Shown here: positions 1 through 64,000 of the stretch, piece by piece
How positions within the stretch are numbered: the stretch's first letter is position 1
Layout of the letters: each line of letters opens with the position of its first letter
Virus record (IMG/VR): IMGVR_UViG_3300027777_000028
Span: 34,377 to 98,376 of that record
Reading direction: 5' to 3' (one strand)
Length of the DNA stretch: 64,000 nt
Source of the DNA: a virus
The notes under the pieces: generated by a model
Seen by the model: the letters and a program-made list of their open reading frames with translations, nothing else
Database searches by the model: none
What the model was told of the DNA's origin: nothing
Position numbers and translations under genes: made by a program

Positions 1-2172
1 AGATATATTGAAGACCCAATAATATACGGTCCTTATGAACAAGGAAATTTACCACCTCAAGTAAGTTTATCACAATCTAAACAACAAAATCCTAAAACAT
101 GGGAGGCTTTAGAATATTATGTTGGCAATTCATCGATACCAAAATTGAAATATTCAAATAATGGATCATATATAACAGATTTTTTCATTGACCTGAATGT
201 TTTATTTAATGAAAAAAATGTTCAAGACTTTGCTCCAATAATTAAAATATATGCAACTCAAAAACTGGCAAATAATAATTTGAATCTAAATAGTTTTTAT
301 AAACTTATGGATGCCTATATTGATGACTCAAACAAATATGTAGGAAACGTTTTAAACACGATGTTACCTGCGGTTAGAAAACAATTACCAAACATTTTTA
401 TAAGTGAAGACGGATCTGCAAATAGAGCAGATTTAGAAGCTGGTTTTACAGAACAAACAAGAACAGAACTATGGGAAACATTTAAGGCGTTAAACGATAC
501 ATGGATTGCAGGATTTGATTTTCAAAATAAAACTTTATTTGAAGATGTTATGTTGGTGGATAGAGCTAGTAGAAATGTGGGTGATAAAGTATTAGTTGAT
601 ATTTACGGAATTATTAATTTATTGGAAGATGGATCAACAGAAAAAAATAAAGGAAGTAGTTCATATAAAAATACTTTATTAGATATGGTTACGACCATTT
701 TAGTTGAAAACAATTTTCAGCACTTTATGTTACCGGCATATGTTAATTTCTATAATGTACAAGACGCACAAAAAAACCCAACACCAAGACCTGATGGGAC
801 AATGGAATTTGGTAATATGTTATTTGGTACTTTTTTAAATGTTGATTATAGACAAAGTTCTCCAAAATTTTTGTGTTACTATGTTAGTAAGCCAAGTGAA
901 CATTTAAATATGAATAACAATATTGATTATAGATTTAGAGACGATGCTTTTGATTTAAGAAGGGCAAGTGATAATCCTTTAATTGAAAATCAAGCAACCA
1001 AAATAGATTGGGACAAATCAAATAAAGTTGTTGGTTTTAATGTTGATCCAACAAAAGAAAATCAACAAATATTTAAATCTTTTAGCGTTTCACAAGATCC
1101 GGGAAAACCAACAAGTGAATCTTTACAGATTTTGGATCAAATGGCCAATGTTGAAAAAAACAGACGATCATCTACACAAAGTGTTTCATTATTTAATTTA
1201 TATAAGAATAGAAGTTATAGTTGTTCTGTTGATATGATGGGATGTGCTTTGATACAACCAATGATGTATTTTAATATTAGAAATATACCTATGTTTTCTG
1301 GACCATATATGATTACAAAAGTAAGTCACGATGTTTCTGAAAATGGATTTAATACGGTTTTTGAAGGAATAAGACAACCCTTTTATAGTTTACCAACAGT
1401 AGATAATTTTTTACAAACCTTAAATGTTAAAATTCTTTCACAATTACAAAGTAAAATACAAGAAAATGAATCAAAACAAAAACAAGATTCTGCAAATGTA
1501 TTGTTTCAAGCACAAAATACAATTGCGAATTTACAATCTCAAGACACTTTAACTAAAAATCAAGATTGTGCAAATCAATTAAATAGTAGGTATAATAATT
1601 TTACAGGAGTAGATACTCCACAACCAACATCTATTTCAGTAAAAACATTTTTAAATGAATTAAGAAACATTTTAATTGAATTAAAATATGATATGACAGG
1701 AGATACTACATATCAAACAGCGGCGTCAGTTTTTACATTCGTGTTTGTTGACTCAGGAAATAATAATGGAACAGAACTAAGTGCTTATGAAAATAATTAC
1801 AGCACAATAAATTTACAAGAAGTTTATGGTGACACTTTCTTTGAATTTATAAATAGAAAGTATTTTTGTGTTTCAAGAGGAACGGATAAAAATTTACCAA
1901 TTGTTGCTTTTAGATCTTTAAAAGATTTTATAAAGTTTGTTTTACTTAAAGTTGGAAATATCCCAACGTTCTTGAATCAAGACGAAAGTAAGTTTTCACA
2001 ATATGGTGATAACTCTCCACCATATAATTTGGCTAAACAATATGTGTTACATTATCCGATCAATCAAAACGCCGATGTTTATACTAAAATTGAGGCGGAC
2101 AACAATCAAATTGAATCATTAAGGTCAGAATTTTTAAAAGCTTATCAAATTTTTAAATCATTGTGGTCCTAA
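1..2172 (+). CDS. Large virion protein, 5'-truncated, with a baseplate hub (gp27/late control D-like) segment
   Basis: Frame is open from base 1, upstream of the track's 145 start. Contains YSCSVDMMG...PMFSGPYMITKVSHDVSENGFNTVFEG, the G-x-Y-x-I-x-x-V-x-H...F-x-T pattern of hub proteins. Confidence 0.6.
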   Translation, partial: RYIEDPIIYGPYEQGNLPPQVSLSQSKQQNPKTWEALEYYVGNSSIPKLKYSNNGSYITDFFIDLNVLFNEKNVQDFAPIIKIYATQKLANNNLNLNSFYKLMDAYIDDSNKYVGNVLNTMLPAVRKQLPNIFISEDGSANRADLEAGFTEQTRTELWETFKALNDTWIAGFDFQNKTLFEDVMLVDRASRNVGDKVLVDIYGIINLLEDGSTEKNKGSSSYKNTLLDMVTTILVENNFQHFMLPAYVNFYNVQDAQKNPTPRPDGTMEFGNMLFGTFLNVDYRQSSPKFLCYYVSKPSEHLNMNNNIDYRFRDDAFDLRRASDNPLIENQATKIDWDKSNKVVGFNVDPTKENQQIFKSFSVSQDPGKPTSESLQILDQMANVEKNRRSSTQSVSLFNLYKNRSYSCSVDMMGCALIQPMMYFNIRNIPMFSGPYMITKVSHDVSENGFNTVFEGIRQPFYSLPTVDNFLQTLNVKILSQLQSKIQENESKQKQDSANVLFQAQNTIANLQSQDTLTKNQDCANQLNSRYNNFTGVDTPQPTSISVKTFLNELRNILIELKYDMTGDTTYQTAASVFTFVFVDSGNNNGTELSAYENNYSTINLQEVYGDTFFEFINRKYFCVSRGTDKNLPIVAFRSLKDFIKFVLLKVGNIPTFLNQDESKFSQYGDNSPPYNLAKQYVLHYPINQNADVYTKIEADNNQIESLRSEFLKAYQIFKSLWS

Positions 2173-2187
2173 ATAAAATAATACAGA

Positions 2188-2194
2188 TATTTAT
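2188..2194 (+). promoter_or_regulatory. TATTTAT motif, putative phage (late-type) promoter; first of about 16 copies
   Basis: Lies 4-23 nt upstream of start codons at 2188, 6678, 10248, 11147, 13519, 22954, 30303, 32409, 42548, 47459, 50743, 55048, 61097, 63619 (+) and 37657, 50738 (-). Confidence 0.65.
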
Positions 2195-2208
2195 AATAAA
2201 AATTATAT

Positions 2209-2433
2209 ATGAATACAAAACTTATATTAGATAACTACTTGGGTAAAAACACAAGAGTTTCAGAGAAGGATAAAGGTAATGGTTACAAAGAAGTTTGTGA
2301 TTTAGATACTGGAGACTGCTACACAGTAAGAATGAAAGATGGTTTAATTGAAAGAGTTGACAACACTAAAAATTCTTTTAAAAAAATCCAAGTTGAGACC
2401 AAGAATGGTATAAAAACATTATTAAACGGATAG
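2209..2433 (+). CDS. Hypothetical protein (74 aa)
   Basis: ORF follows a TATTTAT motif and abuts the next gene. Confidence 0.7.
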   Translation: MNTKLILDNYLGKNTRVSEKDKGNGYKEVCDLDTGDCYTVRMKDGLIERVDNTKNSFKKIQVETKNGIKTLLNG

Positions 2434-2434
2434 T

Positions 2435-3121
2435 ATGAAATTAGATGAAAAAATATTAGAAGAAATCGCAAGATATAGATCAATCAACAACTATATTACA
2501 GAGCAAGAAGTTCCACCACCACCTGGAGACGTTCCACCACCACCTGTTGATCCGGCAGCGGCCCCATCACCTGATGCAGGAGCATCCCCAGCACCTGACG
2601 CAGGAGCAGCCCCAACACCACCAGCAGCTCCTGAAGGAGAACCAATTGATGTTGGTGCAGATCCTGACGTTGAAGAGGTTGGAGCAGAAGGAGAAGAAGG
2701 TGAAGGAGAAACTGAAGAGTTGGACATCACTGATTTGGTTGATTCTCAAAAAACAATGGCAGACAAACAAGAAGAATATTTTGAAAATCTTTTTGGTCAA
2801 ATAAAGAAAATGGAAGAAAAATTGTCAGAAATGGATAGTTTAGTTCAAAAAATAGATTCGTTAGATTCTAAAGTTGAAAAATATAGACCAAAAACGGCAC
2901 AAGAAAAACTACAATTAAGAAGTTTAGATTCAGGACCATTCAAACAAAATTTGGCAGACTTCTTTAAAGACAAAGAAGAGGAAATGGAAAAAACAGGAAA
3001 AAACGAATACGTTTTAACCCAAGACGAAGTTGAAAATTTTAGCCCATCAGAAATTGAAAAATCATTTAATGAACCAATGGAAGATGAAGACGACATATTA
3101 TTGAATAGATATAATTCGTAA
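2435..3121 (+). CDS. Acidic Pro/Ala-rich coiled-coil protein, putative head-associated
   Basis: N-terminal ILEEIARYRSINNY..ITEQ motif, PPPP/APA linker, coiled coil. Confidence 0.6.
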   Translation: MKLDEKILEEIARYRSINNYITEQEVPPPPGDVPPPPVDPAAAPSPDAGASPAPDAGAAPTPPAAPEGEPIDVGADPDVEEVGAEGEEGEGETEELDITDLVDSQKTMADKQEEYFENLFGQIKKMEEKLSEMDSLVQKIDSLDSKVEKYRPKTAQEKLQLRSLDSGPFKQNLADFFKDKEEEMEKTGKNEYVLTQDEVENFSPSEIEKSFNEPMEDEDDILLNRYNS

Positions 3122-3123
3122 GG

Positions 3124-3158
3124 TATAAGGTCACAAATTGTGACCTTATATTTTTTTT
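3124..3158 (+). terminator. Intrinsic terminator
   Basis: TATAAGGTCACAA-A-TTGTGACCTTATA inverted repeat followed by T8. Confidence 0.85.
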
Positions 3159-3169
3159 AAGAATACCAT

Positions 3170-3198
3170 TTGACTATAACTTTTTATACCCTTATACT
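3170..3198 (+). promoter_or_regulatory. sigma70-type promoter for the replication operon
   Basis: TTGACT (3170-3175), 17-nt spacer, TATACT (3193-3198), directly after a terminator. Confidence 0.7.
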
Positions 3199-3230
3199 TT
3201 TTACATATAAACTTTTAATTTTAATTTTAC

Positions 3231-4094
3231 ATGGCGACAAATGTTTTAGACGCGGTTTTGGCTCAATATGAAAGTTCAAAACAAAGTGGTTCTTCTTCCA
3301 CTTCAAAAATGTCACAAGAAGAAAGAATGAAAAAATATTTCGCAGCTCTTTTGAAAGAGAACGAAAAACAAGGACAAAAACGTGTTCGAATTTTACCAAC
3401 AACAGACGGATCTTCACCCTTCAAAGAAGTATGGTTTCACGAAATTTCATTGGATGGAAAATGGCAAAAATTCTATGATCCAGGAAAAAATGACAATGAA
3501 AGATCACCTTTGAATGAGGTATATGAAGAACTTATGTCAACAGGAAAAGATTCTGATAAAGAATTGGCAAAACAATATAAGGCTCGCAAATTCTATATCG
3601 TTAAAGTTATTGACCGAGATAACGAACAAGATGGAGTTAAATTTTGGAGATTCAAACATAACTACAAACAAGAAGGAATCTTAGACAAAGTTATTCCAAT
3701 TTGGAAAGCAAAAGGAGATATCACAGACCCAACAACAGGACGAGATCTAATTTTGGAACTAACCAAAGCCAAAACACCAAAAGGAGCATTTTACACAGTT
3801 ATTCAAACTGTAATGTATGATGACCCATCACCAATTTCTAAAGATGAAGATCAATTAACAGAATGGGTTTCAGATGAAATGACATGGGAAGATGTTTATT
3901 CAAAAAAACCTGTTGAATATCTTGAAGCAATCGCAAGAGGAGAAACTCCACGTTGGGATTCTGAAAAAGGTGGATATGTTTATGCAAACGATGAAACCGC
4001 AGAATTTTCTATGGGAGGATCAAAATCCAAATCAATTAACGAAGTTGAAGATCCACAAGCAAACGATCAGGTTGACGAAGAATTACCATTCTAA
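3231..4094 (+). CDS. Single-stranded DNA-binding protein (T4 gp32-like)
   Basis: RILP...PF.EVWFH, DITDPTTGRDLILE and an acidic tail ending DEELPF; heads the replication operon. Confidence 0.8.
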   Translation: MATNVLDAVLAQYESSKQSGSSSTSKMSQEERMKKYFAALLKENEKQGQKRVRILPTTDGSSPFKEVWFHEISLDGKWQKFYDPGKNDNERSPLNEVYEELMSTGKDSDKELAKQYKARKFYIVKVIDRDNEQDGVKFWRFKHNYKQEGILDKVIPIWKAKGDITDPTTGRDLILELTKAKTPKGAFYTVIQTVMYDDPSPISKDEDQLTEWVSDEMTWEDVYSKKPVEYLEAIARGETPRWDSEKGGYVYANDETAEFSMGGSKSKSINEVEDPQANDQVDEELPF

Positions 4095-4113
4095 AAAAAA
4101 CCAAAGTATTATC

Positions 4114-4147
4114 AAAACACCGATTTACAATGTCGGTGTTTTTTTTT
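4114..4147 (+). terminator. Intrinsic terminator
   Basis: AAAACACCGA...TCGGTGTTTT stem with T-run. Confidence 0.75.
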
Positions 4148-4170
4148 ATCATTAAATTAAATAGAAAATT

Positions 4171-5178
4171 ATGGCAATTAAGAAAAATGATTTTAGTTCA
4201 TTAAAAAAGAAATTTTCCACATCAGCAAAATATAAACCACAAAGATTTTTTGATTTGGGTCAACCTTTTTTGGATGCTGTGGGACTTCCTGGTCCTGCTA
4301 TGGGACATATAAATATGTTTTTGGGACATTCAGATACAGGAAAAACAACAGCACTTGTTAAAACTGCGGTTGACGCTCAAAAGAAAGGTATTCTTCCTGT
4401 GTTTATTATTACAGAACAAAAATGGAGTTTTGATCACGCAAAACTTATGGGTTTTGACTGTGAAGAAGTTGTCGACACCGAAACAGGTGAGTTAGAATGG
4501 GACGGGTTTTACATATTTAACAATAACTTCAATTACATCGAACAAATTACAGATTACATTAATGAATTATTAGATGCTCAAGAAAAGGGGGATTTGGATT
4601 ATTCTTTATGTATTATGTGGGATTCAGTTGGATCTGTTCCTTGTAAAATGACTTACGAAGGTAAAGGAGGAAAGCAACATAATGCTAGCGTTTTAGCAGA
4701 CAAAATCGGTATGGGAATCAATCAAAGAATTTCAGGATCACGTAAGTCTGACTCTAAATACGAAAATACTTTAATTATCGTAAATCAGCCTTGGGTGGAG
4801 TTGCCGGATAATCCTTTTGGACAACCCAAGATTAAAGCAAAGGGCGGTGAGGCAATTTGGTTAAACTCTTCATTGGTATTTTTATTTGGTAATCAAAAGG
4901 GTGCAGGAACAACAAAAATTACAGCAACAAAAGACAAAAGAACTGTAAAGTTCGCATCAAGAACAAAAGTGTCAGTTATGAAAAATCACATCAATGGACT
5001 TGGTTTTGAAGATGGGAAAATAATTGTAACACCACACGGTTTTTTACCTGGCAAGGAAGCGTCTGAAGAAAAAGCATCAATCGAACAATACAAGAAAGAT
5101 TATGCTGAATATTGGAAAGAAATAATTGGAGTCGATGGTGACTTTGATTTGAAAGCAGAAAAAGAAGAAGTAGAGTAG
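4171..5178 (+). CDS. RecA/UvsX-family recombinase
   Basis: Walker A GHSDTGKTT, Walker B IMWDSVG, IIVNQ, KGGEAI, VMKNH. Confidence 0.85.
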   Translation: MAIKKNDFSSLKKKFSTSAKYKPQRFFDLGQPFLDAVGLPGPAMGHINMFLGHSDTGKTTALVKTAVDAQKKGILPVFIITEQKWSFDHAKLMGFDCEEVVDTETGELEWDGFYIFNNNFNYIEQITDYINELLDAQEKGDLDYSLCIMWDSVGSVPCKMTYEGKGGKQHNASVLADKIGMGINQRISGSRKSDSKYENTLIIVNQPWVELPDNPFGQPKIKAKGGEAIWLNSSLVFLFGNQKGAGTTKITATKDKRTVKFASRTKVSVMKNHINGLGFEDGKIIVTPHGFLPGKEASEEKASIEQYKKDYAEYWKEIIGVDGDFDLKAEKEEVE

Positions 5179-5199
5179 TAATAATTTAAAAGACAAGAA

Positions 5200-6210
5200 G
5201 TGTCAAAAACGTTATTGGTTGACGGAAACAACCTATTAAAAATCGGATTTCACGGAGTAAGAGATTTCTTTAATAAAGGAGAACACGTTGGGGGTATTTG
5301 GCACTTTCTAAATACCCTAAAACGTTTCCTTGACGAGAATAACTATAACAAAGTAGTTGTGTTTTGGGATGGAGAAACAAGTTCATCACAAAGAAGATTA
5401 TTATATCCAAAATACAAACTTAATCGTAAAACTAGTAACCCCGAAGATTTTAAAGAAGAATCGTTTTTAAAACAAAAACAAAGGGTTAAAGAATACCTTG
5501 AGGAAATGTTTGTTAGACAATTGGACGTTGAAAATTCAGAAGCCGATGATCTGATTGCTTATTATTGTCAGATTTCTGAAGACGAAAGTAAAACAATATT
5601 TTCGACAGATAGAGACCTTACACAACTTATTTCTAAAGATGTGACAATATATTCACCAATAACAAAAAGGTATTATAAGAATGGAGATACGATTAAAATT
5701 GATCAAATAGAGATTCCCCACTATAATGTTAAAACATATAAAATATTAACTGGTGATAGTTCAGATAATATTGATGGTATTTTTTATCTTGGTGAAAAAA
5801 CTTTTGTAAAATTATTTCCTGAAATACTTGAAAAGGAAATTAGTATTACTGATATTTTAACAAAAGGTGAAGAATTATTAAAAGAACAGAAAGAAAATGT
5901 GGTTTTAAAAAATCTTTTAAGTGGAAAAACAAAAGAGGGAATATTTGGGGACGAGTTTTTTGTTATTAACGAAAAATTAGTTGACTTATCAAAGCCTTTG
6001 ATTTCCGAAGAAGGAAAAGAGTTAGTTCGATCGTATTACTCTGAGTCGTTGGATCCAGACGGAAGGGGACACAGGAATTTAATTCGTATGATGATGGACG
6101 ACGGATTCTTTAAATACTTACCAAAGGGTGACGACTCGTGGGTAAATTTTTTAAAACCATTTTTAAAACTATCAAGAAAAGAAAAAAGTAAGTTTAGAAA
6201 CAAAAAGTAG
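5200..6210 (+). CDS. 5'-3' exonuclease / flap endonuclease (T4 RNase H, PolI N-terminal-like)
   Basis: LLVDGNNL, VFWDG, YPKYKLNR, EADDLIA, STDRDLTQL, LTGDSSDNIDG; GTG start. Confidence 0.9.
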   Translation: MSKTLLVDGNNLLKIGFHGVRDFFNKGEHVGGIWHFLNTLKRFLDENNYNKVVVFWDGETSSSQRRLLYPKYKLNRKTSNPEDFKEESFLKQKQRVKEYLEEMFVRQLDVENSEADDLIAYYCQISEDESKTIFSTDRDLTQLISKDVTIYSPITKRYYKNGDTIKIDQIEIPHYNVKTYKILTGDSSDNIDGIFYLGEKTFVKLFPEILEKEISITDILTKGEELLKEQKENVVLKNLLSGKTKEGIFGDEFFVINEKLVDLSKPLISEEGKELVRSYYSESLDPDGRGHRNLIRMMMDDGFFKYLPKGDDSWVNFLKPFLKLSRKEKSKFRNKK

Positions 6211-6224
6211 AAACCAAAAAAACT

Positions 6225-6674
6225 ATGAAAGAACAAGAAATAACAAAAGTAGAATTTTTGTTAATGTGTAATGAAAACATTGTTGTCCAAAGATTTTTTA
6301 ATGTTAGAGGATTCAATAAAAACGCTCACAAATCAGAAAATTTTTATGATCATATTAATTCGTTGTGTAACGAACTACAATATGATTTAAAGATGAGATC
6401 TGTAAGTTATTTATTGACTAATCAATACGAGATTTTTGAAAATCCCGAAATCTTAAACACATCAATTACGGATGGTCCAGAAAAATTTAATTTAATTATT
6501 AAGGTTGGAGACCTGACAATTTGTCATAGGCAGTTTGATGCCAAAGTATACCCTCCGAAGGTAAGATACACCGTAGACCTACGCCCAAAGTTAAAAACGA
6601 TAATGGCTGGTCTTACTGACATTTTTTCAGGTAAGAAATTTAATTATTTTTATCCCGAACTTATCAAAAATTAA
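6225..6674 (+). CDS. Hypothetical protein (149 aa)
   Basis: Collinear ORF inside the replication operon. Confidence 0.7.
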   Translation: MKEQEITKVEFLLMCNENIVVQRFFNVRGFNKNAHKSENFYDHINSLCNELQYDLKMRSVSYLLTNQYEIFENPEILNTSITDGPEKFNLIIKVGDLTICHRQFDAKVYPPKVRYTVDLRPKLKTIMAGLTDIFSGKKFNYFYPELIKN

Positions 6675-6707
6675 TAGTATTTATCATACGAAAGGAGAAA
6701 CAAGACA

Positions 6708-8108
6708 ATGGCAACGAGTAAAAATTTTGAGTATTTAGGAAATACATTTCAATTACAACTTTTAAATCAAATTATAGTAGACAAAGATTTTTCACATTCT
6801 ATTATTGATGTAATTGAGAACAACTATTTTGAAAACAAATACTTCAAAATAATCATTCAAATGGTGAGGGAATATTATTTAAAATATGATCACACACCAT
6901 CATTTGAAACCCTTGAACAAATAACTAAATCTGAACTTCAGCAGGAATTAGCATCCAAGATTGTAATGGACACAATCAAGAAAATTAAGGATGCACCTAT
7001 TGATGGCGTAGGTTTCGTTCAAGAAAAGGCTTTAAAATTCTGTAAACAACAAGAACTTCAAAAGGTAATGGGTCAGGCCCAAAAGATCATTGACGGAGGT
7101 GAGTTTGAAAACTACGACACTTTAGAGGAGTTGGTTAAGACAGCACTTCAAGTAGGAGCAAAAGACACATCAATGACGGATATATTTTCGAACCTTGATC
7201 AAGTGTTAGAAGAAGATTACAGACACCCAATTCCTATGGGAATCCCTGGTATTGACAGACTACTTAAAGGTGGTTTGGCTAAAGGAGAAATCGGTGTAAT
7301 CTTAGCACCAACTGGTGTGGGTAAATCAACAATTTTAACAAAGATTGCTAATCACTCATTTAATCTTGGGTTTAACGTCCTTCAAGTCTTTTTTGAGGAC
7401 AATCCAAAGGTTATTCAAAGAAAGCATATCACGTTGTGGACAAAGATTCACCCTGACGATTTGTCAGGAAAAAAAGACGAGGTAATGAAAAAAGTCAAAG
7501 AAGTTGAAGAGTCGATGCCAAATAAGTTGATAATGAAAAAGTTACCTTCAGATACAATGACTATGTTACAAATCAAAAATCAAATTAGAAAAATTATTTC
7601 TGATGGGATTAAAATTGACATGGTGGTTTTAGATTATATTGATTGTGTTGTTCCAGACAAAAACTTGGGTGATGAATGGAAAAGTGAAGGTTCGGTAATG
7701 AGAGCATTTGAGGCAATGTGTCACGAAATGGATCTTGTTGGGTGGACTGCAACACAAGGAAATAGGGCATCAATTTCATCAGAAGTTGTTACAACAGACC
7801 AAATGGGTGGGTCAATTAAAAAGGCACAAGTTGGTCACGTAATCATATCGGTAGCAAAAACATTACAACAAAAAGAACTTAAACTGGCAACAATCGCGAT
7901 AACCAAGTCAAGAATTGGGGATGACGGAATTGTGTTTGAAAATTGTAAATTTGATAACGCAATGATTGAAATCGACACAGAAAGTTCAATGACGTTCTTG
8001 GGAATTGAAGAACAAAAAGAAGAAAGACAAAGAGAAAGGGTAAAAGAACTTATTAAAAAACGACAAGAAAAGGAGTCACAAAAGCCACAATCTCCGGTAA
8101 ATAATTAA
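6708..8108 (+). CDS. dnaB: Replicative helicase, DnaB/T4 gp41 family
   Basis: Walker A APTGVGKST, VVLDYIDC, WTATQGNR, KSRIG. Confidence 0.9.
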   Translation: MATSKNFEYLGNTFQLQLLNQIIVDKDFSHSIIDVIENNYFENKYFKIIIQMVREYYLKYDHTPSFETLEQITKSELQQELASKIVMDTIKKIKDAPIDGVGFVQEKALKFCKQQELQKVMGQAQKIIDGGEFENYDTLEELVKTALQVGAKDTSMTDIFSNLDQVLEEDYRHPIPMGIPGIDRLLKGGLAKGEIGVILAPTGVGKSTILTKIANHSFNLGFNVLQVFFEDNPKVIQRKHITLWTKIHPDDLSGKKDEVMKKVKEVEESMPNKLIMKKLPSDTMTMLQIKNQIRKIISDGIKIDMVVLDYIDCVVPDKNLGDEWKSEGSVMRAFEAMCHEMDLVGWTATQGNRASISSEVVTTDQMGGSIKKAQVGHVIISVAKTLQQKELKLATIAITKSRIGDDGIVFENCKFDNAMIEIDTESSMTFLGIEEQKEERQRERVKELIKKRQEKESQKPQSPVNN

Positions 8109-8134
8109 ATCACAATTTTAAAAATTAAAAAAAA

Positions 8135-9994
8135 ATGGATATTTCACAAAGAATATTAAGCGACATTACGGTGTATATGAAATACGCAAAATTTGTCCCT
8201 GACTTAAACAGAAGAGAAACTTGGGAAGAGTTGGTGACAAGAAACAAAGAAATGCACCAAAAAAAATACCCCCAAATCAAAGAAGAGATTGAGGAAGTAT
8301 ATCAAATGGTATATGACAAAAAAATTCTTCCATCTATGAGATCTTTACAATTTGGTGGAAAACCAATTGAGATTTCACCAAACAGAGTTTACAATTGTGC
8401 TTATTTACCAATTGATCATGCTGATGCTTTTTCAGAAACAATGTTTTTGCTTTTAGGTGGAACAGGAGTTGGTTTTTCGGTTCAAAAACATCACGTTGAT
8501 AAACTACCCGAAATTAAAAGACCAAACCCAAATAGAACAAGAAGATATTTGATTGGAGATTCTATCGAAGGATGGGCTGACGCAATTAAAGTATTAATTG
8601 AATCTTATTTAGGATTAAAATCATCAACACCAATTTTTGATTTTTCTGACATCAGACAAAAAGGAGCATTGTTGGTAACATCAGGGGGAAAGGCACCTGG
8701 ACCACAACCACTTAAAGATTGTATTCATAATATCACAAAAGTATTTGAATCAAAACAAGATAGTGAAAAATTAACACCAATCGAAACTCACGATATTGTA
8801 TGTCATATTGCTGACGCAGTTTTAGCTGGAGGTATTAGAAGAGCAGCACTTATCAGTTTGTTTTCTGCTGATGATGAAGAAATGATTTCTTGTAAATCAG
8901 GAAATTGGTGGGAACAAAACCCACAAAGAGGAAGAGCAAACAATTCAGCAGTTTTACTTCGTCACAAAATAACCAAAGAATATTTTATGGATTTGTGGAA
9001 AAGAATTGAATTATCAGGAGCAGGTGAACCAGGAATTTATTTATCAAATGATAAAGATTGGGGAACAAACCCTTGTTGTGAAATCGGTCTTCGTCCTTAC
9101 CAATTTTGTAATTTATGTGAAGTAAACGCATCTGATATTGAATCACAGGAAGACTTTGAAAAAAGAGTAAAAGGGGCGGCGTTCATTGGAACATTACAAG
9201 CAGGATATACAGACTTCCATTATCTTCGTGATGTATGGAAAAGAACCACAGAAAAAGATGCTCTTATTGGTGTTGGAATGACTGGTATTGGATCAGGAGT
9301 TGTTTTAGGTTATGATATGGAAGCGGCCGCACAGGCAGTTAAAGATGAAAACGAAAGAGTCGCTGAACTTATTGGAATTAATAAGGCTGCAAGAACAACC
9401 ACAGTTAAACCATCAGGAACATCATCTTTGGTATTGGGAACTTCATCAGGAATTCACGCTTGGCATAATGACTATTATTTAAGAAGAATCCGTGTTGGAA
9501 AAAATGAAGCAATTTATTCTTATCTTGCAATTAATCACCCCGAACTTGTTGAAGATGAATACTTCCGTCCACACGACACTGCGGTAATTACAATTCCACA
9601 GATGGCACCTGAAGGATCAATTTTACGATATGAGTCCGTATTTGAGATGTTAGAAAGAGTTAAAAAAGTTTCAAAAGAGTGGATTAAAACAGGGCATAGA
9701 TCAGGACAAAATAGTCATAACGTATCTGCAACAGTTTCAATCAAAGAAAATGAGTGGGAATTAGTTGGAGAATGGATGTGGAAATCAAGAAAATTTTACA
9801 ACGGCTTATCAGTATTACCTTATTCAAACCATACTTATACCCAGGCACCTTTTGAAGATTGTAACAAAGAAGATTTTGAAAGATTGTTAAAATCACTAAA
9901 AAATGTTGATTTAACAAAAGTAATTGAATTACAAGACAATACAAATCTTAGTGGTGAAGCGGCTTGTGCTGGTGGAGCCTGTGAAATAGTATAG
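8135..9994 (+). CDS. nrdJ: Class II (adenosylcobalamin-dependent) ribonucleotide reductase
   Basis: LPSMRSLQFGG, YNCAY, GTGVGFSV, TNPCCEI, TVKPSGT and C-terminal CAGGAC; no beta-subunit gene nearby. Confidence 0.9.
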   Translation: MDISQRILSDITVYMKYAKFVPDLNRRETWEELVTRNKEMHQKKYPQIKEEIEEVYQMVYDKKILPSMRSLQFGGKPIEISPNRVYNCAYLPIDHADAFSETMFLLLGGTGVGFSVQKHHVDKLPEIKRPNPNRTRRYLIGDSIEGWADAIKVLIESYLGLKSSTPIFDFSDIRQKGALLVTSGGKAPGPQPLKDCIHNITKVFESKQDSEKLTPIETHDIVCHIADAVLAGGIRRAALISLFSADDEEMISCKSGNWWEQNPQRGRANNSAVLLRHKITKEYFMDLWKRIELSGAGEPGIYLSNDKDWGTNPCCEIGLRPYQFCNLCEVNASDIESQEDFEKRVKGAAFIGTLQAGYTDFHYLRDVWKRTTEKDALIGVGMTGIGSGVVLGYDMEAAAQAVKDENERVAELIGINKAARTTTVKPSGTSSLVLGTSSGIHAWHNDYYLRRIRVGKNEAIYSYLAINHPELVEDEYFRPHDTAVITIPQMAPEGSILRYESVFEMLERVKKVSKEWIKTGHRSGQNSHNVSATVSIKENEWELVGEWMWKSRKFYNGLSVLPYSNHTYTQAPFEDCNKEDFERLLKSLKNVDLTKVIELQDNTNLSGEAACAGGACEIV

Positions 9995-9996
9995 TT

Positions 9997-10224
9997 ATGA
10001 CTGTAAATGCATCAAACGATTGGATACAACAATTATATGTTCAGGAGACATCAAAAAAATCTCCTGAACCTGATTTTTATGAAAATGAAAACGGAAAAAT
10101 TGTTATGACCAAATCTTACCATATTAAGAGGGGTTCTTGTTGTGGATCAAAATGTTTAAATTGTCCCTACGAACCGAAATATGTCAAAGGAAATAAAATC
10201 GTAGAAAAATCACTAAGAAATTAG
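9997..10224 (+). CDS. Small Cys-rich protein, DUF5522-like
   Basis: YHIKRGSCCGSKCLNCPY motif. Confidence 0.7.
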   Translation: MTVNASNDWIQQLYVQETSKKSPEPDFYENENGKIVMTKSYHIKRGSCCGSKCLNCPYEPKYVKGNKIVEKSLRN

Positions 10225-10235
10225 TGATTTTTTTT
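10205..10235 (+). terminator. Intrinsic terminator
   Basis: AAAAATCACTAA-GAAA-TTAGTGATTTTT plus T-run. Confidence 0.8.
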
Positions 10236-10258
10236 ATATATCTAAACTATTTATTTGT

Positions 10259-11026
10259 ATGTCGAATATTATTTCAGAAGAAATTCAAAAGATTAGAAAA
10301 ATGATGCTCTTGGAAGAACTAGTCCAAGAAGACGGAGCCAAGAAATTAAAACAAACTTTAGATATTCTACAAAAAAAAGATAAAGTTTTACTTTTGAGTT
10401 GTTCAAACAGATTTAACTGGGACCCTAAAAACATAGACGTTCCAAAATCAAAGATACTTGCAATGTATTTGAATGAGGAACTTGGAAAAAAATCTGTATT
10501 TATGGATGTGTCAGAACTTAAAATATTTCCTTGTGAGGGTAATGTTTCAAGGGAAGAAGGGAATAGTTGTGGTGTATTAAAATCATTATTAAAAGATAAT
10601 AAAAAAAATCCTTCAGGTCATCATAGGTGTTGGGCAAGTTTAAATAATAAAACTGATGAATTATGGAAGATCAGTAAAGAATTATTTGAATCAGACGCTG
10701 TGGTATTCTTTAGTTCAGTAAGGTGGGGACAAGCCAATATGTTTTATCAAAATCTAATAGAAAGATTAAATTGGATTGAAAACATGCATACCACTTTAGG
10801 TGAAAAAAATATTGTTAAAGATATTGAAACAGGTTTTATTTGTGTTGGTCAAAATTGGAATGGTGAAAATGTCACAGAAACCCAAATGGAGGTTCATAAA
10901 TTCTATGGATTCAAACCCAATAAAAAACTATATTGGAATTGGCAATATACAACCGATGCGTATGACGAAAGTAAATCTTCTTACAAAAAATCCCACAAAA
11001 AATTCATTGATGATATGGGTTTATAA
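10259..11026 (+). CDS. Flavodoxin-fold NAD(P)H-dependent FMN reductase / iron-sulfur flavoprotein-like protein with N-terminal extension
   Basis: VLLLSCSNR...SKILA, LKIFPCEGNVS..CG..CW, ESDAVVFFSSVRWG...LIERL. Confidence 0.7.
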   Translation: MSNIISEEIQKIRKMMLLEELVQEDGAKKLKQTLDILQKKDKVLLLSCSNRFNWDPKNIDVPKSKILAMYLNEELGKKSVFMDVSELKIFPCEGNVSREEGNSCGVLKSLLKDNKKNPSGHHRCWASLNNKTDELWKISKELFESDAVVFFSSVRWGQANMFYQNLIERLNWIENMHTTLGEKNIVKDIETGFICVGQNWNGENVTETQMEVHKFYGFKPNKKLYWNWQYTTDAYDESKSSYKKSHKKFIDDMGL

Positions 11027-11160
11027 AATCGGTTATTATAAATATAAATCATCGTCATAGGACAAAAAAAATATCCGATGTGTTTTTTCAAGATAGGTCG
11101 GGATTTTTTATTTAATGTAATTTTTACTTAAAAAAAACCTAACCTATATTTATATGTGAT

Positions 11161-11619
11161 ATGGCAAATGGTATTACTTATGGAATTTCTTTCCCTTTTG
11201 TTGACTCTTTCACAGGACGATATTTGGACGTAACAAATTCAACTGAAGGTGAAATAAGGGCTAATTTGGTTCATTTATTACTAACAAGAAAAGGATCGAG
11301 ATATTTTTTACCTGATTTTGGAACAAGACTTTATGAGTTTATATTTGAACCATTAGACGGACCAACTTTTTCTGATATTGAAGCCGAGATAAGAAGTACG
11401 ATTGGAACTTATATGCCAAATTTGCAAGTAACCAATATAAGTGTTGAACCGGCATCTGCGGGTTTAGAAGATAAAGGTTATACCGTGAATAGAGATGGAG
11501 AAAGGGAGTTTAAAGTTACAAATATCGCAACTTTAGAACACACCGCAAAAATTAAAATAGATTATCGTATAACAGATTCGGCTTTTGAATCTCAAGATTT
11601 TATCATTATCAATATTTAA
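11161..11619 (+). CDS. Baseplate wedge subunit, gp25/GPW-like
   Basis: NLVHLLLTRKGSRYFLPDFGTRLYEFIFEP. Confidence 0.9.
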   Translation: MANGITYGISFPFVDSFTGRYLDVTNSTEGEIRANLVHLLLTRKGSRYFLPDFGTRLYEFIFEPLDGPTFSDIEAEIRSTIGTYMPNLQVTNISVEPASAGLEDKGYTVNRDGEREFKVTNIATLEHTAKIKIDYRITDSAFESQDFIIINI

Positions 11620-11625
11620 TATTAT

Positions 11626-13467
11626 ATGGCTGAGAAAAAAATTTCCTATACCGTAAGGGACTTTCAAGGAGTTAGAACTGAATTAATTAATTTTACAAGA
11701 ACTTATTATCCTGATTTGGTTCAAAACTTTAATGATGCAGGTATTTTTTCTGTGATGTTAGATTTGAATGCTGCGGTTACGGATAACTTGAATTATCAAA
11801 TTGATAGAAGTATTCAAGAAACCGTATTACAATTTGCACAACAAAAAAATTCGGTATATAATATTGCAAGAACTTATGGATTAAAAGTTCCTGGACAAAG
11901 ACCATCGGTTGCTTTAATTGATTTTTCAATTACGGTTCCGGCTTTTGGAGATAGAGAAGATTTGAGATATTGTGGTGTTTTACGAAGAGGATCACAAGTT
12001 AATGGTGGAGGACAACCATTTGAAACGGTATATGATATTGACTTCGCGTCACCAATCAATGCTGAAGGGTCACCAAATAGAGTTAAAATACCTAACTTTG
12101 ATTCAAGTGGAAAACTATTAAATTATACAATTGTCAAAAGAGAAGTTGTTGTTAACGGTATTACAAAAGTATATAAAAGGGTAATAACACCAAATGATTC
12201 GAAACCTTATTTAGAATTATTTTTACCTGAAAAAAATGTATTAGGAATTACTAGTGTTTTATTGAAACCTGGAACTCAATATTCAACAATACCAAATCCA
12301 CAAGACTTTTTAACTTTGGGACAAGAAAGATGGTATGAGGTTGACGCATTAGTTCAAGATAGAGTTTTTATTGAAGATCCAACGAAAACTTCAGATCAAC
12401 CAGGTATAAAAGTAGGAAGATATATTACGACATCAAACAAATTTATTTCTGAATATACACCACAAGGATTTTGTAAAATGACGTTTGGTGGGGGAAATAT
12501 TTCTGCTGATGAACAATTAAGACAATTTGCAATTGATGGAAAAGGATTTGATTTGAGTAGGTATACAAACAATTATGCTTTGGGAGCGGCTCTTTCACCA
12601 AATACTACATTATTTGTTCAATATAGAATTGGTGGTGGTTTATCAAGTAATTTGGGTATTAATACAATAAATCAAATTGGTACGGTTTCATTTGCAGTAA
12701 ATGGACCTTCACAAAGTGTTAATAATAGTGTTATTAATAGTTTACAATGTAATAACGTAACTGCAGCAATTGGAGGAGCAAATCCACCAACAACTGAAGA
12801 TGTTAGAAATTTGGTGTCTTTTAACTTTGCAGCTCAAAACAGAGCGGTAACCGTAAATGATTATAATTCACTTATTAGAACTATGCCATCTCAATTTGGG
12901 GCACCAGCAAAAGTTGCTATCACGGAAGAAAACAACAAAATAAGAATTAAAATGTTGTCTTATGACGCTAATGGAACTTTAACAAATGTTGTATCAAACA
13001 CCTTAAAACAAAATGTTGCAAATTATTTATCAAACTACAGAATGATAAATGATTATATATCTATTGAGGCCGCTGATACAATAGACTTGGCTGTCACAGT
13101 TGACGTAGTTTTAGATAATAGTCAAAATCAGGGAGCAATCATTTCAAAAACAATTCAAATTATTACGGACTTCTTTAATCCGTTAGTTAGAAATCTTGGT
13201 CAAAATGTTAATATCTCTGAATTGAGAAGATTAATTCAATCAGAAAATGGAATTGTAAGTATTACAGATGTTTTATTCTTTAATCAAGTTGGAGGTCAAT
13301 ATTCGTCAAGTCAAACTTCTATGCCGTATGCAGATCCTGTTACAAGACAAATTCAACCAACGGCAGATACTTTATTCGCAACACCAACACAAACTTATCA
13401 GATTAGATATCCAAACAAGGATATTAATGTTAGAGTTTTGAACCTGAAATCAGTAAACTTCTCTTAG
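11626..13467 (+). CDS. Baseplate wedge subunit, T4 gp6 / baseplate J-like
   Basis: YTVRDFQ, YRIGGG..SN, AAIGGA, AAQNRAVTVNDY; follows the gp25-like gene. Confidence 0.85.
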   Translation: MAEKKISYTVRDFQGVRTELINFTRTYYPDLVQNFNDAGIFSVMLDLNAAVTDNLNYQIDRSIQETVLQFAQQKNSVYNIARTYGLKVPGQRPSVALIDFSITVPAFGDREDLRYCGVLRRGSQVNGGGQPFETVYDIDFASPINAEGSPNRVKIPNFDSSGKLLNYTIVKREVVVNGITKVYKRVITPNDSKPYLELFLPEKNVLGITSVLLKPGTQYSTIPNPQDFLTLGQERWYEVDALVQDRVFIEDPTKTSDQPGIKVGRYITTSNKFISEYTPQGFCKMTFGGGNISADEQLRQFAIDGKGFDLSRYTNNYALGAALSPNTTLFVQYRIGGGLSSNLGINTINQIGTVSFAVNGPSQSVNNSVINSLQCNNVTAAIGGANPPTTEDVRNLVSFNFAAQNRAVTVNDYNSLIRTMPSQFGAPAKVAITEENNKIRIKMLSYDANGTLTNVVSNTLKQNVANYLSNYRMINDYISIEAADTIDLAVTVDVVLDNSQNQGAIISKTIQIITDFFNPLVRNLGQNVNISELRRLIQSENGIVSITDVLFFNQVGGQYSSSQTSMPYADPVTRQIQPTADTLFATPTQTYQIRYPNKDINVRVLNLKSVNFS

Positions 13468-13542
13468 TAATTTATTTTTTTCAACTTATAACTATTTTTA
13501 TCAAAATAGCAAATAAACTATTTATGAAAAAACGTTTTTTTA

Positions 13543-16500
13543 ATGGGTAAGTCGTATAGAATAAGAACTGAAGTTGGTGTAGACAAATACATAAATGTAA
13601 ATTTAGAACAAGATTGGGAATCTTTAGAGATATTGTCTTTAAAGATTTTGGCAAACGATGTGTATACTCGTTTTTGTTCTGACTATGGTGTTGTCACGGG
13701 TAGAGTTTTTGTAAACGGAGGATTTGGATTACCAAACGCTAAAGTCTCTGTTTTTATTCCGTTGGATGCTGCTGACGAATTAAACCCCGTAATCTCAGAA
13801 TTATATCCATATAAAACAATAACTGAAACCAACGCGGATGGTTATAGATATAATCTATTACCTAAATTACCTTCATATAACGGACACGTCTCGACAGGAT
13901 CATTTCCGAATAAGGGAGATGTTTTAATGGACGGATCGTATATTGAGGTATACGACAAATATTATAGGTTCACCGTAACAACAAATGAAAGTGGTGATTT
14001 TATGTTTTTTGGTGTTCCAGTTGGAACTCAAACAATCGTAATGGATGTTGATTTATCTGACATTGGTTGTTTTTCATTATCACCACAAGATCTAATACAA
14101 CAAGGATTAGCAACCGAAACTCAAGTTAATGGGGCCAAATTTAAATCATCAACAAACCTAAGAGAGTTACCACAAATTAAAAATTTAGTTTTTGACGTTG
14201 ATGTTCGACCATTTTGGGGTGATGCAGAACTTTGTCAAGTTGGAATAACACGAGTTGATTTTGATTTAACAAAACAAGCAAATATCAACATACAACCTAC
14301 GGCGATTTTTATGGGGTCGATTATCTCGACAACTGATGACGACGCTTTAAAGGTAAGTTGTAAACCAAAAAATAACACGGGTAATTTATGTGAATTAGTT
14401 GCAGGACCTGGTGAAATTCAAGCAATTAGACAAACCATATTTTCGGATGATAATGGACTTCCGATCTTAGAAAGATACCAAATAGAACAAGAAGGAAAGG
14501 TTATTGATGCTGACGGAACTTATTTATTAAATGTACCAATGAACCTTGATTATGTTTTTACCAATGAGTTCGGACAACAAGTAATATCTAATGATCCAAA
14601 AAAAGGAATACCAACAAAAGGGAAATATAGATTTAGGTTTAAGTGGCAAAACGAACAAGGACTTCAAGGAAGTTTTCAAAGAGCAAATTTTTTAGTTCCA
14701 AATATTAAAGAATATGGTTGGAATAACACATATAATTCATCAAACGACCCATTCACCAATTTATCACCAGGAACTTATACATATCCATCAATACCTGCTG
14801 GATCAATTACGGGTTTAACAGCAACAAATAATTTTGGTGTTAATTTAGGTCTGTCACAACCTACAACAAATAATGTTAGTTCATATTCAATTTATCTTAA
14901 TGGTCAATTGTATATTGGAAGTTTAAATTCAATACCTTTTAATATTGGTGATACGATACAAATTGTTGCAACTCCTGTTGATTCATCTCAACCTCAATCA
15001 ATCGTATTTACATCATATCAAGAGGAGTTATTTAATTTGTTAAGATCATACGCTTTTAGTACAGATTGGGATGATTATGCTAATGTACAAGAAGCTCTTA
15101 ACTGTGAAGACACATTTTATGAATTTCATTATAATAAGGTATATACCACCGCCATGTTTTTGGACCGATATAAAAAAGGTATTGGTAGAGCAAAACATTT
15201 AGGTATTAAAGAAATTGATAATAGATCTTGTAAATCAACCGTCAACACATTTCCAGTAAACGACATTATTAGAAATTTTGACGCAATATTTTTTGTTTTT
15301 AATATTCTTATAAACATTCTAACATTTCCAATTTTAACTCTTTTATTTGTTGCTCATTTTATTTCATTTTTATGGCCAATATTAAAGTATGTTCTTATTA
15401 TATTGGGTATTGTGTTGACAATACAGGCGGCCACTGATCTCCAAAATGTTTTTGAAAACACTTCTGAAGTTATAGAGGCAACACTAAGTGCGATAAGTGT
15501 TAATTTAGGAGGTCCTGTTGTAGATACTGGTGCGTTAATAAAGTCCGTTAGGTTACTTATAAAACAATTTATACTAATTGCAAAGGCAGCTTTTTCAGTA
15601 GTATTAGCAGCTTCGTTTACTGCATTTGCAATATTTGCCGCAGCAAAAATAAAAGGATTTCCAAGAATTGGATTACCAATGATTTCATATCCTGATTGTA
15701 CAAGTTGTGATTGTGACTGTAAAAATGCAGACATGAGTGATGATTTTGACTCAAATTCTGTTTACAATGAAATTAATACCGCAGCACAATCATCAGGTGG
15801 GGGAACAAACAATACTGTGTTGTCAACACCAAAAACATTGATTGCTCCTGTGAATTCTTCCGCGGCATATGCATTAGATCATCCAAATTTAAAAAATGAT
15901 CCAAATAATAATGACCCTTTTCCTCCTTGTAAATCATTAACAACTTTGATTGGTAACGGTGATATTACTATTGACGTTGTTGTTAAGGCTTCTTTAGATT
16001 ATATAAGAATTGCTTCTGGATCTGACGTTATTAGTTCAACAGACCCAAATAGGTATTTACCAAATGAAGCTTATTTATTAAAAGCACCACAACCATTTTT
16101 ATTTACCGCAGATAAAAATCCAGGGGCGGACGATAGATCTTTTGCATATCCTACTTCTGTGACATTTTCACAAAAATTAAATGAATTTAACACTAGAGAC
16201 AAATACTTCAAAAGTAGTACAACTTCAGCATTTGGTAGTGGTGTAAATAGGATTAAAACAGTTGTGAATCCAACATCAGGATCAACACCATATGAAGATC
16301 AGGTTATAGTTGTATTAATGAATCCTGGATCTACAGAATCATTAGGTGTTGGAAACGTAGTTACATTCCAAGATCCAAATTATATGGATTCAGGATCTAC
16401 TCTAAGAATGGTAAATTTGACGGGAGCAACAACAAACCAATTTCAAAATAACTCAATAACAGGAACGACATTAACAGGTCAAACATCTATATCAATAAAT

Positions 16501-19185
16501 TATGCAAACCCTAATAATCCTTTAGGATCATTGCCCGCCACGATCGTCATTAACTCACCACAAGTTAGTCAAAAGCCTGTAATTGGTAACCCCCAAGTTG
16601 AGCAGTCATACCTTCAATATCCCACAGATCTTGAGTACTTCCAATTAATAACAGGTGTGACTTATAGTGATTTTATTAATCAGTCAAATTATACAACTGC
16701 TTCAGGGTTTTTCCCCCAAGATTATTTACTACACGACATTAGTTATGTTGCCCCATGTGGTGCTAGTAAGACTCTTAATAATATAATTGGAGTAATGGAA
16801 AATTACCAAACCTATGAAATTTGTATTTTCGTAAGAGGTGTAGATCCGTTTACCGCAAAACAAACTATATCTTATGACTTATCTAAAATATTTGGTAAAT
16901 CTTATGGGAATATTTCAATACAAGGTGATTATTATTTAAATGTTCCAATACAACCATTACCCACATCATTAAAACCTACGACACATAACACAGTAAATAA
17001 TGGAAATCAAACATTATATTTCCCTTCATTTACTTTTACGCCTGATCCGACACAATATACCGCATTTACTTCTAACTTACCATATTATTATTTAAGTACT
17101 GATGATGTTTTATCTACGAACTATTCGCCATATCCAGGTCAATGGCAAACAAATCAACAAAGTACCACATCACTCCAACAAACAATTGCTAATGGACGCA
17201 ATATTCCAACATTAATACAACCTACATCCTTTTATACTGTCGGTGGGACATATTTAAGATGGGTAAATGATTTTCAGTCGACAAGTTTCTACATGCAAAC
17301 AGGAAACAATAATAGTAACCCACCTTGTAATCAAGATTGTCAAAAGGGTGAATATTTTAATACTGGTTCAACATTTTATACTTTTGTTAATAGTATGGGT
17401 AATTTATCAGCACTGTATTCTCCTGCATATTATAGATACGGATTGTCTCCAATATCATTTCCAACTGTAAATAGTAATCGTATTGTGATGAGATCTGATA
17501 GATTACCAACTTCATCAAACGTACAAAACGGACCATCAGGAACACAAACAGGATATGCTTTACATCAAAATGATAATTTTTCATTTTACACCCAAAATGG
17601 AAGTCAAAGTCAACCAACAATCAGTGCTGGTGGAGACTTGGTATCTGGTGAATCTCAAGATGACGATCCGGTTACATCAGGATTAACAGAAACACTAACT
17701 TGTGAAGGAATGGTTCCTTTGGCTTGTTATACAGGATCAGGAAGTAATGTTGGGGTAGTTCCTTCGGGACAATGTTCAGTACCCGAAAATAGAATGGTTA
17801 ACGGATGTTATTGTTTATTAAATTATATAGAAACAGATATTCCGGTCTTCAAAAAATTATATTTAATTCCAGAATACTTTAGAGATGCTAGATTGTTTTT
17901 AGAATGGAAAACAAGATTTACGATGAATTTTGCAGCTTGTAGAGGAGTTTTTGCTCAAGTTTTTCAAAACAATTGGGTAAACGGAGTTTTGTATATGTTT
18001 AATTTTAATAAAAGAACAACATTCAATATTTTAACACAACCAAATTATAATTATTGTGAAAATGTTATAGTTTTTAACGAACTTACAAATAATTTCTATT
18101 ATAGGTCTTCCCCTTGGAATGATACAATACAAGAATTTATTGGAAAAAATTCCCCTAGTTATAACTCACAAAGTTTTTTATCAAATTTTCCTGGATTTGG
18201 TTATAATGAAAAACAAATACAATTTCCAACAACCGTTGTTGACTTGGGGCCAAGAGATTATTTCATAAATGAAGTTTGTTGTTCTTCAGGTATTGATGGT
18301 TTTGGTTCTTATTATGCAAACCAATTAAAAGCAACGTCATACCAAGACAACTCTGACATTATACAACTTGGATTTCTTTCTAGAATACTTAATGATGGTG
18401 TTAGACAAAGAATGTTACCCATTCCAAGTGGGGATAATTCTACTGAAGGAAAAGGCATAATTCAATTTTTCAATAGCACACGAGGTGGATATAGAATTGA
18501 TGGTGATTGGGCTCAAATGTTATCAATAAATTCAGAATGGAAAGTTTTGCCGTTTATTACTGAAAACTTACCTCAGCCAAATCCAAATCAATATATTTTC
18601 TTTGGTGATAATGGGGCACCAAATGCTGACCTAATTAAACCTGTTATGGGATTATTTTTCCAAACTCCAACACCAAACTTAAGATATAGAAAAATAGAAT
18701 CACCTGGAATTGAAACCTATAATTTTACACCTTTAATTGAGGAAAAATTTGGGTATTCAAAATCACAAGTTGTTCCAAACTACAAGTGGTCTTTAAAAAA
18801 GAGTAGTCCATCATCAAACATATTTGGAACTGAAGATAATAACTGGTATACAAATACAATAGGTCCGGGAGGAGCAGGAGGCGTTGGAGGATTCTATAAG
18901 AAAAAATACCAAGATTTAGATTTTACAACGTTAAATGAAAAATATATTACAACAACCACTAAATTAGGTTATATTGCTAATTATGATATTAATGGAAATC
19001 CTGATCCACAACCACTTCCAAATACAATCATACAAGGACAACCTATTGGAGTTGCCAATCAACCAATAGGATTGAATCAAGCAATTATAGTAGGTGCTCC
19101 ATACCACTTCTATTTTGGGTTAAATAACGGAAAAACAGCCGTTGATAGATTTTATAAACTTTATGTTTCAACAGTAGAAGAATAA
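13543..19185 (+). CDS. Very large (1880 aa) baseplate/tail structural protein
   Basis: N-terminal carboxypeptidase-regulatory/CnaB-like segment (GRVF...PNAKVSVF...TTNESGDFMFFGVPVG), an internal hydrophobic block and many Cys clusters; lies in the baseplate operon. Confidence 0.7.
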   Translation: MGKSYRIRTEVGVDKYINVNLEQDWESLEILSLKILANDVYTRFCSDYGVVTGRVFVNGGFGLPNAKVSVFIPLDAADELNPVISELYPYKTITETNADGYRYNLLPKLPSYNGHVSTGSFPNKGDVLMDGSYIEVYDKYYRFTVTTNESGDFMFFGVPVGTQTIVMDVDLSDIGCFSLSPQDLIQQGLATETQVNGAKFKSSTNLRELPQIKNLVFDVDVRPFWGDAELCQVGITRVDFDLTKQANINIQPTAIFMGSIISTTDDDALKVSCKPKNNTGNLCELVAGPGEIQAIRQTIFSDDNGLPILERYQIEQEGKVIDADGTYLLNVPMNLDYVFTNEFGQQVISNDPKKGIPTKGKYRFRFKWQNEQGLQGSFQRANFLVPNIKEYGWNNTYNSSNDPFTNLSPGTYTYPSIPAGSITGLTATNNFGVNLGLSQPTTNNVSSYSIYLNGQLYIGSLNSIPFNIGDTIQIVATPVDSSQPQSIVFTSYQEELFNLLRSYAFSTDWDDYANVQEALNCEDTFYEFHYNKVYTTAMFLDRYKKGIGRAKHLGIKEIDNRSCKSTVNTFPVNDIIRNFDAIFFVFNILINILTFPILTLLFVAHFISFLWPILKYVLIILGIVLTIQAATDLQNVFENTSEVIEATLSAISVNLGGPVVDTGALIKSVRLLIKQFILIAKAAFSVVLAASFTAFAIFAAAKIKGFPRIGLPMISYPDCTSCDCDCKNADMSDDFDSNSVYNEINTAAQSSGGGTNNTVLSTPKTLIAPVNSSAAYALDHPNLKNDPNNNDPFPPCKSLTTLIGNGDITIDVVVKASLDYIRIASGSDVISSTDPNRYLPNEAYLLKAPQPFLFTADKNPGADDRSFAYPTSVTFSQKLNEFNTRDKYFKSSTTSAFGSGVNRIKTVVNPTSGSTPYEDQVIVVLMNPGSTESLGVGNVVTFQDPNYMDSGSTLRMVNLTGATTNQFQNNSITGTTLTGQTSISINYANPNNPLGSLPATIVINSPQVSQKPVIGNPQVEQSYLQYPTDLEYFQLITGVTYSDFINQSNYTTASGFFPQDYLLHDISYVAPCGASKTLNNIIGVMENYQTYEICIFVRGVDPFTAKQTISYDLSKIFGKSYGNISIQGDYYLNVPIQPLPTSLKPTTHNTVNNGNQTLYFPSFTFTPDPTQYTAFTSNLPYYYLSTDDVLSTNYSPYPGQWQTNQQSTTSLQQTIANGRNIPTLIQPTSFYTVGGTYLRWVNDFQSTSFYMQTGNNNSNPPCNQDCQKGEYFNTGSTFYTFVNSMGNLSALYSPAYYRYGLSPISFPTVNSNRIVMRSDRLPTSSNVQNGPSGTQTGYALHQNDNFSFYTQNGSQSQPTISAGGDLVSGESQDDDPVTSGLTETLTCEGMVPLACYTGSGSNVGVVPSGQCSVPENRMVNGCYCLLNYIETDIPVFKKLYLIPEYFRDARLFLEWKTRFTMNFAACRGVFAQVFQNNWVNGVLYMFNFNKRTTFNILTQPNYNYCENVIVFNELTNNFYYRSSPWNDTIQEFIGKNSPSYNSQSFLSNFPGFGYNEKQIQFPTTVVDLGPRDYFINEVCCSSGIDGFGSYYANQLKATSYQDNSDIIQLGFLSRILNDGVRQRMLPIPSGDNSTEGKGIIQFFNSTRGGYRIDGDWAQMLSINSEWKVLPFITENLPQPNPNQYIFFGDNGAPNADLIKPVMGLFFQTPTPNLRYRKIESPGIETYNFTPLIEEKFGYSKSQVVPNYKWSLKKSSPSSNIFGTEDNNWYTNTIGPGGAGGVGGFYKKKYQDLDFTTLNEKYITTTTKLGYIANYDINGNPDPQPLPNTIIQGQPIGVANQPIGLNQAIIVGAPYHFYFGLNNGKTAVDRFYKLYVSTVEE

Positions 19186-20984
19186 TGGTAGATCCGACAA
19201 CAAATATAATTTTATCGACCCAAAGATATAAGGGAGCACCAAAAACAGATCAGTTTATCAATGTTCCTTTCGCACAAACAAATAAAGAACTTATTGAATT
19301 TGATAGAAGCGTTGATTTAAATCTTGCAACCGTTTTTGATGAAGAAAGACAACAATCTACAATATTTAGACCTGTAACCAAGTATTCTGTCATATTTGAA
19401 AATGCTTATACAGGATCAACAACTTATGTTCCATTTAGAGATAATCTTTATTATACAAATGCTTTGTCAAACGCAATATCGTATTATCCTTCTGGAAATA
19501 ATCCATCAGTTCCACCACTTCCAACAAATCAAAATGTTGCTTGGGATGGATTTCCTCAATACCCCGAATTTGATTTTATAAGAACTGATAATGATGTTCT
19601 TGGATATACAATTGGAAACGGAAGACATTTGGATTTTAAATCAGTAAGTGCAACAACATACAATTGGTCTCATTATTTAAGTTATGTTTATCAAAATGAT
19701 TATAACAAAAATCTTTATGCGATTGAACCAAATACAAACATTTCTTGGAATTGGGTGGCTTCAGACGGACTTCCTTATTATGTAATTGTTGGTAGTGATC
19801 AAACAACAAGAGTTATTAGTTTTAAGTGTCCTGTTATGCATGGTTTATCTGTTGGAGAATCCGTTCAATTATCTACTAATTATAATGGAAATGAATTTTT
19901 TCAGGTAACCAGTTTGGGTGATCCTGCATCGGGATCGGATGAATACATTTTTAATATTAGAAACGTTGGTTATACAGGAAATACTTTTTTAACTTTTACA
20001 CAAGGGACATTCAAAAGGGTTATAAATGTTTCAAATTCTGCTGATACAATTAGCAAATATTATGTTAGAAAACATAAAATATTGACAAACCCCGAATGTG
20101 CGGTTTTGGTAAATGCGGGATTTGAACAAAATGTTTATAACAATAAAACCAAGTGTGAAGTAAAGGCATTAACACCAAATCAAAAACAACGAACATCTGT
20201 TAAAGAAGGTGCAAGATCATATACATTATCTTTTAATTGTGATGTGGATATTCTTGATTTATTGGATAACGAAAACAGACCTGTTAGTGAATTATTTTTT
20301 ACAACAGTTTGGAGAGGTTATTTTGGTTGGACACAAAAATTAAAACAAGGTTGGTATTTTAATACTTATTTGGATCAAACAAACCCACAAATTTGGTGGG
20401 ATCAAAATAATCCTGATTCTAATACAAGTATAATCCAAAATCAATATAATTCATTAGTGAATCAAGGTCCGTTTTTTTATAATGAACTATTAAACACAGG
20501 AGATACAATAGACGGAGATTATTGTGAATGGAATAATTTTGAACAACTTGAAAGAGTAATTTCATTATATCAACATAAAATAACATATAACGAAAATTGG
20601 TTTAGTTTGTCAGCAACCACGTTGACACCAAATAACCAATATGGTTATTTTTATCAACCACATAGCCCAATTCAGATCAGGGCTTTTTCTGACTATATTG
20701 AGGAAGGTAGTTCTTTGAATGTTGTTGGAATACCTGATTATGCTTATTACTCAACGATGAACGCACTATTTAGATGGAGAGATTTATATCCTTATGGGTT
20801 TATTGATACAGATGGTGTTGGGGTTGATTTTCCGTTTTTAAATAATTCTCATTATCCGTTTACAAACACAATATTTAGAGTTACACCCGAAAATTACAAT
20901 ATACCGAGTGATTATGCTCAAACTGGAGCAGTTCCTGTGAACATAACAACAATTGCAGACCCAACGGCCGATGAATGCGAATAG
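19185..20984 (+). CDS. Putative baseplate/tail structural protein (599 aa)
   Basis: Coupled to the previous gene; aromatic/beta-rich with an HGLSVGESV motif. Confidence 0.65.
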   Translation: MVDPTTNIILSTQRYKGAPKTDQFINVPFAQTNKELIEFDRSVDLNLATVFDEERQQSTIFRPVTKYSVIFENAYTGSTTYVPFRDNLYYTNALSNAISYYPSGNNPSVPPLPTNQNVAWDGFPQYPEFDFIRTDNDVLGYTIGNGRHLDFKSVSATTYNWSHYLSYVYQNDYNKNLYAIEPNTNISWNWVASDGLPYYVIVGSDQTTRVISFKCPVMHGLSVGESVQLSTNYNGNEFFQVTSLGDPASGSDEYIFNIRNVGYTGNTFLTFTQGTFKRVINVSNSADTISKYYVRKHKILTNPECAVLVNAGFEQNVYNNKTKCEVKALTPNQKQRTSVKEGARSYTLSFNCDVDILDLLDNENRPVSELFFTTVWRGYFGWTQKLKQGWYFNTYLDQTNPQIWWDQNNPDSNTSIIQNQYNSLVNQGPFFYNELLNTGDTIDGDYCEWNNFEQLERVISLYQHKITYNENWFSLSATTLTPNNQYGYFYQPHSPIQIRAFSDYIEEGSSLNVVGIPDYAYYSTMNALFRWRDLYPYGFIDTDGVGVDFPFLNNSHYPFTNTIFRVTPENYNIPSDYAQTGAVPVNITTIADPTADECE

Positions 20985-21777
20985 AATAAAAATAGTAAAA
21001 GACGATATAAATAAGTTTGTTAATATACCAATTAACATGCAATGGGATTTTATGGGTCGAGACGATAGTATTTCGGAATATGAAATCGATGCGATTAAAC
21101 AAGTTACAGGTGTAGCGGCAGATTTTGAAATCGCAAGATTTGCTCATAACGTATTTTACAATCAAGATTCTGCGATAAATTATGAATTTAACTTTTATGA
21201 TGATTCACAACCCATAACCGCAAATACAGTTGGAAACTGGTCTTCATCATATTTAAATAACGGATTTTCAGTTCAAGACATTTATTATTTTTCAAAACCT
21301 TTTACAAAGTCTTTTTTCAAACTTGATTTTTATGACACAAAAGAAGAAAAAACACAACAAATATATTTGTCAATTATTCTTCCCGTTCAACAAGGATTAA
21401 CACAAACCGCAGTTTTATCACCACTTGTCCCCCCAGTTGAAATTAAAAAACCAAAAATGGTGTTAGATTATATTGGGGCAGATAAAGAAGGGTTTTTTGT
21501 ATATTGGTTAAGAAGTAGAGATTTTATTGACATATCAACTTTTTTTATGACCGCCAAGTTTTTTGATGGAAGAGAAGGAGTTTTTAAACAAATGACAAAT
21601 ACAAGACAAGATTTAATCACACCTAATAAATTCCAATTCAACAATGAGGACTATTTTTATTATAAGGTGGATTTGGATTATAACAATAAAACTTACGAAG
21701 TGTTTTCGACATCAACAACTCTTAGGGTTGGAGATTCAAACTCACCGATAATTTGGTATGAATATGTTAACCCATAA
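20953..21777 (+). CDS. Putative structural protein (true start probably ATG at 20971)
   Basis: Overlapping, coupled ORF in the structural operon. Confidence 0.6.
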   Translation: MQTQRPMNANRIKIVKDDINKFVNIPINMQWDFMGRDDSISEYEIDAIKQVTGVAADFEIARFAHNVFYNQDSAINYEFNFYDDSQPITANTVGNWSSSYLNNGFSVQDIYYFSKPFTKSFFKLDFYDTKEEKTQQIYLSIILPVQQGLTQTAVLSPLVPPVEIKKPKMVLDYIGADKEGFFVYWLRSRDFIDISTFFMTAKFFDGREGVFKQMTNTRQDLITPNKFQFNNEDYFYYKVDLDYNNKTYEVFSTSTTLRVGDSNSPIIWYEYVNP

Positions 21778-22952
21778 TGGAATTACAAGAATATAAGTTT
21801 ATTGTTTCACCAGAAAATATCAAAAGTGATATTATTTTTGTTAATTATACAGGTGAAACAGATATTACAACAATTATTGATCCGTGTTGTTTAACGGCAA
21901 CAACCACAAGTGCGACAACAACAGGAACAACTGGTGTTTATCTTCCTATGTCGTATGTTTTAAGTGGAAACACAGGAGGAACTTCATTTTTAACAGGTTT
22001 ATCTGTTAACATATTGATAACAGAGTCTGCGGTTGATCTTGGATATTACACTCCCTTTGATGGTTTAATATTACAGGCCGACGTATTAAACAATTTTATT
22101 GTAACCGCAAACACAATAAATCCATATACTTACACATTTTATAATACGTCAGATTTAGAGTTTATTAAGTTTTTACAACTTGTTACATACACATTAGATT
22201 GGGGAGATGGATCACCACCACAGGCGGTTTTGGGAATAACACCTATTTTTCATACGTATCCTACGGCAGATAATAATTATACGATAACCTTGACTGCCAA
22301 CTCGCCTTGGGGAATATCAAAAGTTCAAAAACCGGTTTTAACACCATATAGTGCCGCTACAATACCAAACCCACAAGGATCAATAACTTTTTATCCTGCT
22401 GGTGGATCGTGGTCTGCTAACCCAATAAGTTATGACTATATCTTTACGGGAGATTCAAATACAAACATCAACGACTACTATTCATACAACTACACTTCAG
22501 TTCCTTTTTTAATTACAGGTTTTACAGAATCAACCTTAAATGATTTGGCACAATTTGGACCAAAAATTAATTTGGCAGGAGGAAAATATAAATTGGGAAT
22601 ACAAGTAACAGGAAACACAGGAGGTATTGGTACTTACTATGGGGTTGATCCAACGGGAACTTATAGCGCCTACACAATGAACGGAACGATTTATCACGAT
22701 TATGAAAATTTTACAATTTATTTTACAGACTCATACGGATTAGTTCCTGGTGAATTAGAATTATCAGCAATAACAAAAAATGAAGCACTATTGAATGTTA
22801 TTGACCAACCAGAAATTATAACTAATGTTTATATTGAAAGGGGGAAATACACACCTTTAGAAAATGTTATGAGATTAGGTGAGGTTGATAACATGGGTGA
22901 TTTAGAAAAATACGGATACAAATATTTTACAATAGAAAAAGTATCAACATAA
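21777..22952 (+). CDS. PKD-domain structural protein
   Basis: YTLDWGDGS...HTYP...NYTITLTA PKD signature; Thr-rich. Confidence 0.7.
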   Translation: MELQEYKFIVSPENIKSDIIFVNYTGETDITTIIDPCCLTATTTSATTTGTTGVYLPMSYVLSGNTGGTSFLTGLSVNILITESAVDLGYYTPFDGLILQADVLNNFIVTANTINPYTYTFYNTSDLEFIKFLQLVTYTLDWGDGSPPQAVLGITPIFHTYPTADNNYTITLTANSPWGISKVQKPVLTPYSAATIPNPQGSITFYPAGGSWSANPISYDYIFTGDSNTNINDYYSYNYTSVPFLITGFTESTLNDLAQFGPKINLAGGKYKLGIQVTGNTGGIGTYYGVDPTGTYSAYTMNGTIYHDYENFTIYFTDSYGLVPGELELSAITKNEALLNVIDQPEIITNVYIERGKYTPLENVMRLGEVDNMGDLEKYGYKYFTIEKVST

Positions 22953-22979
22953 CTATTTATAAAAAAGTAATATTAAAAT

Positions 22980-23885
22980 ATGGCAACGGGAAATTATGGC
23001 GTAATAAGACCTTCAGATGTTAGTCCTGAAGATGTACAAATCGTGTTAGTTTATACAGAATCAAGAGATGACACACAAAATTTTACATTAACAACTTTGA
23101 ACGCACAAGACGTTCTTAGACCTTATTTTAATAATAATGCCACGGGAGGAAGTTCAGTAGAAATACTTGGTGGTTTATATAATCTAAAATTACCAGCAGA
23201 CCAATTCAATAAATTGGGAATCTATACTTTGATGATTAGACCTGCAGAAATTAGAACAATAATTACTGATTGTGGTGTTTTATCTGCATTACCAAACGTT
23301 AAAGGAATTGTAATTGATTTGAATAATGTTCCGGCACAAAGTCGAAACAAATTTGTAAATCAAGGATTAGTTGGATTTAGAGTTGAATATTTAAATCCTG
23401 ATGGAACAAAAATACCAAACTTTTTTAGAATTATCACATCATCTTTTTATTGTGAACCTGTGGTTCAAAACCTAACAAACACAATTCAAAAATCTATTAG
23501 ATATAAATATGTTGAAGGAGCAACTAACTTGTTATTTTGCACATTGTCTCCGTCATCATCACCAACTAATAAACCAAGTGCGACCCCTTATATTGGACAA
23601 CCAAACCAAAGTATTATCATTACAAACACATACTTTAATCCAATAAGTACTGAGATTGAAATTGTTGACCAAGACATTTCAACACTTGCAATTGCTCTTT
23701 ACGGAAACCAAACTAAATCTATTGAGGATGGTATTTACACCATTTACGATGCTAATAACAATATATACAAACAATACAACTTGTATGAAATTAAAGATCA
23801 GTTTAACGCTCTTCTTTATGAAGTTAGACAAGATCGTGGCGAAAATATCGATTTCTCAAAGGCGTTTAATAATATAACAGCTTAA
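22980..23885 (+). CDS. Putative structural protein (301 aa)
   Basis: Preceded by TATTTAT and coupled to the next gene. Confidence 0.65.
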   Translation: MATGNYGVIRPSDVSPEDVQIVLVYTESRDDTQNFTLTTLNAQDVLRPYFNNNATGGSSVEILGGLYNLKLPADQFNKLGIYTLMIRPAEIRTIITDCGVLSALPNVKGIVIDLNNVPAQSRNKFVNQGLVGFRVEYLNPDGTKIPNFFRIITSSFYCEPVVQNLTNTIQKSIRYKYVEGATNLLFCTLSPSSSPTNKPSATPYIGQPNQSIIITNTYFNPISTEIEIVDQDISTLAIALYGNQTKSIEDGIYTIYDANNNIYKQYNLYEIKDQFNALLYEVRQDRGENIDFSKAFNNITA

Positions 23886-26872
23886 TGGCAACAAATAAAT
23901 TTACTTGTCCACCTCAAAGTAGTGCGGCAAATCAATTCTCTAACAATTTGGTTGGAGTTCAGTTGGTTACCGGTGGAGGATTAACGCAAGCAAATTTTAA
24001 TTTTACAACAGGTATTTCAGAAAAACAGAATCGAACTTTTACGATTGGAACTTTTTCTGACCCTATCAATTTGCAGTCCATGAATATGGAAAACAATATT
24101 GAATCTGCAGAAATTTTAGCCAACAATTATAGAGTTTATCCAAATTACGATTTATCACAAGTTACAAACTTTACACAATACGGATCTTTGGTTAAAAGAT
24201 TATCAACTTCAGTTACAAAGATCATTAACTTTTTTCCTGCGGGATTGGAAGTTTCTCCAAGTACACCAAAGTTCATAACACAAGAAACCGCAATCAACAT
24301 TTCATACGACTCGGTAGAAAACGACACAACATTTGAAGTTTATTTATCATCAATTCAAAATCCATTTGAAATTGATTATTCTACCAATTCAGAAATAAAC
24401 ATGATGTTTAATGAAATGGAAGTTTCTCCATTACGAAATATGAAATTACAATATAAAAAGTATGTTTTATATGTTAATGGAAATCAATACCCTGTAAATT
24501 ACTTATACCCAACAGATAGTTCATCAACAACATTAAAACTTATTGTAGACGGAAACCCATTTCAAGGAAACCAAATTTCTTATGATTATTTAATTGTTAG
24601 ACCAAGCGATTATGAAACGAACAAAGTTTTTAATTTAGATTTTGATCCGGTCGAAAACTTTTTATTAAATAGACAAATTACACCTGCATATACCGCAACA
24701 TTTACCGTACCTGTGGAACAAGAAAACGGGACATTCATTTTGACCAACGACACGGCAACTTGGCCAAGAGCAGGATTTTGGAATTTGGATATTAGATCTG
24801 GTTCTTTTGACAATTATTTGACAAAAATTAATGATTTTGCATATAATATGGATCAATATACCACAAATATTGTATCTAGATTTTTAACAACAGGTGCTCT
24901 TAAAGAATTTGACACACCTGATCAAAGGTTTGAAAAACTACTTCAAATATACGGAAGAAGTTTTGATGAAACAAAAACATTTATAAGTGCTTTAGGAAAC
25001 ATCAATAGCATTCATTATACAATTCAAAACGATATTCCTTCACAATTATTAAAAAATTTGGCACAAACATTAGGTTGGGTTACGAATTTTTCACCAATAT
25101 CTAATGAAGAACTATTACAGGCTGTGTTCACAACTCAACCAAATACTTTTCCTGGTCTACAAATAGGACAAACACCAGAGGAGATAAATTATCAGTTTTA
25201 TAGAAATTTAATTCTAAACTCGGCATATCTTTTCAAATCAAAAGGGACAAGAAAATCTATTGAATGTTTATTAAGAATGATCGGAGCCCCTGAGGCAATT
25301 ACCGAATTTAATGAATATGTTTATCTTGCCGACCAAAGAATTAATATGAGCGAGTTTAATCAACAATACGCTCAAATTAGTACTGGTACATTATTAACAC
25401 AAATTCCCGTTTATGATACAACCGATGTTTATTCAATTCAGGGAATTTCATATACAGGATTTACAACGACATCAACAAATACAAATGTTCTAACGACAAG
25501 AACCGACTATCCTGTTGATGAATTTGGTTGTCCTAAAATGCCAACACCAACAGAAACATACTTTTTTCAAATAGGAGGTGGATGGTTTGAATCGACACCA
25601 CAACATAGAATGCCTGAATTCGCAGTTCCGACAAATGCGGTTTTTACAGGAAACAATCCAAATTATCAAACACAACTTTTACCTTTTAATTATGGTGAAG
25701 AGTATTTGCAAGTTTATAGACATTTTCCTTATATGGATATGGGTTTTAAATTAAGAAACGTTATTGACAACAAAAAAAGTTGGGTAGACACAAATTCAAC
25801 TTTGAGAACAAGTTTTGATGGGGGATTTAATTCATATTATAATGTTGGAGAAGAATGTTTGGTCTTGAATGTTAAAAATGTTGATATAATGATGAATCCA
25901 GCTCAAGGGTTGGCTTATGATGTTTGGTATATGTCAAACAAATATAATTTTCCAATACCAGAACAAGGATTATTTTATCAACCACCTTCCCCATGTTATG
26001 TACCGAACCCATATCCAAAATTAGGTGGGGTTGATTGGACCACAATTGTTCCAAAACCAAAACAAAAAACTTTCTTTGAATTTGCTCAAACTTTTTGGCG
26101 AAACATGATCAATACAAGAAATCGTCAATTTATTACTGATGGAAAAACAGGAGGTTACCCAACACTACAATCAATATATTGGAGATATTTAGAATCACAA
26201 AAATTAGCAGGAGTGCCAAATGACAACTTTACTTATCAAACTATGATTGATTATGTAAATGGGATGGGAGATTATTGGATTCAAATGATTGAACAAATGG
26301 TTCCAGCAACAACTATTTGGAATACGGGAACAAGATTGGAAAATTCAATATTTCATAGACAAAAATTTGTGTGGAGAAGACAAGAAGGTTGTAAGTTTCT
26401 TCCAATTCCTTGTAAACCTTGTAATCTTACAACACAACTATATGTCTTGGATTGTCCGGTACAACAAGTTACTTGTGGTTTATATCCCTGGTCTACTGAT
26501 CCAAACACAACATCATTTGGTATTGTTTTGGCTCAAACTATGTTAGATTTCTTCACATCACAAGGGTTAGATCCAAATAATTGTCAAATAAATACTATTG
26601 TAAGTAATTGGTTTGTTGATGTGAGAGTGAATGGAACAATATTAACACAATATGGTTTCTTTGAAGGTATAGGAACAAATGGATTCCCAACTAGTAGTCA
26701 ATGGGTGACGGCATTATCCGAAGCTTTCGATGGTTTACTAACCGATGGGTATAGTTATAATATTGATGAAACGGATCAAGAGATTGTCGTATTTAATAAT
26801 AATTGTCAACCAAATTTTGACGAACTCCAAATTAATGTTGGAATAAACTTCGAGGTGTATTGTAACGGATAA
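23885..26872 (+). CDS. Baseplate wedge protein with P2 gpI / T4 gp7-like core
   Basis: LLKNLAQTLGW...YLFKSKGTRKSIECLLRMIG...EY motif. Confidence 0.65.
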   Translation: MATNKFTCPPQSSAANQFSNNLVGVQLVTGGGLTQANFNFTTGISEKQNRTFTIGTFSDPINLQSMNMENNIESAEILANNYRVYPNYDLSQVTNFTQYGSLVKRLSTSVTKIINFFPAGLEVSPSTPKFITQETAINISYDSVENDTTFEVYLSSIQNPFEIDYSTNSEINMMFNEMEVSPLRNMKLQYKKYVLYVNGNQYPVNYLYPTDSSSTTLKLIVDGNPFQGNQISYDYLIVRPSDYETNKVFNLDFDPVENFLLNRQITPAYTATFTVPVEQENGTFILTNDTATWPRAGFWNLDIRSGSFDNYLTKINDFAYNMDQYTTNIVSRFLTTGALKEFDTPDQRFEKLLQIYGRSFDETKTFISALGNINSIHYTIQNDIPSQLLKNLAQTLGWVTNFSPISNEELLQAVFTTQPNTFPGLQIGQTPEEINYQFYRNLILNSAYLFKSKGTRKSIECLLRMIGAPEAITEFNEYVYLADQRINMSEFNQQYAQISTGTLLTQIPVYDTTDVYSIQGISYTGFTTTSTNTNVLTTRTDYPVDEFGCPKMPTPTETYFFQIGGGWFESTPQHRMPEFAVPTNAVFTGNNPNYQTQLLPFNYGEEYLQVYRHFPYMDMGFKLRNVIDNKKSWVDTNSTLRTSFDGGFNSYYNVGEECLVLNVKNVDIMMNPAQGLAYDVWYMSNKYNFPIPEQGLFYQPPSPCYVPNPYPKLGGVDWTTIVPKPKQKTFFEFAQTFWRNMINTRNRQFITDGKTGGYPTLQSIYWRYLESQKLAGVPNDNFTYQTMIDYVNGMGDYWIQMIEQMVPATTIWNTGTRLENSIFHRQKFVWRRQEGCKFLPIPCKPCNLTTQLYVLDCPVQQVTCGLYPWSTDPNTTSFGIVLAQTMLDFFTSQGLDPNNCQINTIVSNWFVDVRVNGTILTQYGFFEGIGTNGFPTSSQWVTALSEAFDGLLTDGYSYNIDETDQEIVVFNNNCQPNFDELQINVGINFEVYCNG

Positions 26873-29058
26873 TGAGTATATCAATTTATAATTTAAACGT
26901 AACGGGAGATTGTAGTAATACAAATTCAGGTAGTGTATTTTTTAACATTACAGGAACAACACCCCCGTTTGCAGTTACCTGTATTACCTCTGGTTGTCCA
27001 TTACCAACATCAGCAGCCACATTAAGTTATTCGGCATCAAGTTTATCAGCAGACACTTATTTTTTACAAATTATTGATGGGGCTTCTAACTCTTATTTAC
27101 AATCAATTTACATATCATCAGGAACAACCGCCACGATTGATTCATTAAATACAAGTTGTGGTTTAGAAAACGGAGAGATTACAGGATTTACTTCGGGTGT
27201 TTATGGTATTGCAACATTTACACTTTATGATGGGGATGATAATTATGTGAGTTCTGCCACAACACCAAACTCAAATTATGTATTTACAAGTTTATCGGCA
27301 GGAACATATTATATTGTTGCTAATGACGGAGGTGGTTGCACAGGAATTACCGCATCTGTCATTTTAACCCCATCAACGGGACTTACATTTGGGGCATATG
27401 TTGTAAATGACGGAAGTTGTATAGGAACTCCAAGTGGAAAAATATTTATAACGGGATTAACACTTCCTGTTTCAGCATATACAATAACTTGGTCTCCAAA
27501 TGTCGGATCACAAACAGGAACAACAATTACAGGATTAACAAGTGGTGTTTATTTGGCGACCATAACAGATCCTAATAATTGCACGACAACAAATTCATTT
27601 ACCGTAAACTCTGTTGGAGCATTAACTTCAGCAGGTTTTATAACAATATCTCAACCAACTTGTTTTTCTAATAATGGGTCAGTTGAGTTTATAATAACAG
27701 GGGGGACTGCTCCATATTTTTTTAGTGGATCATCAGGTCAAGTTGAAATTACTTTTAATGACTCGGTTATTTTTACGGGACTTTCTTCTGGTGGTTATAG
27801 TTTTTTAGTCACAGATGCAGGTCTTTGTACAATTTATGATTCGGTTTCTTTATTAACACCAAACTCGTTTAGTACCGTTGCTGTTAATACAACACCATCA
27901 ACTTGTTCTGTAAATGACGGAACAATACAAGTAATAGTTGATAATGGTTTTGCCACAGAACCAAGTTTATTAATATCAGTGTCTGGTACATCAGGAACAC
28001 AACAAATTGGAACATTAGGAAACCCAAGTCAAACATTTTATGGATTACCAAACGGAACTTATTTGGTTATTGTTGAAACGGCAGGTTGTACATACACTGC
28101 AACAACAAATATAACGTCTATTAGTTTATATACCGTAAGCGCAACAACAACAGGAACTACTTGTGGGTCAAGTAATGGTGTGTTACAAGTTTTAGTGTCC
28201 ACTGGTGGAACATTACCTTATTTATTCACATTAGTTGGACCTTCTTACGCTCCTGTATCAACAACAACACCTGTAGGAACATTTACAAACCTTAGTTATG
28301 GGAATTATGTTCTTACGGTACAAGATTCAGGATCTCCTTCGTGTATTCAAACATTTCCTGTTTATATTAGTTATAGTCAAAATGTGTTTTTCAATCTTTA
28401 TCCCAATCAACCATTCAACGGAAATGACGGGTCAATAACCACAATTATTACATCAGGTGAACCTCCATTTACTTTAACGTGGTCTGGTAATGTTTCAGGA
28501 CAAACAGGGTCTACAATAACAGGTTTAACATCAGGATCTTATTCATTAACCGTAACAGATTCTAGTGGGTGTACGTTAACAAAAACCATAAAGTTATCGG
28601 GAACAAAAAAATATAGTAATTACAGATATTATAATATTTGTGAAAACACATTTGAAGATAGTGGAACAATTACCAAAAGAGATATTAGATCTATGTATTT
28701 GGAAGGATTTTCGGATCTTACAAGTGGAGATACTAATTGTATAATAAATGACGCGACATTTTCAATATATGCTCAAATCGGATCTCAATCTGCTCAAACT
28801 CAGTTTTTTGTTTCAACAGGATCAACCGATTATCCAAGTGATTCACTTTGGGCACAAACAATTACAAACACATTAGATTCGTTTTTAGGTATATCAGGAA
28901 CAACGGTTGATATTATATCAAATAGAATTACGGTTAAAACAACATGCGAAGACATACCAAAAGGATGTATAATTGAACCAATAAATCCATTACAAGATAA
29001 TCAAATAATTGTAAATCTAATTATTGATTACGACATATCTTGTGTTTCGTGTTCTTAA
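26872..29058 (+). CDS. SprB-repeat tail appendage / fibre protein
   Basis: Repeated C...NG.I...TGGTAPY...W...ITGL.SG.Y..TVTD..GC units. Confidence 0.75.
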   Translation: MSISIYNLNVTGDCSNTNSGSVFFNITGTTPPFAVTCITSGCPLPTSAATLSYSASSLSADTYFLQIIDGASNSYLQSIYISSGTTATIDSLNTSCGLENGEITGFTSGVYGIATFTLYDGDDNYVSSATTPNSNYVFTSLSAGTYYIVANDGGGCTGITASVILTPSTGLTFGAYVVNDGSCIGTPSGKIFITGLTLPVSAYTITWSPNVGSQTGTTITGLTSGVYLATITDPNNCTTTNSFTVNSVGALTSAGFITISQPTCFSNNGSVEFIITGGTAPYFFSGSSGQVEITFNDSVIFTGLSSGGYSFLVTDAGLCTIYDSVSLLTPNSFSTVAVNTTPSTCSVNDGTIQVIVDNGFATEPSLLISVSGTSGTQQIGTLGNPSQTFYGLPNGTYLVIVETAGCTYTATTNITSISLYTVSATTTGTTCGSSNGVLQVLVSTGGTLPYLFTLVGPSYAPVSTTTPVGTFTNLSYGNYVLTVQDSGSPSCIQTFPVYISYSQNVFFNLYPNQPFNGNDGSITTIITSGEPPFTLTWSGNVSGQTGSTITGLTSGSYSLTVTDSSGCTLTKTIKLSGTKKYSNYRYYNICENTFEDSGTITKRDIRSMYLEGFSDLTSGDTNCIINDATFSIYAQIGSQSAQTQFFVSTGSTDYPSDSLWAQTITNTLDSFLGISGTTVDIISNRITVKTTCEDIPKGCIIEPINPLQDNQIIVNLIIDYDISCVSCS

Positions 29059-29061
29059 GTT

Positions 29062-29286
29062 ATGGCAAATCAAGTAACCATATATACCATTTCAGGTTTA
29101 ACAACCCCATTTAGTGGATATTGTTGTGATGTATATGGAAATCAATGTTCTTATATTGGAATAATTAGTAGTTTACCAACAACAATAACATTACCAATTC
29201 AATTCAACACAGCCCCTGCGATAGGATTAAAACTAATCAAAGATAATGGATGTGAAAGAATAGAAACAATTAACTGCACCTCATAA
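29062..29286 (+). CDS. Small Cys-containing protein, paralog of 37431-37649
   Basis: Shared pattern Q.TI..ISG..PF..Y.CD....C.YI...P....LP.........K..D/N..C. Confidence 0.7.
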   Translation: MANQVTIYTISGLTTPFSGYCCDVYGNQCSYIGIISSLPTTITLPIQFNTAPAIGLKLIKDNGCERIETINCTS

Positions 29287-29320
29287 TACACTTGTTTTAA
29301 GTTTTTCATATAATTAAAAT

Positions 29321-30301
29321 ATGAAAGAAATTTTATTTGTTTCGGCACAACCTGACGTTCCTTATTTCATTTGGCAAATTAAATTATACGTTAACAATTT
29401 TATTGAAAACGGAATCGACCCAAGTCAAATTCACGTTGTGTTAGGACTTGTTCAAGGAAAAACAAAACCATCAAAAGAATCTGAAGAGTTAAAAAACTTA
29501 AATATAAATATTCATTATTTTGTTGACGAAAGAATAAAAAAACATTACATCCCGTCAATAAAACCATATTTAATTTCAAAATGGATTCAATCAAATACAA
29601 AGTTTGGTGAATTATTCTTCTTACACGATGCAGATATTATTTTTAGAGAACTACCGAACTTTGATCGGTTGTTGAACGATGATGTGAATTATTTATCTGA
29701 AACGATTGGATATATTGGATATAATTATATTATGGATTGTTGTGATAGATATGAAAATCGTCATCCATCTTCAGAAAAAGGTCAATTGATAAAAGAAATG
29801 GCCGGAGTTATTGGTATTGATGTTGAAACAATAAAGTTAAACCAAGAAAATTCTGGTGGTGGTCAATACCTTATAAAAAACACAAGTTGTGAGTTGTGGG
29901 ATAAGATATATAAAGATTCAACCAAACTTTATGATAAAATGATATCATACCAAAGAAGATTTCCAATATCCCCTGGTGAGATACAATTTTGGACAGCAGA
30001 GATGTGGTCCGTTCTTTGGAATTTGTGGTTGTATAATCATCAAACAAAAATAACAAAAGAATTGGATTTTTCTTGGGCAACAGATTCAGTCGATGTGTAT
30101 AATTCTAAACCCATATTACATATGGCAGGAGTTACTGAAAACCTTAAAACTACAAAATTTTATAAAGGGGACTATATTAATATTGACCCAATAACAAAAC
30201 TTAAAGAAACTCCTAATCATTTTGACTATGTCGATGTTAAGAGTTCAACAATTAAATATATTGAGAATATGAAATCTTATATTAAAAAATACGATGTTTG
30301 A
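29321..30301 (+). CDS. GT-A fold glycosyltransferase resembling plant peptidyl-Ser galactosyltransferase / Hyp O-arabinosyltransferase (GT96/GT95-like)
   Basis: YIPSIKPYLISKW, DxD in FLHDADIIFR, WTAEMW, ILHMAG; no signal peptide. Confidence 0.65.
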   Translation: MKEILFVSAQPDVPYFIWQIKLYVNNFIENGIDPSQIHVVLGLVQGKTKPSKESEELKNLNINIHYFVDERIKKHYIPSIKPYLISKWIQSNTKFGELFFLHDADIIFRELPNFDRLLNDDVNYLSETIGYIGYNYIMDCCDRYENRHPSSEKGQLIKEMAGVIGIDVETIKLNQENSGGGQYLIKNTSCELWDKIYKDSTKLYDKMISYQRRFPISPGEIQFWTAEMWSVLWNLWLYNHQTKITKELDFSWATDSVDVYNSKPILHMAGVTENLKTTKFYKGDYINIDPITKLKETPNHFDYVDVKSSTIKYIENMKSYIKKYDV

Positions 30302-30318
30302 TTATTTATAATTATTAG

Positions 30319-32394
30319 ATGATTGAAAATTGCTACATATTATATTCTTGTGACGGAAGTTTTGAACCCATTGTTTCAAACTTTAGTGGGTTGAGCGCAT
30401 ACTCTGAAACTTTTGTTTCAATAGATATTTTAGATTTGGGAGAAACTCCCGATACTTGTTTTTATGTTTTAAGTTTGGGTGAGATGGAATGTTCCCCAAC
30501 TTATAACATAGATGTTAATACTGGAACAACTTGTGTTTGTCAGTGTTATTGTTATTTTATTAGATCGGCAACTCAGACAACAGATGTCACTTATGTTGAT
30601 TGTAATAACACCATAGTTGTGGACACGATTCAAGAAGGGCAAACATATAATATTTGTAGTAAAGTATTTCCACAATTTGACACAGAAACTCAAATACCAA
30701 TTAAATTAACTGATATTTGTCAAAACAATCAGTGTCCACCAACAATACCAACAGTAAAACCACCAAATGAATGTGATGTTATTACTATTTTCCCAATGAC
30801 AATTGAATGTTTAACTTTACAGCCAACAAATGATAAGAGTTTTGATGGATCAACAACTTTGATTGTAACAGGAGGAACACCACCATACACAATTTTTTGG
30901 GAAGTTGGTAGTTTTGCTCCCGCTCTTACAAATTTAGGTGTAGGACAATATAAAGCAACAGTAACAGATTATTATGGTGATTTTACTGCCACCACAACAT
31001 GCGTGTTAACAGCGGACACATTAACATTGTCTGGTATGTGTTTTGCTGTTAGTGGAGTTTCAAATCAAACGACTTTTTATGTTTATAGTGAAAGTTCTGG
31101 TTTAAAAAATGGAAAACCATATTATAAAATTCAATACGGTGTTGAAACCATTGGATATGTTTTTTGGAGTTCAGAATTAAACTATTGGTCTTTTTGTCAA
31201 ACTTTGGAATGTCAAAATATATCAAACTATAACGATTTGATGACAACAACATTTTATCCGTCAGGAGAAACTGGAGATTGGGATTATATTTCTGACTCAC
31301 CATATTATTTATTACAATCTTATGTTGGACCATGTCAAATTCCAACAATACCAAAGGATTTAACTAGTTTATGTGTTACTTTAGTTGTTAGAAGCCCAAA
31401 ACCAGGAGTTGCAACACAAAGTCAACAAATACAATTAGATCCAAGCAACGACGTAAACGGACAACCAAGTTGGTCGTCATCAACAGGACAATACGTTATT
31501 TATTGGAACACAGGATCAACACCTAATCAATGGACGATGACGGGTTATTCAAGTCCTTACGTTAGTTTAATTAATAATGACCCCACATCACCCCCATTAA
31601 GTAATTGGCAAGTTCAAGGATCTCCTGAAGTGTTTAGTATGGCCGTGGCTCAAGGTGAATGTTTGACAAGTTATACAATAAGTGTAAGCGCTTCAGTAAA
31701 TGACGCCGCTTGCGAACAACAAGGAAGTATTACGGTTTCTGCCGTTGGGGGAGTTGCTCCTTACCAATATTCAATTGATGGGGGAGCGTCATACCAATCG
31801 TCACCAATTTTTAATAATTTAAGTCCTGGTATTTATTCAGTTTTTGTAAAAGATACTCAAACAACGGTAGGGTCTTTAACATCAATTCAAGTGAATAATA
31901 TTCTTCCGACAACATATACATTATTATTAAATGTAAACTATGGTAATGGAACTTTTTCAATAACAGCACCTGTTCTTCCAAATGGAGTTACAATTTCTTT
32001 GAATTTAACAATGACATCAACTTTTAGTTATTACCCAAGTACTTTAAGTCCGGCACCGACATATAATAATATAACAACAATAAATGGAACGACACCAATG
32101 ACGTTAACAAATACGACTTCAAGTACAGTTCCACTAACAGGTCCTTGTACTACTGATCTTCCAGTAACTGTGGTACAGACAAGTAAAACATATACAAATA
32201 CTTTAACTTTTACTAGCGGTCAAGTTATTACAGGTTCAACAACTTCAAGTATTATAAATAACCCAACAGGTTTTTGTGAAAAAGCAATAGGGTCATATAA
32301 TCTTTATATGTCAAGTCCTGTTGTGAATAATTGTGAATGTTGTCAAGTTATTTTAAATAACCCAAAATTAAATCCTGTACCACCAATAGTATAA
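30319..32394 (+). CDS. Cys/Thr-rich tail appendage protein with SprB-like repeats
   Basis: TGGTPPYTIFW...LTNLGVGQYKATVTD and GGVAPYQYSIDGG..YQSSPIFNNLSPGIYSVFVKD. Confidence 0.7.
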   Translation: MIENCYILYSCDGSFEPIVSNFSGLSAYSETFVSIDILDLGETPDTCFYVLSLGEMECSPTYNIDVNTGTTCVCQCYCYFIRSATQTTDVTYVDCNNTIVVDTIQEGQTYNICSKVFPQFDTETQIPIKLTDICQNNQCPPTIPTVKPPNECDVITIFPMTIECLTLQPTNDKSFDGSTTLIVTGGTPPYTIFWEVGSFAPALTNLGVGQYKATVTDYYGDFTATTTCVLTADTLTLSGMCFAVSGVSNQTTFYVYSESSGLKNGKPYYKIQYGVETIGYVFWSSELNYWSFCQTLECQNISNYNDLMTTTFYPSGETGDWDYISDSPYYLLQSYVGPCQIPTIPKDLTSLCVTLVVRSPKPGVATQSQQIQLDPSNDVNGQPSWSSSTGQYVIYWNTGSTPNQWTMTGYSSPYVSLINNDPTSPPLSNWQVQGSPEVFSMAVAQGECLTSYTISVSASVNDAACEQQGSITVSAVGGVAPYQYSIDGGASYQSSPIFNNLSPGIYSVFVKDTQTTVGSLTSIQVNNILPTTYTLLLNVNYGNGTFSITAPVLPNGVTISLNLTMTSTFSYYPSTLSPAPTYNNITTINGTTPMTLTNTTSSTVPLTGPCTTDLPVTVVQTSKTYTNTLTFTSGQVITGSTTSSIINNPTGFCEKAIGSYNLYMSSPVVNNCECCQVILNNPKLNPVPPIV

Positions 32395-32422
32395 AATAAT
32401 AAAAACAATATTTATCATATAA

Positions 32423-34921
32423 ATGGCTTATATAATTAAAAATACATCAGGTCTGGTAAATACCCGAGTTACTGACACGGGAAGACAAAGATTGTCTGAA
32501 GGTAGATTCAATATCGCTTATTTTGCTATCGGTGATAGTGAGATTTCATACAATCAATTACCTGAGACATATAATCAATCCAATACCGTTGTATTAGAAC
32601 CCCAATTTAATGCTCAAAATAGTTCAGGTGTTCCAGAATCAAATAGACAATATATTAAATACCCATATTTGGTAGATCAAGGACAAACAAATATTTATGG
32701 TATTCCTTTTATGGATTCACAAATCGAATCCGTATTTAATAGGGCCGCGATGAGGGGATTTTTCACAGGAAACACAACCGCTTCCACCGTTGATTGGAAA
32801 GCGTTGGTGAACAATCAATATGTTGTTACACCAAACTATGTTGTAAATATGTCTACTTTGAACGGAACTAACGAAATAAATGTTTATAGATTAGATTGTA
32901 ATGTTCAAAATAATAACACACCACAAATAGGTGATTTTATTACAATTTATTATGATGGGAGAGCAAAAACGGATTGTTCTTGTTCTAATTTTCCTACTCC
33001 AACACCAAGTGCTTCTGTAGGTCAAACACCGACACCAACTCCTACGCCATCATCAACAAATAGTGAACCTTGTTCGTCACCAACACCAACTCCTTCACCA
33101 ACACATACTCCTTGTTTAACACCAACACCAAGTGCTCAATGTCCATTACCACCACCACCTGATTGTTTAAAAGATGTCGTTAGTTGTTTTTCAATTTTAA
33201 CATATAGAATTATTTCGGTGTGTGAAAACAAATTAACATTAGATAGACCAACACCTGATTTTACAAACTTGGCGAGTGATTGTATTGCAAGAACATTAAT
33301 TTATCCACCACAGATGGTTCCGTTATATGATAGTTTTACACCTGAACCACACTGGGCACAAAGTGTTATTGATTTTGAATCAGTTTGTGATACAGATCAA
33401 TTTGATGTAAAAATTTGGAATATGAATATTCCGTGGACTGAAAGTCCGGCTGGTTTAATATCAAATCAGTTCCAAGATTATACGAATTTTGGATCTATAA
33501 ATTATATAGGACAAAAAGAATATTTTGGTTATACAACAAACGCTCAAACATCAACTGATGATGTTTATTATTACAACTCATTTGGTGAAAAACAAGTTGT
33601 AACACCTACAAATCAAAAAGCGATAGCGATTATTCACTACACAAATCAAACAATTGATTTCTTTTATGGTGAAAAGTTTGCTTTACAACCATACGATAGT
33701 CAAAACCCTGAAAATACGCAAGGACAAGCAAGAAACTTCAAATTACATATTCCAACTTTAATGTGGCATAAAAATCCTGAATGTTGTTTTGGTCAAACAT
33801 TTTATGTTGATCCTCCAGGATTTGATGGAAAAAACTTATTTCAAGTTCAATATACAAAATCAAACGTGTCAAATAATATGAACCAACCTGGTTTGAGATA
33901 TTATAACTTATGGGATACATTCGCACAACCAAACGGACTTCCAAGTAGAATAGGAAAAGTTTATCCTGATTCAAAATTAATTATTATTGATGATGAAGAA
34001 ATTGTTGCGGCACTTTCATATAAGTCAAATAGAAATTGGACTTTACCGGCACCTCAAGTTTCTTTATTAACACCAAATACTTGTGGAACATCAAACACTA
34101 CAGGAGTTTTAACTGGCGGTGGTGAAACTTTGTGGGTTACATATAGGTTATCAAATTCATATTTCTTTACCAATTCACTTCATTGTAATTATTACACAAG
34201 TGTTGTGGGAACAGAAAATGTTTGTACACCCGATACACCAAAAAATGTTGCCGTTAGATTCGGAGGAGATTTTCCTTGTTTAGTTCAACCTGGATATTCA
34301 CCAACAACAACAACTACCACTTATTTTCCAAATACAACAACCACAACAACAATAAATCCATATACAACTACTACAACAACATTATGTCCTACTTGTGTTG
34401 TACCAGCAGGGTTTTACTCTAATCAATTTCAGGTATTGGCACAAAAAGTTCCTGTGGGTCAAAGACCTGTTGCGGATAACTGGAAATTAATTGATTTCAC
34501 AGAACAAGCAAGTCAATTTTTTGTAAATGGATATGTAACACAAGAATCACTAACAGCCACCACATTTACTATTACGGCAGAAAATTATTCATCAGCACCA
34601 TATTATAATTTGAATGATTATGTTTCTTTAGTTCCAAAAGGGGACACAGGACCAAACCTTAATTTTGGTGATGAATATTATTTTTATGGTAATTTAGAAA
34701 CTGACATCCAAGCGACAATCTACGAAATGAAGTATAAGATTAATTTATCTTCAAATGAGTTTTTGGTTTCTCAAAACCCAACATGGACTTTTGGTACAAA
34801 ATCATATGTTACTGAAATCGCACTTTTGGATGCTAATGATGATATTCTTGTTATGTCAAAATTACAATCACCTGTGTTAAGACAAGGGATACAACAATAT
34901 GTAATAAAGTTGGATTTTTAA
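32423..34921 (+). CDS. Baseplate / tail-fibre attachment protein with PT-repeat and poly-Thr inserts
   Basis: N-terminal VTDTGRQRL..G.FNIAYFAIGDSE, C-terminal YVTEIALLD...MSKLQSPV, and PTPTPS and TTTTTT inserts. Confidence 0.65.
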   Translation: MAYIIKNTSGLVNTRVTDTGRQRLSEGRFNIAYFAIGDSEISYNQLPETYNQSNTVVLEPQFNAQNSSGVPESNRQYIKYPYLVDQGQTNIYGIPFMDSQIESVFNRAAMRGFFTGNTTASTVDWKALVNNQYVVTPNYVVNMSTLNGTNEINVYRLDCNVQNNNTPQIGDFITIYYDGRAKTDCSCSNFPTPTPSASVGQTPTPTPTPSSTNSEPCSSPTPTPSPTHTPCLTPTPSAQCPLPPPPDCLKDVVSCFSILTYRIISVCENKLTLDRPTPDFTNLASDCIARTLIYPPQMVPLYDSFTPEPHWAQSVIDFESVCDTDQFDVKIWNMNIPWTESPAGLISNQFQDYTNFGSINYIGQKEYFGYTTNAQTSTDDVYYYNSFGEKQVVTPTNQKAIAIIHYTNQTIDFFYGEKFALQPYDSQNPENTQGQARNFKLHIPTLMWHKNPECCFGQTFYVDPPGFDGKNLFQVQYTKSNVSNNMNQPGLRYYNLWDTFAQPNGLPSRIGKVYPDSKLIIIDDEEIVAALSYKSNRNWTLPAPQVSLLTPNTCGTSNTTGVLTGGGETLWVTYRLSNSYFFTNSLHCNYYTSVVGTENVCTPDTPKNVAVRFGGDFPCLVQPGYSPTTTTTTYFPNTTTTTTINPYTTTTTTLCPTCVVPAGFYSNQFQVLAQKVPVGQRPVADNWKLIDFTEQASQFFVNGYVTQESLTATTFTITAENYSSAPYYNLNDYVSLVPKGDTGPNLNFGDEYYFYGNLETDIQATIYEMKYKINLSSNEFLVSQNPTWTFGTKSYVTEIALLDANDDILVMSKLQSPVLRQGIQQYVIKLDF

Positions 34922-34976
34922 AAAAACTTTAATTTTTATTATTATACCTTATTATATTAAAATATAACAATATTTT

Positions 34977-35582
34977 ATGGCAAAAAACCTTAAAAATTCC
35001 CCAAAAGTGTTAGGATTAGATATTTCTACTCGAACAATAGGATGGGCTCTCTTTGATATTAAAACAAAAGAGTTACTTGAATTAACACACGTTTCACCAA
35101 GACCAAAAATTGATGGTGATGATGATAAAATAAAAGAACTTTTATTGAAGTCTGAAATCTTCGCAGAAAAACTTAAACAATATAAAGGTTTAGGTATTGT
35201 TAGAGTAGTAATAGAAGAACCATTACTTAACTCCAATAATGTTTATACAATTCAAACATTATTACGTTTCAATAGTTTTGTGTTTAAAGAGATATACAAT
35301 ATTTTAGGGATTGTTCCTGAATTCATATCAACATACAACTCACGAAAATATGCATTCCCTGAGTTAGTACAAGAAAACGACAAAAAGAAATTTGTATTAT
35401 TTGGTGGATTACCAAAAGATGTTGATAAAAAAATGATCATTTGGGAAAAAGTTGCAAAACTTGAACCACAAATAAAATGGTTATACACAAAAAACAATAC
35501 TCTCAAAAAAGAAAATTTTGATCAAACAGATGCTTATACTTGTGTGTTAGGGTTTATGAGATTAAAAGAAATCTGGGAATAA
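34977..35582 (+). CDS. RuvC-like Holliday junction resolvase
   Basis: VLGLDISTRTIGW, VIEEP and DQTDAY acidic catalytic pattern. Confidence 0.75.
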   Translation: MAKNLKNSPKVLGLDISTRTIGWALFDIKTKELLELTHVSPRPKIDGDDDKIKELLLKSEIFAEKLKQYKGLGIVRVVIEEPLLNSNNVYTIQTLLRFNSFVFKEIYNILGIVPEFISTYNSRKYAFPELVQENDKKKFVLFGGLPKDVDKKMIIWEKVAKLEPQIKWLYTKNNTLKKENFDQTDAYTCVLGFMRLKEIWE

Positions 35583-35605
35583 TATCTTTTACATATTATT
35601 ATTTG

Positions 35606-35637
35606 AAATATCGGTTTTTTAGCCGATATTTTTTTTT
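35606..35637. terminator. Intrinsic terminator between convergent genes
   Basis: AAATATCGG...CCGATATTT stem with T-run. Confidence 0.75.
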
Positions 35638-37429
35638 AACACACAGTACCTAATTGTGTAATTTGGATGTTTTGTGGGTTATTAGTTGTTGGTGTTACAT
35701 TAGAACAAACAATAACCGAACTATTACCCCCCAATGACTCAGATACAGAGTTTGAAATACAATTGCTATATTTGATTGTAATTTTTGATGGACTTAAATT
35801 CGTGACACGATATTGATATTGAACACAAGGTGATGGACTTGGAGTTGGAGTTGGTGTCATAGATGGTGTAGGACAAGGAACTTCCAATGCCGTAGTATAG
35901 AAACCAGAACTACTATTGATACAAGTTTCATAAATAGAATTATCAACCCATTCCATAGTTGAACCAATCGGAAGTTCGGTGTCTAAATATAAGAACGATC
36001 CTGCAACATTTGTTCCATAATTTTCAGCAACCCATCTTACGTTCAAGTTATCCCAATATATTCTATATACCGTTGGATTTGATACATAACTCCAAATATA
36101 AGATAATTTACCGTTTATAAATCCATTTGGAGTTACATTAGTTGTACCACATTCTCCATGAATAACCAAACATTGTGTTACAGGTTCTTGAGGTGATGGT
36201 GTACATTTTAAACAAGAACCATCCAAAGTAGAACCGACTTCATTTGTTAAAGTAATATTATCAACTCCACTTATATTTTCAAATAATCCTTCATAGATTA
36301 CACAATAATTCATTCCGTTAATTATTGCGTTATACACATAATTTTCTTTTGGTGATGTTGATCCAGAAACCAATACAAGATCTGACGTAAAGTATTCAAT
36401 ACCTGTAAAGCAATCACGGAATTTTTTACTATTAGCACATTGTATAATTTCAGAAAACGTATTAAACACAACTTCACCCGAAAAATTACAAGGTCTATCA
36501 ACTTCTGGTGTTGGTGTAGGTGTTGGTGTAAAAGACGGAGTAGGTGTTGGTGTGACCCCTAATGAAGTAACCGCCATTGATACACCACCACATATGTTTG
36601 AAGTCGTTGGAGTTGGTGTGGGGGTTGGTGTTTTTGTAGGAGTTGGGCTAAAACTTGGTGTTGGTGGAATATAACAATCAAAAATTGCTTCAAAATCAAA
36701 ATCAACACAAGGGTTTGTAGTGGTTGTTGTAGTTGTACAAGGCCCAAAATAAACAACACTATCATCAAAATCGGGACAAGTTGAAACACTACCATAAGGA
36801 CCAAATTGATTACAAGGGTCTCCTATGTTTTGTGCTAAACACCATCTTGTTTCACCTGTTGAATAAAATATAAAATATCCGTTTGTTTGACCTGTATAAT
36901 ATGTATATGAACCATACATACCACTATATTGATATGTGTCATCATAGATATTATCGTTCTTAACACAAAAAATTCCAGGACAAGTACAAGTAGAAATTGA
37001 TAATATAGTTCCCGATGAATCAACTTCATAAATTGTAAGACCATCTGAATAAAAAGTATTTGTGGATGGTGTAGTACAACCTGAGTCGATATATACGACA
37101 TTTCCCACAAGTAATCCAGGTCCCCACAAATCAAAAATCAAAGGAGAAATACAAGATAAATTAGGATCTGAAGCGGATGCGAAAGTCCCCAAGAAATTAC
37201 AAGCACATGCAATAATTTCGATAATTTTACCTGATGAATTTGTTGTGTATAAATTAGATCCGTCACTTAAATACGAAGTGCTATATGGTATGGTACATCC
37301 AGAATCGGTATAAAGGAAGTCAAGTAAATCTACACCATCCCCATAAACAGGAGCTGTAAGTGCTGAAAAACACAACGAATAATTTGGACTAGTGTCCACC
37401 GCAAATAAACCTAAATTATTACAAGCCAT
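35636..37429 (-). CDS. Cys-rich PT-repeat protein, putative virion appendage
   Basis: Two tandem ~75-aa N-terminal repeats (CN.LG.FA...Y.DSGCT.P...SDG..Y...SSG.I...C), three PTPTPT blocks and a poly-Thr run. Confidence 0.75.
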   Translation of the reverse strand: MACNNLGLFAVDTSPNYSLCFSALTAPVYGDGVDLLDFLYTDSGCTIPYSTSYLSDGSNLYTTNSSGKIIEIIACACNFLGTFASASDPNLSCISPLIFDLWGPGLLVGNVVYIDSGCTTPSTNTFYSDGLTIYEVDSSGTILSISTCTCPGIFCVKNDNIYDDTYQYSGMYGSYTYYTGQTNGYFIFYSTGETRWCLAQNIGDPCNQFGPYGSVSTCPDFDDSVVYFGPCTTTTTTTNPCVDFDFEAIFDCYIPPTPSFSPTPTKTPTPTPTPTTSNICGGVSMAVTSLGVTPTPTPSFTPTPTPTPEVDRPCNFSGEVVFNTFSEIIQCANSKKFRDCFTGIEYFTSDLVLVSGSTSPKENYVYNAIINGMNYCVIYEGLFENISGVDNITLTNEVGSTLDGSCLKCTPSPQEPVTQCLVIHGECGTTNVTPNGFINGKLSYIWSYVSNPTVYRIYWDNLNVRWVAENYGTNVAGSFLYLDTELPIGSTMEWVDNSIYETCINSSSGFYTTALEVPCPTPSMTPTPTPSPSPCVQYQYRVTNLSPSKITIKYSNCISNSVSESLGGNSSVIVCSNVTPTTNNPQNIQITQLGTVC

Positions 37430-37430
37430 A

Positions 37431-37649
37431 TTATGTTAATTCTTGTGTTACCATGCAATTATTGCTATCAACAACTTTTACAACATACGACCCCATGTCT
37501 TCCATAATAAATGGAAGGTTGAAAACATATGGGATTTGACCCAAACCGATTGTGTTTATGTAAATACAACTTGTAAAACCTGTGTCACAAGTGTAAACAT
37601 CAAAAGGTGGGAAACCAGAAAGTGATGAAATTGTAATTTGCGTTGGCAT
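37431..37649 (-). CDS. Small Cys-containing protein, paralog of 29062-29286
   Basis: Preceded by TATTTAT on the minus strand; shares the paralog pattern. Confidence 0.7.
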   Translation of the reverse strand: MPTQITISSLSGFPPFDVYTCDTGFTSCIYINTIGLGQIPYVFNLPFIMEDMGSYVVKVVDSNNCMVTQELT

Positions 37650-37688
37650 ATCATTAATAAATATAAAAAAAGAAAAAAGTTTGTGTAG

Positions 37689-37717
37689 TTGATATAGTAA
37701 AAGATGTTTTTTATATT
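37689..37717 (+). promoter_or_regulatory. sigma70-type promoter, probably giving a leaderless mRNA
   Basis: TTGATA-N17-TATATT; ATG 37724 starts 6 nt after the -10 box. Confidence 0.55.
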
Positions 37718-37723
37718 TTAGTT

Positions 37724-37975
37724 ATGACAGAAAGAGAAATACAATTATTGGGATTTGAAAGACAAGACTCCGAAGACGGAGAATATTCATTTTATTATTA
37801 TATCTATAAAATTGTCGATGGGTTGGTGTTTATATCCAACGCAAATGATGACCTAATAGATGGAGACGAATGGTATATTGACATATTCAACACAGATCCC
37901 CACATTAGATTTACTGAGTTTGGTGATGTTCAGGGTTTAATCAATATTTTAGAAAAAAGACGAGTTGAAAATTGA
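37724..37975 (+). CDS. Hypothetical protein (83 aa)
   Basis: ORF overlapping the primase start. Confidence 0.7.
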   Translation: MTEREIQLLGFERQDSEDGEYSFYYYIYKIVDGLVFISNANDDLIDGDEWYIDIFNTDPHIRFTEFGDVQGLINILEKRRVEN

Positions 37976-38874
37976 TGGATGAAAATGAAGCGTTAGTTGA
38001 ATTATTAGAGGAGGCTCTTGGAGATCACGGGCTTCACTATCCTAATCGCGGACAAATTTCTTTTAATTGTCCTGTCTGTGATGATGATAGAAACAAACAT
38101 AATTTAGAGGTTAATTACATAGACAACGTCTTCAAGTGTTGGTCGTGCGGAGATAGTGAAGGAACACACGGACCTTTGGGAAAGTTATTTGACAAATACG
38201 GAAACAAAAAACAAAAAAAACTTTATAATGTCTTAAAACCGGAAACAGTAGTTAAAAGAGAAAAACCAAAAAAACAACTCAAACTCCCCGACGGGTTCAC
38301 ACTATTCAAAGACTCAAGTCCGATATATCCCGTTAGAAGACAAGCCATGAATTATTTAAAAAGTCGTGGTATCACAGATGAGATGATTGAAAAATATCAA
38401 ATTGGTTTTTGTGATAAAGGAGACCATTCAGGTCGTATTGTAATTCCATCTTATAACACCAAAGGAGAACTTAACTATTATATTGCAAGAAGTTGGAATC
38501 CAATGTCAAGGGCCAAATACAAGAACCCTGAGGCAGAAAAAGATAAAATTATATTTTGGGAAAATCTTATTGATTGGAATAAGGACATATATCTTGTAGA
38601 GGGAGCATTTGATGGATTATTTGTGAATAACTCAATTCCAATGTTGGGTAAACATATGTCCGAACTTTTATTTGAAACCATATACACAAAAGCCAAAGGT
38701 GATATTATTATATGTCTTGACGCCGATGCGTGGCAAAACGCAATCAAACTATATCACGAATTAAGTGGGGGCGATTTATGGGGTAGAATAAAATTGGTTA
38801 AACTACCTGACGATAAAGATATTGCTGATTTAAGGGGTGAGATAAAAGATGAATATTATCATATAATAAAATGA
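37972..38874 (+). CDS. dnaG: DNA primase (Zn finger + TOPRIM); ATG at 37975 likely
   Basis: CPVC...CWSC, YLKSRGI, RIVIP, KYKNP, LVEGAFD, CLDAD. Confidence 0.9.
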   Translation: MMDENEALVELLEEALGDHGLHYPNRGQISFNCPVCDDDRNKHNLEVNYIDNVFKCWSCGDSEGTHGPLGKLFDKYGNKKQKKLYNVLKPETVVKREKPKKQLKLPDGFTLFKDSSPIYPVRRQAMNYLKSRGITDEMIEKYQIGFCDKGDHSGRIVIPSYNTKGELNYYIARSWNPMSRAKYKNPEAEKDKIIFWENLIDWNKDIYLVEGAFDGLFVNNSIPMLGKHMSELLFETIYTKAKGDIIICLDADAWQNAIKLYHELSGGDLWGRIKLVKLPDDKDIADLRGEIKDEYYHIIK

Positions 38875-39737
38875 CAGATCTAAAAAAAATATCACAAGAA
38901 ATTAGAGAAATTATCTCTGAAAGACAAAAAGAGTTCCAACTTACATTTGAGGAAGAAACACATACATATACAATGTTGAATTCAAAAGGAGAGTTGAGAT
39001 CTGATTTCCCATCTGTTTCAAAAGTGATGAAACTTTTTTATGACGAGTTTCCAACTGAACAAGCGGCATTTAGTAAAGCTGGAGGTGATCCTGATGAAGC
39101 CGAAAGATTGATTAATGAATGGGCTGAATTAGGGAGAAAATCAACAAATCTTGGATCTCGTTGTCATTACTTGTTAGAGGAACACACATTAAAAGAATTT
39201 GGTATTGAAAAAGAAGTTCGTCAACCAATATTTGATTGTGATGCTGAACAAATTATTAAAAGTGATTCGATGATTATGGCCGGAAAACATTATATTGAAC
39301 TTCTTAAAGAGAGGGGATGTGAATTGATTGATACGGAAATGGTTTTGGGACATCCTGAATTGGAATATACAGGACAACCCGATAAGGTTTGGTTGGTAGT
39401 TGGAACAAATGGTAATTTGGGTATTTTAATAACAGATTGGAAAAGTAATAAACCAAAAAACTTTGTGGTCACCCGTTATACAAAACAAATGAAAAAACCA
39501 TTTCAAGATCTTCCTGACAATGCTTTGGGACACTACAACACACAATTACCTTTTTATGGTAAGTTACTTTTGAAAATGTTGGAAGGAACCAAATATGAAA
39601 ACATACAATTATTAGGTTGTATTGTGGTATTGATTACTGAAGAAAGAGAATATCATGAACACAGAGTATCCAAAAAAACAATCAACACAATTTTAGAAAT
39701 GGATATAAAAAAGTATTTGACTAAACTTAAAAAATAA
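38871..39737 (+). CDS. PD-(D/E)xK exonuclease
   Basis: PSVS, GSRCHYLLE, GQPDKVW, ITDWKSNK, YNTQLPFY. Confidence 0.8.
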   Translation: MTDLKKISQEIREIISERQKEFQLTFEEETHTYTMLNSKGELRSDFPSVSKVMKLFYDEFPTEQAAFSKAGGDPDEAERLINEWAELGRKSTNLGSRCHYLLEEHTLKEFGIEKEVRQPIFDCDAEQIIKSDSMIMAGKHYIELLKERGCELIDTEMVLGHPELEYTGQPDKVWLVVGTNGNLGILITDWKSNKPKNFVVTRYTKQMKKPFQDLPDNALGHYNTQLPFYGKLLLKMLEGTKYENIQLLGCIVVLITEEREYHEHRVSKKTINTILEMDIKKYLTKLKK

Positions 39738-39745
39738 ACTATAAT
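39717..39745 (+). promoter_or_regulatory. sigma70-type promoter
   Basis: TTGACT-N17-TATAAT, near-perfect consensus; ATG at 39751. Confidence 0.7.
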
Positions 39746-39750
39746 TAGAT

Positions 39751-39840
39751 ATGGAAACTACAACTACACCCATTTATTATATCAATACTACTTGGGATAA
39801 TGAAACAATAAAAATAAACATAAATTATATTATAAAATGA
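39751..39840 (+). CDS. 29-aa micro-ORF, not in the ORF track
   Basis: METTTTPIYYINTTWDNETIKININYIIK*; starts 5 nt after TATAAT and its stop overlaps the next ATG (ATGA). Confidence 0.45.
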   Translation: METTTTPIYYINTTWDNETIKININYIIK

Positions 39841-40085
39841 ATATTTACATGACAAAAACGTATTCGGTTTTTGAATCCTATGGACCGATTGAGGTTAATA
39901 TGGAAGATTATCCCGAATTAGAAGGAAAAACAGAAGAAGAAATCCTTGAACATTTCAACAGCATTATGTATGAAGAAAACATAAAGGGTGGTAGTGAGTC
40001 AACATTGGCTGACGAATTTCAGTTCAACACTGAAATGATAAAACAAAAATACTCAAATGAGGAAGAAGAAATTGTAAATTACTAA
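39837..40085 (+). CDS. Hypothetical acidic protein
   Basis: Collinear small ORF. Confidence 0.65.
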   Translation: MNIYMTKTYSVFESYGPIEVNMEDYPELEGKTEEEILEHFNSIMYEENIKGGSESTLADEFQFNTEMIKQKYSNEEEEIVNY

Positions 40086-40088
40086 ATT

Positions 40089-40307
40089 ATGAGCGACGAT
40101 ATTATCAGACCAAAAATCGACTTACGACAACAACAAACAATTAAATGTGAAAAGTGTGAGTCAAAGTTCTTTAAAGAAATAACAATGTTGAAGAAAGTTC
40201 CAAAATTATTAACAGGAAGTCATGAAGACACAATTGTTCCATTCCCAACTTACATGTGTAATGATTGTGGTCATGTGAATTCTGACTTTGAATTATTCAT
40301 TGACTAA
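40089..40307 (+). CDS. Zn-ribbon protein
   Basis: CEKC...CNDCGH. Confidence 0.75.
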   Translation: MSDDIIRPKIDLRQQQTIKCEKCESKFFKEITMLKKVPKLLTGSHEDTIVPFPTYMCNDCGHVNSDFELFID

Positions 40308-40453
40308 TGGAAATAGGAAAAATGACTATTACTGAGGCGTATCCACACCTTCAAAGTATTGCAAACCTTTATGGTTTAAAACTTAATAGAGCGAAAGAAT
40401 TCAAATTGGCAAGGGCTATTTTAATTAATCTTTATTGTAGAGAATTATGTTAA
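40307..40453 (+). CDS. 48-aa hypothetical protein, not in the ORF track
   Basis: MEIGKMTITEAYPHLQSIANLYGLKLNRAKEFKLARAILINLYCRELC*; TAATG coupling, fills the gap exactly. Confidence 0.6.
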   Translation: MEIGKMTITEAYPHLQSIANLYGLKLNRAKEFKLARAILINLYCRELC

Positions 40454-40698
40454 GTTATAAAGAATTTTATATTTGGTTAGAAGGATTCATGACCAACAGA
40501 GATTGGACAACAATCAGACAGGTTGATATTGAAACTATCCAAGACAAGATGAAAGAGGTTAACGACGAACCACAGGAGTCAATTAAGATTACTCCATTTG
40601 AAAGAATACCGGTACCAATTAATCCTTTTCCAAAAATAGACCCATACCAACCACCATTTGAAGTATATTGCGGAGATAAAACACAATTAAACGATTAA
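40447..40698 (+). CDS. Hypothetical protein
   Basis: EFYIWLEGF motif typical of small phage proteins. Confidence 0.65.
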   Translation: MLSYKEFYIWLEGFMTNRDWTTIRQVDIETIQDKMKEVNDEPQESIKITPFERIPVPINPFPKIDPYQPPFEVYCGDKTQLND

Positions 40699-40702
40699 AA
40701 TT

Positions 40703-40897
40703 ATGAAAACAGAAATTAATGAGATGGCAATTACTCAACAAGTAAAAATTGCATTAGAAAACTCCAACTTAGATGTTGTTGTTACACCGATTATGTTTGA
40801 CCCCGACGCATTTAATCCTGTGTTAGGTGTATTAGTAAAAAACGAAGATTCAAGTTATAGTAGAAAATACACAATAACGGTTAAACCGAACAATTAA
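40703..40897 (+). CDS. Hypothetical protein
   Basis: Collinear small ORF. Confidence 0.6.
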   Translation: MKTEINEMAITQQVKIALENSNLDVVVTPIMFDPDAFNPVLGVLVKNEDSSYSRKYTITVKPNN

Positions 40898-41677
40898 ATG
40901 ATTAAAAAGTTAATACATTTTTCTGATCTACACATCCGTCTTTTTAAAGATCACGATTTGTATAAATCAATTTTGGAAACTGCAATTGAACAATGGAGAG
41001 AGTTAGAACCTGATCGTATTGTATTTACGGGAGATCTTGTTCATTCTAAAAACCAAATGACACCTGAACTTATTGAGATGGTTAGATGGTTATTGACTGA
41101 ATGTTCTAGTATTGCAAAAACAATCATTATACTTGGAAACCATGATACAAATTTAAACAATCAAGACAGGTTAGACTCCATTACACCTATTGTAAATACC
41201 TTACACGATGAAAATATTTTATACTTCAAAGATAGAGGTGTATATGAAGATGAAAACATCAGTTGGTGTGTGTATTCACAATATCAAGGAAATATTCCAC
41301 CTGACATTACAGAATCAAAAGGTAAAAGAATTGGATTGTTTCACGGACCAATTCAAGGAATGAAAACAGACCTTGGATTTGACTTTGGTGAAGAGGCTTA
41401 TGACGTTGAAAAGTTTGATGGACTTGAAACCGTACTATGTGGAGATATTCATAAAAGACAAGAGTTTAAATTCAATACGGGAAAGGGTTATATGATTGGG
41501 TCTATAATTCAGCAGAACATCGGTGAGAGTATTGGAAAACACGGTTATGGTATTTATGATGTTGAAACAAAGGAATATAAATACGTTGATCTACCAAACC
41601 CAAAACCATTTTTGAAGTTCTCCATAAAATCATTTGAAGATATTGAAAATGGATTTGAAAAACTCCAAAATATTTAA
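40898..41677 (+). CDS. SbcD/Mre11/gp47-like metallophosphoesterase nuclease (short, catalytic domain only)
   Basis: FSDLH, FTGDLVH, LGNHD, LFHG, GDIHKRQ, GSIIQQNIGE. Confidence 0.85.
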   Translation: MIKKLIHFSDLHIRLFKDHDLYKSILETAIEQWRELEPDRIVFTGDLVHSKNQMTPELIEMVRWLLTECSSIAKTIIILGNHDTNLNNQDRLDSITPIVNTLHDENILYFKDRGVYEDENISWCVYSQYQGNIPPDITESKGKRIGLFHGPIQGMKTDLGFDFGEEAYDVEKFDGLETVLCGDIHKRQEFKFNTGKGYMIGSIIQQNIGESIGKHGYGIYDVETKEYKYVDLPNPKPFLKFSIKSFEDIENGFEKLQNI

Positions 41678-42437
41678 TAGTCAAACAATGCAGGCGGTGT
41701 CTGCATTTTGTGAATCACAGGAAATTAAAGATATTGATAATTTTATTTACCTATGTTTCAAACAGGGATTTGATATAAAGAAGTATGGTCTTTTGGGAAA
41801 AACACTTAATGAAGGTGAAAAAGACTTAAAAACGGTTGGAGTTGAAGAAAAACAATTAATAAAAGAGATAATTGTTGAAAAACTGGTGGAAGTTCCTGTT
41901 GAAGTAATCAAAGAGGTTGAAAAAATAGTTGAGGTTATTAAAGAAATACCTGTTGAGGTTATTAAAGAGGTTGAAAAAATTGTCACAAAAATAGAATACA
42001 TTAGTGACAAAACAACTGAAAATGAACTGTTGTTAAAAATACAACAGTTGGAAATCGAACTGTCAAGAAATTCCGAACAGTTGGATGAATTGTTGTCAAA
42101 AATAGAACACTTAAACGGAGAAATTTCGATTAAGTCCACAGAAATTGACAACATTAGACAAGAATTTTCAATTAAAACAAAAGAAATAAAAAATTTTTAT
42201 CAAAATGAAATGTCTAAAAAAGATAATGAGTTAGACGAACTTAGACATAATTTAGACGATCCCGTAACAAATAATAAGGTAAATATGTTACAAGAGACTT
42301 TACAAAATCTAAGAAATGAACTACAACAAAAGAACGAACAAATAAAAGAATTAGAAAAAATAAACAGAGACTTTTTGAATGGTAATCAAAATCAAGCATA
42401 CCTCCTTAAAGGATCAAATTTAAATAGAAAATTATGA
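41634..42437 (+). CDS. Coiled-coil protein with EKIVEVPVEVIKEV repeats
   Basis: VPV/IPV repeats followed by a long heptad region. Confidence 0.7.
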   Translation: MKILKMDLKNSKIFNSQTMQAVSAFCESQEIKDIDNFIYLCFKQGFDIKKYGLLGKTLNEGEKDLKTVGVEEKQLIKEIIVEKLVEVPVEVIKEVEKIVEVIKEIPVEVIKEVEKIVTKIEYISDKTTENELLLKIQQLEIELSRNSEQLDELLSKIEHLNGEISIKSTEIDNIRQEFSIKTKEIKNFYQNEMSKKDNELDELRHNLDDPVTNNKVNMLQETLQNLRNELQQKNEQIKELEKINRDFLNGNQNQAYLLKGSNLNRKL

Positions 42438-42508
42438 TAACAGAAATTTTAGTATGGTTTATAATGAGTTATGGTAGATCTAACCTAAATGATGGTTTAT
42501 ATAAATAA
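42434..42508 (+). pseudogene. Truncated 5' remnant homologous to the start of gene 43291-43641
   Basis: MITEILVWFIMSYGRSNL aligns without gaps to MTQLILWIIIAYGLSNI (T, W, I, YG, SN identical), then stops after 24 codons. Confidence 0.7.
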
Positions 42509-42571
42509 AATTATGTAAAACATATAGGACATTTTATAAATAACACATATTTATATAAAAAAAATATAATT

Positions 42572-43294
42572 ATGAAAGTATGTAAAAAATGTAATTTGAA
42601 AAAAACATATGAAGAATTTTCTAATAATAAAAATGAAAAAGATGGAAAAAATTCATATTGTAAAGAATGTGAAAAAAATAGGAAAAAACTTTACAGAGAA
42701 AAAAATAAAGATATATTAAATGAAAAAGCGAGAGAATGGAGAAAAAATAATCTCGATAGATATAACGAGAATATGAATAGATATTTGGAAAAAAATCCAC
42801 ATATGACCTCAAAGGAAAGAGCCCGAAAATATAGGGAAAAACAAGAATGGAGAGATAAATTTAATGAATCATGTAGGAAATATTATCTTAAGAACATCGA
42901 AGAAGAAAGAAAAAAAAGAAGAGAATATTATTTTAAAAACAAAGAAAAAGAAAGAAAAAAAAACGATGAGTGGAGAAAAAATAAATTAAAAACTGATGGT
43001 TTTTTTAGAATGAAAAGGAGATTAAGAGAAAGAATCAGGGATTACATGAAAGGAAACCATATTGGTAAAAAAACCAAAGAAATTGTGGGTCTTGATTATG
43101 AAGAATTCAAAACTTATATTTCTAATAAGTTTACTGAAAATATGAATTGGGATAATTATGGTGATTGGCATTTAGACCATATTATACCACTCTGCGAGGC
43201 TAAGACTGAAGAAGAACTATTTAAACTAAATCACTATACAAACCTTCAACCGTTATGGGCTGAAGATAATTTAAAAAAAAATAGAAAATTATGA
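42572..43294 (+). mobile_element. Free-standing HNH homing endonuclease gene
   Basis: N-terminal CKKC...YCKEC, basic helical linker, C-terminal WHLDHIIPL...NHYTNLQPLWAEDNLKK. Confidence 0.8.
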
Positions 43295-43641
43295 CACAAT
43301 TGATACTATGGATTATTATTGCTTACGGATTAAGTAACATTGTTGTTTACGGAAGTATTTTTAACGGACCGAGAAATAAAATTAATAAATGGGCGGAAAA
43401 TGAATGGACAGCATTTAATGGTGTTTGGGTTTTTATATCTAATATGATTAAATGTATGATGTGTTTTGGGTTTCATTGTGGATGGTTCTTATCCATTACA
43501 ATTTACTCACCAACATACCAAATATTGGAAGTTACTCCTTGGGCATCTTGGTTCTTTGATGCTTTTTTAGCTTCAGGAGCGGTATGGGCGATAAATGGTG
43601 TAATAGAATGGTTTGAAGAAAATAGACCTAGTAATAATTAA
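43291..43641 (+). CDS. Small membrane protein, DUF1360-like
   Basis: Three hydrophobic segments and a CMMCFGFHCGW motif. Confidence 0.7.
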   Translation: MTQLILWIIIAYGLSNIVVYGSIFNGPRNKINKWAENEWTAFNGVWVFISNMIKCMMCFGFHCGWFLSITIYSPTYQILEVTPWASWFFDAFLASGAVWAINGVIEWFEENRPSNN

Positions 43642-43651
43642 AAATAAATAA

Positions 43652-43816
43652 ATGGAAACAAAAAAAGTTATCGAAGTAAATCTCGGAGTTGGAATGGATC
43701 AGATTTTTCCACAACCAATACAAATTGTTGTAAGCGACGAAATTGAAGAAATGAGAGATGAATATCCTGCAAATGTAGAAGGATCAGAAGAATTTAATAA
43801 TTTTAATAATAAATAA
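43652..43816 (+). CDS. 54-aa acidic hypothetical protein, not in the ORF track
   Basis: METKKVIEVNLGVGMDQIFPQPIQIVVSDEIEEMRDEY...NK*; fills the gap between two genes. Confidence 0.55.
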   Translation: METKKVIEVNLGVGMDQIFPQPIQIVVSDEIEEMRDEYPANVEGSEEFNNFNNK

Positions 43817-43818
43817 AA

Positions 43819-44118
43819 ATGGGGAAAGCAGCAAAAAAACACAGAGCAAAAGTAGCGGCAAGAAATTTAAGATTGTCACAAAAAAAATCAGCAATGCAAA
43901 AAGCATTTGACACTTTGATACAACAACAAATGGAAAAAATGAAAGAAGACCAAGAGTTAACAGCTCAAGTTGGAGATCAAGAAATGAATTTTGAAATTGT
44001 TGAAGATAGAGTTGTTGAACACGCATTTAAATTCACACCAAACGAAGAAGAGTCGGCAAAAATCAATAAAGAATTTGATGAGGTTTTTGAAGAAGAAGAA
44101 ACATCCGAGAACCAATAA
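43819..44118 (+). CDS. Hypothetical protein, basic N-terminus and acidic C-terminus
   Basis: MGKAAKKHRAKVAARN...EEEETSENQ. Confidence 0.7.
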   Translation: MGKAAKKHRAKVAARNLRLSQKKSAMQKAFDTLIQQQMEKMKEDQELTAQVGDQEMNFEIVEDRVVEHAFKFTPNEEESAKINKEFDEVFEEEETSENQ

Positions 44119-44126
44119 AGATTGAT

Positions 44127-46499
44127 ATGGATTTATTCAATCCACCAAAATTATTTAATTACAACATAATGATAAAAGATTTAGACTTTTCAAAGTTTGA
44201 AAACCCGACGATACAAGTCGTATGGGAAGATTTACCAGAAAATTTTACACAAGACAAACTTAAAAGTGTTAAACATTATTTTTCAAAAAAGTATAACACA
44301 ACAAACGTTAATGTTTTAACAAAGGCAAAGAATGTTGAAACTGAAACAACACAAAGTATTGATGTGTCGGTGAATATTACTGACACACAATACCAACTTG
44401 ATCTTATTACCAATTACCTTAAATCAAAAGGACATGAAGACAAAAGTGATGATGTGTTAAACATCAACAGAATGGTTGAAAATAAAATGTCTGGTGATGA
44501 AGAAACTTCAGCACAATTTAAGAAATGGTATATTCGAAATATTGAGTTTTCAAACTTTTTATCATACGGTGAAAATCAAAGATTAGATTTTGATAAGTTA
44601 AATGGAATTGTGGTGGTTGAATCTGATCCTCCTAATTTCGGTGGAAAAACCGTATTAACGGTGGATCTTTTAATGTTTTTGTTTTTTAACGAAACAACAA
44701 AGACAACAAAGGCCGAAGAAATATTTAACCGATTTTCAAACAAAGACAAAGTTCATGTTAAAGGTGAAATCACAATTGATGGTGAAGATTATATTATTGT
44801 TAGAAACATCGAAAGAAAAATGTCCAAAAAGGGTGAATGGAATGTCAAAACCGAATTGGACTTCTTTAAAAAATTATCTGATGGGTCTTTATTAAATTTT
44901 ACGGGAGAACAAAGAAGAGAAACCGAGGCCTTCATTAAAAATTCAATTGGAACAAAAGAGGACTTTTTAATGACAATTCTTACAACAGGATCAAACCTTG
45001 AAGATTTATTGGAATCAAAACCAACGGCAAGAGGTCAGGTATTATCAAGATTTATGGGACTTGAGTTTTTGAAAAGAAAAGAAGAAGTTGCAAAAGAAAT
45101 ATACTCTGAGTTCTCAAAACAAAAAATTTCAAACATATATTCTTCAGAACAATTAAAAAGTGATATTGAAACACACCAAACTTCGATCATAGAATTAAAG
45201 ACTACAATTGCGGAAAGCAAAAAAAGTTTATCTGAAGTTGATGAAGCGATTGTAAAAGGAAAAACATATCGTGATGATATGTTAAAAAGAAAAAATACCA
45301 ATATTGATCAAGAATTAAGTTTATTAAATCCTGATAAAACCAAAGATGAAATAAAAGAAATTGAACGTGAGAAATCAGGTTATTTAATAAAAATATCTGA
45401 AATTAAAGTCGTTGAACCATCTGAGTTTTACCATGAGGATAAACATGATGAGATTAAAGAACAATATAATAATGTTTATAAAGAGGTTATTCAAATTGAC
45501 ACTGAAATCGCATCAATCAACAAATTAAAGTCTTCAGTTGAGGGTGGAATTAAATGTGAACACTGTGGGATTGAGTTGATGAACGCAACAATCACAAATT
45601 CGAAAATTGCAGAATTAGATGGACTTATTGTGCAAAAAAACACAAAAACAACACTTATGACGGATTTATCCAACAAAGAACAAAGTTTTGTGAAACTCAA
45701 AAGAGAATTTGATGAATATGAAAAAAATAAGTTGGTTAAAGAAAAATATGAAATATCTGTTGAAAGTTGTGATTTAAAGATCGGTTCTTTAAACGATAAG
45801 ATTAAACGTTGGGAAGAAATACAAGATAAGATTTCTGAAAACCAAAAGATTGATTCATTGTTGATCAAAGCTGACGTTAGATTGGATGAATTGGAACTTC
45901 AAAGAAGAACGATCAGTAATTCAATTCTAACAAACGAGGGATCAATTAAATCACTTGACGAAAAGATTGATAACAACAAAAAAATGATTGTTAAAATCAA
46001 AGAGGAAGAAGAGAAAGAAAAAATCTTTAAGATCTATTTAGAACTTTATGGTAAAAATGGTATTTCAAAAATGATTATGAAAACTATGATGCCTCTAATT
46101 AATTCTGAACTACAAAGACTTATGGAAGATTCTTGTCATTTCAAATTGGAAATTAGAATTAATGATAAAAATGAGGTTGAGTTTATTATGACTGATAATG
46201 CTAGTGGTATTGAGAAATTAATGACTTCAGGATCAGGATTTGAAAAAACAATTTCATCTTTAGCTTTGAGATCAGTTCTTACTAAGATCGCAAGTTTGCC
46301 AAAACCAAATTTGGTAGTTCTCGATGAGGTGTTTGGAAAAATCGCCAATGACAACTTAGAAATGGTCTATGAGTTCTTCACTAAGATTAAAGATTACTTT
46401 GAAAAGATCTTTGTTATTAGTCATAATAGTATTGTGTCAACTTGGGGTGACCATGTGGTGAAAATTAAAAAAGAAAATAATTTGTCAAAAGTTTTGTAG
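44127..46499 (+). CDS. SbcC/Rad50/gp46-like ATPase with a ~130-aa N-terminal extension
   Basis: IEFSNFLSYG, variant Walker A PPNFGGKT, Zn hook CEHC, signature SGSGFEK, Walker B VVLDEVFG, H-loop VISHN. Confidence 0.9.
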   Translation: MDLFNPPKLFNYNIMIKDLDFSKFENPTIQVVWEDLPENFTQDKLKSVKHYFSKKYNTTNVNVLTKAKNVETETTQSIDVSVNITDTQYQLDLITNYLKSKGHEDKSDDVLNINRMVENKMSGDEETSAQFKKWYIRNIEFSNFLSYGENQRLDFDKLNGIVVVESDPPNFGGKTVLTVDLLMFLFFNETTKTTKAEEIFNRFSNKDKVHVKGEITIDGEDYIIVRNIERKMSKKGEWNVKTELDFFKKLSDGSLLNFTGEQRRETEAFIKNSIGTKEDFLMTILTTGSNLEDLLESKPTARGQVLSRFMGLEFLKRKEEVAKEIYSEFSKQKISNIYSSEQLKSDIETHQTSIIELKTTIAESKKSLSEVDEAIVKGKTYRDDMLKRKNTNIDQELSLLNPDKTKDEIKEIEREKSGYLIKISEIKVVEPSEFYHEDKHDEIKEQYNNVYKEVIQIDTEIASINKLKSSVEGGIKCEHCGIELMNATITNSKIAELDGLIVQKNTKTTLMTDLSNKEQSFVKLKREFDEYEKNKLVKEKYEISVESCDLKIGSLNDKIKRWEEIQDKISENQKIDSLLIKADVRLDELELQRRTISNSILTNEGSIKSLDEKIDNNKKMIVKIKEEEEKEKIFKIYLELYGKNGISKMIMKTMMPLINSELQRLMEDSCHFKLEIRINDKNEVEFIMTDNASGIEKLMTSGSGFEKTISSLALRSVLTKIASLPKPNLVVLDEVFGKIANDNLEMVYEFFTKIKDYFEKIFVISHNSIVSTWGDHVVKIKKENNLSKVL

Positions 46500-46523
46500 A
46501 TTGAAATATTTTTCTTAGTTTTG
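46493..46523 (+). promoter_or_regulatory. Bacteroidota-type housekeeping promoter
   Basis: TTTG (46493-46496), 19-nt spacer, TAGTTTTG (46516-46523); ATG 4 nt downstream. Confidence 0.6.
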
Positions 46524-46527
46524 TCTT

Positions 46528-47433
46528 ATGAAAACAATTTTAACCAACTACATCTCAAAAAAAATATCTAAAGACGAAAAGGCGGAAAAATCAATCCTAC
46601 AAGCGATTTTAGGTTTGGCATCATACCTCAGCATTGATGATGATTTGATTTTGGATTTTATAGAGGATGCTGAGAATGATAATATCTTTAGTTCTTTAGA
46701 TTTTATTGATGGTGGAAATTGGTGCGATAGTTTGGTTGATGAAAAATATCTACCTTTTATGAAAGAACTATTCCAATGCAGACCTATTGGATTAGGAACA
46801 CCAAACGCGGCATGTGGTGAAGGAGAATTAATGTTAATTTTATCTTCACCACAAATAACAAGACCAACACAAAATGACATATTGATTGGTGAAAAAAAAT
46901 ACAATTTAAAAGATACTAAACCAAGAATATTCTCCGAAATCACAGGTAAGGACTTAAACAAAAAACTCATAAAAATTTGTGAAGAAATCGGGTTCCAACC
47001 TAACGTATATAATTCAGTTAATACTGTACAGTTAGTTAATAAAAACTATGTTGAAAACCATTGGAACAAACAATTCGAAAATTCAACCATAGAAAATGTT
47101 AAAAAACTTTTATCCGTGTTTTTAATTTCATTATTCCCCGATAAAAAAATTGAAACCGAAAAGATCGATGAGATTATTAATAATGTTTTAGAAAATAATC
47201 TTTTGGTTTGGGATAAATGGATTAAAGAGTTGATTATTTTTATATACAAAAATGGTGTTGAAAAAAATGAGAACTTAGTTCTTATGGAGGTTAATGGTAA
47301 TGTTAAATCATTACCAAGTGATCAAAATATTTTCTCAGAAAAAGTGATGAATAATCAAATAATCTTTACTGGTGATTATTTTAGAATGAATCAAAAAAAT
47401 AAAACAGGTTTGTATTTAAATTATGTAAACTAA
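46528..47433 (+). CDS. Putative restriction-type PD-(D/E)xK-fold nuclease
   Basis: GEGELML...NDILIG...YNLK pattern with a variant catalytic motif; adjacent to a methylase. Confidence 0.45.
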   Translation: MKTILTNYISKKISKDEKAEKSILQAILGLASYLSIDDDLILDFIEDAENDNIFSSLDFIDGGNWCDSLVDEKYLPFMKELFQCRPIGLGTPNAACGEGELMLILSSPQITRPTQNDILIGEKKYNLKDTKPRIFSEITGKDLNKKLIKICEEIGFQPNVYNSVNTVQLVNKNYVENHWNKQFENSTIENVKKLLSVFLISLFPDKKIETEKIDEIINNVLENNLLVWDKWIKELIIFIYKNGVEKNENLVLMEVNGNVKSLPSDQNIFSEKVMNNQIIFTGDYFRMNQKNKTGLYLNYVN

Positions 47434-47469
47434 GTTTACATATTTTTAATTTGATTGATATTTATTAAT

Positions 47470-48636
47470 ATGGATAAAGTAAAAAATTTTGGTCAGGTAT
47501 TCACCCCCGATAACATTGTGGATTTAATGATTAATCTATCAAAAAACCAAGGTAATATTTTAGAACCGAGTTCTGGTGATGGTGCCTTCACTAAAAAATT
47601 AAAGTTAATCCCAAACAGAGAATCTATGTCAATAGAAATTGACGAAATTTATAGTAATGATGACAATGTTATTATGGATTTTTTTGATCTACCATTAGAA
47701 TCAAAGTTTGATACCATAATAGGAAACCCGCCTTATGTTGCCTTTAAAAACATATTACCAGATACTATTAGTAAAATTCAAAATATAGAAACATTAAATG
47801 GTTTTGATAATAGAACAAATCTTTTTATTTATTTTGTTAGAAAATGTATTGATCATTTAACAGATAATGGTGAAATTATTTTTATAACCCCAAGAGAATT
47901 TATAAAACAAACCTCATCGATAAAATTGAATAATACATTGTATGAATACGGTACAATCACAGATTGGTATGAATACGGAGATAAAAATCTTTTTAAGGGA
48001 TACTCCCCGAATGTTGTTATTTGGAGATTTGAAAAAAATAATTTCACAAGAAAAACTAACACGTCAAATGGTGAAAAAAACTTCATAATTAGAAACGGAC
48101 AAGTATTATTCACTGATAATAATTTTACTGTTAAATTTAATGACCTTTTTTTTGTTAAAGTGGGTGCGGTTAGTGGGGCTGATGATATATTTACGAATGA
48201 TTTGGGTAATAAAAATTTTGTTTGTTCATTCACCAAAAAAACTGGAGAATTGAAAACTATGTATTATGAAGTAATAAACAACCATTTGACTCAAAATAAA
48301 GAAAAATTATTAACTCGAAAAATAAAAAAATTTGATGACACAAATTGGTGGAAATGGGGTAGAGGATATTATGAGAGTAATTCAGAAAGGATTTATGTTA
48401 ATTGTAAAACAAGAGATAATAATCCTTTTTTTACTAATGATTGTAAAAATTATGACGGATCCGTTCTTGCAATTTTTCCTAAGAAAAAAATTAATATTGA
48501 ACAAGTGGTTAATGATTTAAACTCCGTGGATTGGGATGATTTAGGGTTCAAAGTTGGAGGAAGGTTAGTTTTTTCTCAAAAATCATTAGAGAATACTTAT
48601 TTACCTGATTTTTTTTGTGAATATTTTGATAACTAA
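47470..48636 (+). CDS. N6-adenine DNA methyltransferase, gamma class (TaqI/Eco57I-like)
   Basis: FGQVFTP, motif I LEPSSGDGAF, motif IV IIGNPPY and a C-terminal TRD; ATG 47470 preferred over TTG 47455. Confidence 0.9.
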   Translation: MDKVKNFGQVFTPDNIVDLMINLSKNQGNILEPSSGDGAFTKKLKLIPNRESMSIEIDEIYSNDDNVIMDFFDLPLESKFDTIIGNPPYVAFKNILPDTISKIQNIETLNGFDNRTNLFIYFVRKCIDHLTDNGEIIFITPREFIKQTSSIKLNNTLYEYGTITDWYEYGDKNLFKGYSPNVVIWRFEKNNFTRKTNTSNGEKNFIIRNGQVLFTDNNFTVKFNDLFFVKVGAVSGADDIFTNDLGNKNFVCSFTKKTGELKTMYYEVINNHLTQNKEKLLTRKIKKFDDTNWWKWGRGYYESNSERIYVNCKTRDNNPFFTNDCKNYDGSVLAIFPKKKINIEQVVNDLNSVDWDDLGFKVGGRLVFSQKSLENTYLPDFFCEYFDN

Positions 48637-48661
48637 TTGAAACAAATCCCAACTTTATTCT

Positions 48662-48669
48662 TATATTTG
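48662..48669 (+). promoter_or_regulatory. Bacteroidota-type -7 element
   Basis: TATATTTG (TAnnTTTG) upstream of 48694 and the sigma factor gene. Confidence 0.5.
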
Positions 48670-48693
48670 TAGAACAATCTAAAACACGAAAAA

Positions 48694-49218
48694 ATGAATT
48701 ACTTACTTTTTACTTATTTTGACAACACAGTAGAAAATGCAGAAGAAAAAACCCAAGAAATCGGAACCAAACTAGCAGAACACATGACAAGTGGTCAAGT
48801 CAAATTTATGTTTGGTGAAAAACATTCAATTTTCCATTTTGCATACAAAGGAGATTTTCAAGATGTTTCAGACATATTGTTTTTTATTTCAGAGGAAGTT
48901 TCTGGTTTTGAATATGTTGTCATCAAAAAATCAAAAGACTACGCATCAAATTTCGAGAAAGACAACCTTGATCATTTAATGTCGTTGAGAACAGTAAAAC
49001 CAAAAAAACAAAACCCAGAGCCACCAAAATTAAGAACAAAAAATCTTGGAAACAACGAACCATTTTTTGATATTGCAGATCTTATTATGAATTTCAAACG
49101 GCCTGAAATTTGTGATATGACACTTGACGAACTACTTGATAAAATTGGTAGTGAAGGTATGGAATCATTATCAGAATTGGAAAGAAAAAAATTAGACGAG
49201 TATTCAAAATCACTTTAA
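48694..49218 (+). CDS. Hypothetical protein with a C-terminal DUF6576-like helical motif
   Basis: LDELLDKIGSEGMESLSELERKKLD. Confidence 0.65.
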   Translation: MNYLLFTYFDNTVENAEEKTQEIGTKLAEHMTSGQVKFMFGEKHSIFHFAYKGDFQDVSDILFFISEEVSGFEYVVIKKSKDYASNFEKDNLDHLMSLRTVKPKKQNPEPPKLRTKNLGNNEPFFDIADLIMNFKRPEICDMTLDELLDKIGSEGMESLSELERKKLDEYSKSL

Positions 49219-49227
49219 TAAACATAT

Positions 49228-50028
49228 ATGAAACAAAAAAACACAGGATCTCCAATTAATCAGGAGGAAATTTCGCACTACCTTAAAGACATTAGAAAAA
49301 TTAAGGTAATGACCGCAGAAAGAGAACGAGAGTTGGCGAAAATTATGAAGTCTGATGATTTAGAATTAACCCAAAAACAAAGAATTGAAGAAGAACTTTT
49401 AACGGGAAACCTTCGTTTTGTAATTACGGTGGCAAAACAATATCAAAATCAAGGTTTGGATTTATCAGACTTGATTGCTGAAGGAAATTTGGGTTTAATG
49501 AAGGCGATTAAAAACTTTGATTGGAACAAAGATTTGAGATTTATATCATATGCGGTTTGGTGGGTAAAACAATCTATAATCCAATCTTTAAATGATAATT
49601 CAAGAACAATTCGTCTTCCAGTCAATGTGGTTCAGGATCTTCATAAGGCAAAGAAAGAGGTTGAACAGACCGGAAAGAAACTTGAGGATAAGTTTGCTTC
49701 ATTACCCTCAATGATAGACTTAGATATGAATATCAATGAAGACGGAGATACGTTATTGGATATGATTGCAAATAAAGATGCTGAATTACCTGATGCGATA
49801 TTTGACACAAAAGACATTTTAAAAGACAAATTACTAAAACTTTTGGATGTTTTGGATGATAGGGAGAGATCAATTGTTGGTGATTACTTTGGATTAACAG
49901 GAACACCAAGAACATTGGAAGACATTGGATCTGATTTTGGATTGACTAAAGAACGTGTTCGTCAGATTAAAGAAAAGGCTCTTCGAAGACTTAGAAATGA
50001 TTCTTCAGAATTGTTTGATTATTTCTAA
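49228..50028 (+). CDS. RNA polymerase sigma70-family factor resembling the Bacteroidota primary sigma (no region 1.1)
   Basis: YLKDIRK, NLRFVITVAKQYQNQGL, DLIAEGNLGL, FISYAVWW, RTIRLP, TLEDIG..FGLTKERVRQIKEKALRRLR. Confidence 0.92.
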   Translation: MKQKNTGSPINQEEISHYLKDIRKIKVMTAERERELAKIMKSDDLELTQKQRIEEELLTGNLRFVITVAKQYQNQGLDLSDLIAEGNLGLMKAIKNFDWNKDLRFISYAVWWVKQSIIQSLNDNSRTIRLPVNVVQDLHKAKKEVEQTGKKLEDKFASLPSMIDLDMNINEDGDTLLDMIANKDAELPDAIFDTKDILKDKLLKLLDVLDDRERSIVGDYFGLTGTPRTLEDIGSDFGLTKERVRQIKEKALRRLRNDSSELFDYF

Positions 50029-50034
50029 AAAAGT

Positions 50035-50065
50035 TTTGGCAAATTAAATATTTGTATTATCTTTG
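50035..50065 (+). promoter_or_regulatory. Bacteroidota-type promoter with no downstream ORF
   Basis: TTTG (50035-50038), 19-nt spacer, TATCTTTG (50058-50065). Confidence 0.65.
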
Positions 50066-50067
50066 TA

Positions 50068-50272
50068 TAACAAACGACGATAGATATAATCAATTAAGTT
50101 TGTCGGGTTTGAATTTTTAGAATCGGACCAAAAAAAAAAAGGGTTGAACCGAGATTACCCTAACAACTCGGCGGAATGAGACACGAGGTTCTCAAGGTGA
50201 AAATCCTCAATCTTATCTATATGGTGAGATGAAACTACACTCCCCCACTGATATCGGTGGGGGTTTTATTTT
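50068..50272 (+). ncRNA. Putative structured non-coding RNA of about 200 nt with two tandem H-type pseudoknots
   Basis: GC-richer ORF-free interval between a promoter and a terminator. Pairings: AGGGT/ACCCT + CCGAG/CTCGG; TGAGA/TCTCA + GAGG/CCTC; ATCTTATC/GGTGAGAT. Confidence 0.55.
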
Positions 50273-50274
50273 TT
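50242..50274 (+). terminator. Intrinsic terminator
   Basis: CCCCCACTGA-TA-TCGGTGGGGG followed by TTTTATTTTTTT. Confidence 0.85.
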
Positions 50275-50723
50275 TATACCCAAATAACTAATTGATCTTT
50301 ACCAACTTTAAACGGGTTATCTAATGATTCTCTAAAAACAGTATATACTTTCAATATCCAGTAAGTCCCCCCTTGAAATTCAGCACCAATCGCAAGAGCC
50401 AACTCCCATTTCAAAGATTTTACCACAAATTCAGTTCCGTCATTAATTTCTCTTTCGACTATTTTTTCTGCAATTTCTTTTTTTGCTAAATTCAATACCT
50501 CTTTAATTTCTGAATTACTAATTTCTCTTTGATTATATTCATATGAGTGTTTGCCTGTTAGTTTGAAACCTTGACCTTCTAATTCTTTTCTATTTTTTCT
50601 ATTGAACGCATGAAGACCACGATCTACTTCTAAATTAAACGATACTTCAATATTTGACACTATTTGAGCAATAGTTTTTTCGATTAATAATTGTTTTTTA
50701 ATTGATTCTCTAAGTAAAGACAT
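50274..50723 (-). CDS. Hypothetical protein, possibly a BECR/DUF4258-like RNase fold
   Basis: HAFNRKNR...REISNSEI...ILKVYTVFR pattern; TATTTAT upstream. Confidence 0.5.
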   Translation of the reverse strand: MSLLRESIKKQLLIEKTIAQIVSNIEVSFNLEVDRGLHAFNRKNRKELEGQGFKLTGKHSYEYNQREISNSEIKEVLNLAKKEIAEKIVEREINDGTEFVVKSLKWELALAIGAEFQGGTYWILKVYTVFRESLDNPFKVGKDQLVIWV

Positions 50724-50766
50724 ATAAATTGTTTATAATAAATATTTATAGAATAAACTTTAAAAC

Positions 50767-52092
50767 ATGAATAGCAAATTTTTACCTTGGTTATTATTGT
50801 TTTGTGCACTTGGACTATCGGGAACGGCAGCATATTATAGTGTATACGGACTTTCAATTATATTTTCAGGAGTTTCAATACCTGTAATCATTATGGGATC
50901 TTTTTTGGAGATCTCTAAAATATCAATTGCGACTTATCTTCACGATAGTTGGAACAAGGTATATGGTGTGTTAAAGTTGTATTTAACCATGGCTCTTGTG
51001 ACTTTATCGATTTTAACTTCAATTGGTATTTATGGACTTTTGGCCACAGGGTTTCAAAAGAGTATTGCTGGTCTTGAGATCAATAACAAAAAAATTAAAA
51101 ATGTTGAAGTAAAAAAACAAAGGTTTGAGGAAATTAAAAAAGAATTTCAAAAAGAAAAAAAGGGATTGGATAAGGACATCACAAGTTTAAGAACAGCCCT
51201 TTCAACAAGCACAACAACTCAAACTGTTGATAGAAGATCAGGACAAGTTGTTACAAAGGCGAACAATGAAAATAGGAAGGCATTTCAACAACAATTAAGT
51301 ATTGCTCAACAATCAAGGGACACTTTAAGTAAAAAAATTGATAATTTAAACGATAGTATAACAAACTTGGACATTCAAATTTTGGATATATCATCTAAAG
51401 AAATTGAATCGGGAGAATTGGGGGCGATTAAATATCTAAGTGAAATCACGGGATGGGAGGTTAAAAAAACTGCAAACTTTTTTATTTTAACTTTAATATT
51501 TGTTTTTGATCCCTTGGCAATTGCTCTTGTTATATCAACAAATCAAGCATTTAAAAAATATAGAAGAAAAGAAGAGGACGATGAAATCAAACCTGTTATT
51601 AAAGAAATTTTTGAAGAAGACGAAGTTGAGATTCCTGAAAGTTATTTTGCAAATTCTACCCCCCAAGTCACCCCTCAAGTCACCCCCCAAGTCACCCCCC
51701 AAGTTGAGACTGAAATAATTGAAAAAATTGTTGAAGTTCCTGTTGAAGTGGATAGAATTGTTGAAGTTCCTGTTGAAGTAATTAAGGAGGTTGAAAGGAT
51801 TGTTGAGATTCCTGTGGATAGAATTGTTGAGGTAGTTAGGGAAGTCCCCGTAGATAGAATGGTTGAGATAGTTAGAGAAATACCTGTTGAAGTAATTAAG
51901 GAGGTTGAAAAAATTGTTGAAGTTCCTGTTGAAGTGATTAAGGAGATTGAAAAGATTGTTGAAGTTCCTGTAAACTATTATGTTAAAGAAAATGGTGACA
52001 TTTTAGATCAAGAAGGGTATATGATGGACAAAGTCAAACTAGACAAAAAAAATGAAGAATCTAATAGGAGGGTATTATCTTATAAAAAATAA
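50767..52092 (+). CDS. Membrane protein with 4 predicted TM segments, a coiled coil and C-terminal VEVPVE repeats
   Basis: Three hydrophobic N-terminal helices, heptad region, LIFVFDPLAIALVI, repeat tail. Confidence 0.8.
   Translation: MNSKFLPWLLLFCALGLSGTAAYYSVYGLSIIFSGVSIPVIIMGSFLEISKISIATYLHDSWNKVYGVLKLYLTMALVTLSILTSIGIYGLLATGFQKSIAGLEINNKKIKNVEVKKQRFEEIKKEFQKEKKGLDKDITSLRTALSTSTTTQTVDRRSGQVVTKANNENRKAFQQQLSIAQQSRDTLSKKIDNLNDSITNLDIQILDISSKEIESGELGAIKYLSEITGWEVKKTANFFILTLIFVFDPLAIALVISTNQAFKKYRRKEEDDEIKPVIKEIFEEDEVEIPESYFANSTPQVTPQVTPQVTPQVETEIIEKIVEVPVEVDRIVEVPVEVIKEVERIVEIPVDRIVEVVREVPVDRMVEIVREIPVEVIKEVEKIVEVPVEVIKEIEKIVEVPVNYYVKENGDILDQEGYMMDKVKLDKKNEESNRRVLSYKK
51658..51705 (+). repeat. 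12-bp tandem repeat x4 (TPQV)
   Basis: ACCCCCCAAGTC units, near-perfect and in frame. Confidence 0.9.
51721..51972 (+). repeat. Coding repeats (E/D)(K/R)IVEVPVEVIKEV
   Basis: Recurrent gttgaagttcctgttgaagt; a similar block lies at about 41872-41985. Confidence 0.85.
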
Positions 52093-52095
52093 AAT

Positions 52096-52689
52096 ATGAA
52101 AATAATTAAACAATTATTTGATACAAATTTTTCTAAAATTGATAATAAAAAACAAATTGTCTTGGTTCATACGTCAAGAAGTTTGTTCGACTATGTTGTA
52201 TCTTTAAAAACTAGATACAATGGAAAACCACAAAAATTACCACATTATATTGTGGGTCAAGATGGGAAAGTCATTCAACTTTTGGATGACAACGTTAATG
52301 GTAATTATTTTAATAACATCACAATAAATTACAAATCAATAGTAATTTCATTAGAAAATTTGGGTTGGTTAGAAAAAGAACCATTAAAAAATCATCACAT
52401 AAACTGGATCGGCAATATTTATAAAGAAAAAGTTGTAGATAGAAAGTGGAGGGATTATTTTTTTTGGCATCCGTATACGGAGATTCAGTTGGAAAATACT
52501 GCAAAACTTTGTAATAAGTTGTCAAAAAAACATAACATAAATTCAAAGTTTATCGGACATAATACCAAAGTAAAAGGATCGGAAACCTTTTTGGGTATTA
52601 TAACAAGATCCAACTTTGATGAATATGCCACAGACATAAGTCCGGCATTTGATTTTGAAAGATTTAATAACTTATTAAAAAATGAATAA
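52096..52689 (+). CDS. N-acetylmuramoyl-L-alanine amidase (Amidase_2-like), candidate endolysin
   Basis: IVLVHTS, PHYIVGQDGKVIQL, SIVISLEN, YTEIQLE..AKL, FIGHN, TDISPAFDF. Confidence 0.8.
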   Translation: MKIIKQLFDTNFSKIDNKKQIVLVHTSRSLFDYVVSLKTRYNGKPQKLPHYIVGQDGKVIQLLDDNVNGNYFNNITINYKSIVISLENLGWLEKEPLKNHHINWIGNIYKEKVVDRKWRDYFFWHPYTEIQLENTAKLCNKLSKKHNINSKFIGHNTKVKGSETFLGIITRSNFDEYATDISPAFDFERFNNLLKNE

Positions 52690-53272
52690 TTACGACGAAA
52701 TAAAAAAATTGATTGAAGCCTCAAGAAAGGCTCTTAATGGTAAGATCAATGAAAGTTCCAAGACTGAAATTAGAAAACAATATGGTTTATTGTTAGAACA
52801 AAATGAAGATGAGGTTGATTTGAACATTGACATTAAAAAAGAAGAGGGTAAAAATTCAGAACCAAAAGACTCTGATGATATTGGAACACCAAGAGACAAA
52901 CAAAAAGCGTTTAGAGTTCAAGGAAACATCATCGTATTACACGGAAAAACAAAATCTGATACACAATTAACCACAGATGAAAAAAACGCGTTTGTCGAAA
53001 GCGTTGACGAGTTTAGAAATCAAGTTGCTGAGTTAGTTGATTTTGGAAAATTAAATGTTTTTCCTGAAAATGTTGAATGGAGTGGAAAAATATTGGAACT
53101 AGATTTGGAGTTCTTCTACACAATAAATGAACCAAATGGGATTTATGTGAACGGACAAATGGTTAAAATTGATCAACAATATTTAGAAATGATTGGGAAA
53201 TTACAATCTTATTATGAGAAATTTAAAGCAAAATGGGGTAAAATAGTCTCATCAAGACAAGAAGACGTATGA
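52682..53272 (+). CDS. Hypothetical protein, putative head-associated
   Basis: N-terminal EIKKLIE...INES..EIRKQYGLLLEQ. Confidence 0.65.
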   Translation: MNNYDEIKKLIEASRKALNGKINESSKTEIRKQYGLLLEQNEDEVDLNIDIKKEEGKNSEPKDSDDIGTPRDKQKAFRVQGNIIVLHGKTKSDTQLTTDEKNAFVESVDEFRNQVAELVDFGKLNVFPENVEWSGKILELDLEFFYTINEPNGIYVNGQMVKIDQQYLEMIGKLQSYYEKFKAKWGKIVSSRQEDV

Positions 53273-53622
53273 AACAATTTTTAACATATAATTGGAAAAC
53301 AATCACTCTCACAATATTGGGGGTGATTTTTGTTTATTTATTAATTCGTGTTTTTACACCATTACCTGATCATAGCGATTTGAACAAATATAAGTTAGAA
53401 CAAATTGATAAAAAAACCGAAGAAATTAAAAAACTTCAAAAAGACCTTAAAGATTCGATAATATCTTATAAAATGAAAATAAAAGATATTGACACCAAAA
53501 TTTCAAATATAAAAATAGAAAAAAATCAAATTAATAATTATTACACCATTAAAGAGGAAGAAATTAAAAGTGCAGATAAGAAAAAAATTGATAGTTTATT
53601 AAGAAAAAGATATAAATTTTAA
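53269..53622 (+). CDS. Single N-terminal TM plus coiled coil; i-spanin-like candidate
   Basis: ITLTILGVIFVYLLI followed by heptads; near the amidase. Confidence 0.5.
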   Translation: MKQFLTYNWKTITLTILGVIFVYLLIRVFTPLPDHSDLNKYKLEQIDKKTEEIKKLQKDLKDSIISYKMKIKDIDTKISNIKIEKNQINNYYTIKEEEIKSADKKKIDSLLRKRYKF

Positions 53623-53624
53623 AT

Positions 53625-54047
53625 ATGAAAAAAATATTTTCACTTCTTGTTATCATGTTAGTTGGGATAAATGGTTTTTCTCAAAAAAACAATAATTCAA
53701 ATTCAGATACATCAAAAATGTGTATTCCATATTCTGTTGTTCAAAAAATTCTTATAGATCTAAACGATTATGATAAGTTAAAAGAATTATCACAATTAGA
53801 TAAAAAAGAAATAACTCAGTTAAATAATAAAATTTTATTTCTTCAAAAAGAAAATAAAGCTTGGATGTCAGAAGACTCTTTGAATAGAGTTATTATTTCA
53901 GAAAAAAACGAAAAAATTAAGATTTATGAAGAAGAAAATCTTGATTTAAAAAAAGAAAACAAAAGAATTAAAACAAAAAACGTTTTATTTAATATAATTT
54001 CGGCAGTAATTATCGCTCCATTAACCTACATAGCAATTTTTAAATAA
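53625..54047 (+). CDS. Signal peptide, coiled coil and C-terminal hydrophobic anchor; spanin-like candidate
   Basis: MKKIFSLLVIMLVGINGFSQ (Bacteroidota-style signal ending before Gln) and C-terminal VLFNIISAVIIAPLTYIAIF. Confidence 0.5.
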   Translation: MKKIFSLLVIMLVGINGFSQKNNNSNSDTSKMCIPYSVVQKILIDLNDYDKLKELSQLDKKEITQLNNKILFLQKENKAWMSEDSLNRVIISEKNEKIKIYEEENLDLKKENKRIKTKNVLFNIISAVIIAPLTYIAIFK

Positions 54048-54292
54048 TGGCATTTTCATCTACAGAAAAAAAAGAAATTGAAGTATTGATTCGAAAGGAA
54101 ATTAAAGACTTTTTTGATTCAAGCACTTCTAAACAATTTGAAAAAAAATTGTTAGATAAAATTTCTCAAGATTTACAAAAGGGTGGGTTAAAAAGAGACG
54201 TTAAAGACATAGTCATAAAATCTTTCCAAGAATATTTTACTGTTATGTATCAACAGAGAGGATTTTGGGAACAAAAATTCAAAAGTATATAA
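54047..54292 (+). CDS. Hypothetical protein
   Basis: TAATG-coupled ORF. Confidence 0.65.
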   Translation: MAFSSTEKKEIEVLIRKEIKDFFDSSTSKQFEKKLLDKISQDLQKGGLKRDVKDIVIKSFQEYFTVMYQQRGFWEQKFKSI

Positions 54293-55044
54293 TGGACTCA
54301 AATGTAACAGAAAAATTAAAATCGGCCATGACAAGTGCTTTAGCTGGTCAACCAGAGTTAAGAAGAAATGTCGTTAAAAGTATTGAGAAGGCTGAAGTGA
54401 AAGAAGAAAAAACACCACGATATTTGAATTTTTTAAAAAATCAAAATGATATTATTGAAGTTTATCGTTTAATAAGGAATAAAAAACTTTCTAATAATCA
54501 GATAAGAACAAAAATCAAAGATTATTTGAAAAACCCTGATGATATAAAGAAATTTTTACAATCAATTTTGGATGAAAAAAATCCAAAAAAAGAAGAAAAT
54601 ACTGAGTCAACAGGTGCGGCATCCGCAGGTGGGTATTCTATGCCATTATTTTCTACAACAAAGGGGGATATTACAAAAGGTATAAAAACCGTTAGGGAAA
54701 GTTTAGAAGTTGAAGATTCTGAACTAAAAAAAACTGAAACTAAAGAAGCAACAACTTCAGCATCTTCAGGTCAATATTCACAACCGGCTATATGGGCTAA
54801 ATCCTTGAAGAAAAAAGATTTTAGAGGTTACGCTAAACCTTTATATAAGGGAGGAAAGTTTGTTCAAGTAAAAAAGAAGTGTAAAAAGTTTCCATATTGT
54901 AATCAAGGAGATATAAATGCTTTGAAAATATTTGAAAGTGAACAAGTACAAAAAGCAATTGAAAATGTGTCAGTAAAATATAAATTGAATAAAGAATATA
55001 TTTCTGATCTTATATTTGAAGAAATAATAAAAACGCAAAGATAA
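54292..55044 (+). CDS. Hypothetical putative head protein with a duplicated E..S/A..SG.YS.P motif
   Basis: ESTGAASAGGYSMP and EATTSASSGQYSQP; start 54292 preferred because of TAATG coupling. Confidence 0.65.
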   Translation: MDSNVTEKLKSAMTSALAGQPELRRNVVKSIEKAEVKEEKTPRYLNFLKNQNDIIEVYRLIRNKKLSNNQIRTKIKDYLKNPDDIKKFLQSILDEKNPKKEENTESTGAASAGGYSMPLFSTTKGDITKGIKTVRESLEVEDSELKKTETKEATTSASSGQYSQPAIWAKSLKKKDFRGYAKPLYKGGKFVQVKKKCKKFPYCNQGDINALKIFESEQVQKAIENVSVKYKLNKEYISDLIFEEIIKTQR

Positions 55045-55070
55045 AGATATTTATTAGAAAACAATTAGAA

Positions 55071-56642
55071 ATGAATAAAGAAGAATATATTGTATCAAGA
55101 TTTAAAAAAATCTTAAGAGAAAACATCAACGAAAAAAGTGAATCAATTTTGAACCAATTGAATTACAATAAAGAAGTACCTTTTAATCCTGCTGGAGAGT
55201 CTTTTGATTATGTCCAAGAAGGAGAAACTTGTGAATGTGGTGGAGAAATGTACGAAGGTGAATGTATGGAGTGTGGAAAAGGTTATGGAGAAGTTATGGA
55301 ACGTAAGAACAAATCTAAAGTTTCTATGGAAGATATTGAAGATCTTTTGGGTGATATCAAGGATGATATGGGAAAAGATGATGATGAGTTTGAATTTGAA
55401 TTGGAAGTTGATGAATCTGAATGTATGGAATGTGGTTCTTCATATGAAATGAAAGAAAAATTATACGGAAAACAAAACAAACTTGATAAAAATAAAAATG
55501 GAAAATTGGATTCTGAAGATTTCGAAATGTTAAGAAAACAACAAAATGAAGAAGAACAACTTTATGAAATTGAGTTTGAAAAAGAAGAAACTTATGAAGG
55601 TAATGCTTTTACAGGAGCCTTAGCAAGGGCAAAAAAACAAGGAGACGATTCTTTTGAAGTTGACGGAAAAAAATATGAGGTCACGGAAAAATGGGAAGGA
55701 GATGTTGAAGTGGAACACACAGGAGAATATTCTGACATGTCAATTGAAGAGTTGAACGCGGCGATTAAAAAACAAAAGGATAAAAACGATAGAACTAAAG
55801 AATCGGGAAAAAAAGTGCCTCATGCGGATCGTACAAAAATGAGTCAACTTTATTTTGCTAAAAGAGCAAAACAAGGGTGGAAAGGAAAAGGTAAAGCAAA
55901 AGTTAAAGAATCAATTTTATATACCGAATCTGACTTGATCGATATTATTGAAAAATTAGTTAAAGAAGAAACAAAATTTAAAGTTAAAGAACCAAAAGGT
56001 TACAGAGAATACGAAAGAGCACATAAAGCAGACAAAAAAGAAAATGACGATTATTTAAAAAGTGTTGCTAAAAAGATGACTGATTATTTGAAAGGAGCTT
56101 CTGATTCTGGATCAAAATATGAAATGAAAGAAACTCAAAAATTCCCAACTGAAAATGGGGGAATGAAAAAAGGAAATAGAAAAAAATATACACCATCAGA
56201 TGCTGTTGACGAATATATTGAGGCATTTTCTTATCCTGGACAAACTAACTTGGTTTACGATGAAATTAAACCTAATGATAAGAACATTGAAAAACATCTA
56301 AAAGGTCATAGAACAACAGGAAACGCTCAAGTTGATGATGATGGAAACGCATTGGGTAACGTAGTTCCAAGTGATGTTGGTGAGAAATTCTTCAAAAACT
56401 TTAAAGACAATCTTTATGGTCAAGAACAAATGAGTGCTTCATATAAGAGACAACCACAACCTGTTGATCAGGCTGGTGAACATACAGAAAGAGGTTCATT
56501 AAAGTCAAAAAAAGGTAAAAAAACATCTCAATCAATATTGAATAAAGTTGATGAATCTACAGACCTTAAAAAAGTAGAAAAACTTAACGAAGAATTTGAT
56601 AGAATCAATAATTTAATGTCTTATAATAGAAAGACTCAATAA
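55071..56642 (+). CDS. Highly charged putative internal head / scaffold-like protein
   Basis: Repeated EC(M)ECG, EF-hand-like DKNKNGKLDSEDF, C-terminal LNEEFDRINNLMSY; TATTTAT upstream. Confidence 0.65.
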   Translation: MNKEEYIVSRFKKILRENINEKSESILNQLNYNKEVPFNPAGESFDYVQEGETCECGGEMYEGECMECGKGYGEVMERKNKSKVSMEDIEDLLGDIKDDMGKDDDEFEFELEVDESECMECGSSYEMKEKLYGKQNKLDKNKNGKLDSEDFEMLRKQQNEEEQLYEIEFEKEETYEGNAFTGALARAKKQGDDSFEVDGKKYEVTEKWEGDVEVEHTGEYSDMSIEELNAAIKKQKDKNDRTKESGKKVPHADRTKMSQLYFAKRAKQGWKGKGKAKVKESILYTESDLIDIIEKLVKEETKFKVKEPKGYREYERAHKADKKENDDYLKSVAKKMTDYLKGASDSGSKYEMKETQKFPTENGGMKKGNRKKYTPSDAVDEYIEAFSYPGQTNLVYDEIKPNDKNIEKHLKGHRTTGNAQVDDDGNALGNVVPSDVGEKFFKNFKDNLYGQEQMSASYKRQPQPVDQAGEHTERGSLKSKKGKKTSQSILNKVDESTDLKKVEKLNEEFDRINNLMSYNRKTQ

Positions 56643-56690
56643 TTTACATTATTGGGTCTTAACCTATAATTTTTTCATAGTTTACCTACT

Positions 56691-57158
56691 ATGACAAATT
56701 TTTTTAATTACATTACAAAAAATATTGATCCTGAACAAGTTGACACTTGGTTCAGATCAAATTATATAATTCCTGAAAAAATGGAGTTATATTATGATTT
56801 TTCATATAGTATTTTCTTGTTGATCAAAACTACATATTTGGGATCGTTAAATAATAAAAACGAAACAAATATTGAAATGACGGATGAAGACAATCAAAAA
56901 CATTTCGATTGGTGTTGGAAAAAAACAATAAAAAACTTTAAAAAAGAAAACATCAATTTTACGTTAGAGGGAGAGCACTACGATTATTTTTTATCACTAT
57001 TCAGTGAGATATATTACAATCAAAATAGTGAAGACATTAAAAACTCTATTGACATTTTCTTCAACGACCTATTCAACAGAGAAAAAGCTTTTACACAAGT
57101 TGATTTGGATTTAATTTATAATATATATAAATCGTTAGATAAAAATTTAATTAGATAA
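56691..57158 (+). CDS. Hypothetical protein
   Basis: ORF preceded by TTTACA-N16-TATAAT (56643-56670). Confidence 0.7.
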   Translation: MTNFFNYITKNIDPEQVDTWFRSNYIIPEKMELYYDFSYSIFLLIKTTYLGSLNNKNETNIEMTDEDNQKHFDWCWKKTIKNFKKENINFTLEGEHYDYFLSLFSEIYYNQNSEDIKNSIDIFFNDLFNREKAFTQVDLDLIYNIYKSLDKNLIR

Positions 57159-57219
57159 TCTTTACAATGTGGAGATTACATATTATTTTATACTAAATAA
57201 ACTATAATTTTTTAAGAAA

Positions 57220-57390
57220 ATGGATACATTAGAAAAGATTAAAGAACTTACTGAGCAATTGAGTATTGATGTCACTAAGTTTTATGATGGAAACAACAGT
57301 GCAGGAACTAGAGCAAGAAAAACATCACAAGACTTGAAAACAATTTTGCAACAACTAAGAACTGAAATTTTAGAAGAAAGAAAAAAATGA
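57220..57390 (+). CDS. Histone H1-like protein Hc1 family (56 aa), not in the ORF track
   Basis: MDTLEKIKELTEQLSIDVTKFYDGNNSAGTRARKTSQDLKTILQQLRTEILEERKK*; GN.SAGTRARK is the Hc1 signature. Confidence 0.8.
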   Translation: MDTLEKIKELTEQLSIDVTKFYDGNNSAGTRARKTSQDLKTILQQLRTEILEERKK

Positions 57391-57587
57391 TTATGATTAG
57401 TTTGGATATTTTTTTTAAATTTATTTTTGTTTTATCAATAGTATTTGTTGTTAATCAAACAATTAATGTTATTAAAAACATATTTAGTGATGAACCCAAA
57501 AAGATCATTTATGGTCTTCGGGAAAAAATATCCAACTATTTTTTCATTTCGTATCTTATAACATATTTTATTACAAAAATCCTATAA
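57387..57587 (+). CDS. Small 2-TM membrane protein
   Basis: Two hydrophobic segments; ATGA coupling. Confidence 0.6.
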   Translation: MIMISLDIFFKFIFVLSIVFVVNQTINVIKNIFSDEPKKIIYGLREKISNYFFISYLITYFITKIL

Positions 57588-57588
57588 A

Positions 57589-58008
57589 ATGTATAATGAA
57601 CTAAAAAGTATTTTCGAATATTTAGTTTCCGTAAGAAAATTAAAAACATATCTATCAATTGATATTGAATTTCCAATTAGTTGGAAGATACCAAAAAGAT
57701 TTGTCCAAGAAGATAAAATTGTTGAAAATCAAAAAGTCACTGAAAACACTAGATTTTTTTCATTTGTGTGTGAATTTGATGAAAAAGTATTGAACACTAC
57801 TGTTGAAAATATTAAAAATATCATTCATTACAATAAAGAAATTGAAATGAAAGAAAGACTTTTGAAACAAAAAATTGATGAACTCAAAAAAATATTTGAA
57901 AAAGAAAATCTTGAAAATTTACAATTATTAAAATTTGATATTTTAGAACAAGAAGAAAAATTAGAAGATGGAGAAGAAATTGTCGACACGAGGAGAACAA
58001 TCGATTAA
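57589..58008 (+). CDS. Hypothetical protein
   Basis: Collinear ORF. Confidence 0.7.
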   Translation: MYNELKSIFEYLVSVRKLKTYLSIDIEFPISWKIPKRFVQEDKIVENQKVTENTRFFSFVCEFDEKVLNTTVENIKNIIHYNKEIEMKERLLKQKIDELKKIFEKENLENLQLLKFDILEQEEKLEDGEEIVDTRRTID

Positions 58009-58168
58009 TTGGCTTAAAAGTGAGCTTGAAAAAGATAGAATTGAACTTGAAAACGAAAAGAAAAAATTAATTGAGTCAATTAAAGATCTTAAAAAAGAAA
58101 ACATAGTTAAACAAAAAGAAAGATTGACTTTATGGAAGAGAATAAAAAAAGTAATGATGGGGTCTTAG
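57968..58168 (+). CDS. Hypothetical coiled-coil protein
   Basis: Overlaps both neighbours on the same strand. Confidence 0.55.
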   Translation: MEKKLSTRGEQSINWLKSELEKDRIELENEKKKLIESIKDLKKENIVKQKERLTLWKRIKKVMMGS

Positions 58169-58467
58169 AAAATCTAGCTCTTATTACTGACGGACTCCAA
58201 ACACTTTTTCCTGACGGAAAAGTTATATGTGTTTACGAACTAAATAGGGTTGATTTCAAAAAAGTCCAAGATAATTTTAGAAAAATAGACAATCAGTTTA
58301 AAAAATTCTCTGTTGATATTTCTGGAGTTGAACATGTCTTTATTGACGAAGAGATTTCAAATGAATTGACTAAAGAAATTATTCCCCCCATTGAACCTGT
58401 TAAAAAATTAACATTAAAAGATAAGTTATTATCTTGGTTTAAAGGTGGTAGATCTTCTGTAAAGTAG
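58132..58467 (+). CDS. Hypothetical protein
   Basis: Collinear ORF. Confidence 0.65.
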   Translation: MEENKKSNDGVLENLALITDGLQTLFPDGKVICVYELNRVDFKKVQDNFRKIDNQFKKFSVDISGVEHVFIDEEISNELTKEIIPPIEPVKKLTLKDKLLSWFKGGRSSVK

Positions 58468-59067
58468 TTGTTTATCAATTCCCATCTTTGATAAAATATC
58501 ATACAAATATTTTTTTTGTTCTTTTGATGCGTCAATAACAAATATTGAATCAATTCTATTTTCCATAAAAAAGTAATCGTTTAACGATTCTAAAAACCTT
58601 TTTGATTCATATTCATTTTTCAAAGAAAATAAATTAACCTTATCATCATTTTGGACCACAATTTTATTATTTAATCTTGACAGGAGTTTTATTGAAGTTT
58701 TTGGTAAATATTTTTTAATAAACTCTTTTATTGTGATTTTTTTGTTTTCTGAAATATCAAAAACCAACTCTTCAACTTTATAATTTGAAACATTAATTAT
58801 TTTATATTCGGGATCATCTGTTTCAATTTTTACTTGTCTACCTAAATTATCTCTAACATATAGGTTATCAAAATTGGAATCTTTTTTTTGAAGTAAACAT
58901 AGTTCAAAATTACAATCGTTTGCGTTTTCCACTTGTTTTTCAAATAAAACATTTTTGTTTTCTTCTATTTTTTTATTGAAAAAATCTTGTGCTCGATCGA
59001 AAGTCTTAAACTTATTTATTATTTTTTTTCTTTCCTTATTTTTAAACAATACTACAATATAGTTCAT
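58429..59067 (-). CDS. Hypothetical protein (212 aa)
   Basis: Long minus-strand ORF with a matching switch to T-rich plus-strand sequence. Confidence 0.75.
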   Translation of the reverse strand: MNYIVVLFKNKERKKIINKFKTFDRAQDFFNKKIEENKNVLFEKQVENANDCNFELCLLQKKDSNFDNLYVRDNLGRQVKIETDDPEYKIINVSNYKVEELVFDISENKKITIKEFIKKYLPKTSIKLLSRLNNKIVVQNDDKVNLFSLKNEYESKRFLESLNDYFFMENRIDSIFVIDASKEQKKYLYDILSKMGIDKQLLYRRSTTFKPR

Positions 59068-59097
59068 ATTACCAATAATAATATTATATCTTAATAA

Positions 59098-60021
59098 ATG
59101 AATAATGAGAATTTTTATGATGTTTTGGGTTTAGATGAAACCGCAACTCAAGAAGAAATTAAAAAAAAATATAGAAAATTAGCGAAAGAAAATCATCCTG
59201 ATGCCGGCGGGAATGAGGAGTCGTTCAAAAAGATTTCAACCGCCTATGATATTTTGGGTGACGATCAGAAAAGAAAACAATACGACAATCAAAGAAAAAA
59301 TCCATTTGGGGGTAGTTTTAATATGAATGAGATGTTTAATAATGTTTTTAACCAAAGAACAAAAACACAACAAAGACCAACTCATACATCAAACATTACC
59401 ATTAATATTGGGACATTAAATTCTTTTAATGGTGGAAAACATACCTTAACATATAAAAGACAAGTTGTGTGTGATCCATGCAATGGTTCAGGTGGGGATA
59501 AAAAGACATGTCAAACTTGTGGTGGATCAGGAAATGTTGTAAAACAAGTTGGTTCAGGAATGTTTGTTCAATTAATACAAATGGCCTGTGATGGTTGTCA
59601 CGGTACTGGTTCATTTTTAATTAATCCATGTTTTATGTGTGGTGGTGCTGGATCCAAACCGGAGATGAAAATTTTGGATATTTCATTACCACATGGAATT
59701 GATAACGGACAATTTTTAAGACTTCAAGGGATGGGGGATTTTAGAAATGGTATATATGGTGATTTGGTTGTTAGAATTGATCTTAAACCACAAAATGGGT
59801 TTAATAAAGTGGATAACCATCTTATTTATGATGCATACTTCAACTTGGAAGATTTAAAAATGGGAAATATCACAATTCCTCATCCAGAGGGGACATTAAA
59901 CATTAAATTACCAAAACATATTGATACATCAAAACCCTTAAGAGTTAAGTCCAAAGGGTTCAAATTAGACACAGTTGGTGACCTAATTGTTAATCAGTTT
60001 GTTAAATTTGACAGAGATTAA
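59098..60021 (+). CDS. dnaJ: DnaJ chaperone (J domain, Zn finger, C-terminal domain)
   Basis: FYDVLGL...HPD...AYDILGD and four CxxCxGxG repeats. Confidence 0.93.
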
Positions 60022-60179
60022 AAAATATTAATAAAATCTTTAATTGCTGAAACTAATCCATAGATTGCGAAAAAAGTAAAAATACCACCAAATACTAAAA
60101 CAAATGTTTGGGTATTTTTAACTTGTCTACTATCTTCACAAGCTTTACACTTAACTTCTGTTGCTTTTTGTTCTTCCAT
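60018..60179 (-). CDS. 53-aa CxxC plus single-TM protein, not in the ORF track
   Basis: [53 protein letters not shown]. Confidence 0.6.
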
Positions 60180-60203
60180 ACCTATAATTTAATTACTATT
60201 CAG

Positions 60204-60232
60204 TTGAAAATAAATAATAAAAAAACTATAAT
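60204..60232 (+). promoter_or_regulatory. sigma70-type promoter, probably giving a leaderless mRNA
   Basis: TTGAAA-N17-TATAAT; ATG 60239 starts 6 nt after the -10 box. Confidence 0.65.
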
Positions 60233-60238
60233 TATATC

Positions 60239-61078
60239 ATGTTGAGCTATATCGGGGGTAAGAGTAAAATTGGCAAATGGATTGTTCCATTTTACGATAA
60301 AAATATGGAGGTCTATTTAGAGACCTTTGGGGGAATGTTTTGGTGTTTCTACAATATGGATCTAAAACAATTTCCCAATTTAAATAAAGTTGTTTATAAC
60401 GACTTTAACCCACTAAATTATAATTTATTCAAGTGTGTTCAAAACCCAACTGAATTGTTAAGGGCGATAAACTCAATTGATTGTCAAAAACAAGGTGTGG
60501 ATCTTACACCTGAAATATACAAACAACAATTTATCAGCTTTCAGGCTGAAGTTTTTAATGAAGGTTTCAGCGTAGAACCTGGCGATTATGAAGTGGCGGC
60601 CAAATACGTTTATATTCTAACACAAGTTTTTAGTGGATCAAAACCTGAAACATCTAACTTTATTGACCTTAAAGGAAAATACAAATCAAAATACCTTACA
60701 TTTAGAGATAAGTTATCTAAACCTGATTGGGTTGATCACTTTTTAAAGATCACTGATGTTGAAAATATGGATTTTTCTGATGTAATCAATAAGTATGACT
60801 CACCATCAACTTACATTTATTTAGATCCACCGTATTGGAAAACAGAGAATTATTACTCCAACCACGACTTTGACCGACAAGATCACGAGAGGTTGGCAAA
60901 TGTATTACACGGAGTTAAAGGTAAGTTTTCATTATCATATTACGACTTTGAATTACTACACGAATGGTTTCCTGAAGACCAATACACTTGGGTTAAAAAA
61001 GAGTTTGCAAAAGCCGCTTCCGCTAAAAAAGGTGAGAAACAAAATATGGGTGAGGAAATATTGATAATGAACTATTAA
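60239..61078 (+). CDS. Orphan Dam/D12-class DNA adenine methyltransferase
   Basis: YIGGKSK, YLETFGG, VYNDFN, YLDPPY, EILIMNY. Confidence 0.9.
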   Translation: MLSYIGGKSKIGKWIVPFYDKNMEVYLETFGGMFWCFYNMDLKQFPNLNKVVYNDFNPLNYNLFKCVQNPTELLRAINSIDCQKQGVDLTPEIYKQQFISFQAEVFNEGFSVEPGDYEVAAKYVYILTQVFSGSKPETSNFIDLKGKYKSKYLTFRDKLSKPDWVDHFLKITDVENMDFSDVINKYDSPSTYIYLDPPYWKTENYYSNHDFDRQDHERLANVLHGVKGKFSLSYYDFELLHEWFPEDQYTWVKKEFAKAASAKKGEKQNMGEEILIMNY

Positions 61079-61117
61079 TTTTTTATACTTGTCTAATATT
61101 TATTATAAAATTATATT

Positions 61118-62500
61118 ATGTCGTTAAGATTTACAAACATTTTAAGAGATTTAATCGTTGAAAGTTCAAGATTTCAAGTATTATTCGATAAGTTCGTTAA
61201 ACCAAAAGAAAAAGGTCAAAGAGGTATAATGCCATTTGAAACTTTATTTGCTCTTATTGCTGCTGACCCAACCACAAAAATTCCTGAAGGGATGAATGTT
61301 GATACTGCTAAACCTGAACAAATGGAGAAGGTTAAAATCGGAAAATATGCTCAGTGGTTATTAAAAAACTTTGTTACACCTAAATTGGAGCCAAACCATC
61401 CTTTGATGGTATTAGATCCACAATCAGGTCAGTATAAATCGGCACTTAGAGAATTCCAAAATTTGTTTATGGAAGATTTATATAAGGTGACAACAAACCT
61501 TCAAAAGTTTGAAAGATTCAAAAATAGATTACCTCAAGAGTTTAGAGATATTAATAAACTAACTCCTGAGACTTTATATGATCAAGTTAAAGATTTCAGT
61601 TTAGAAAAAACTAAAGCGACTGCGGCTGAGAAAAAAGAAGCTTCTCAGACATATGCTCACCCTGGTGCTGAAATCGTTTATAGAGGTCAAGATTGGACGG
61701 TAGCTAAAATATCTGATAAAGGACCATTAGGTAAGGAAGCGGCTTGTTTCTACGGTGGATCACATAATGAGGCAAGAAGAGGTGAAACTAATTGGTGTAC
61801 GTCTTCACCTGGACTTCAGTGGTTTGATAGGTATATTGGTAAAGGACCTTTATATGTTGTAATTCCAAACACACCATCATCATTCAAAACATATGGTAAA
61901 GAAACTGGTGAAGTTTCGGGACTTCCAGCAAATCGTTATCAATTCCATTTCCCTGATAATCAATTTATGGATGCTGATGACAGACAAATTAATTTAATTG
62001 AATTCTTAAATACAAATGAGGAAGGATTGAAACAATTCTTTAAACCTGAGTTTATGAAGTCATTGGCAGGAGATAAAGGTGAAAAAGTTGTTATTGATTA
62101 TCCAAGTGATTCAGCATCTAAGTTTATCGCACTTTACGGATTTGATGAGTTCTTTGCAACTTTACCGGCAACTCTTAAACGACTTACATTTAAAAATACA
62201 TCAAGAGATAAAATATCTTTAAATATTCCTAACGACATTGGAAGATTCAAACAACTAAACGCAATTAATTTCGTTGGATGTGTTGCATCTATACCTGAGG
62301 CGATCTGTAGTTTAGAAAACCTACAATATTTATCGTTAGTTAATAACCCAGATTTACAAATGTTACCTGATTGTATTGGAAATATGCCAAACCTAATGGT
62401 TATTAACTTGGGTGGATCTGATGCTAAAAGAGTATTACCACAATCGGTATTCAACAGGGCTGAGGAAGACGAAGACTTCAACTTATTTACACACGGATAA
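61118..62500 (+). CDS. Protein with a conserved YGG...TNWCTS domain and C-terminal leucine-rich repeats
   Basis: IPNDIGRFKQLNAINF, IPEAICSLENLQYLSLVNN, LQMLPDCIGNMPNLMVINL. Confidence 0.75.
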   Translation: MSLRFTNILRDLIVESSRFQVLFDKFVKPKEKGQRGIMPFETLFALIAADPTTKIPEGMNVDTAKPEQMEKVKIGKYAQWLLKNFVTPKLEPNHPLMVLDPQSGQYKSALREFQNLFMEDLYKVTTNLQKFERFKNRLPQEFRDINKLTPETLYDQVKDFSLEKTKATAAEKKEASQTYAHPGAEIVYRGQDWTVAKISDKGPLGKEAACFYGGSHNEARRGETNWCTSSPGLQWFDRYIGKGPLYVVIPNTPSSFKTYGKETGEVSGLPANRYQFHFPDNQFMDADDRQINLIEFLNTNEEGLKQFFKPEFMKSLAGDKGEKVVIDYPSDSASKFIALYGFDEFFATLPATLKRLTFKNTSRDKISLNIPNDIGRFKQLNAINFVGCVASIPEAICSLENLQYLSLVNNPDLQMLPDCIGNMPNLMVINLGGSDAKRVLPQSVFNRAEEDEDFNLFTHG

Positions 62501-62520
62501 AATACTAATTAATACAAATA

Positions 62521-62552
62521 AAAAAACCCACCTTTAAAGTGGGTTTTATTTT
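62521..62552. terminator. Bidirectional intrinsic terminator
   Basis: AAAAAACCCAC-CTTTAAA-GTGGGTTTTATTTT between convergent genes. Confidence 0.8.
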
Positions 62553-63204
62553 ATCCAACAACACCAACCAATCCATCCAGGTGATGGTCACCTGACATAT
62601 CTGACCCTACAGGTCTTTTATTCATCATTTTAATGATATCATCAATACTATACGGGTCCATACCGTTTCCGTCAACACCCACATCCATTCTTCTACCATT
62701 ACCAAATTTTCTATTTTCCGGTAAATGTACGTGACCGTGAAGATGGATTACACCTTTGTTAAGTCCGTGCCAACTTTGGAGTGGATAATGACACATTACA
62801 AAACTCGCATCATTTATTTTAACCTCCAGGTAATGGTTTATACTTAAGAATCTACTCTGAATATTTCCTCGGTTGTTTTCAATGTGGTGATCGTGATTTC
62901 CAAGAATAAGGTGAATGTTTTTACATACCAATCTGTCAAGGAATATTCCAATGTTTTCAAACCCCCCAAAAGAAACGTCACCCAACATAATTAAAGTATC
63001 ATCTTGTCCAACAAAGTGGTTTATACCATCAATCAAACGTTCATTCATTTGTTCAATAGTTTGAAAGTCACGAGTGGAATCTACCGGTACTTTACCATCT
63101 TGTGTTCTCCAATTGGTAGTTCCTCTTACAATATTTTTGTGACCAAAGTGAGTATCTGAGGTAATCCAAACTTTTCCTGTTGTCAATAATTTTTTAAAAC
63201 TCAT
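62551..63204 (-). CDS. Calcineurin-like metallophosphoesterase
   Basis: TSDTHFGH, LGDV, LGNHD, MCHYP, LHGHVH, DVGVD. Confidence 0.9.
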   Translation of the reverse strand: MSFKKLLTTGKVWITSDTHFGHKNIVRGTTNWRTQDGKVPVDSTRDFQTIEQMNERLIDGINHFVGQDDTLIMLGDVSFGGFENIGIFLDRLVCKNIHLILGNHDHHIENNRGNIQSRFLSINHYLEVKINDASFVMCHYPLQSWHGLNKGVIHLHGHVHLPENRKFGNGRRMDVGVDGNGMDPYSIDDIIKMMNKRPVGSDMSGDHHLDGLVGVVG

Positions 63205-63590
63205 AATTTTATACTAAATCTATCTTTCATCATTTGTAATTTATCTTCCGGAACTCCGTGTTGGTTTACTCCTCCGTGTCTATTTTCTACAATAATTGTA
63301 AAAACTTTATATCCATTTTCTTCGGCTAATTTGAAATAAGTCTCCATTTCCCACTCTTGAGTAAATGTGTTTGAAACAACAATTTTTGGTTCATCGTCAA
63401 CCATCGCTTTTTGTGTTTGAATCATACACCAATTGTGTGCTAATTTAATTTTTGATCCATCAAATTTATATTCACCGTTCCCATCTATGAAAAACATATC
63501 CGCTTCATAGTGTTGCCCACCCAAAGTTTTTGCAAATGTAGACTTACCAGATCCAGGAATTCCACGAACTATATATAATATTTTTTCCAT
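63201..63590 (-). CDS. P-loop kinase (AAA_33 / polynucleotide kinase-like)
   Basis: RGIPGSGKSTFA, EAD, VVSNTFTQEWE, HGVP. Confidence 0.85.
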   Translation of the reverse strand: MEKILYIVRGIPGSGKSTFAKTLGGQHYEADMFFIDGNGEYKFDGSKIKLAHNWCMIQTQKAMVDDEPKIVVSNTFTQEWEMETYFKLAEENGYKVFTIIVENRHGGVNQHGVPEDKLQMMKDRFSIKL

Positions 63591-63594
63591 AAGA

Positions 63595-63602
63595 CAAATA
63601 TA
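63595..63602 (-). promoter_or_regulatory. Bacteroidota-type -7 element
   Basis: TATATTTG-TCTT-ATG on the minus strand, the same geometry as TAGTTTTG-TCTT-ATG at 46516. Confidence 0.55.
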
Positions 63603-63631
63603 ATAAGAAATTTAATAATATTTATCAATAT

Positions 63632-64000
63632 ATGAAAATCATTGTAACCCAACATCAACTTGATTTAATAAACGAAACTTATAGAAGGGATCGTTTTGAT
63701 GCTGAATATGAAGACGAATATCCGAAGTATAAGAAGTTGTTTTTAAAGACCATTTCTAAAGATGTTAAAGGTTGGGGTGAATGGCCAGGATCGGTTTATC
63801 TAATGAACGAAAACGGAGAACCTTTATTTGTATATAGAATACCATCAAAAACCGTGTATTACGATTATTCAATAGACCGTGAGATGGAAGAACACATTCC
63901 TTCACACATCATATCAAGGCACTTGAAAAATGCGGTTTACGATTATTTTAAAGGGTTGTTTCCTGATCTTGACATAAAAGAGGTTAATGGGGCTAATATT
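63632..64000 (+). CDS. Hypothetical protein, 3'-truncated, putative head-associated
   Basis: MKIIVTQHQLDLINE..., open to the window end; TATTTAT at 63619. Confidence 0.7.
   Translation, partial: MKIIVTQHQLDLINETYRRDRFDAEYEDEYPKYKKLFLKTISKDVKGWGEWPGSVYLMNENGEPLFVYRIPSKTVYYDYSIDREMEEHIPSHIISRHLKNAVYDYFKGLFPDLDIKEVNGANI

Follow-up and report, generated by a model that had tools for sequence, protein, structure and literature searches.

Why does a single tetrapeptide, [ST]-[GA]-x-T, recur throughout the tail proteins of a freshwater jumbo phage, a member of an abundant and uncultivated family? A preliminary description of the locus had read the motif as a candidate modification sequon, accumulated convergently as acceptor sites for a phage-encoded enzyme such as the putative glycosyltransferase at 29321. 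We analysed a stretch of 64,000 nucleotides (the window), in which every example peptide was found at the gene to which it had been assigned. Genes are designated by their start positions, and the features on which the argument turns are the following.

13543–19185, plus strand: 1,880-aa tail/baseplate-distal protein; 10 motif sites
19185–20984, plus strand: 599-aa tail protein of no known family; 6 motif sites
21777–22952, plus strand: 391-aa tail protein; 12 motif sites
23885–26872, plus strand: 995-aa tail protein; internal negative example
26872–29058, plus strand: 728-aa fibre protein with seven tandem SprB-type Ig-like units (residues 13–569); 26 motif sites
29062–29286, plus strand: small ORF of 74 aa (about 98 aa at this position in relatives); one motif site (ISGLT)
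29321–30301, plus strand: 326-aa predicted glycosyltransferase, GT8-type retaining GT-A fold; no motif site
30319–32394, plus strand: 691-aa fibre protein with two SprB-type units; 7 motif sites
32423–34921, plus strand: 832-aa fibre protein with PT linkers and three T6 tracts; window copy not enriched
34304–34381, plus strand: the three T6 tracts of 32423, 10 residues apart; candidate glycosyltransferase acceptors
35636–37429, minus strand: 597-aa fibre-like protein with a T7 tract and long PT linkers; 6 motif sites
36503–36736, minus strand: T7 tract (residues 232–238) and Pro-Thr linkers (residues 255–309) of 35636; candidate acceptors

Motif counts and specificity in the tail module

Ten tail proteins together contain 72 [ST][GA]xT sites against 18–21 expected under whole-protein and block shuffles, an excess unaffected by shuffling within blocks of 60, 30 and 15 residues. 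Because it survives composition-preserving shuffles down to 15 residues, composition, local composition included, is not its cause. Measured against 1,000 whole-protein shuffles each, six of the proteins listed as carriers are enriched: 13543 (10 sites versus 3.05 expected), 19185 (6 versus 0.85), 21777 (12 versus 1.42), 26872 (26 versus 5.04), 30319 (7 versus 2.25) and, on the minus strand, 35636 (6 versus 1.93). By contrast, three others on that list show no enrichment in their window copies, namely 23885 (1 versus 1.55), 32423 (3 versus 1.84) and 20953 (1 versus 0.18), and the same applies to 22980 (no site), baseplate J and the sheath. The roughly 40 remaining window proteins contain zero or one site each, matching expectation; the reported scarcity of the motif among replication enzymes and core subunits is thereby confirmed.

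The signal depends on the order and identity of the residues. In the pattern comparison, [ST][GA]xT reached 3.9x (z 13), and a hydrophobic residue at position -1 raised the excess to 7.4x, against 1.09x for the Ser variant [ST][GA]xS and 1.0–1.3x for shifted-register controls ([ST]x[GA]T, 1.27x; [ST]GxxT, 1.0x). An unbiased scan of a-b-x-c patterns ranked T-G-x-T first (35 versus 6.9) and S-A-x-T third. Position-1 Ser is encoded by AGY codons in 8 of 28 cases, which is the background rate, and the other codons also track background; a DNA-level cause was thus rejected, and the signal lies at the protein level. The motif had been distinguished from the Bacteroidota O-glycosylation sequon D-(S/T)-(A/I/L/V/M/T), correctly so: although the presumed host phylum is shared, that sequon is not enriched here (17 versus 25.5, 0.67x). 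It is used in the periplasm, out of reach of phage virion proteins.

Outside the family, the long tail fibres of T4 show no motif enrichment (11 versus 8.9), and a Flavobacterium phage that lacks the glycosyltransferase shows in its tail module the same bias at lower strength (2.3x for the hydrophobic-prefixed motif, 0.59x for the Ser variant). A near-DNA search of a phage collection gave no match.

The description of the carriers as non-homologous proved mostly right. Hidden homology among the enriched proteins was rejected by blastp and hhalign, as the only links in the module are those between 26872 and 30319 (98%), between the C-termini of 23885 and 26872, which have a domain in common (94%), and between the linkers of 32423 and 35636. 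Sites can be clustered within a protein, with six of the ten in 13543 packed into residues 912–1037 (clustering p=0.002), and no common module was seen by eye among the motif-dense segments. No Pfam or PHROG family matched 13543, and 21777 gave a weak PKD match in Pfam.

Conserved positions and SprB-type repeats

In orthologue alignments of six proteins, motif columns were compared with those of four control patterns of identical composition. Among conserved columns (frequency of at least 50%), the motif accounts for 51, versus 10, 9, 7 and 4 for the controls; among sporadic columns (below 20%), the corresponding counts are 132 versus 133, 133, 135 and 98. Sporadic sites at control level indicate that there is no ongoing accumulation, and the convergent build-up of acceptor sites that had been proposed is not supported: sites are gained at the control rate, and the excess resides only in old conserved columns. 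Conservation extends to the individual residues, the position-4 Thr having an identity of 0.81 at the motif versus 0.59 for Thr elsewhere, and position 1 remaining within its class at 0.86 versus 0.69 for the same residue types elsewhere.

Individual proteins follow this trend. The sites of 21777 at residues 63, 110, 247, 297 and 330 are kept in 91–100% of 64 orthologues, with substitutions limited to T/S and G/A and an invariant final T. The motif reaches 6.5x across the family in 19185, four of whose six sites are kept in at least 80% of orthologues, and site retention in 13543 is 0.69 across 43 orthologues. As a group, the orthologues of 32423 stand at 2.7x, unlike the window copy. Conserved, fixed sites are also how a conserved modification site would be expected to look.

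For two of the fibre proteins, the conserved positions belong to a known domain. Pfam SprB (PF13573) matched 26872 at 28.2 bits and 30319 at 37.5 bits (gathering cut-off, 28), and both matches were confirmed on the genome. The proteins contain tandem units of about 60–80 aa, seven in 26872 and two in 30319, with the consensus G-S-I...G-G-T-x-P-Y...G-x-Y-x-V-T-D..G-C, and in 26872 the motif occupies the [ST]GGTxPY column in five of the seven units. A profile search of a representative library provided a cellular reference of 6,505 SprB-type units in 150 giant cellular proteins, in which the consensus reads S36/T29 - G89 - G93 - T60 - x - P69 - Y79 followed by L86 - x - A64 - G91 - T42 - Y91. 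Position 4 is T in 60 and S in only 7, so that both the S/T degeneracy and the preference for T over S arise without a phage glycosyltransferase. The units of 26872 and 30319 have in common the consensus C..G-S-I...[ST]-G-G-T-x-P-Y...L-x-x-G-x-Y-x-V-T-D..G-C, and their nearest known counterparts are the SprB repeat and related Ig-like domains of decoration proteins, from an unrelated phage (PDB 5lxk) and from T4 (Hoc, 3shs). The TGGT column is identical in the 26872 and 30319 units, the cellular SprB units and 5lxk, which reads TGGTGPYTYAW there. A homologous-protein search with 26872 returned orthologues from the phage family and no cellular match.

The phage units also go beyond this consensus. 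They contain about 2.4 motif matches per unit, versus about one per detected unit in the cellular proteins (counted over whole proteins), and the additional sites fall at T-i-T-G-L-T and S-A-T-T positions. Cellular SprB proteins overall reach 1.46x for the motif, 2.6x for its hydrophobic-prefixed form and 0.91x for [ST][GA]xS. As the phage excess is higher (3.9x and 7.4x) and T4 fibres have none, a generic bias of beta-proteins is not a full account. Nor does such a bias fully explain why the motif recurs in four or more protein families that have no relation to one another. Unlike 26872 and 30319, the proteins 13543, 19185 and 21777 have no detectable SprB homology.

Together with the glycosyltransferase results below, these findings favour, with a probability of about 0.6, the reading that the motif is an old, conserved structural element whose sites were not acquired for modification, the glycosyltransferase separately and probably targeting poly-Thr and Pro-Thr tracts. 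Under this structural reading, hydrophobic-[ST]-[GA]-x-T would most likely correspond to the end of a strand and a tight turn, after which a Thr begins the following strand. The virion domains that carry it would be all-beta and face outwards, and purifying selection would hold it in place there. In 26872 and 30319 it is part of the ancestral SprB-type repeat consensus ..G-S-I-x-V-x-V-[ST]-G-G-T-x-P-Y..L-x-A-G-T-Y..; the fixed positions that it occupies in 13543, 19185, 21777 and a small number of head proteins belong to unrelated domains. We infer the turn geometry from sequence, since for 21777 an AF2 model based on 46 orthologues reached a pLDDT of 44.5, too low for placing sites. The flanks show a weak and ambiguous hairpin periodicity: a hydrophobic residue stands at position -1 in 59% of sites, and A-type sites are hydrophobic in 59% at +4 and 52% at +6, with G-type sites following no clear pattern.

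The glycosyltransferase 29321 and poly-threonine tracts

The enzyme named in the preliminary description as a possible modifier is well founded as a fold. The AF2 model of 29321 (pLDDT 92.9) matched GT8/GT24 enzymes in Foldseek with a probability of 1.0, and VIA aligned it with glycogenin over 227 residues (Z 16.1, rmsd 3.5 Å) and with LgtC (Z 14.3), GlyE (13.6), UGGT and Skp1 galactosyltransferase at Z 13–15. The GT-A fold is thus common to 29321 and the GT8 family (glycogenin, LgtC and GlyE, Z 13.6–16.1), at a sequence identity of only 7–12% and with no match to any Pfam family at E≤0.1, GT8 included, or to any NCBIfam family. A DxD-like HDAD (H102-D-A-D105), which follows a beta strand, and a C-terminal H-x-x-G (H267-M-A-G270) do not vary among 46 orthologues; judged by sequence, they may correspond to the DxD metal/nucleotide-sugar motif and the C-terminal His of GT8 enzymes. 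We identify 29321 as a predicted glycosyltransferase with a GT8-type retaining GT-A fold, belonging to phrog_4417 (E 4.5e-65), whose PHROG function is unassigned. The phage appears equipped, through this enzyme, to glycosylate something.

The gene is core to the phage family and lies inside the fibre operon. No family member without it was found: apparent absences are explained by truncated sequences, and a clade at 45% identity has the gene elsewhere at 66% identity. Searches for two other families were empty. HPAT (PF23452), the model for plant-type peptidyl O-glycosyltransferases of GT95/GT96, had no Pfam-scan match, and a genome search for it was negative, as were its controls; its occurrence on 10% of the members of one neighbouring cluster in the atlas is a lead only. 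The DUF7164 (PF23741) model gave no match, with uninformative controls.

In the independent lineages tested, the enzyme is not accompanied by an excess of the motif. Two phages with homologues of 29321 were tested for motif enrichment, Chryseobacterium phage MA9V-3 and Enterococcus phage phiFL1A (11 versus 9.5), and neither has it. In six of six phages with such homologues, by contrast, the glycosyltransferase adjoins virion proteins with poly-Thr tracts, and phiFL1A, iLp84, SA2 and phiCTP1 have poly-Thr tails at the ends of their capsid and tail-tube proteins. Among phages of Enterococcus, Lactobacillus, Staphylococcus, Clostridium and Chryseobacterium, as well as in the uncultivated jumbo-phage family analysed here, members of phrog_4417 stand beside a poly-Thr-tailed protein of the capsid, tail tube or fibre. 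Such tracts are rare, occurring in 3 of the 299 ORFs of a close relative with a 272-kb genome, two of them no more than 8 kb from the glycosyltransferase. T6–T7 tracts in the window occur in 32423 and 35636, and among orthologues tracts are found in 23 of 56 for 30319, 45 of 51 for 32423 and 26 of 43 for 35636.

The poly-Thr and Pro-Thr tracts of the adjacent fibre proteins are the most probable candidate acceptors of 29321. In the pathway of the pneumococcal serine-rich-repeat adhesin, the substrate of GlyE is a protein with Ser-rich repeats, conceptually similar to poly-Thr tracts. The 272-kb relative encodes a large glycan-synthesis cluster, with about nine glycosyltransferase genes and a GDP-sugar pathway beside the head genes, which makes virion glycosylation plausible. 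The literature searched yielded no report that links poly-threonine to phage glycosyltransferases. Mycobacteriophage virions offer a precedent, in which phage glycosyltransferases attach glycans to capsid and tail-tube subunits at their C-termini (Freeman et al. 2023, as summarised in PMC12619734). That system resembles ours in having a phage glycosyltransferase in or near the structural genes, and the modified subunits have a counterpart in the capsid and tail-tube proteins with terminal poly-Thr of phages that carry 29321 homologues; it differs in that the phages considered here have Bacteroidota or Firmicutes hosts and in that we infer their glycosylation.

Alternative readings and significance

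The motif could instead be an O-glycosylation sequon on exposed turns, read by 29321 or another phage glycosyltransferase and conserved for the role of its glycan in shielding or adhesion. We consider this unlikely, even though several observations agree with it: the excess is order-specific with a sequon-like degeneracy (S/T, G/A and a strict T), T4 fibres lack it, a GT8-type enzyme core to the family sits in the fibre operon, and the relative has its large glycan cluster. Enrichment in that relative is, moreover, restricted to 9 of 299 ORFs, mostly outer virion proteins with tail fibres included, and affects the insertion region of a gp23-type capsid protein. Yet one of the nine is a cytoplasmic GT2 enzyme, and the remaining 290 ORFs contain 89 sites versus 81 expected; this lack of depletion counts against a sequon, as selection would be expected to remove the tetrapeptide there if an enzyme acting freely in the cytoplasm recognised it in linear form. 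Newly gained sites are not in excess, cellular SprB repeats and the 5lxk Ig domain have this motif as their consensus, virion proteins such as 23885, 22980, baseplate J and the sheath are not enriched, and the glycosyltransferase is paired with poly-Thr tracts in phages lacking motif enrichment. Equally doubtful is a combined version, whereby the jumbo-phage family would glycosylate its virions at two kinds of acceptor, the poly-Thr/Pro-Thr tracts and a structure-dependent hydrophobic-[ST]-[GA]-x-T sequon in capsid, head-associated and fibre proteins.

Less probable again is that the motif serves as another functional surface or assembly element, such as a ligand- or glycan-binding turn or a fibre-chaperone recognition site, on which outer virion proteins would have converged. 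Conserved positions in unrelated proteins and the clustering of sites in certain segments of the largest ones are consistent with such a role, and the small motif-free operon genes 22980 and 34977, conserved at 84–87% identity across the family, could encode chaperones. Four residues are too few for a binding site, however, and the cellular SprB repeats and 5lxk have other partners. Finally, a chance product of low complexity is refuted by the block shuffles, pattern specificity and matched-control columns: although Thr, Ser and Gly abound in these proteins (16%, 14% and 10% in 26872) and a few matches lie in Thr-rich runs (residues 40–52 of 21777, with four of its 12 sites, and residues 423–430 of 26872), control patterns with the identical composition show no enrichment, and neither do 23885 and 32423 with their similar composition.

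If the structural reading holds, decoration domains of the Ig-like and other beta-rich kinds would be recognisable by this motif, and the idea of a sequon should not be passed on. The association between the glycosyltransferase and poly-Thr tracts, a by-product of this survey, may outweigh the motif result in importance. The occurrence of phrog_4417 beside poly-Thr proteins across hosts, together with the glycosyltransferase cluster of the relative, makes mucin-like virion glycosylation outside actinobacteriophages directly testable. Such glycosylation would affect phage adsorption, stability and immune recognition.

An ordered tetrapeptide in tail proteins

The peptides that the preliminary description gave as examples of [ST][GA]xT, which it took for a candidate glycosylation sequon, are all present in the proteins concerned (named here by the start positions of their genes in the window). 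The analysis confirms the motif observation itself and shows it to be stronger than the earlier reader could have known. Its reported pervasiveness in tail proteins holds for six of them, which exceed the expectation from 1000 shuffles per protein, but not for 23885, 32423, 20953 and 22980, which by the same shuffles are not enriched. The scarcity noted in replication and core baseplate proteins corresponds to counts at expectation.

Table. Motif-enriched proteins of the window (1000 shuffles)
13543: 10 observed, 3.05 expected
19185: 6 observed, 0.85 expected
21777: 12 observed, 1.42 expected
26872 (fibre or fibre-like): 26 observed, 5.04 expected
30319 (fibre or fibre-like): 7 observed, 2.25 expected
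35636 (fibre or fibre-like): 6 observed, 1.93 expected

The total is 72 sites against about 20 expected and is the same when shuffling is confined to blocks of 60, 30 or 15 residues, which rules out compositional bias as the cause of the excess. The excess depends sharply on residue order: the motif occurs at 3.9x expectation (z 13), compared with 1.09x for [ST][GA]xS, 1.27x for [ST]x[GA]T and 1.0x for [ST]GxxT as order controls; G and A at position 2 each reach about 3.9x, and a preceding hydrophobic residue (-1) takes the ratio up to 7.4x. Unbiased enumeration of a-b-x-c patterns ranks T-G-x-T first and S-A-x-T third, the sole competitor to T-G-x-T being a pattern from Pro-Thr linkers. Because position-1 serines use AGY codons at the background rate, the motif is a protein-level feature. 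Three further motif-enriched proteins are encoded in the same record beyond the window.

Table. Other genes noted (genome coordinates)
59-2206: 715-aa protein, residues ~230-640 a long Asn-rich degenerate repeat (n-n-x-i-g-x-x-f type); probably a beta-solenoid fibre
2260-3336, upstream of the window: 358-aa LCIB-type beta-carbonic-anhydrase protein (Pfam LCIB_C_CA, E 6e-29), motif-enriched (6 vs 1.17), with a motif-enriched gene on each side, of which one matches a PHROG tail protein
10052-12196 (-): 714-aa ORF, a complete Fe/Mn superoxide dismutase (Sod_Fe_N + Sod_Fe_C) with other domains on either side

Conservation and origin of the sites

The motif-bearing proteins had been described as unrelated, and most are; the exceptions are 26872 and 30319, linked by hhalign at 98%, and the C-terminal domains of 23885 and 26872, linked at 94%. 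Seven tandem SprB-type units (an Ig-like repeat family, Pfam PF13573) make up 26872, and 30319 has two. No hhalign link was found among 13543, 19185 and 21777, nor from these three to the SprB proteins. With so few links, the motif excess must be present in at least four independent protein families.

Sites are mostly position-fixed in orthologue alignments, and motif residues are better conserved than residues of like type at other places in these proteins. Five sites of 21777 are retained in 91-100% of 64 sequences; substitutions there do not leave T/S at position 1 or G/A at position 2, and position 4 is almost always Thr. For the decisive test, across six orthologous groups, motif columns were compared with those of four independent control patterns of identical composition expectation. 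Columns at >=50% frequency number 51 for the motif versus 10, 9, 7 and 4 for the controls; those at <20% frequency, in which sites of recent origin are expected, number 132 versus 133, 133, 135 and 98. New sites thus appear at the neutral rate, and the enrichment is entirely a legacy of old sites under purifying selection, which contradicts the ‘convergent accumulation’ proposed earlier.

A profile of the SprB-type unit matches 58,745 proteins, the best 150 of which are giants that each match in 28-87 units. The 6,505 units of these 150 giants give a consensus whose first part reads S36/T29 - G89 - G93 - T60 - x - P69 - Y79 ... W81 and whose second part reads L86 - x - A64 - G91 - T42 - Y91 - x - V - T - V - T - D96. 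Position 1 shows the same S/T degeneracy as the phage motif, and position 4 likewise favours Thr above Ser (T60 versus S7). In cellular proteins, [ST]GGT and [ST]AGT therefore belong to the ancestral consensus. Among PDB structures the unit is best matched by the Ig domain of a phage decoration protein (5lxk), which reads ...TATGGTGPYTYAW...AGSYKVTVTDSK, and is followed by RemZ, a neck-whisker protein and T4 Hoc.

Ig-rich surface proteins in general show a similar but weaker bias: the motif reaches 1.46x in the cellular SprB giants (2.6x with a hydrophobic residue ahead; [ST][GA]xS 0.91x) and 1.5x in the tail module of a GT-less Flavobacterium phage (2.3x and 0.59x, respectively). This bias is stronger in the present phage family, several unrelated proteins of which have motif frequencies well above the cellular SprB baseline. 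T4 long tail fibres show no motif enrichment, and the periodicity of motif flanks is ambiguous.

The phage family and a glycan cluster in a relative

The window takes up the 3' 64 kb of an IMG/VR record of 98,376 bp (CheckV completeness 34%) from a low-GC (about 31%) myovirus-type phage encoding Baseplate_J and a tail sheath. No close relative was found among the cultured phages searched. The family is uncultivated and abundant, with orthologues of 21777 on 92 IMG/VR contigs and of the glycosyltransferase (GT) 29321 on 215, and more than 2,000 proteins resembling 26872. The nearest baseplate homologues belong to Flavobacterium phages and, together with the SprB repeats, suggest a host in Bacteroidota. 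The ‘moraphage’ paper (PMC12619734) describes large phages from freshwater that are similar and have several glycosyltransferases among their core genes.

The most conserved genes of the fibre operon, window 22980-23885 and 34977-35582 (mean identity across the family 87% and 84%), are motif-free and of unassigned family; their products may be assembly chaperones or adaptors. By blastp, proteins 41634-42437 and 50767-52092 have a short repeated segment in common, with identities of 52-79% across 28-57 aa.

In a 272,576-bp relative (94% identity, completeness 93%), 290 of the 299 ORFs together hold 89 motif sites versus 81 expected, and nine stand out: four tail proteins of the fibre operon; a protein of 2,349 aa that weakly matches a PHROG tail protein and packs 9 of its 10 sites into 250 residues; the gp23-type capsid protein, whose 5 sites all lie within residues 192-364, on the N-terminal side of the stretch best matching Pfam gp23 (381-620); two proteins without annotation whose genes are near that of the capsid protein; and a two-domain GT2 enzyme. 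A glycan cluster at about 155-171 kb, immediately upstream of the head genes, has at least eight GT genes: GT1-like (a weak match, below cut-off), GT2/GT92-like, GT2x2, GT4, GT2, GT11, GT10 and a further GT2, GT10 and GT11 being fucosyltransferase families. It also encodes a GDP-mannose 4,6-dehydratase (E 4e-114), a DegT aminotransferase, a hexapeptide acyltransferase and an FkbM methyltransferase; dUTPase, exonuclease and PhoH genes are interspersed. This cluster makes phage-directed glycosylation of something likely and so keeps alive the reading of [ST][GA]xT as a glycosylation sequon, but it does not single out that tetrapeptide, and we consider the sequon reading improbable.

The glycosyltransferase and threonine tracts

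The 326-aa protein 29321 (phrog_4417) has no sequence match in Pfam, NCBIfam or PDB. Its identification as a glycosyltransferase is supported at fold level, as is a resemblance to retaining GT-A enzymes of GT8 type: a model built from 46 orthologues (pLDDT 92.9) matches glycogenin (VIA Z 16.1, rmsd 3.5 Å, 227 residues) and, at Z 13-15, Skp1 alpha-galactosyltransferase, LgtC, the UGGT catalytic domain and GlyE. The 46 orthologues invariably have H102-D-A-D105 and H267-M-A-G270. A kinship with plant GT95/GT96 enzymes found no confirmation. The GT is a core gene of the family, found even in a 45%-identity clade, so there is no natural knockout. Between the 26872 orthologue and the GT, window 29058-29321 is a hypervariable cassette site, occupied in relatives by a conserved ORF of about 98 aa and one unrelated ORF of 100-983 aa; this variation suggests swapping of receptor-binding modules.

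GT homologues (31-36% identity) occur in 77 cultured phages. No motif excess was found in the structural proteins of Enterococcus phage phiFL1A (11 vs 9.5), where the GT gene directly follows that of the major tail protein, or in the GT neighbours of Chryseobacterium phage MA9V-3, where counts are at expectation and the GT lies among large structural-looking ORFs. Poly-Thr accompanies the GT in all six cultured phages examined, where virion proteins with such tracts are encoded beside it.

Table. Poly-Thr tracts in phages with a GT homologue
phiFL1A (Enterococcus): C-terminal poly-T on major tail and capsid proteins, the sole two tract-bearing ORFs
iLp84 (Lactobacillus): gp8 and capsid protein
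phiCTP1 (Clostridium): gp18
SA2 (Staphylococcus): major tail protein and an overlapping ORF
LpeD (Lactobacillus): orf68
MA9V-3 (Chryseobacterium): two ORFs, of which one is immediately upstream of the GT

Elsewhere such tracts are rare, occurring in 3 of the 299 ORFs of the 272-kb relative (two of them <8 kb from the GT), and none was found in the immuto and T4 regions. In the window, the fibre or fibre-like protein 32423 has three T6 tracts spaced by 10 residues, plus PT linkers, and 35636 a T7 tract with long PT linkers; tracts are present in 45/51 orthologues of 32423, 26/43 of 35636 and 23/56 of 30319.

The most economical account is a structural element together with a separate predicted glycosylation system. 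The interpretation in the preliminary description is only partly supported. The motif would be a strand-turn-strand element, with a turn geometry that we infer, conserved in beta-rich domains on the outside of the virion and partly inherited with the SprB/Ig repeat. The virion glycosylation system is probably real, and its likeliest acceptors would be the poly-Thr and PT tracts. Our literature search found no description of a GT paired with poly-Thr virion proteins; phrog_4417 and the adjacent poly-Thr virion proteins look like a widespread candidate module for mucin-like O-glycosylation of virions.

Follow-up and report, generated by a model that had tools for sequence, protein, structure and literature searches.

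The window analyzed in this work is a 64,000-nucleotide stretch of an IMG/VR virus record (98,376 bp, rated 34% complete). It contains a gene whose 326-residue product is a member of a widespread phage family of GT-A glycosyltransferases, hereafter the transferase. The gene is located 16 kb into a same-strand gene run that opens with a gp6-like baseplate wedge gene, with gaps of 35 nt and 17 nt to its neighbors on the same strand. When the surrounding sequence was scanned for promoters and terminators, site counts did not exceed those of shuffles; the argument for co-transcription is therefore one of spacing and strand only. The features of the locus are as follows.

11626 to 13467, plus strand: gp6-like baseplate wedge gene, the start of the baseplate/fiber operon.
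26872 to 29058, plus strand: upstream neighbor, a SprB-repeat protein of 728 aa with 30% Ser+Thr and without a poly-Thr run.
29062 to 29286, plus strand: small Cys-rich ORF of 74 aa, directly upstream of the transferase gene and matched in 67 of 80 related loci.
29321 to 30301, plus strand: GT-A glycosyltransferase of family phrog_4417, 326 aa, soluble, with an ATG start; assigned from the ORF call, predicted fold, and conserved residues.
30319 to 32394, plus strand: SprB-repeat protein of 691 aa, directly downstream, with 25% Ser+Thr and without a poly-Thr run.
32423 to 34921, plus strand: fiber-operon protein of 832 aa with PT and poly-Thr blocks, the main candidate acceptor.
32993 to 33160, plus strand: Cys-bracketed PT-repeat block (PTPTPS, TPTPTPTPSST, SSPTPTPSPT) and then PPPP, within residues 191 to 246 of the 832-aa protein (PT block, residues 191 to 227; PPPP, residues 243 to 246).
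34298 to 34381, plus strand: three poly-Thr runs (SPTTTTTT, TTTTTT, and TTTTTT) that end before CPTC, residues 626 to 653 of the 832-aa protein.
35636 to 37429, minus strand: Cys-rich, Ser/Thr-rich protein of 597 aa, convergent with the operon, the second candidate acceptor; orthologues are present in 61 of 80 related loci.

The source virus is an aquatic, T4-like giant (jumbo) phage. The record contains genes for a gp32-like single-stranded DNA-binding protein, a UvsX-like recombinase, a DnaB-like helicase, a primase, gp46/gp47-like SbcCD proteins, and ribonucleotide reductase, along with the gp6-like baseplate wedge and DNA methyltransferases. A relative of 272.6 kb, rated 93% complete, carries a transferase that is 93 to 94% identical. 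A placement among the "Moraphages" (PMC12619734) was set aside, given that this group is described as separate from T4-like phages and the window carries T4-type replication and baseplate genes. No known phage was matched by megablast with 20 kb of the window as the query.

The initial annotation had described a signal-less ORF of 326 aa with four motifs in a fixed order, which the ORF and its translation bear out: YIPSIKPYLISKW spans residues 76 to 88, FLHDADIIFR residues 100 to 109 (giving D103-A-D105), WTAEMW residues 224 to 229, and ILHMAG residues 265 to 270. Neither the sequence nor an AlphaFold model contains a hydrophobic segment. In the model, the first strand of the fold starts at the N-terminus and the entire chain forms a single globular domain.

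By sequence, the transferase belongs to a large but functionally unannotated family. It matches phrog_4417 in PHROGs with an E value of 4.5e-65 (residues 6 to 319 on profile positions 3 to 290 of 293), and phmmer retrieved 819 relatives from 1.84 billion cluster representatives. No Pfam (E value of ≤1) or NCBIfam model matches the transferase, and PDB sequence searches with both the single sequence and the family profile returned no solved relative. D105, H267, and K282 do not vary among 53 diverse homologues, nor do eight further positions; D103 is nearly invariant. The AlphaFold model built from this homologue alignment (pLDDT, 97.5; pTM, 0.94) is of a GT-A fold, predicted as a single Rossmann-like domain with a DxD motif and a C-terminal His; D103, D105, and H267 fit a DxD...H metal site.

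Comparison of the model with solved structures using VIA-align retrieved glycogenin (score of 15.1; root mean square deviation of 3.6 Å over 231 residues), the Skp1 alpha-galactosyltransferase (PDB entry 6mw8; 14.6), the catalytic domain of UGGT (14.4), LgtC (14.4), WbbM (13.9), LARGE1 (13.4), GlyE of the pneumococcal serine-rich-repeat adhesin pathway (PDB entry 5gvv; 13.3), and A64R of chlorovirus PBCV-1 (PDB entry 2p6w; 11.1). Foldseek agrees with VIA-align on a GT-A glycosyltransferase. The closest three-dimensional similarity is thus to GT8/GT24-type catalytic domains, which are retaining GT-A enzymes, at an identity of only 8 to 12% and with extra helical elements that push the deviation to 3.4 to 4.4 Å. 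This likeness does not extend to sequence: Pfam GT8 does not match the transferase and is not listed for any of the 53 homologues (E value of ≤10), and the family profile found no solved GT8 chain. Since the nearest folds are retaining, Mn-dependent enzymes, several of which have protein acceptors, we infer by analogy that the transferase is a retaining enzyme. The fold, the soluble chain, and the position of the gene together support the earlier proposal of a cytoplasmic DxD glycosyltransferase encoded inside a tail fiber operon.

The fold also bears on the possibility that the enzyme glycosylates bases of the phage DNA as protection against restriction, as in T-even phages. A T4-like phage with DNA methyltransferases is a natural setting for such an activity, and phage transferases are often given this role. 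However, the T4 alpha- and beta-glucosyltransferases have a GT-B fold, unlike the GT-A fold predicted here, and members of the family occur in temperate siphoviruses of 36 to 40 kb, inside head/tail modules and beside poly-Thr ORFs. We regard DNA modification as extremely unlikely.

Candidate protein acceptors are encoded close to the transferase gene. Extensin- or mucin-like tracts had been ascribed to the flanking genes; such tracts do exist, but they lie in the ORFs at 32423 to 34921 and 35636 to 37429, not in the two adjacent genes. They begin 2.7 kb downstream of the transferase gene, and neither adjacent gene has a poly-Thr run. The ORF at 35636 to 37429 has a T7 run (36716 to 36736) plus four TP-repeat tracts. 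T/P tracts are confined to four ORFs of the 98-kb record, and the two ORFs richest in them are 2 to 7 kb from the transferase gene. In several relatives, counterparts of the downstream neighbor (ORF 30319) carry a T9 to T12 tract (e.g., T10 in locus L044). PT and poly-Thr tracts can also be plain flexible linkers. An AlphaFold model of the 832-aa protein, built from a 34-sequence alignment, had a mean pLDDT of 43.7 and was left unused.

A second sequence feature claimed for the flanking genes, an [ST][GA]xT motif, is enriched over shuffles when counted as [ST][GA]x[TS] (15 versus 2.1 in ORF 21777, 30 versus 9.3 in ORF 26872, and 11 versus 4.1 in ORF 30319), but the copies lie largely in recurring contexts (ITGxT and TGLTSG) of repeated domains. 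The enrichment bears on a different choice of protein acceptor, in which other Ser/Thr sites of the SprB-repeat fibers (i.e., the [ST][GA]x[TS] contexts) or a host protein would be glycosylated. This reading would account for adjacent ORFs (26872 and 30319) that are rich in Ser and Thr and lack poly-Thr, and it accords with nearest folds that include enzymes for folded or specific proteins, such as glycogenin and the Skp1 transferase. Set against it are the confinement of many tetrapeptide copies to repeat domains and the link between the family and poly-Thr that recurs in unrelated lineages and emerged from a blind scan (see below). We consider such a target unlikely.

Conservation was assessed in 80 related viral loci, whose transferases are 65 to 99% identical to that of the window. 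All 80 loci encode a full-length transferase followed by orthologues of ORFs 30319, 32423, and 34977, and an inversion of the upstream genes, where it occurs, leaves this block intact. Sequence conservation is higher for the transferase than for its fiber-like neighbors, which drop to 31 to 42% identity in the more distant loci; ORF 30319 ranges from 31 to 100% across the 80 loci, and the upstream ORF at 26872 to 29058 is likewise fast evolving (37 to 99% across related loci). T/P/S tracts are present downstream of the transferase gene in 75 of the 80 loci. Orthologues of ORF 32423 keep both the Cys-bracketed PT block (residues ∼190 to 230) and the poly-Thr block (residues ∼626 to 660), with variable lengths.

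Beyond this clade, the family is present in 77 INPHARED records, with homologues that span ≥80% of the query. Eight distant carriers were sampled from phages of Enterococcus, Lacticaseibacillus, Staphylococcus, Clostridium, Lactobacillus, and Chryseobacterium, and all eight carry a poly-Thr tract on the capsid protein, the tail-tube protein, or an adjacent small ORF, usually as a C-terminal tail. The tail-tube protein of phiFL1A, for instance, ends in ...GTTTTTSTTTTTTSSTTTTTTTQASSK. In seven of the eight, the transferase gene is found among head, tail, or fiber genes; the LpeD copy adjoins a recombinase. The gene directly follows the annotated major tail protein gene in phiFL1A, the small ORF after that gene in SA2, and a 200-aa ORF in the major-tail-protein position in phiCTP1. 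In iLp84 and R3.3 it follows the capsid and probable capsid genes, respectively, and in VPE25 it lies upstream of the head-tail and tail-tube genes. Whole records were also searched for five non-carriers, namely, three streptococcal prophages, phiJL-1, and ATCC8014, the last two from the same genus as carrier R3.3. The capsid and tail-tube proteins of all five are clearly homologous but never have as many as four Thr in a row, whereas their carrier relatives, one of the same genus, have T5 to T7 tails.

For the reverse comparison, IMG/VR was scanned blindly for (ACN)9, giving 118 loci (1.0 Mb), and for (GAN)9 as a control, giving 118 loci (1.04 Mb). A family member was present at 9 of the (ACN)9 loci and at none of the (GAN)9 loci (Fisher P = 0.0033). 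At each of the nine, the transferase gene comes immediately after the end of the poly-Thr ORF (558 to 2069 codons from stop to stop), on the same strand. The nine enzymes are 31 to 37% identical to the transferase of the window and 30 to 60% identical to each other.

Family members in bacterial and archaeal assemblies divide into loci with and without poly-Thr. A T6 run occurs within 6 kb at 26 of 80 such loci, compared to 8 of 118 controls (P = 4e-6). The 54 loci with no T6 run within 6 kb belong to separate clades (Sphingobacteriia/Chitinophagia chromosomes; Acidimicrobiia and other metagenome-assembled genomes), and poly-Thr would therefore be the acceptor in the phage branches only rather than for the whole family. 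On a tree of 101 catalytic domains, the poly-Thr label changes 9 times, versus ∼34 times when shuffled, and none of 500 shuffles gave a value as low. Poly-Thr is nearby for all 7 members of the clade that includes the window, 25 of 27 members of a clade of Bacillota phages and prophages, and 12 of 15 members of a clade of aquatic phage-like contigs (two of the three exceptions are contigs of <3.5 kb). The corresponding counts are 0 of 9 for an Acidimicrobiia/Saprospiraceae/Myxococcales clade and 1 of 38 for Sphingobacteriia/Chitinophagia chromosomes. The family has been gained and lost jointly with poly-Thr tails. Such co-occurrence is a correlation, and labels are shared between related sequences.

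The Sphingobacteriia/Chitinophagia branch has a different genomic context. A LanC-like gene lies beside the transferase gene at 26 of its 38 loci and at none of the 42 other genome loci, and one locus of this clade also has radical SAM and GT1 genes. This LanC-coupled branch looks like one of ribosomal-peptide modification, judging from its gene neighborhoods, and would fit a family that is directed at peptides. Elsewhere in the family, members are fused to GT60-like GlcNAc, O-FucT, GT2, GT6, GT7C, GT25, or GT1 domains, and other fusion partners include radical SAM/SPASM and methyltransferase domains. In the 272.6-kb relative, moreover, eight GT2 matches were found along with an NAD-dependent epimerase/dehydratase (E value of 2e-61), >80 kb from the fiber operon. 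These genes of the relatives could extend a glycan on the virion or serve an unrelated pathway; as many as eight GT2 matches plus an epimerase would be compatible with some other glycan route.

Such an inventory would also suit an alternative in which the acceptor is a non-protein glycan (for example, a host envelope polysaccharide or lipid-linked sugar) whose synthesis or modification alters receptors or blocks superinfection, with the poly-Thr tracts being unrelated linkers. Most GT-A enzymes act on glycans, the genomes of relatives hold many GT2 matches together with the epimerase/dehydratase, and the fusions to GT2, GT25, and GT1 domains are typical of polysaccharide work. Four observations weigh in the opposite direction. 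The transferase has no membrane segment; seven of the eight carriers place the gene among virion genes rather than lysogeny or early genes; the family comes and goes with poly-Thr tails; and the non-phage branch adjoins LanC-like, peptide-modifying genes, not polysaccharide genes. A glycan acceptor is, in our judgment, improbable.

The initial annotation had likened the transferase to the plant families GT95 (hydroxyproline O-arabinosyltransferases, HPAT) and GT96 (peptidyl-serine alpha-galactosyltransferase, SGT1/SERGT1). True membership would imply extensin-type chemistry, i.e., arabinose on hydroxyproline or alpha-galactose on Ser beside Pro runs. The motif order attributed to the plant enzymes is indeed present, ORF 32423 supplies PT repeats and a PPPP run, and HPAT is the most frequent, though nonsignificant, Pfam match among family members. 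Of the 30 named ESM Atlas clusters that lie nearest, 19 fall in a set whose best cluster has the HPAT model PF23452 on 10% of its members; this language-model similarity is the only hint of a plant link. Membership itself was not supported by the searches. PF23452 (cutoff, 23.9 bits) does not match the transferase at an E value of ≤10. When run against 63 family members, it gave two matches (E value of ≥0.09), both among the 53 homologues, and none among 10 further members; 61 of the 63 thus fail. The model also found nothing in the source record or in four carrier phages, but control genomes were equally devoid of matches, so these genome searches are weak tests. Among the fold matches, which are led by GT8/GT24-type enzymes, there is no GT95 or GT96 entry; we know of no solved structure for either family. 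Searching the family profile against proteins of 651 to 2000 aa gave 15 listed matches, none of them named SGT1 and all of them fused phage or bacterial forms, a result that speaks only weakly against GT96.

Gene content, tract composition, and topology also weigh against a plant-type enzyme. Of the genes expected to co-occur with one, those with PT/poly-Thr tracts are present, but a search of five records of the clade, including one that is 93% complete, gave no P4H-type oxygenase (PF13640); a host enzyme or an oxygenase of a different family might fill that role. In the small phages, the tracts consist of Thr only and lack Pro and Ser-Pro motifs, and the transferase does not have a type II membrane anchor. 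Hydroxyproline (extensin-type) chemistry is unlikely in this phage, and true membership in GT95 or GT96 combined with such chemistry is highly improbable. "Plant-type" is best taken as a lead, not as a classification.

Clade synteny, the distant carriers, the blind scan, and the tree each link the transferase gene to virion proteins with a dedicated candidate acceptor tail or tract. Based on this comparative sequence evidence, we think it likely that the transferase O-glycosylates Thr-rich tracts of virion proteins. The identity of the acceptor is inferred from the co-occurrence of poly-Thr across unrelated phages. Of the original idea that the phage O-glycosylates its own tail appendages, the use of Thr/Pro-rich virion tracts as acceptors is thereby backed, and the plant-type family is not.

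In the scheme we propose, the transferase would be made late, along with the baseplate and fiber proteins, and would act as a soluble, metal-dependent GT-A enzyme in the cytoplasm of the infected cell, before or during assembly. It would take a sugar from a nucleotide sugar and attach it to virion proteins, at Thr hydroxyls (perhaps also those of Ser) within poly-Thr and Pro/Thr tracts that are exposed. The candidate acceptors in the present phage would be the 832-aa protein (32423 to 34921) and the 597-aa protein (35636 to 37429). The glycan might then be elongated by GT2-type enzymes encoded elsewhere in the genomes of relatives, and the benefit to the phage could be the shielding or stiffening of its fibers or adhesion.

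A broader reading gives phrog_4417 two settings as a large, peptide-directed glycosyltransferase family. In phages, it would place a mucin-like O-glycan on poly-Thr/PT tags of capsid, tail-tube, and fiber proteins; in the Sphingobacteriia/Chitinophagia sister branch, coupled to LanC-like and radical SAM genes, it would act on ribosomal peptides. We see the prospects of this combined reading as evenly balanced. Its phage setting takes in at least Bacillota and Bacteroidota hosts and phages from 36-kb temperate siphoviruses to T4-like jumbo phages of ∼270 kb or more. The literature searched contained no description of this family, or of poly-Thr tags, in phages of these hosts, and it documents virion glycosylation as demonstrated only for mycobacteriophages. 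If the reading is correct, virion glycosylation would be widespread in nature and not limited to actinobacteriophages, and a transferase-plus-tag module would be common to phages of lactic acid bacteria, enterococci, staphylococci, clostridia, and aquatic Bacteroidota. The surface chemistry of phage particles would then often differ from what protein sequence suggests, with consequences for antibody recognition and clearance in phage therapy, adherence to mucus, the stability of phages during dairy fermentation, and how cryo-electron microscopy density is interpreted. A short poly-Thr tag and a single soluble enzyme would, moreover, make a simple tool for cytoplasmic protein glycosylation.

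Several known systems offer points of comparison. Glycogenin, the Skp1 transferase, and GlyE are cytoplasmic, protein-acting, retaining GT-A enzymes, as is proposed for the phage transferase, at the low level of identity given above. PBCV-1 A64R, which builds N-linked atypical glycans, is a virus-encoded transferase for the glycans of a major capsid protein, but its virus infects eukaryotes, its fold match is weaker than those of the GT8-type enzymes, and it has no sequence similarity to the phage transferase. The plant and algal HPAT enzymes and SGT1 resemble the proposed activity in being protein O-glycosyltransferases that act on Pro/Ser-rich, repetitive substrates and in the similar order of their motifs, and a GT-A-like fold is predicted for GT95 (PMC8476585). 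They differ in being membrane anchored, with HPAT enzymes being Golgi type II membrane proteins (PMC8012813), whereas the phage enzyme is soluble and gives no significant HMM match.

The closest parallel is provided by mycobacteriophages. Virion O-glycosylation is reported for Che8, Corndog, and Myrna (Freeman et al. 2023, Cell Host Microbe 31:1216; summarized in PMC12619734), with glycans on the C-terminal tails of capsid and tail-tube subunits that alter immune recognition. The present family differs in its hosts (Bacteroidota and Bacillota rather than Actinomycetota) and in its putative acceptor tag, which consists of pure poly-Thr or PT repeats and is known here from sequence. In the present jumbo phage, the tracts are internal linkers of fiber proteins rather than tails of capsid or tube proteins. 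As in the mycobacteriophages, the proposed scheme has the phage supply its own transferase for modifying virion proteins inside the cytoplasm, and in the small carriers the candidate acceptors are likewise the C-terminal tails of capsid and tail-tube proteins.

Chromosomes of Sphingobacteriia and Chitinophagia carry their own branch of the transferase family, which accounts for 38 of the family loci from cellular genome assemblies (L341-L420) and is described as lacking neighbors with poly-Thr, the threonine-only tracts proposed as acceptor in the phage branches (poly-Thr lies nearby at 1 of the 38 loci). A LanC-like gene adjoins the transferase gene at 26 of these 38 loci, compared to 0 of the 42 other loci. 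Two loci exemplify the chromosomal branch:

L356:2562-10107, Chitinophaga niastensis
L358:6004-8126, Elizabethkingia ursingii

At the first of these, radical SAM and GT1 genes are also found beside the transferase gene. Glycosylated ribosomal peptides may be the product of the LanC-like/transferase cluster in this branch.

Further family members were noted elsewhere. L341 (CAYGYN010000024.1), a 5.3-kb contig, is binned as Candidatus Woesearchaeota (archaeal MAG). Its transferase is 64% identical to that of the window, is adjoined by a poly-Thr ORF, and clusters with the jumbo-phage clade; L341 is probably a phage contig misassigned to the archaeal MAG. On a 9.7-kb contig, the 1915-aa protein P0279 contains a transferase-like part that is likewise 64% identical to the window's transferase, fused to GT1, FkbM-type methyltransferase (PF05050), and GT2 domains. 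Judged by this domain composition, P0279 would be a single-chain glycan assembly line. In Lactobacillus phage LpeD (Herelleviridae), the gene directly upstream of the family's transferase encodes a protein with 54% Ser+Thr:

L088:3578-3982, orf68, 134 aa

The "glycoprotein" annotation of orf68 stems from its likeness to a herpesvirus mucin-like protein.

Other glycosylation genes were surveyed in a near-complete relative of the window phage:

G001, IMGVR_UViG_3300023174_000042, 272.6 kb

Eight matches to the GT2 family occur in this genome, together with an NAD-dependent epimerase/dehydratase (E 2e-61); they lie in two islands distant from the fiber operon, one at roughly 158-170 kb and the other at roughly 258-262 kb (loci L332 and L336). 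No P4H-type oxygenase was found in its 272.6 kb.

Within the window, [ST][GA]x[TS] tetrapeptides in ORFs 21777-22952, 26872-29058, and 30319-32394 number 3 to 7 times the residue-shuffle level, and many copies fall inside the recurring ITGxT/TGLTSG contexts of SprB-like repeats. The last gene of the fiber operon encodes a RuvC-like Holliday junction resolvase:

window 34977-35582, match to phrog_159 (E 1e-6)

Resolvase identity across the related loci is 68 to 94%, and linkage of the resolvase to the transferase block survives inversions there. For the 832-aa fiber-operon protein of ORF 32423, AlphaFold returned a poor model of the whole chain (pLDDT 43.7). Its N-terminal ∼40 residues (window 32423-32560) are nearly invariant among 34 orthologues, and we regard this N terminus as similar to the N-terminal region through which tail fibers of the P2/Mu type are attached.

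Follow-up and report, generated by a model that had tools for sequence, protein, structure and literature searches.

A free-standing HNH endonuclease gene between a gene-start remnant and a chimeric membrane gene in an uncultured phage

The 64-kb stretch of viral DNA analysed here (hereafter, the window) raises the question of how an HNH endonuclease gene came to lie between two neighbouring genes while a second, diverged start of the downstream gene stands ahead of it. The window belongs to an uncultured phage lineage in which genomes measure roughly 300 kb and which probably infects Bacteroidota; even the nearest cultured phage is very distant, the Rad50-like protein being only 27% identical to that of Microcystis phage Mel-JY01. 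An initial annotation, made from the letters of the window, had proposed that the endonuclease inserted within the first ~15-18 codons of its target gene, duplicated and replaced the 5' end of that gene with a recoded, cleavage-resistant N-terminus, and mimicked the coupling junction of the gene upstream. Comparison with related loci from metagenomes supports part of this proposal and leads to a different account of the rest.

Anatomy of the locus and its HNH gene

The 16-mer AAATAGAAAATTATGA occurs in exactly two exact copies in the window, as had been claimed, against a chance expectation of about 0.002 copies calculated from base composition. In agreement with the ORF list, the first copy closes the upstream gene (...GSNLNRKL*), whose TGA overlaps the ATG of a 24-codon stub (42434) as ATGA, and the second closes the HNH gene (...NLKKNRKL*) and opens the intact membrane gene. 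The features of the locus are as follows:

41634..42437, + strand: upstream gene, resident; 267-aa ORF, coiled-coil protein, function not assigned
42422..42437, + strand: first copy of the 16-mer, at the resident junction of upstream and membrane genes; HNH-free relatives keep 13-15 of the 16 bases there
42434-42508, + strand: stub ORF, MITEILVWFIMSYGRSNLNDGLYK*, 24 codons, starting at the ATG of the first 16-mer copy
42434..42475, + strand: leftover 5' end of the resident membrane gene, codons 1-14, MITEILVWFIMSYG, from base matches to relatives
42471..42474, + strand: left recombination joint with ATGG microhomology, from alignment and direct reading
42476..42508, + strand: donor-type upstream gene tail, last 11 codons (RSNLNDGLYK*)
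42509..42571, + strand: non-coding 5' region of the cassette
42572..43294, + strand: free-standing HNH endonuclease gene, 723 bases, 240 aa
43279..43294, + strand: second copy of the 16-mer, an exact match, HNH tail (N-R-K-L-stop) over the membrane gene start codon
43291..43641, + strand: functional, chimeric membrane gene, 116 aa, DUF1360-like, starting MTQLILWIIIAYGLSNI...
43570..43595, + strand: interval of the right-hand homologous crossover, from sliding identity and alignment

The HNH gene is a separate ORF between two others and is neither intron- nor intein-borne; no Rfam family, group I introns included, matches 41500-44200. Its product is predicted to carry a CxxC...CxxC zinc ribbon at its N-terminus, followed by basic helical repeats and, towards the C-terminus, the catalytic motif WHLDH...NLQPLW..DN..K. 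Across 19 relatives C7, C30, C33, D202, H203, N224 and N233 are invariant and C4 is kept in at least 90%; D202-H203 (in WHLDH) would form the catalytic Asp-His pair, with the His as general base, N224 (in NLQPLW) would be the conserved structural Asn, and N233 (in DN..K) a distal metal-binding residue. The protein matches PHROG 1035 (E = 2e-25), the best PHROG match being labelled endonuclease VII, and the 3' end of the gene is 74% identical in DNA to HNH genes annotated in Flavobacterium elemo phages. Pfam PF01844 (HNH) is matched by 7 of the 19 relatives (best E 2.4e-4), the window's own protein falling below the Pfam and NCBIfam thresholds without a match. Sequence and profile searches of the PDB returned no nuclease relative, their top match being an unrelated repeat protein, and an AlphaFold2 model built on the 19-sequence alignment is confident for the zinc ribbon and helical repeats only and unreliable in the catalytic domain, where a beta-beta-alpha-metal fold would be expected (pLDDT 35-70 at residues 150-240). 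The ORF is, as part of our best explanation of the locus, a candidate free-standing homing endonuclease gene.

The non-coding region ahead of it, almost identical in loci L004 and L137, contains the orphaned start codon of a donor membrane gene (ATG 42513-42515, followed by TAA), the block ACATATAGGACATTTT and, at 42547-42554, the promoter-like ATATTTAT, a motif found 8-25 bases ahead of many of the window's start codons. Every HNH gene at the membrane gene site is preceded by the conserved blocks ACA..AT..ACAT and ATATTTAT. The inverted repeat TATAAATA-ACACA-TATTTATA that had been noted does lie at 42535-42555, but it is not conserved: its 3' arm alone coincides with the ATATTTAT block, and other cassette variants lack its 5' arm. 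We rejected it as a feature of the element and treat it as incidental. A reading of TATAAATA as a T4-type late promoter was likewise unconvincing (18 matches against 10.9 expected, 18 being reached in 5 of 100 shuffles). An exact search of viral contigs with a 20-base cassette spacer yielded no new joints, its matches being the contig of L004 and two chance matches in giant-virus bins.

Relatives with and without the HNH gene

The closest flanks to those of the window are found in the HNH-free loci L017 and L029, where the Mre11-like and Rad50-like genes are 87-92% identical and the upstream gene is collinear at 77-87% identity. In both, the upstream gene passes by an ATGA overlap into a membrane gene of the MTTQVLVWFVMSYG type without any stub, and in about 45 HNH-free loci the membrane gene directly follows the upstream gene, again without a stub. 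As the initial annotation had predicted, an allele of the stub's type (MTTQ[VI]LVWF[VI]MSYG, where it had expected a MITEILVW-type start) exists in HNH-free relatives, alongside the MTQLILW start, and runs straight into the gene body; stub-like fragments are confined to HNH-bearing loci.

Codons 1-14 of the stub share 35-37 of 42 bases (83-88%) with the membrane gene starts of HNH-free L017, L018 and L046, and 27 of 42 aligned bases (64%) with the window's own intact start, 850 bases apart. Because the stub matches the 5' ends of relatives' membrane genes, its proposed homology with the diverged intact start is real. The other end of the stub has a different source: positions 42471-42508 are 89.5% identical over 38 bases to the end of the upstream gene of L026, and the upstream genes of L025-L030, L036 and L038 end in ...SSNLN[DN]xLYK*. 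Since this segment is an L026-type upstream gene tail, in frame with the stub and providing its stop codon, the stub is a fusion of two different genes, namely the resident codons 1-14 and an 11-codon tail of a foreign-type upstream gene. Codon 14 is thus an illegitimate recombination joint and not the site of insertion; what stands of the earlier placement is that the element inserted where the membrane gene begins. At this joint, seen in one contig only, resident ...TTATGG meets donor ...CATGG; with the true donor not in hand, the length of the microhomology is estimated at 2-5 bases.

The intact membrane gene belongs to a family with 762 homologues in metagenomes, and DUF1360 (Pfam PF07098) is matched by 7 of 18 family members (best E 1.2e-5), the window's own protein giving no match to PF07098. 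The gene is of donor origin from 43291 to ~43569 and resident from ~43595 to 43641, as determined by sliding identity and alignment: left of the crossover interval, identity is 92-100% with L003 and L004, and right of it 95-100% with L017 and L029. As the foreign tract ends only at ~43570-43595, ~280 of the 351 bases, or about 80% of the gene, have been replaced. The functional start codon and N-terminus did arrive with the HNH gene, as the idea of a duplicated and replaced 5' end implied, but the replacement extends far beyond the N-terminus. Nor was that N-terminus recoded by the element, MTQLILW being a natural allele also present in the HNH-free L005-L008 and L010-L015.

The HNH gene is sporadic at one fixed site among otherwise collinear genomes. 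Its relatives in L137-L157 (50-99% identity) all lie directly before the membrane gene and carry the conserved promoter-like blocks. Between the window, L003, L004 and L137-L140, identity stands at 96-99% over the 3' half of the HNH gene together with the 5' part of the membrane gene, whereas the flanks of these genomes are only 76-80% identical; the cassette has spread across diverged genomes, with co-conversion of the membrane gene flank, the ancestry of which disagrees with the rest of the genome. In every HNH-bearing locus the functional start codon is supplied from the HNH 3' end, and in L137-L157 the resident start codon persists ahead of the cassette, as ATGA or as a decayed ATAA, and still supplies the stop codon of the upstream gene. 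The position of the joint varies by locus, at about codon 1-3, 7, 14 or 19. A second, independent joint is found in L004 and L137, which come from two different metagenomes and carry the same donor sequence joined at resident codon 19 by the microhomology ATGGT(T)TA. In L156 the stub is 10 codons long and belongs to the other allele type, and in L058, L150 and L156 a related HNH gene stands beside a stub-type allele. L057, L148 and L153, considered as an HNH-membrane gene pair in foreign contexts, proved to be the same syntenic locus with extra genes inserted, and so provide no evidence of ectopic movement of the pair. Among the loci compared we recovered none with the arrangement predicted for the donor (...SSNLNDGLYK*, AATT, ATG, TAAAACATATAGG and the HNH gene, without a stub).

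Origin of the repeat and of the mosaic

The exact repeat has a likely explanation in the gene tails themselves. Genes of the HNH family have, at many unrelated sites, a ...K-x-x-K-[IL]* tail of their own that overlaps the following ATG, and the tail seen in the second copy recurs in L003, L004, L009, L137-L142, L149 and L153. An N-x-[RK]-[LIV]* tail is in turn native to the family of the upstream gene, the protein of which gives only weak matches of coiled-coil type. The 16-base repeat would thus arise because these native tails are alike and both end just before an ATG, the 16/16 identity lying at the top of a 12-15/16 baseline. Since the ATGA tail of the HNH gene is native to its family, it is not mimicry of the upstream junction, and we also rejected the idea that its last codons were borrowed from the upstream gene. 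It is rather doubtful, though it deserves some weight, that the identity instead reflects shared descent, either with the ATGA-coupled upstream gene tail (N-R-K-L*) as the scar of an earlier HNH deletion between the two AATTTAAA(T) stretches or through short-patch gene conversion between the copies after arrival of the HNH gene. The similarity does extend, apart from a single 6-base indel, to aatttaaa and tagaaaattatga; exactly the junction of the window results when ...AATTTAAAT is joined to AGAAAATTATGA of the HNH tail; and other lineages end instead in ...N[DN]xLYK* plus a spacer. Nevertheless, intermediate native tails overlapping ATGA occur without an HNH gene in L008 (KDTL*), L016 (KDIL*) and L019 (NENL*), and in other genomes with an HNH gene only ~12-13 of 16 bases agree between the two tails.

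For the locus as a whole, we consider intronless homing with one-sided, microhomology-mediated repair to be the probable explanation. The ancestor would have had the ATGA-coupled upstream and membrane genes seen in L017 and L029. In a cell also infected by an HNH-bearing relative, the genome without the HNH gene would have been broken, and the relative's genome would have served to repair it. On the right, repair would have ended in an ordinary homologous crossover in the conserved 3' part of the membrane gene (~43570-43595). On the left, where the upstream genes are too diverged for a homologous crossover, the broken end would have been trimmed to resident codon 14 and joined by the 4-base ATGG microhomology to a donor point 11 codons before the end of the donor upstream gene. 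The expected product is the order upstream gene, 14-codon stub, donor upstream tail, orphan ATG, promoter-like region, HNH gene and membrane gene, the last ~80% donor and ~20% resident. We infer that the HNH enzyme itself made the break, that the cut probably fell a short way downstream of codons 14-19, within the 5' part of the membrane gene, and that the allele of the donor would be immune to the enzyme; the left joints could also have formed by illegitimate recombination unrelated to an HNH-made break. Counted against this explanation is the upstream gene of L004, itself a mosaic that it does not fully account for.

The alternatives fit the same observations less well. An element adapted to life in coding sequence, which inserted at codons 15-18, brought along no more than a recoded N-terminus resistant to cleavage, and evolved its own version of the upstream coupling junction, would account for the stub, the second diverged start, the exact 16-mer and the functional start codon delivered by every HNH-bearing locus. 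We regard it as quite unlikely, given that the 3' third of the stub is donor upstream gene sequence, the replaced tract covers most of the membrane gene, and the supposedly recoded allele occurs in HNH-free genomes while related HNH genes stand beside the stub-type allele; moreover, the HNH tail is found at unrelated sites, and the joints differ among loci. In-place tandem duplication of the gene start with later divergence, or a functional leader peptide, could be suggested by the ATGA coupling and open 24-codon frame of the stub, and by the equal length of the stub in L004. The stub is, however, far closer to the genes of other genomes than to its neighbour and its 3' end derives from a different gene. 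The two 24-codon stubs stop at different codons in different frames, the stub ATG has decayed to ATA in many loci, and no conserved peptide is visible across the independent stubs of the loci compared, all of which makes such an origin very improbable; the stub is most likely a repair leftover, that is, junk. That the mosaic is a metagenome assembly chimera of HNH-bearing and HNH-free strains is more improbable still. The arrangement of the window does come from one contig only. Even so, an assembler would have had no k-mer to join on, since the parental types have only ~4 bases in common at the left joint and no long stretch of identity in the right interval, and the analogous arrangement of L004 was assembled independently in two metagenomes (L004 and L137).

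A further reading, which we hold tentatively and somewhat short of an even chance, is that the HNH gene makes up, together with the 5' part of the membrane gene behind it, a self-contained element that replaces gene starts. Every arrival would leave a stub that later erodes down to the upstream stop codon, which would give the series observed among the loci: 19, 14, 7 and ~3 codons, followed by ATGA and finally ATAA. To judge from the independent joints at codons 14 and 19, the cleavage zone would lie immediately ahead of the invariant VYGSIF block, and some ATGA-coupled upstream tails could be scars of past HNH loss. Such an element would be the phage, 5'-end counterpart of the mobile-ORF hybrids of fungal mitochondria.

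Known homing systems and significance

In T4 homing endonucleases, one-sided homing with microhomology joints and co-conversion of the flanks is established (PMC2988022). As with T4 SegB, SegF, SegG and MobE (PMC2988022), the endonuclease gene of the window lies between conserved genes, is present or absent among relatives, and is proposed here to spread by double-strand-break repair with co-conversion of the flanking gene. It also overlaps a neighbouring stop/start codon and has a promoter-like motif where the T4-type free-standing genes have their own promoter. It differs in its phage lineage and in its N-terminal zinc ribbon and basic helical repeats, and, unlike in T4-type homing, the left flank was joined illegitimately instead of by homology, leaving the stub of the target gene visible. 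One-sided homing by illegitimate double-strand-break repair comes from laboratory crosses with the T4 td intron (PMC2988022), which share with the window homology on one side, a microhomology joint on the other and extensive resection. Those crosses were engineered and involved an intron, whereas the footprints here are natural, concern a free-standing gene and record at least two independent events.

The closest analogue is, in mirror image, the gene hybrid created by mobile ORFs in fungal mitochondria, described for atp6 of Allomyces macrogynus and for atp6, atp9, cox2 and nad3 of Glomus (PMC3630166). There, too, an endonuclease ORF brings a foreign gene end that becomes the expressed one, and the native end stays adjacent as an unexpressed remnant that, unlike the inserted end, resembles close relatives. 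The differences are that the 5' end and not the 3' end is replaced, in a phage and not a mitochondrion, by an HNH and not a LAGLIDADG or GIY-YIG enzyme; the endonuclease of the window forms no in-frame fusion with the host gene, and the remnant is fused to a piece of a donor upstream gene. Like F-CphI, of the DHHRN family with its Endo VII motif (PMC6083498), the predicted enzyme would be a free-standing homing endonuclease of a phage and a member of the His-Me finger superfamily. We rejected membership in the DHHRN family, whose DHDH core stands between CX2-4C and CX2C and precedes a conserved Arg and Asn (PMC6083498), as the core of the window is D-H-I-I, with no adjacent cysteine pairs, the nearest lying ~170 residues away. 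In ICP1 phages, nuclease genes stand at the boundaries of recombinant segments (PMC10448857), much as the HNH gene of the window stands exactly at the edge of a tract with ancestry unlike its flanks; that study concerns different phages, and a term search of it found no microhomology, illegitimate joints or gene remnants.

The locus clearly documents, in nature, a process that is largely known, and the element is not of a new kind. In annotation, it is better to mark the 24-codon ORF as a gene remnant, and phylogenies should handle the membrane gene as a chimera. Base by base, the locus shows a selfish nuclease gene crossing between phages too diverged, on one side, for normal recombination, and the transfer of its cassette swaps alleles of a conserved host gene. 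The one-sided, microhomology-joined events predicted by laboratory T4 crosses have been preserved in nature at least twice with the same donor type, and the two joints narrow the probable zone of nuclease cutting, making the target directly testable.

Gene layout between the Mre11-like and Rad50-like genes

The window belongs to a 98-kb viral contig with a rated completeness of 34%. Contigs of relatives are up to 270-320 kb long, and all cultured phages are only remotely related to this lineage. The coiled-coil gene, the 24-codon stub, the HNH gene and the membrane gene were all found where the initial annotation had placed them, as was the inverted repeat, and no RNA families or introns were detected in the region. 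The features are as follows (asterisks in peptide tails denote stops):

40898-41677, Mre11/SbcD-like gene, one flank of the locus
41634-42437, upstream (coiled-coil) gene, ending ...NLNRKL*
42434-42508, 24-codon ORF (stub)
42471-42474, fusion joint of the stub (ATGG)
42513-42515, ATG within an AATT-ATG-TAA behind the stub
42535-42555, inverted repeat
42572-43294, HNH ORF (240 aa), ending ...NLKKNRKL*
43291-43641, membrane-protein ORF (116 aa)
44127-46499, Rad50/SbcC-like gene, the other flank

In the 240-aa protein, a zinc ribbon (CxxC...CxxC) precedes basic helical repeats, and the C-terminal part carries the motif WHLDH...NLQPLW..DN..K. Residues C7, C30, C33, D202, H203, N224 and N233 are invariant between it and 19 relatives, and C4 is kept in at least 90% of the latter. 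It matches PHROG 1035 (E 2e-25), and Pfam HNH is hit by 7 of the 19 relatives; unlike the F-CphI family, it lacks the DHDH-plus-cysteine signature. The HNH gene of L157 (L numbers denote loci from related contigs; 573-1285), 99.5% identical to that of L145, has a frameshift near residue 115, owing either to decay of the endonuclease gene or to an error in sequencing. Small membrane proteins akin to the 116-aa protein form a large and well conserved family: it has 762 homologues, and 7 of 18 members match DUF1360.

Relatives carry other endonuclease-related genes around this locus. The Mre11-like and coiled-coil genes of the window overlap by 44 bases in different frames (41634-41677), and this native junction is entered in relatives (L038:2584-3436, L007:2509-3280, L036:2650-3415, L018:184-880) by a module in which a related HNH gene (~41% identical) accompanies the gene for a 53-aa CcdA-like antitoxin (PF07362, E 9e-7). 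In L038, this HNH ends ...SNK-INGTEVLRNI*, a duplicate of the tail of the Mre11-like gene (ENGTEKLLNI*) together with the beginning of the gene that follows. Modules that combine an antitoxin with an endonuclease are known from 'moraphages' (PMC12619734), possibly the lineage of the window. In L155 (230-2055), the Mre11-like gene is split into 214-aa and 74-aa parts with a 306-aa ORF between them that carries a DUF559 endonuclease-like domain (E 5e-5), a genes-in-pieces arrangement. L057 (4058-5626) has, directly after the membrane gene, a 522-aa gene with an intein containing a LAGLIDADG domain (PF14890, E 1e-9; PF14528, E 1e-7).

Resident and imported sequence at the two joints

Most of the 52 loci collected through the membrane protein have neither HNH nor stub. 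L017 and L029 are the closest to the window in their flanks, with 87-92% identity for the Mre11-like and Rad50-like genes. In both, the tail of the upstream gene is ...GSNLN[NR]R[LI]* with an ATGA overlap with the membrane gene, which starts MTTQVLVWFVMSYG... and MIILMWILASYG..., respectively; as the initial annotation had anticipated for HNH-free relatives, this stub-type start runs straight into the gene body. Over stub codons 1-14, 35-37 of 42 bases agree with the starts of the membrane genes in L017, L018 and L046, versus just 27 of 42 with the window's own intact start. This similarity stops at 42471, and the remainder (42471-42508) is 89.5% identical to the 3' end of the L026 upstream gene, which in that lineage ends ...SSNLN[DN]xLYK*. 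The stub is therefore a hybrid, in which codons 1-14 of the resident membrane gene are followed by the last 11 codons of an upstream gene of foreign type. In our reading, the ATG at 42513-42515 started the membrane gene of the donor and is now orphaned; a promoter-like region and then the HNH gene follow it.

Between 43291 and ~43569, the window shares 92-100% of its bases with L003 and L004, both HNH-bearing, and ~45-70% with L017 and L029. Starting at ~43595, its identity to L017 and L029 rises to 95-100%, and that to L003 and L004 falls off. This switch of ancestry points to an imported tract of ~1.1 kb (42476 to ~43580) and to a chimeric membrane gene. Such a mosaic might also arise by chimeric assembly, as the joint of the window is seen in one contig only, but the parental types have no long identical stretch in common at either joint, which makes an assembly artefact unlikely. 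The true donor was not found among the recovered loci.

Gene tails, the repeated 16-mer and promoter-like blocks

The 16-mer AAATAGAAAATTATGA noticed in the initial annotation is present at 42422-42437 and 43279-43294, the only exact copies in the window (~0.002 expected from base composition). The proposal that the element had evolved to mimic the upstream coupling junction is, however, not supported. At unrelated sites, over 50 relatives of the HNH share the ending ...NLKK-[SGN]-[NDR]-K-[IL]..., several of them overlapping the ATG of the next gene, which argues that the NRKL* tail is native to the HNH. The tail of the upstream gene, N-x-[RK]-[LIV]*, is likewise native: HNH-free genomes have variants of it, such as KDTL*, NENL* and NKRV*, in overlap with ATGA. 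HNH tail and upstream-gene tails generally agree at 12-15 of 16 bases, and the 16/16 of the window is the upper extreme of this range, although the copies could also share an older common origin, as a scar or through gene conversion.

In a metagenome scan, all HNH relatives of 50-99% identity lie directly before the membrane gene. The blocks ACA..AT..ACAT and ATATTTAT precede each relative at this site; the latter, found 8-25 bases upstream of many start codons of the window (e.g. 2187, 11146, 32408, 47458, 50742, 55047, 61096 and 63618, + strand), is probably a phage-specific promoter element.

Independent joints and a probable homing mechanism

The window, L003, L004 and L137-L140 agree at 96-99% over the HNH 3' half and the membrane-gene 5' part, while the flanks of the other loci are 76-80% identical to the window. 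The HNH 5' half exists in two versions (98-99% identity of the window to L004 and L137, 73% to L003 and L138-L140), which makes the cassette (spacer, HNH gene and membrane-gene 5' part) itself recombinant. L004 and L137, from two different metagenomes, have the same donor tail, spacer and HNH as the window; their resident stub reaches codon 19 (MEILVWFILSYGLMNIMVY), with the joint at ATGGT(T)TA in another frame, and deletion could not convert either arrangement into the other. The stub of L156, MIQLVMFTCT*, is 10 codons long and matches the MTQLVLW-type start at 16 of 19 bases, while the functional membrane gene there belongs to the ILVWFIMSYG type.

In most other HNH-bearing loci, the resident remnant is a start codon plus a few bases, as ATGA or as ATAA, where the start codon is lost and the stop codon of the upstream gene retained. 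Stubs may thus erode until checked by selection on that stop codon. In L138 (2447-2500) and the same region of L140, the leftover ATGA start lies in an open frame with the HNH start 18 codons downstream, so that the HNH could be translated with an N-terminal extension through coupling with the upstream gene; the leftover ATG has changed to ATA in L003 and L139. The upstream gene of L004 (240-540) is a mosaic: its 5' part resembles the window, its last ~150 bases resemble L026, and it ends early (...SSNLND*). An earlier exchange at this locus may have left this pattern.

From these comparisons, we read the event as intronless homing with downstream-flank co-conversion. Homing repair would co-convert the downstream flank, and the left end would be repaired illegitimately at microhomology because the upstream genes are too diverged. 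The joints at codons 14 and 19 suggest a break at or just downstream of them, beside the invariant VYGSIF block. T4 homing endonucleases provide documented cases of both co-conversion and illegitimate repair, among them one-sided events with joints at microhomologies and with long resection (PMC2988022), and nuclease genes have been described at the edges of exchanged segments in ICP1 phages (PMC10448857). The closest analogue of the end result is found in Allomyces atp6 and in Glomus atp6, atp9, cox2 and nad3, where a foreign C-terminal gene end arrived with a mobile endonuclease ORF and the native end stayed as a remnant (PMC3630166). Whereas the C-terminal end was swapped in those hybrids, the window is their mirror image: a 5' end, in a phage, with an HNH endonuclease.

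What the first reader, a model, noticed from the sequence alone, without database searches (positions are those of the whole stretch)
50035..50274. Independently promoted ~200-nt non-coding RNA with an A11 tract and two tandem pseudoknots
Seen: the longest ORF-free gap in the window, GC-richer than its surroundings, bounded by a canonical Bacteroidota promoter and a strong terminator. After A11 (50130-50140), PK1 is AGGGT(50140-44)/ACCCT(50157-61) crossed with CCGAG(50149-53)/CTCGG(50167-71). PK2 is TGAGA(50177-81)/TCTCA(50190-94) crossed with GAGG(50185-88)/CCTC(50205-08), with a possible GGT-GAAA-ATC tetraloop. A hairpin ATCTTATC/GGTGAGAT (50210-50230) follows. I cannot match it to tRNA, tmRNA or a riboswitch I know. 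Known: type III antitoxin RNAs (ToxI) are ~35-nt H-type pseudoknots with A-rich flanks, and phage mimics of them exist. Inference: an early anti-defence decoy RNA, a nuclease-resistant RNA, a new ribozyme-like motif, or a regulator of the adjacent sigma factor.
Basis: partly seen in the sequence, partly recalled or inferred. Interest (0 to 1): 0.75.

Follow-up and report, generated by a model that had tools for sequence, protein, structure and literature searches.

The report
Pseudoknotted phage RNA facing an RNase-like gene
This is a real, uncatalogued, strongly conserved knotted small RNA of large freshwater Bacteroidota phages that sits tail-to-tail with a gene for a probable RNA-cutting enzyme, so it is most likely that enzyme's RNA antidote or regulator rather than a partner of the neighbouring sigma factor.

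Summary
The stretch is as described: host-type promoter, A11, stems and terminator lie at the stated coordinates. It is the longest ORF-free gap of the window, and its core is GC-richer (42% against 31%). Only 50136-50275 is conserved, in over 100 uncultured freshwater phage contigs. No Rfam family, tRNA or tmRNA matches.

Covariation supports pseudoknot 1: S2 pairs in every sequence, with double changes at 4 of 5 pairs. It also supports the P3, P4 and P5 hairpins and the terminator. The first ~60 nt of the transcript and the A11 length are peculiar to this phage and one relative.

The decisive context is the convergent 149-aa gene (50274-50723). All 74 assessable relatives face a small-RNA gene, either this pseudoknot form or a hairpin form with ACGA-containing loops. 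Its predicted fold weakly resembles RelE/RegB-type endoribonucleases.

Best reading (about 0.5): an RNA antidote or regulator of a phage RNase, like type III toxin-antitoxin pairs in principle but not a member of that family. In other phages the RNA also occurs without the protein. No transcript evidence was obtained. This scan had already flagged the same RNA family in other genomes.

The parts
50035..50065 (+). Host (sigma-A) type Bacteroidota promoter: -33 TTTG at 50035-38, 19-nt spacer, -7 box TATCTTTG at 50058-65; predicted start near 50070
   Evidence: Sequence. The -7 box consensus TAnnTTTG spans -12 to -5 in flavobacteria (PMC9723704). The full pattern occurs only 4 times on the + strand of the window. 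Independent promoters of the same type lie 12-24 nt before the RNA core in many relatives.
50070..50129 (+). Non-conserved 5' leader with two predicted hairpins (about 50078-50105 and 50106-50129); truncated copy of another promoter-to-terminator unit
   Evidence: Fold. Shared only with L019. The complete unit, about 145 nt with its own terminator, is in L005 4044-4190. The window and L019 lack 53 nt of it and join the core at a shared AAAGGGT.
50130..50140 (+). A11 tract at the junction; relatives have only a short A-rich run here
50140..50171 (+). H-type pseudoknot PK1: S1 50140-44 with 50157-61; S2 50149-53 with 50167-71; loops nearly invariant
   Evidence: In 62 distinct main-clade sequences the four inner S1 pairs, both S2 strands and nearly all loop positions never vary. 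Divergent clade-B and L185 variants give compensatory changes in S2: 100% paired, 4 of 5 pairs changed on both sides. The model with S2 paired scores clade B about 10 bits higher than the model with S1 paired.
50172..50185 (+). Candidate tertiary contact: C50172-G50185 and G50173-C50184 (linker with the P3 loop)
   Evidence: Pair 50173/50184: G-C 43, A-U 14, G-U 3 of 62. The A-U cases belong to one clade, so this is a lead, not a proof.
50177..50194 (+). Hairpin P3 (50177-81 with 50190-94); its loop carries a conserved ACGA
   Evidence: 4 of 5 pairs have changes on both sides. ACGA is present in 33 of 33 RNAs that face orf149 and lost in one clade of orphan RNAs.
50195..50207 (+). Hairpin P4, AGG/CCU with a 7-nt UGAAAAU loop
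   Evidence: Closing pair: A-U 32, G-U 20, G-C 9, plus U-A and C-G in clade B. The stem is longer in L094, L100, L125 and L082.
50210..50230 (+). Hairpin P5 (50210-17 with 50223-30)
   Evidence: 5 to 7 of 8 pairs have changes on both sides.
50231..50241 (+). Conserved single-stranded stretch (GAAAC...) before the terminator
50242..50275 (+). Intrinsic terminator (stem 50242-50/50255-63, U tract 50264-75); the stop codon of the convergent gene lies inside the U tract
   Evidence: 7 of 9 pairs covary.
50274..50723 (-). orf149: convergent gene of a 242-member family without Pfam or name; predicted alpha/beta fold with weak likeness to RelE/HigB/ParE toxins and T4 RegB
   Evidence: A convergent small-RNA gene follows in 74 of 74 assessable viral loci and 11 of 11 metagenome loci.
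50738..50749 (.). Palindromic phage-type TATTTAT motif between orf149 and the 441-aa gene; likely divergent phage-type promoters
   Evidence: TATTTAT lies within 30 nt upstream of about a dozen genes of the window. It occurs at 50743 on the + strand and at 50744 on the - strand.

Best explanation
Window 50136-50275 is the core of a small RNA of about 130 nt. In this phage it is extended to about 200 nt by a foreign 5' leader. It is transcribed from a host-type promoter and ends at an intrinsic terminator.

The RNA folds into an H-type pseudoknot followed by three hairpins. Inferred: it works as the RNA partner of the convergent orf149 protein, a probable RelE/RegB-fold endoribonuclease. It would bind the protein and hold it in check, or act as a decoy substrate, through its invariant pseudoknot and the ACGA loop.

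Inferred timing: the RNA is made early by the host polymerase, the protein later from a phage-type promoter. Phages that carry the RNA without the protein would use it as an orphan antidote against such RNases of competitors, or for a second, unknown role.

Shown: conservation, structure, absence from Rfam, and strict gene linkage seen from the protein side. Inferred: RNase activity, binding, direction of control and timing.
For: Conserved family:
- 41 of 80 sigma-guided loci carry the RNA.
- 93 IMG/VR stretches hold the invariant 20-mer.
- One Crocinitomicaceae MAG contig carries it.
- 13 divergent members were found in metagenomes.

Structure: covariation scores exceed all shuffles and all slid controls.

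Strand: G-U intermediates, promoters and U tracts all fit the + strand only.

No coding potential: the spacing to the upstream stop codon varies in frame, and the 18-codon ATG frame is absent in one clade.

Linkage to orf149:
- Every assessable orf149 relative faces a promoter-driven small RNA: 22 of the pseudoknot form and 52 of the ACGA-loop hairpin form. All 101 loop motifs lie at that place.
- RNAs found by an RNA pattern alone face orf149 in 11 of 11 assessable contigs.
- The RNA stays invariant while the protein drops to 30% identity.

orf149 fold:
- The AlphaFold2 model has pLDDT 78.
- RelE, HigB, ParE, YoeB and RegB chains fill the VIA-align list at Z 3.5-5.5.
- BFVD gives a Tenacibaculum phage protein at E 2e-5 and a T4-type 'site-specific RNA endonuclease' at E 1.8e-4.
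- The protein atlas gives phage BECR nuclease families as leads at 0.78-0.80.

Other support:
- ACGA is kept in 33 of 33 linked RNAs but lost in 17 of 33 orphans.
- Precedent for RNA antidotes of protein toxins: type III systems (PMC5086642) and AbiF/RCd22 (PMC12373285).
Against: - The RNA occurs without orf149 in about half of its distinct contexts. One of these is a 93%-complete 272-kb relative with no orf149 anywhere (positive control).
- The RNase assignment is weak. Z stays under 8. There is no Pfam, PADLOC or PDB sequence hit. hhalign to T4 RegB gives probability 0.2%.
- On the protein tree the pseudoknot form is not one clade. RNA and protein have therefore been reshuffled, which fits a specific lock-and-key pair less well.
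- The loss of ACGA is a single evolutionary event.
- No binding, toxicity or expression data exist.
Confidence: 0.5

Rival explanations
1. An autonomous structured small RNA whose invariant pseudoknot binds some other protein or a small ligand, for example a host factor. Its place beside orf149 would reflect a shared insertion hot spot or a shared terminator, not a joint function.
For: The RNA stays invariant in phages without orf149. Invariant loops suggest a binding pocket. RNA form and protein phylogeny are not congruent.
Against: 74 of 74 and 11 of 11 orf149 genes face a small RNA of one of two forms. That is hard to get by chance or by synteny alone, given 27-35% protein identity and unrelated flanks such as tRNA clusters.
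Confidence: 0.25
2. A cis-antisense, type I-like regulator. RNA and orf149 mRNA are convergent and overlap at the shared terminator, so pairing or transcriptional interference lowers orf149 expression.
For: The orf149 stop codon lies inside the U tract of the RNA's terminator. The hairpin has only a poor U tract on the - strand, so orf149 transcripts may run antisense into the RNA gene. The same layout is seen in the hairpin-form loci.
Against: Antisense pairing does not need an invariant pseudoknot or conserved loops. orf149 is a 149-aa soluble alpha/beta protein, unlike the short hydrophobic type I toxins (own knowledge). The RNA persists without orf149.
Confidence: 0.1
3. A 3' element of the sigma-factor operon: a stabiliser, an exonuclease block or a regulator of sigma.
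For: In most sigma-adjacent relatives the core starts 2-17 nt after the sigma stop codon, without a host-type promoter.
Against: In many relatives other ORFs or an own promoter separate it from sigma, and 39 of 80 sigma loci lack it within 3 kb. In the window a promoter lies between the two.
Confidence: 0.07
4. A mimic of a type III antitoxin (ToxI-like) that neutralises host ToxN/AbiQ-type abortive-infection toxins, or a self-cleaving ribozyme.
For: Phage pseudo-ToxI escape is established (PMC5086642).
Against: There are no repeats. No Rfam ribozyme or antitoxin-like family matches, even at E up to 10. The invariant 20-mer is found in no host genome of 185,579 species apart from one phage-like MAG contig.
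Confidence: 0.05

Closest known systems
Type III toxin-antitoxin systems (ToxIN, CptIN, TenpIN; PMC5086642)
   Same: A protein endoribonuclease is paired with a structured, pseudoknot-forming RNA that is thought to neutralise it by direct binding. These systems are tied to phage-host conflict, and orphan or mimic RNAs occur in phages.
   Different: Here there are no tandem repeats. The genes are convergent, not RNA-terminator-toxin on one strand. The protein is not ToxN/CptN/TenpN and looks RelE/RegB-like rather than Kid/MazF-like. The module is phage-borne, and was not found in 401 sampled genomes of the order of the one (Crocinitomicaceae) MAG that carries the RNA.
AbiF / RCd22 of a Clostridioides difficile prophage (PMC12373285)
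   Same: A phage-encoded toxic protein is neutralised by a non-repeat ncRNA that carries two conserved motifs and acts by direct RNA-protein contact. This resembles the two or three conserved loops of the hairpin-form RNAs.
   Different: RCd22 lies upstream of abiF. The protein belongs to the Abi_2 family. Neither the Rfam abiF motif nor Abi_2 matches here.
Phage T4 RegB site-specific endoribonuclease
   Same: It is a small phage protein of similar size (153 aa) with a RelE/YoeB-like fold. A T4-type RegB homologue is among the best BFVD matches, and 2hx6 scores Z 4.1. It has a role in shutting off early mRNAs.
   Different: No sequence similarity is detectable. RegB has no known RNA partner. 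Bacteroidota mRNAs lack the GGAG Shine-Dalgarno target (PMC6847099 abstract).
Type I toxin-antitoxin pairs with convergent 3' overlap (bsrG/SR4, txpA/RatA; own knowledge)
   Same: The layout is tail-to-tail, with the RNA gene overlapping the 3' end of the protein gene.
   Different: Those toxins are short membrane peptides, and the RNAs act by long antisense pairing rather than through a conserved tertiary fold.

Membership tests
Type III antitoxin RNA (ToxI/CptI/TenpI) | Tandem direct repeats of about 34-40 nt | tested here: not met
   Tandem Repeats Finder and the direct-repeat search find nothing in 50030-50290.
Type III antitoxin RNA (ToxI/CptI/TenpI) | RNA gene upstream of the toxin gene on the same strand, separated by a terminator | tested here: not met
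   The RNA (+) and orf149 (-) are convergent in the window and in all 74 + 11 assessable loci.
Type III antitoxin RNA (ToxI/CptI/TenpI) | Toxin of the ToxN/AbiQ, CptN or TenpN families | tested here: not met
   No Pfam or PADLOC hit for 12 diverse members at E up to 1.
Type III antitoxin RNA (ToxI/CptI/TenpI) | RNA folds into a pseudoknot | tested here: met
   S1/S2 crossing helices; S2 has compensatory changes.
Type III antitoxin RNA (ToxI/CptI/TenpI) | RNA binds, is processed by and inhibits the toxin | not testable with these tools
   Needs co-expression, gel shift and cleavage assays.
Any Rfam 15 family (riboswitches, ribozymes, sRNAs, tmRNA, abiF motif) | Score at or above the family's gathering threshold | tested here: not met
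   No hit in the whole window. The best sub-threshold hit is L10_leader, 25.5 bits against 44, driven by the terminator. The hairpin-form loci match tRNAs only. ARAGORN finds nothing.
RelE/RegB-like (BECR-fold) endoribonuclease, for orf149 | Shared fold | tested here: inconclusive
   VIA-align gives Z 3.5-5.5 to RelE, HigB, ParE, YoeB, RegB and CdiA-CT, below the level at which chance arrangements are excluded. BFVD Foldseek gives E 1.8e-4 to a RegB-type protein, but with rmsd 13. Atlas leads are under 0.9.
RelE/RegB-like (BECR-fold) endoribonuclease, for orf149 | Sequence similarity to T4 RegB and its catalytic residues | tested here: not met
   hhalign gives probability 0.2%. The only aligned stretch puts the invariant His38 and an Arg opposite a His-x3-Arg of RegB; this is a lead only.
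Type I toxin-antitoxin (convergent antisense) | Small hydrophobic toxin peptide and long antisense overlap | tested here: not met
   orf149 is a 149-aa alpha/beta protein. The extent of overlap is unknown, because transcript ends are unmapped.
Transcription-terminating riboswitch or leader | Aptamer plus terminator directly upstream of a regulated gene on the same strand, with alternative pairing | tested here: not met
   In the window the next gene is convergent. In relatives the downstream 441-aa gene has its own conserved TATTTAT-type motif after the terminator. No anti-terminator pairing is visible.

The most novel reading that the evidence does not exclude
A new kind of phage-borne RNA-protein pair. 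A RelE/RegB-fold RNase is always written tail-to-tail with a dedicated structured small RNA, either a pseudoknot form or an ACGA-loop hairpin form, that restrains or times it. Phages that keep only the RNA use it as an antidote in phage-against-phage conflict. The pseudoknot would be a new protein-binding RNA fold.
Probability: 0.35. Interest if true: 0.8.

Novelty: new variant of a known kind. Interest (0 to 1): 0.66.

Why it matters
RNA antidotes of protein toxins are known from only a few families, nearly all studied in Proteobacteria and Firmicutes. This would be an architecturally different example: convergent genes, no repeats and a RelE/RegB-like partner. It comes from abundant, uncultured large phages of freshwater Bacteroidota. 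The RNA has a compact pseudoknot that barely changes while its neighbour proteins diverge to 30% identity.

It gives a defined, testable RNA-protein pair and a candidate new RNA family for Rfam. The orphan copies offer a way to ask whether phages exchange 'antidote' RNAs.

Tried and rejected
- Rfam at gathering and at E-value thresholds, and ARAGORN: nothing real.
- Nucleotide search of cultured phages: no match for the RNA or for 8 kb around it. By protein, the sigma factor has no relative above 40% identity among cultured phages.
- Two pattern scans were mistyped and found nothing. The corrected scan with S2 left free returned only loci already held.
- Five of the six genome hits to the 20-mer are chance matches in GC-rich MAGs without the rest of the element.
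- Expression: one lake metatranscriptome holds a 193-nt piece of the sigma gene at 100% identity. Three others hold only an unrelated sigma-like piece. No contig covers the RNA. These are contigs, so this says nothing either way.
- The long-range helix of the minimum-free-energy fold (50140-45 with 50202-07) is contradicted by the alignment.
- A coding read-through extension of sigma is rejected, because the frame between stop codon and core varies.
- orf149: no Pfam, PADLOC or PDB sequence match. Foldseek against the PDB gives nothing at E of 0.001 or less.
- orf149 was not found in 401 sampled genomes of the order of the Crocinitomicaceae MAG.
- A MAFFT alignment of the pseudoknot region misplaced the longer loop 3 of clade B. 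A model-guided alignment was used instead; it leans towards S2, but the pairs can be read directly from the sequences.

Full report
THE WINDOW. It is part of a 98-kb IMG/VR virus record, estimated 34% complete. Relatives reach 270-300 kb. The genes around the finding are a sigma-70-type factor (49228-50028, +), a convergent 149-aa ORF (50274-50723, -), a 441-aa membrane protein and an amidase.

CHECKING THE OBSERVATION.
- The -7 box TAnnTTTG lies at -12 to -5 in flavobacteria (PMC9723704). That puts the start near 50070 and gives a transcript of about 200 nt.
- The gap 50029-50273 is the longest stretch of the window without an ORF of 50 aa or more. The conserved core has 42% GC against 31% for the window.
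- The + strand folds better than shuffles (z -3.2). The - strand does not.
- Rfam 15 has no match at gathering scores, and only terminator-driven noise below them. ARAGORN finds nothing.

CONSERVATION. I fetched 80 loci through the sigma protein. Only 50136-50278 is conserved, in 41 of them. In most of these the core begins 2-17 nt after the sigma stop codon.
- The promoter and the two 5' hairpins are shared only with L019. They are a shortened copy of a separate promoter-to-terminator unit that is complete in L003/L005. That copy is joined to the core at a shared AAAGGGT.
- A 20-nt invariant motif finds 93 IMG/VR stretches and one Crocinitomicaceae MAG contig. The other five genome hits are chance.
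- Many members have their own canonical TTTG-N19-TAnnTTTG promoter ending 12-24 nt before the core. The RNA is therefore an independent gene in many members of the family; in the sigma-adjacent loci no own host-type promoter is seen.
- The window's own record holds one copy.

STRUCTURE. On 62 distinct sequences P3, P5 and the terminator covary strongly. P4 covaries at its closing pair. All measures exceed 500 shuffles and the slid controls.
- In the main clade the four inner S1 pairs and all of S2 never vary, so PK1 could hardly be tested there (only the S1 closing pair switches). Divergent members settled it. They came from searching beside orf149 relatives and from a metagenome pattern scan filtered with a covariance model.
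- S2 occurs in seven haplotypes, all fully paired. In a model-guided alignment 4 of 5 pairs change on both sides and 100% of cells pair.
- S1 keeps GGG/CCC, and its closing pair switches between A-U and U-A.
- One further pair, 50173 with 50184, goes G-C, G-U, A-U. It may tie the linker to the P3 loop; this is a lead only.

CONTEXT. The upstream neighbour varies: sigma, several small ORFs, or a promoter. The downstream neighbour is always either the 441-aa gene, which has its own TATTTAT-type motif, or a convergent orf149 homologue followed by that gene.
- Starting from the protein, I found 76 orf149 loci. All 74 assessable ones have a convergent, promoter-driven small RNA.
- 22 are of the pseudoknot form. 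52 are of a different form: two or three hairpins whose loops carry a conserved motif of about 14 nt that begins with ACGA. That motif occurs nowhere else in those loci.
- Starting from the RNA, 11 of 11 assessable clade-B metagenome contigs face orf149.
- The reverse does not hold. About half of the distinct pseudoknot RNAs have no adjacent orf149. The 93%-complete relative L019 has none at all (control).

ORF149.
- The family has 242 members, all unnamed or hypothetical and without Pfam.
- The AlphaFold2 model (pLDDT 78) gives no strong PDB match. RelE, HigB, ParE, YoeB, BrnT and T4 RegB chains dominate the VIA-align list at Z 3.5-5.5.
- BFVD gives a Tenacibaculum phage protein at E 2e-5 and a T4-type RegB at E 1.8e-4.
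- The protein atlas points to phage BECR nucleases at lead level.
- hhalign to T4 RegB is not significant.
- I read this as a probable RelE/RegB-fold RNase, held weakly.

FURTHER HINTS.
- ACGA in the P3 loop is kept in all 33 distinct RNAs that face orf149. It is lost in one clade of 17 orphan RNAs. This is a single event, so it is only suggestive.
- On the orf149 tree the RNA forms are clustered, but the pseudoknot form is not one clade. RNA and protein genes have therefore been recombined.
- The RNA has a host-type promoter. orf149 has a phage-type TATTTAT motif, which fits RNA first, protein later.

VERDICT. This is a real, new structured RNA family. Its pseudoknot 1 is validated and its pseudoknot 2 is refuted as drawn. 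Most likely it is the RNA partner, antidote or regulator, of a phage RNase-like protein. It works like a type III toxin-antitoxin pair or AbiF/RCd22 (PMC5086642; PMC12373285). It fails the defining features of type III membership: no repeats, convergent layout, and a different toxin family.

The sigma gene is a neighbour by synteny only. No expression data could be obtained.

Earlier notes of this scan on other genomes reached the same reading. I saw them after my own analysis and do not count them as evidence.

Noticed in passing
L184-L257 (for example L196, L201, L235, L188), about 20-230 nt past the orf149 stop, opposite strand: A second, unrelated-looking small-RNA form next to orf149 homologues. 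It has a host-type promoter and two or three hairpins with variable stems and conserved loops that begin with ACGA; the last hairpin is the terminator. It is not in Rfam.
   Followed up: partly
window 50070-50129; L005 4044-4190: The window's 5' leader is a truncated copy of another promoter-to-terminator unit of about 145 nt, possibly a further small RNA. The unit is complete in L003/L005. Part of it also lies after the pseudoknot RNA in L030.
   Followed up: partly
window, for example 6678, 10248, 11147, 13519, 22954, 30303, 32409, 42548, 50743, 55048, 61097: TATTTAT lies within about 30 nt upstream of a dozen genes, many of them structural. It is probably a phage-specific promoter class read by the phage sigma factor. 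The same letters are formed by the last codons and stop codon of the sigma gene just before the RNA in most sigma-adjacent relatives.
   Followed up: partly
L201 34-1207 and 2775-3117 (- strand); also L207, L225, L229: In one clade the orf149/small-RNA pair sits inside a phage tRNA gene cluster: nine tRNAs in L201, on the same strand as the small RNA.
   Followed up: no
BFVD entry A0A6J5SZS4: A 575-aa protein of an uncultured phage, named 'RNA polymerase sigma-70 like domain', matches the orf149 model at E 1.8e-4. It may be a fusion of a sigma-like domain with this fold.
   Followed up: no
window 50767-52689: The 441-aa membrane protein is followed by an N-acetylmuramoyl-L-alanine amidase. This may be a lysis cassette directly after the RNA/orf149 pair.
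   Followed up: no
window 49600-49792: A lake-water metatranscriptome contig is 100% identical to this part of the sigma gene. The phage or a very close relative is therefore present in that RNA library, though DNA carry-over is not excluded.
   Followed up: no
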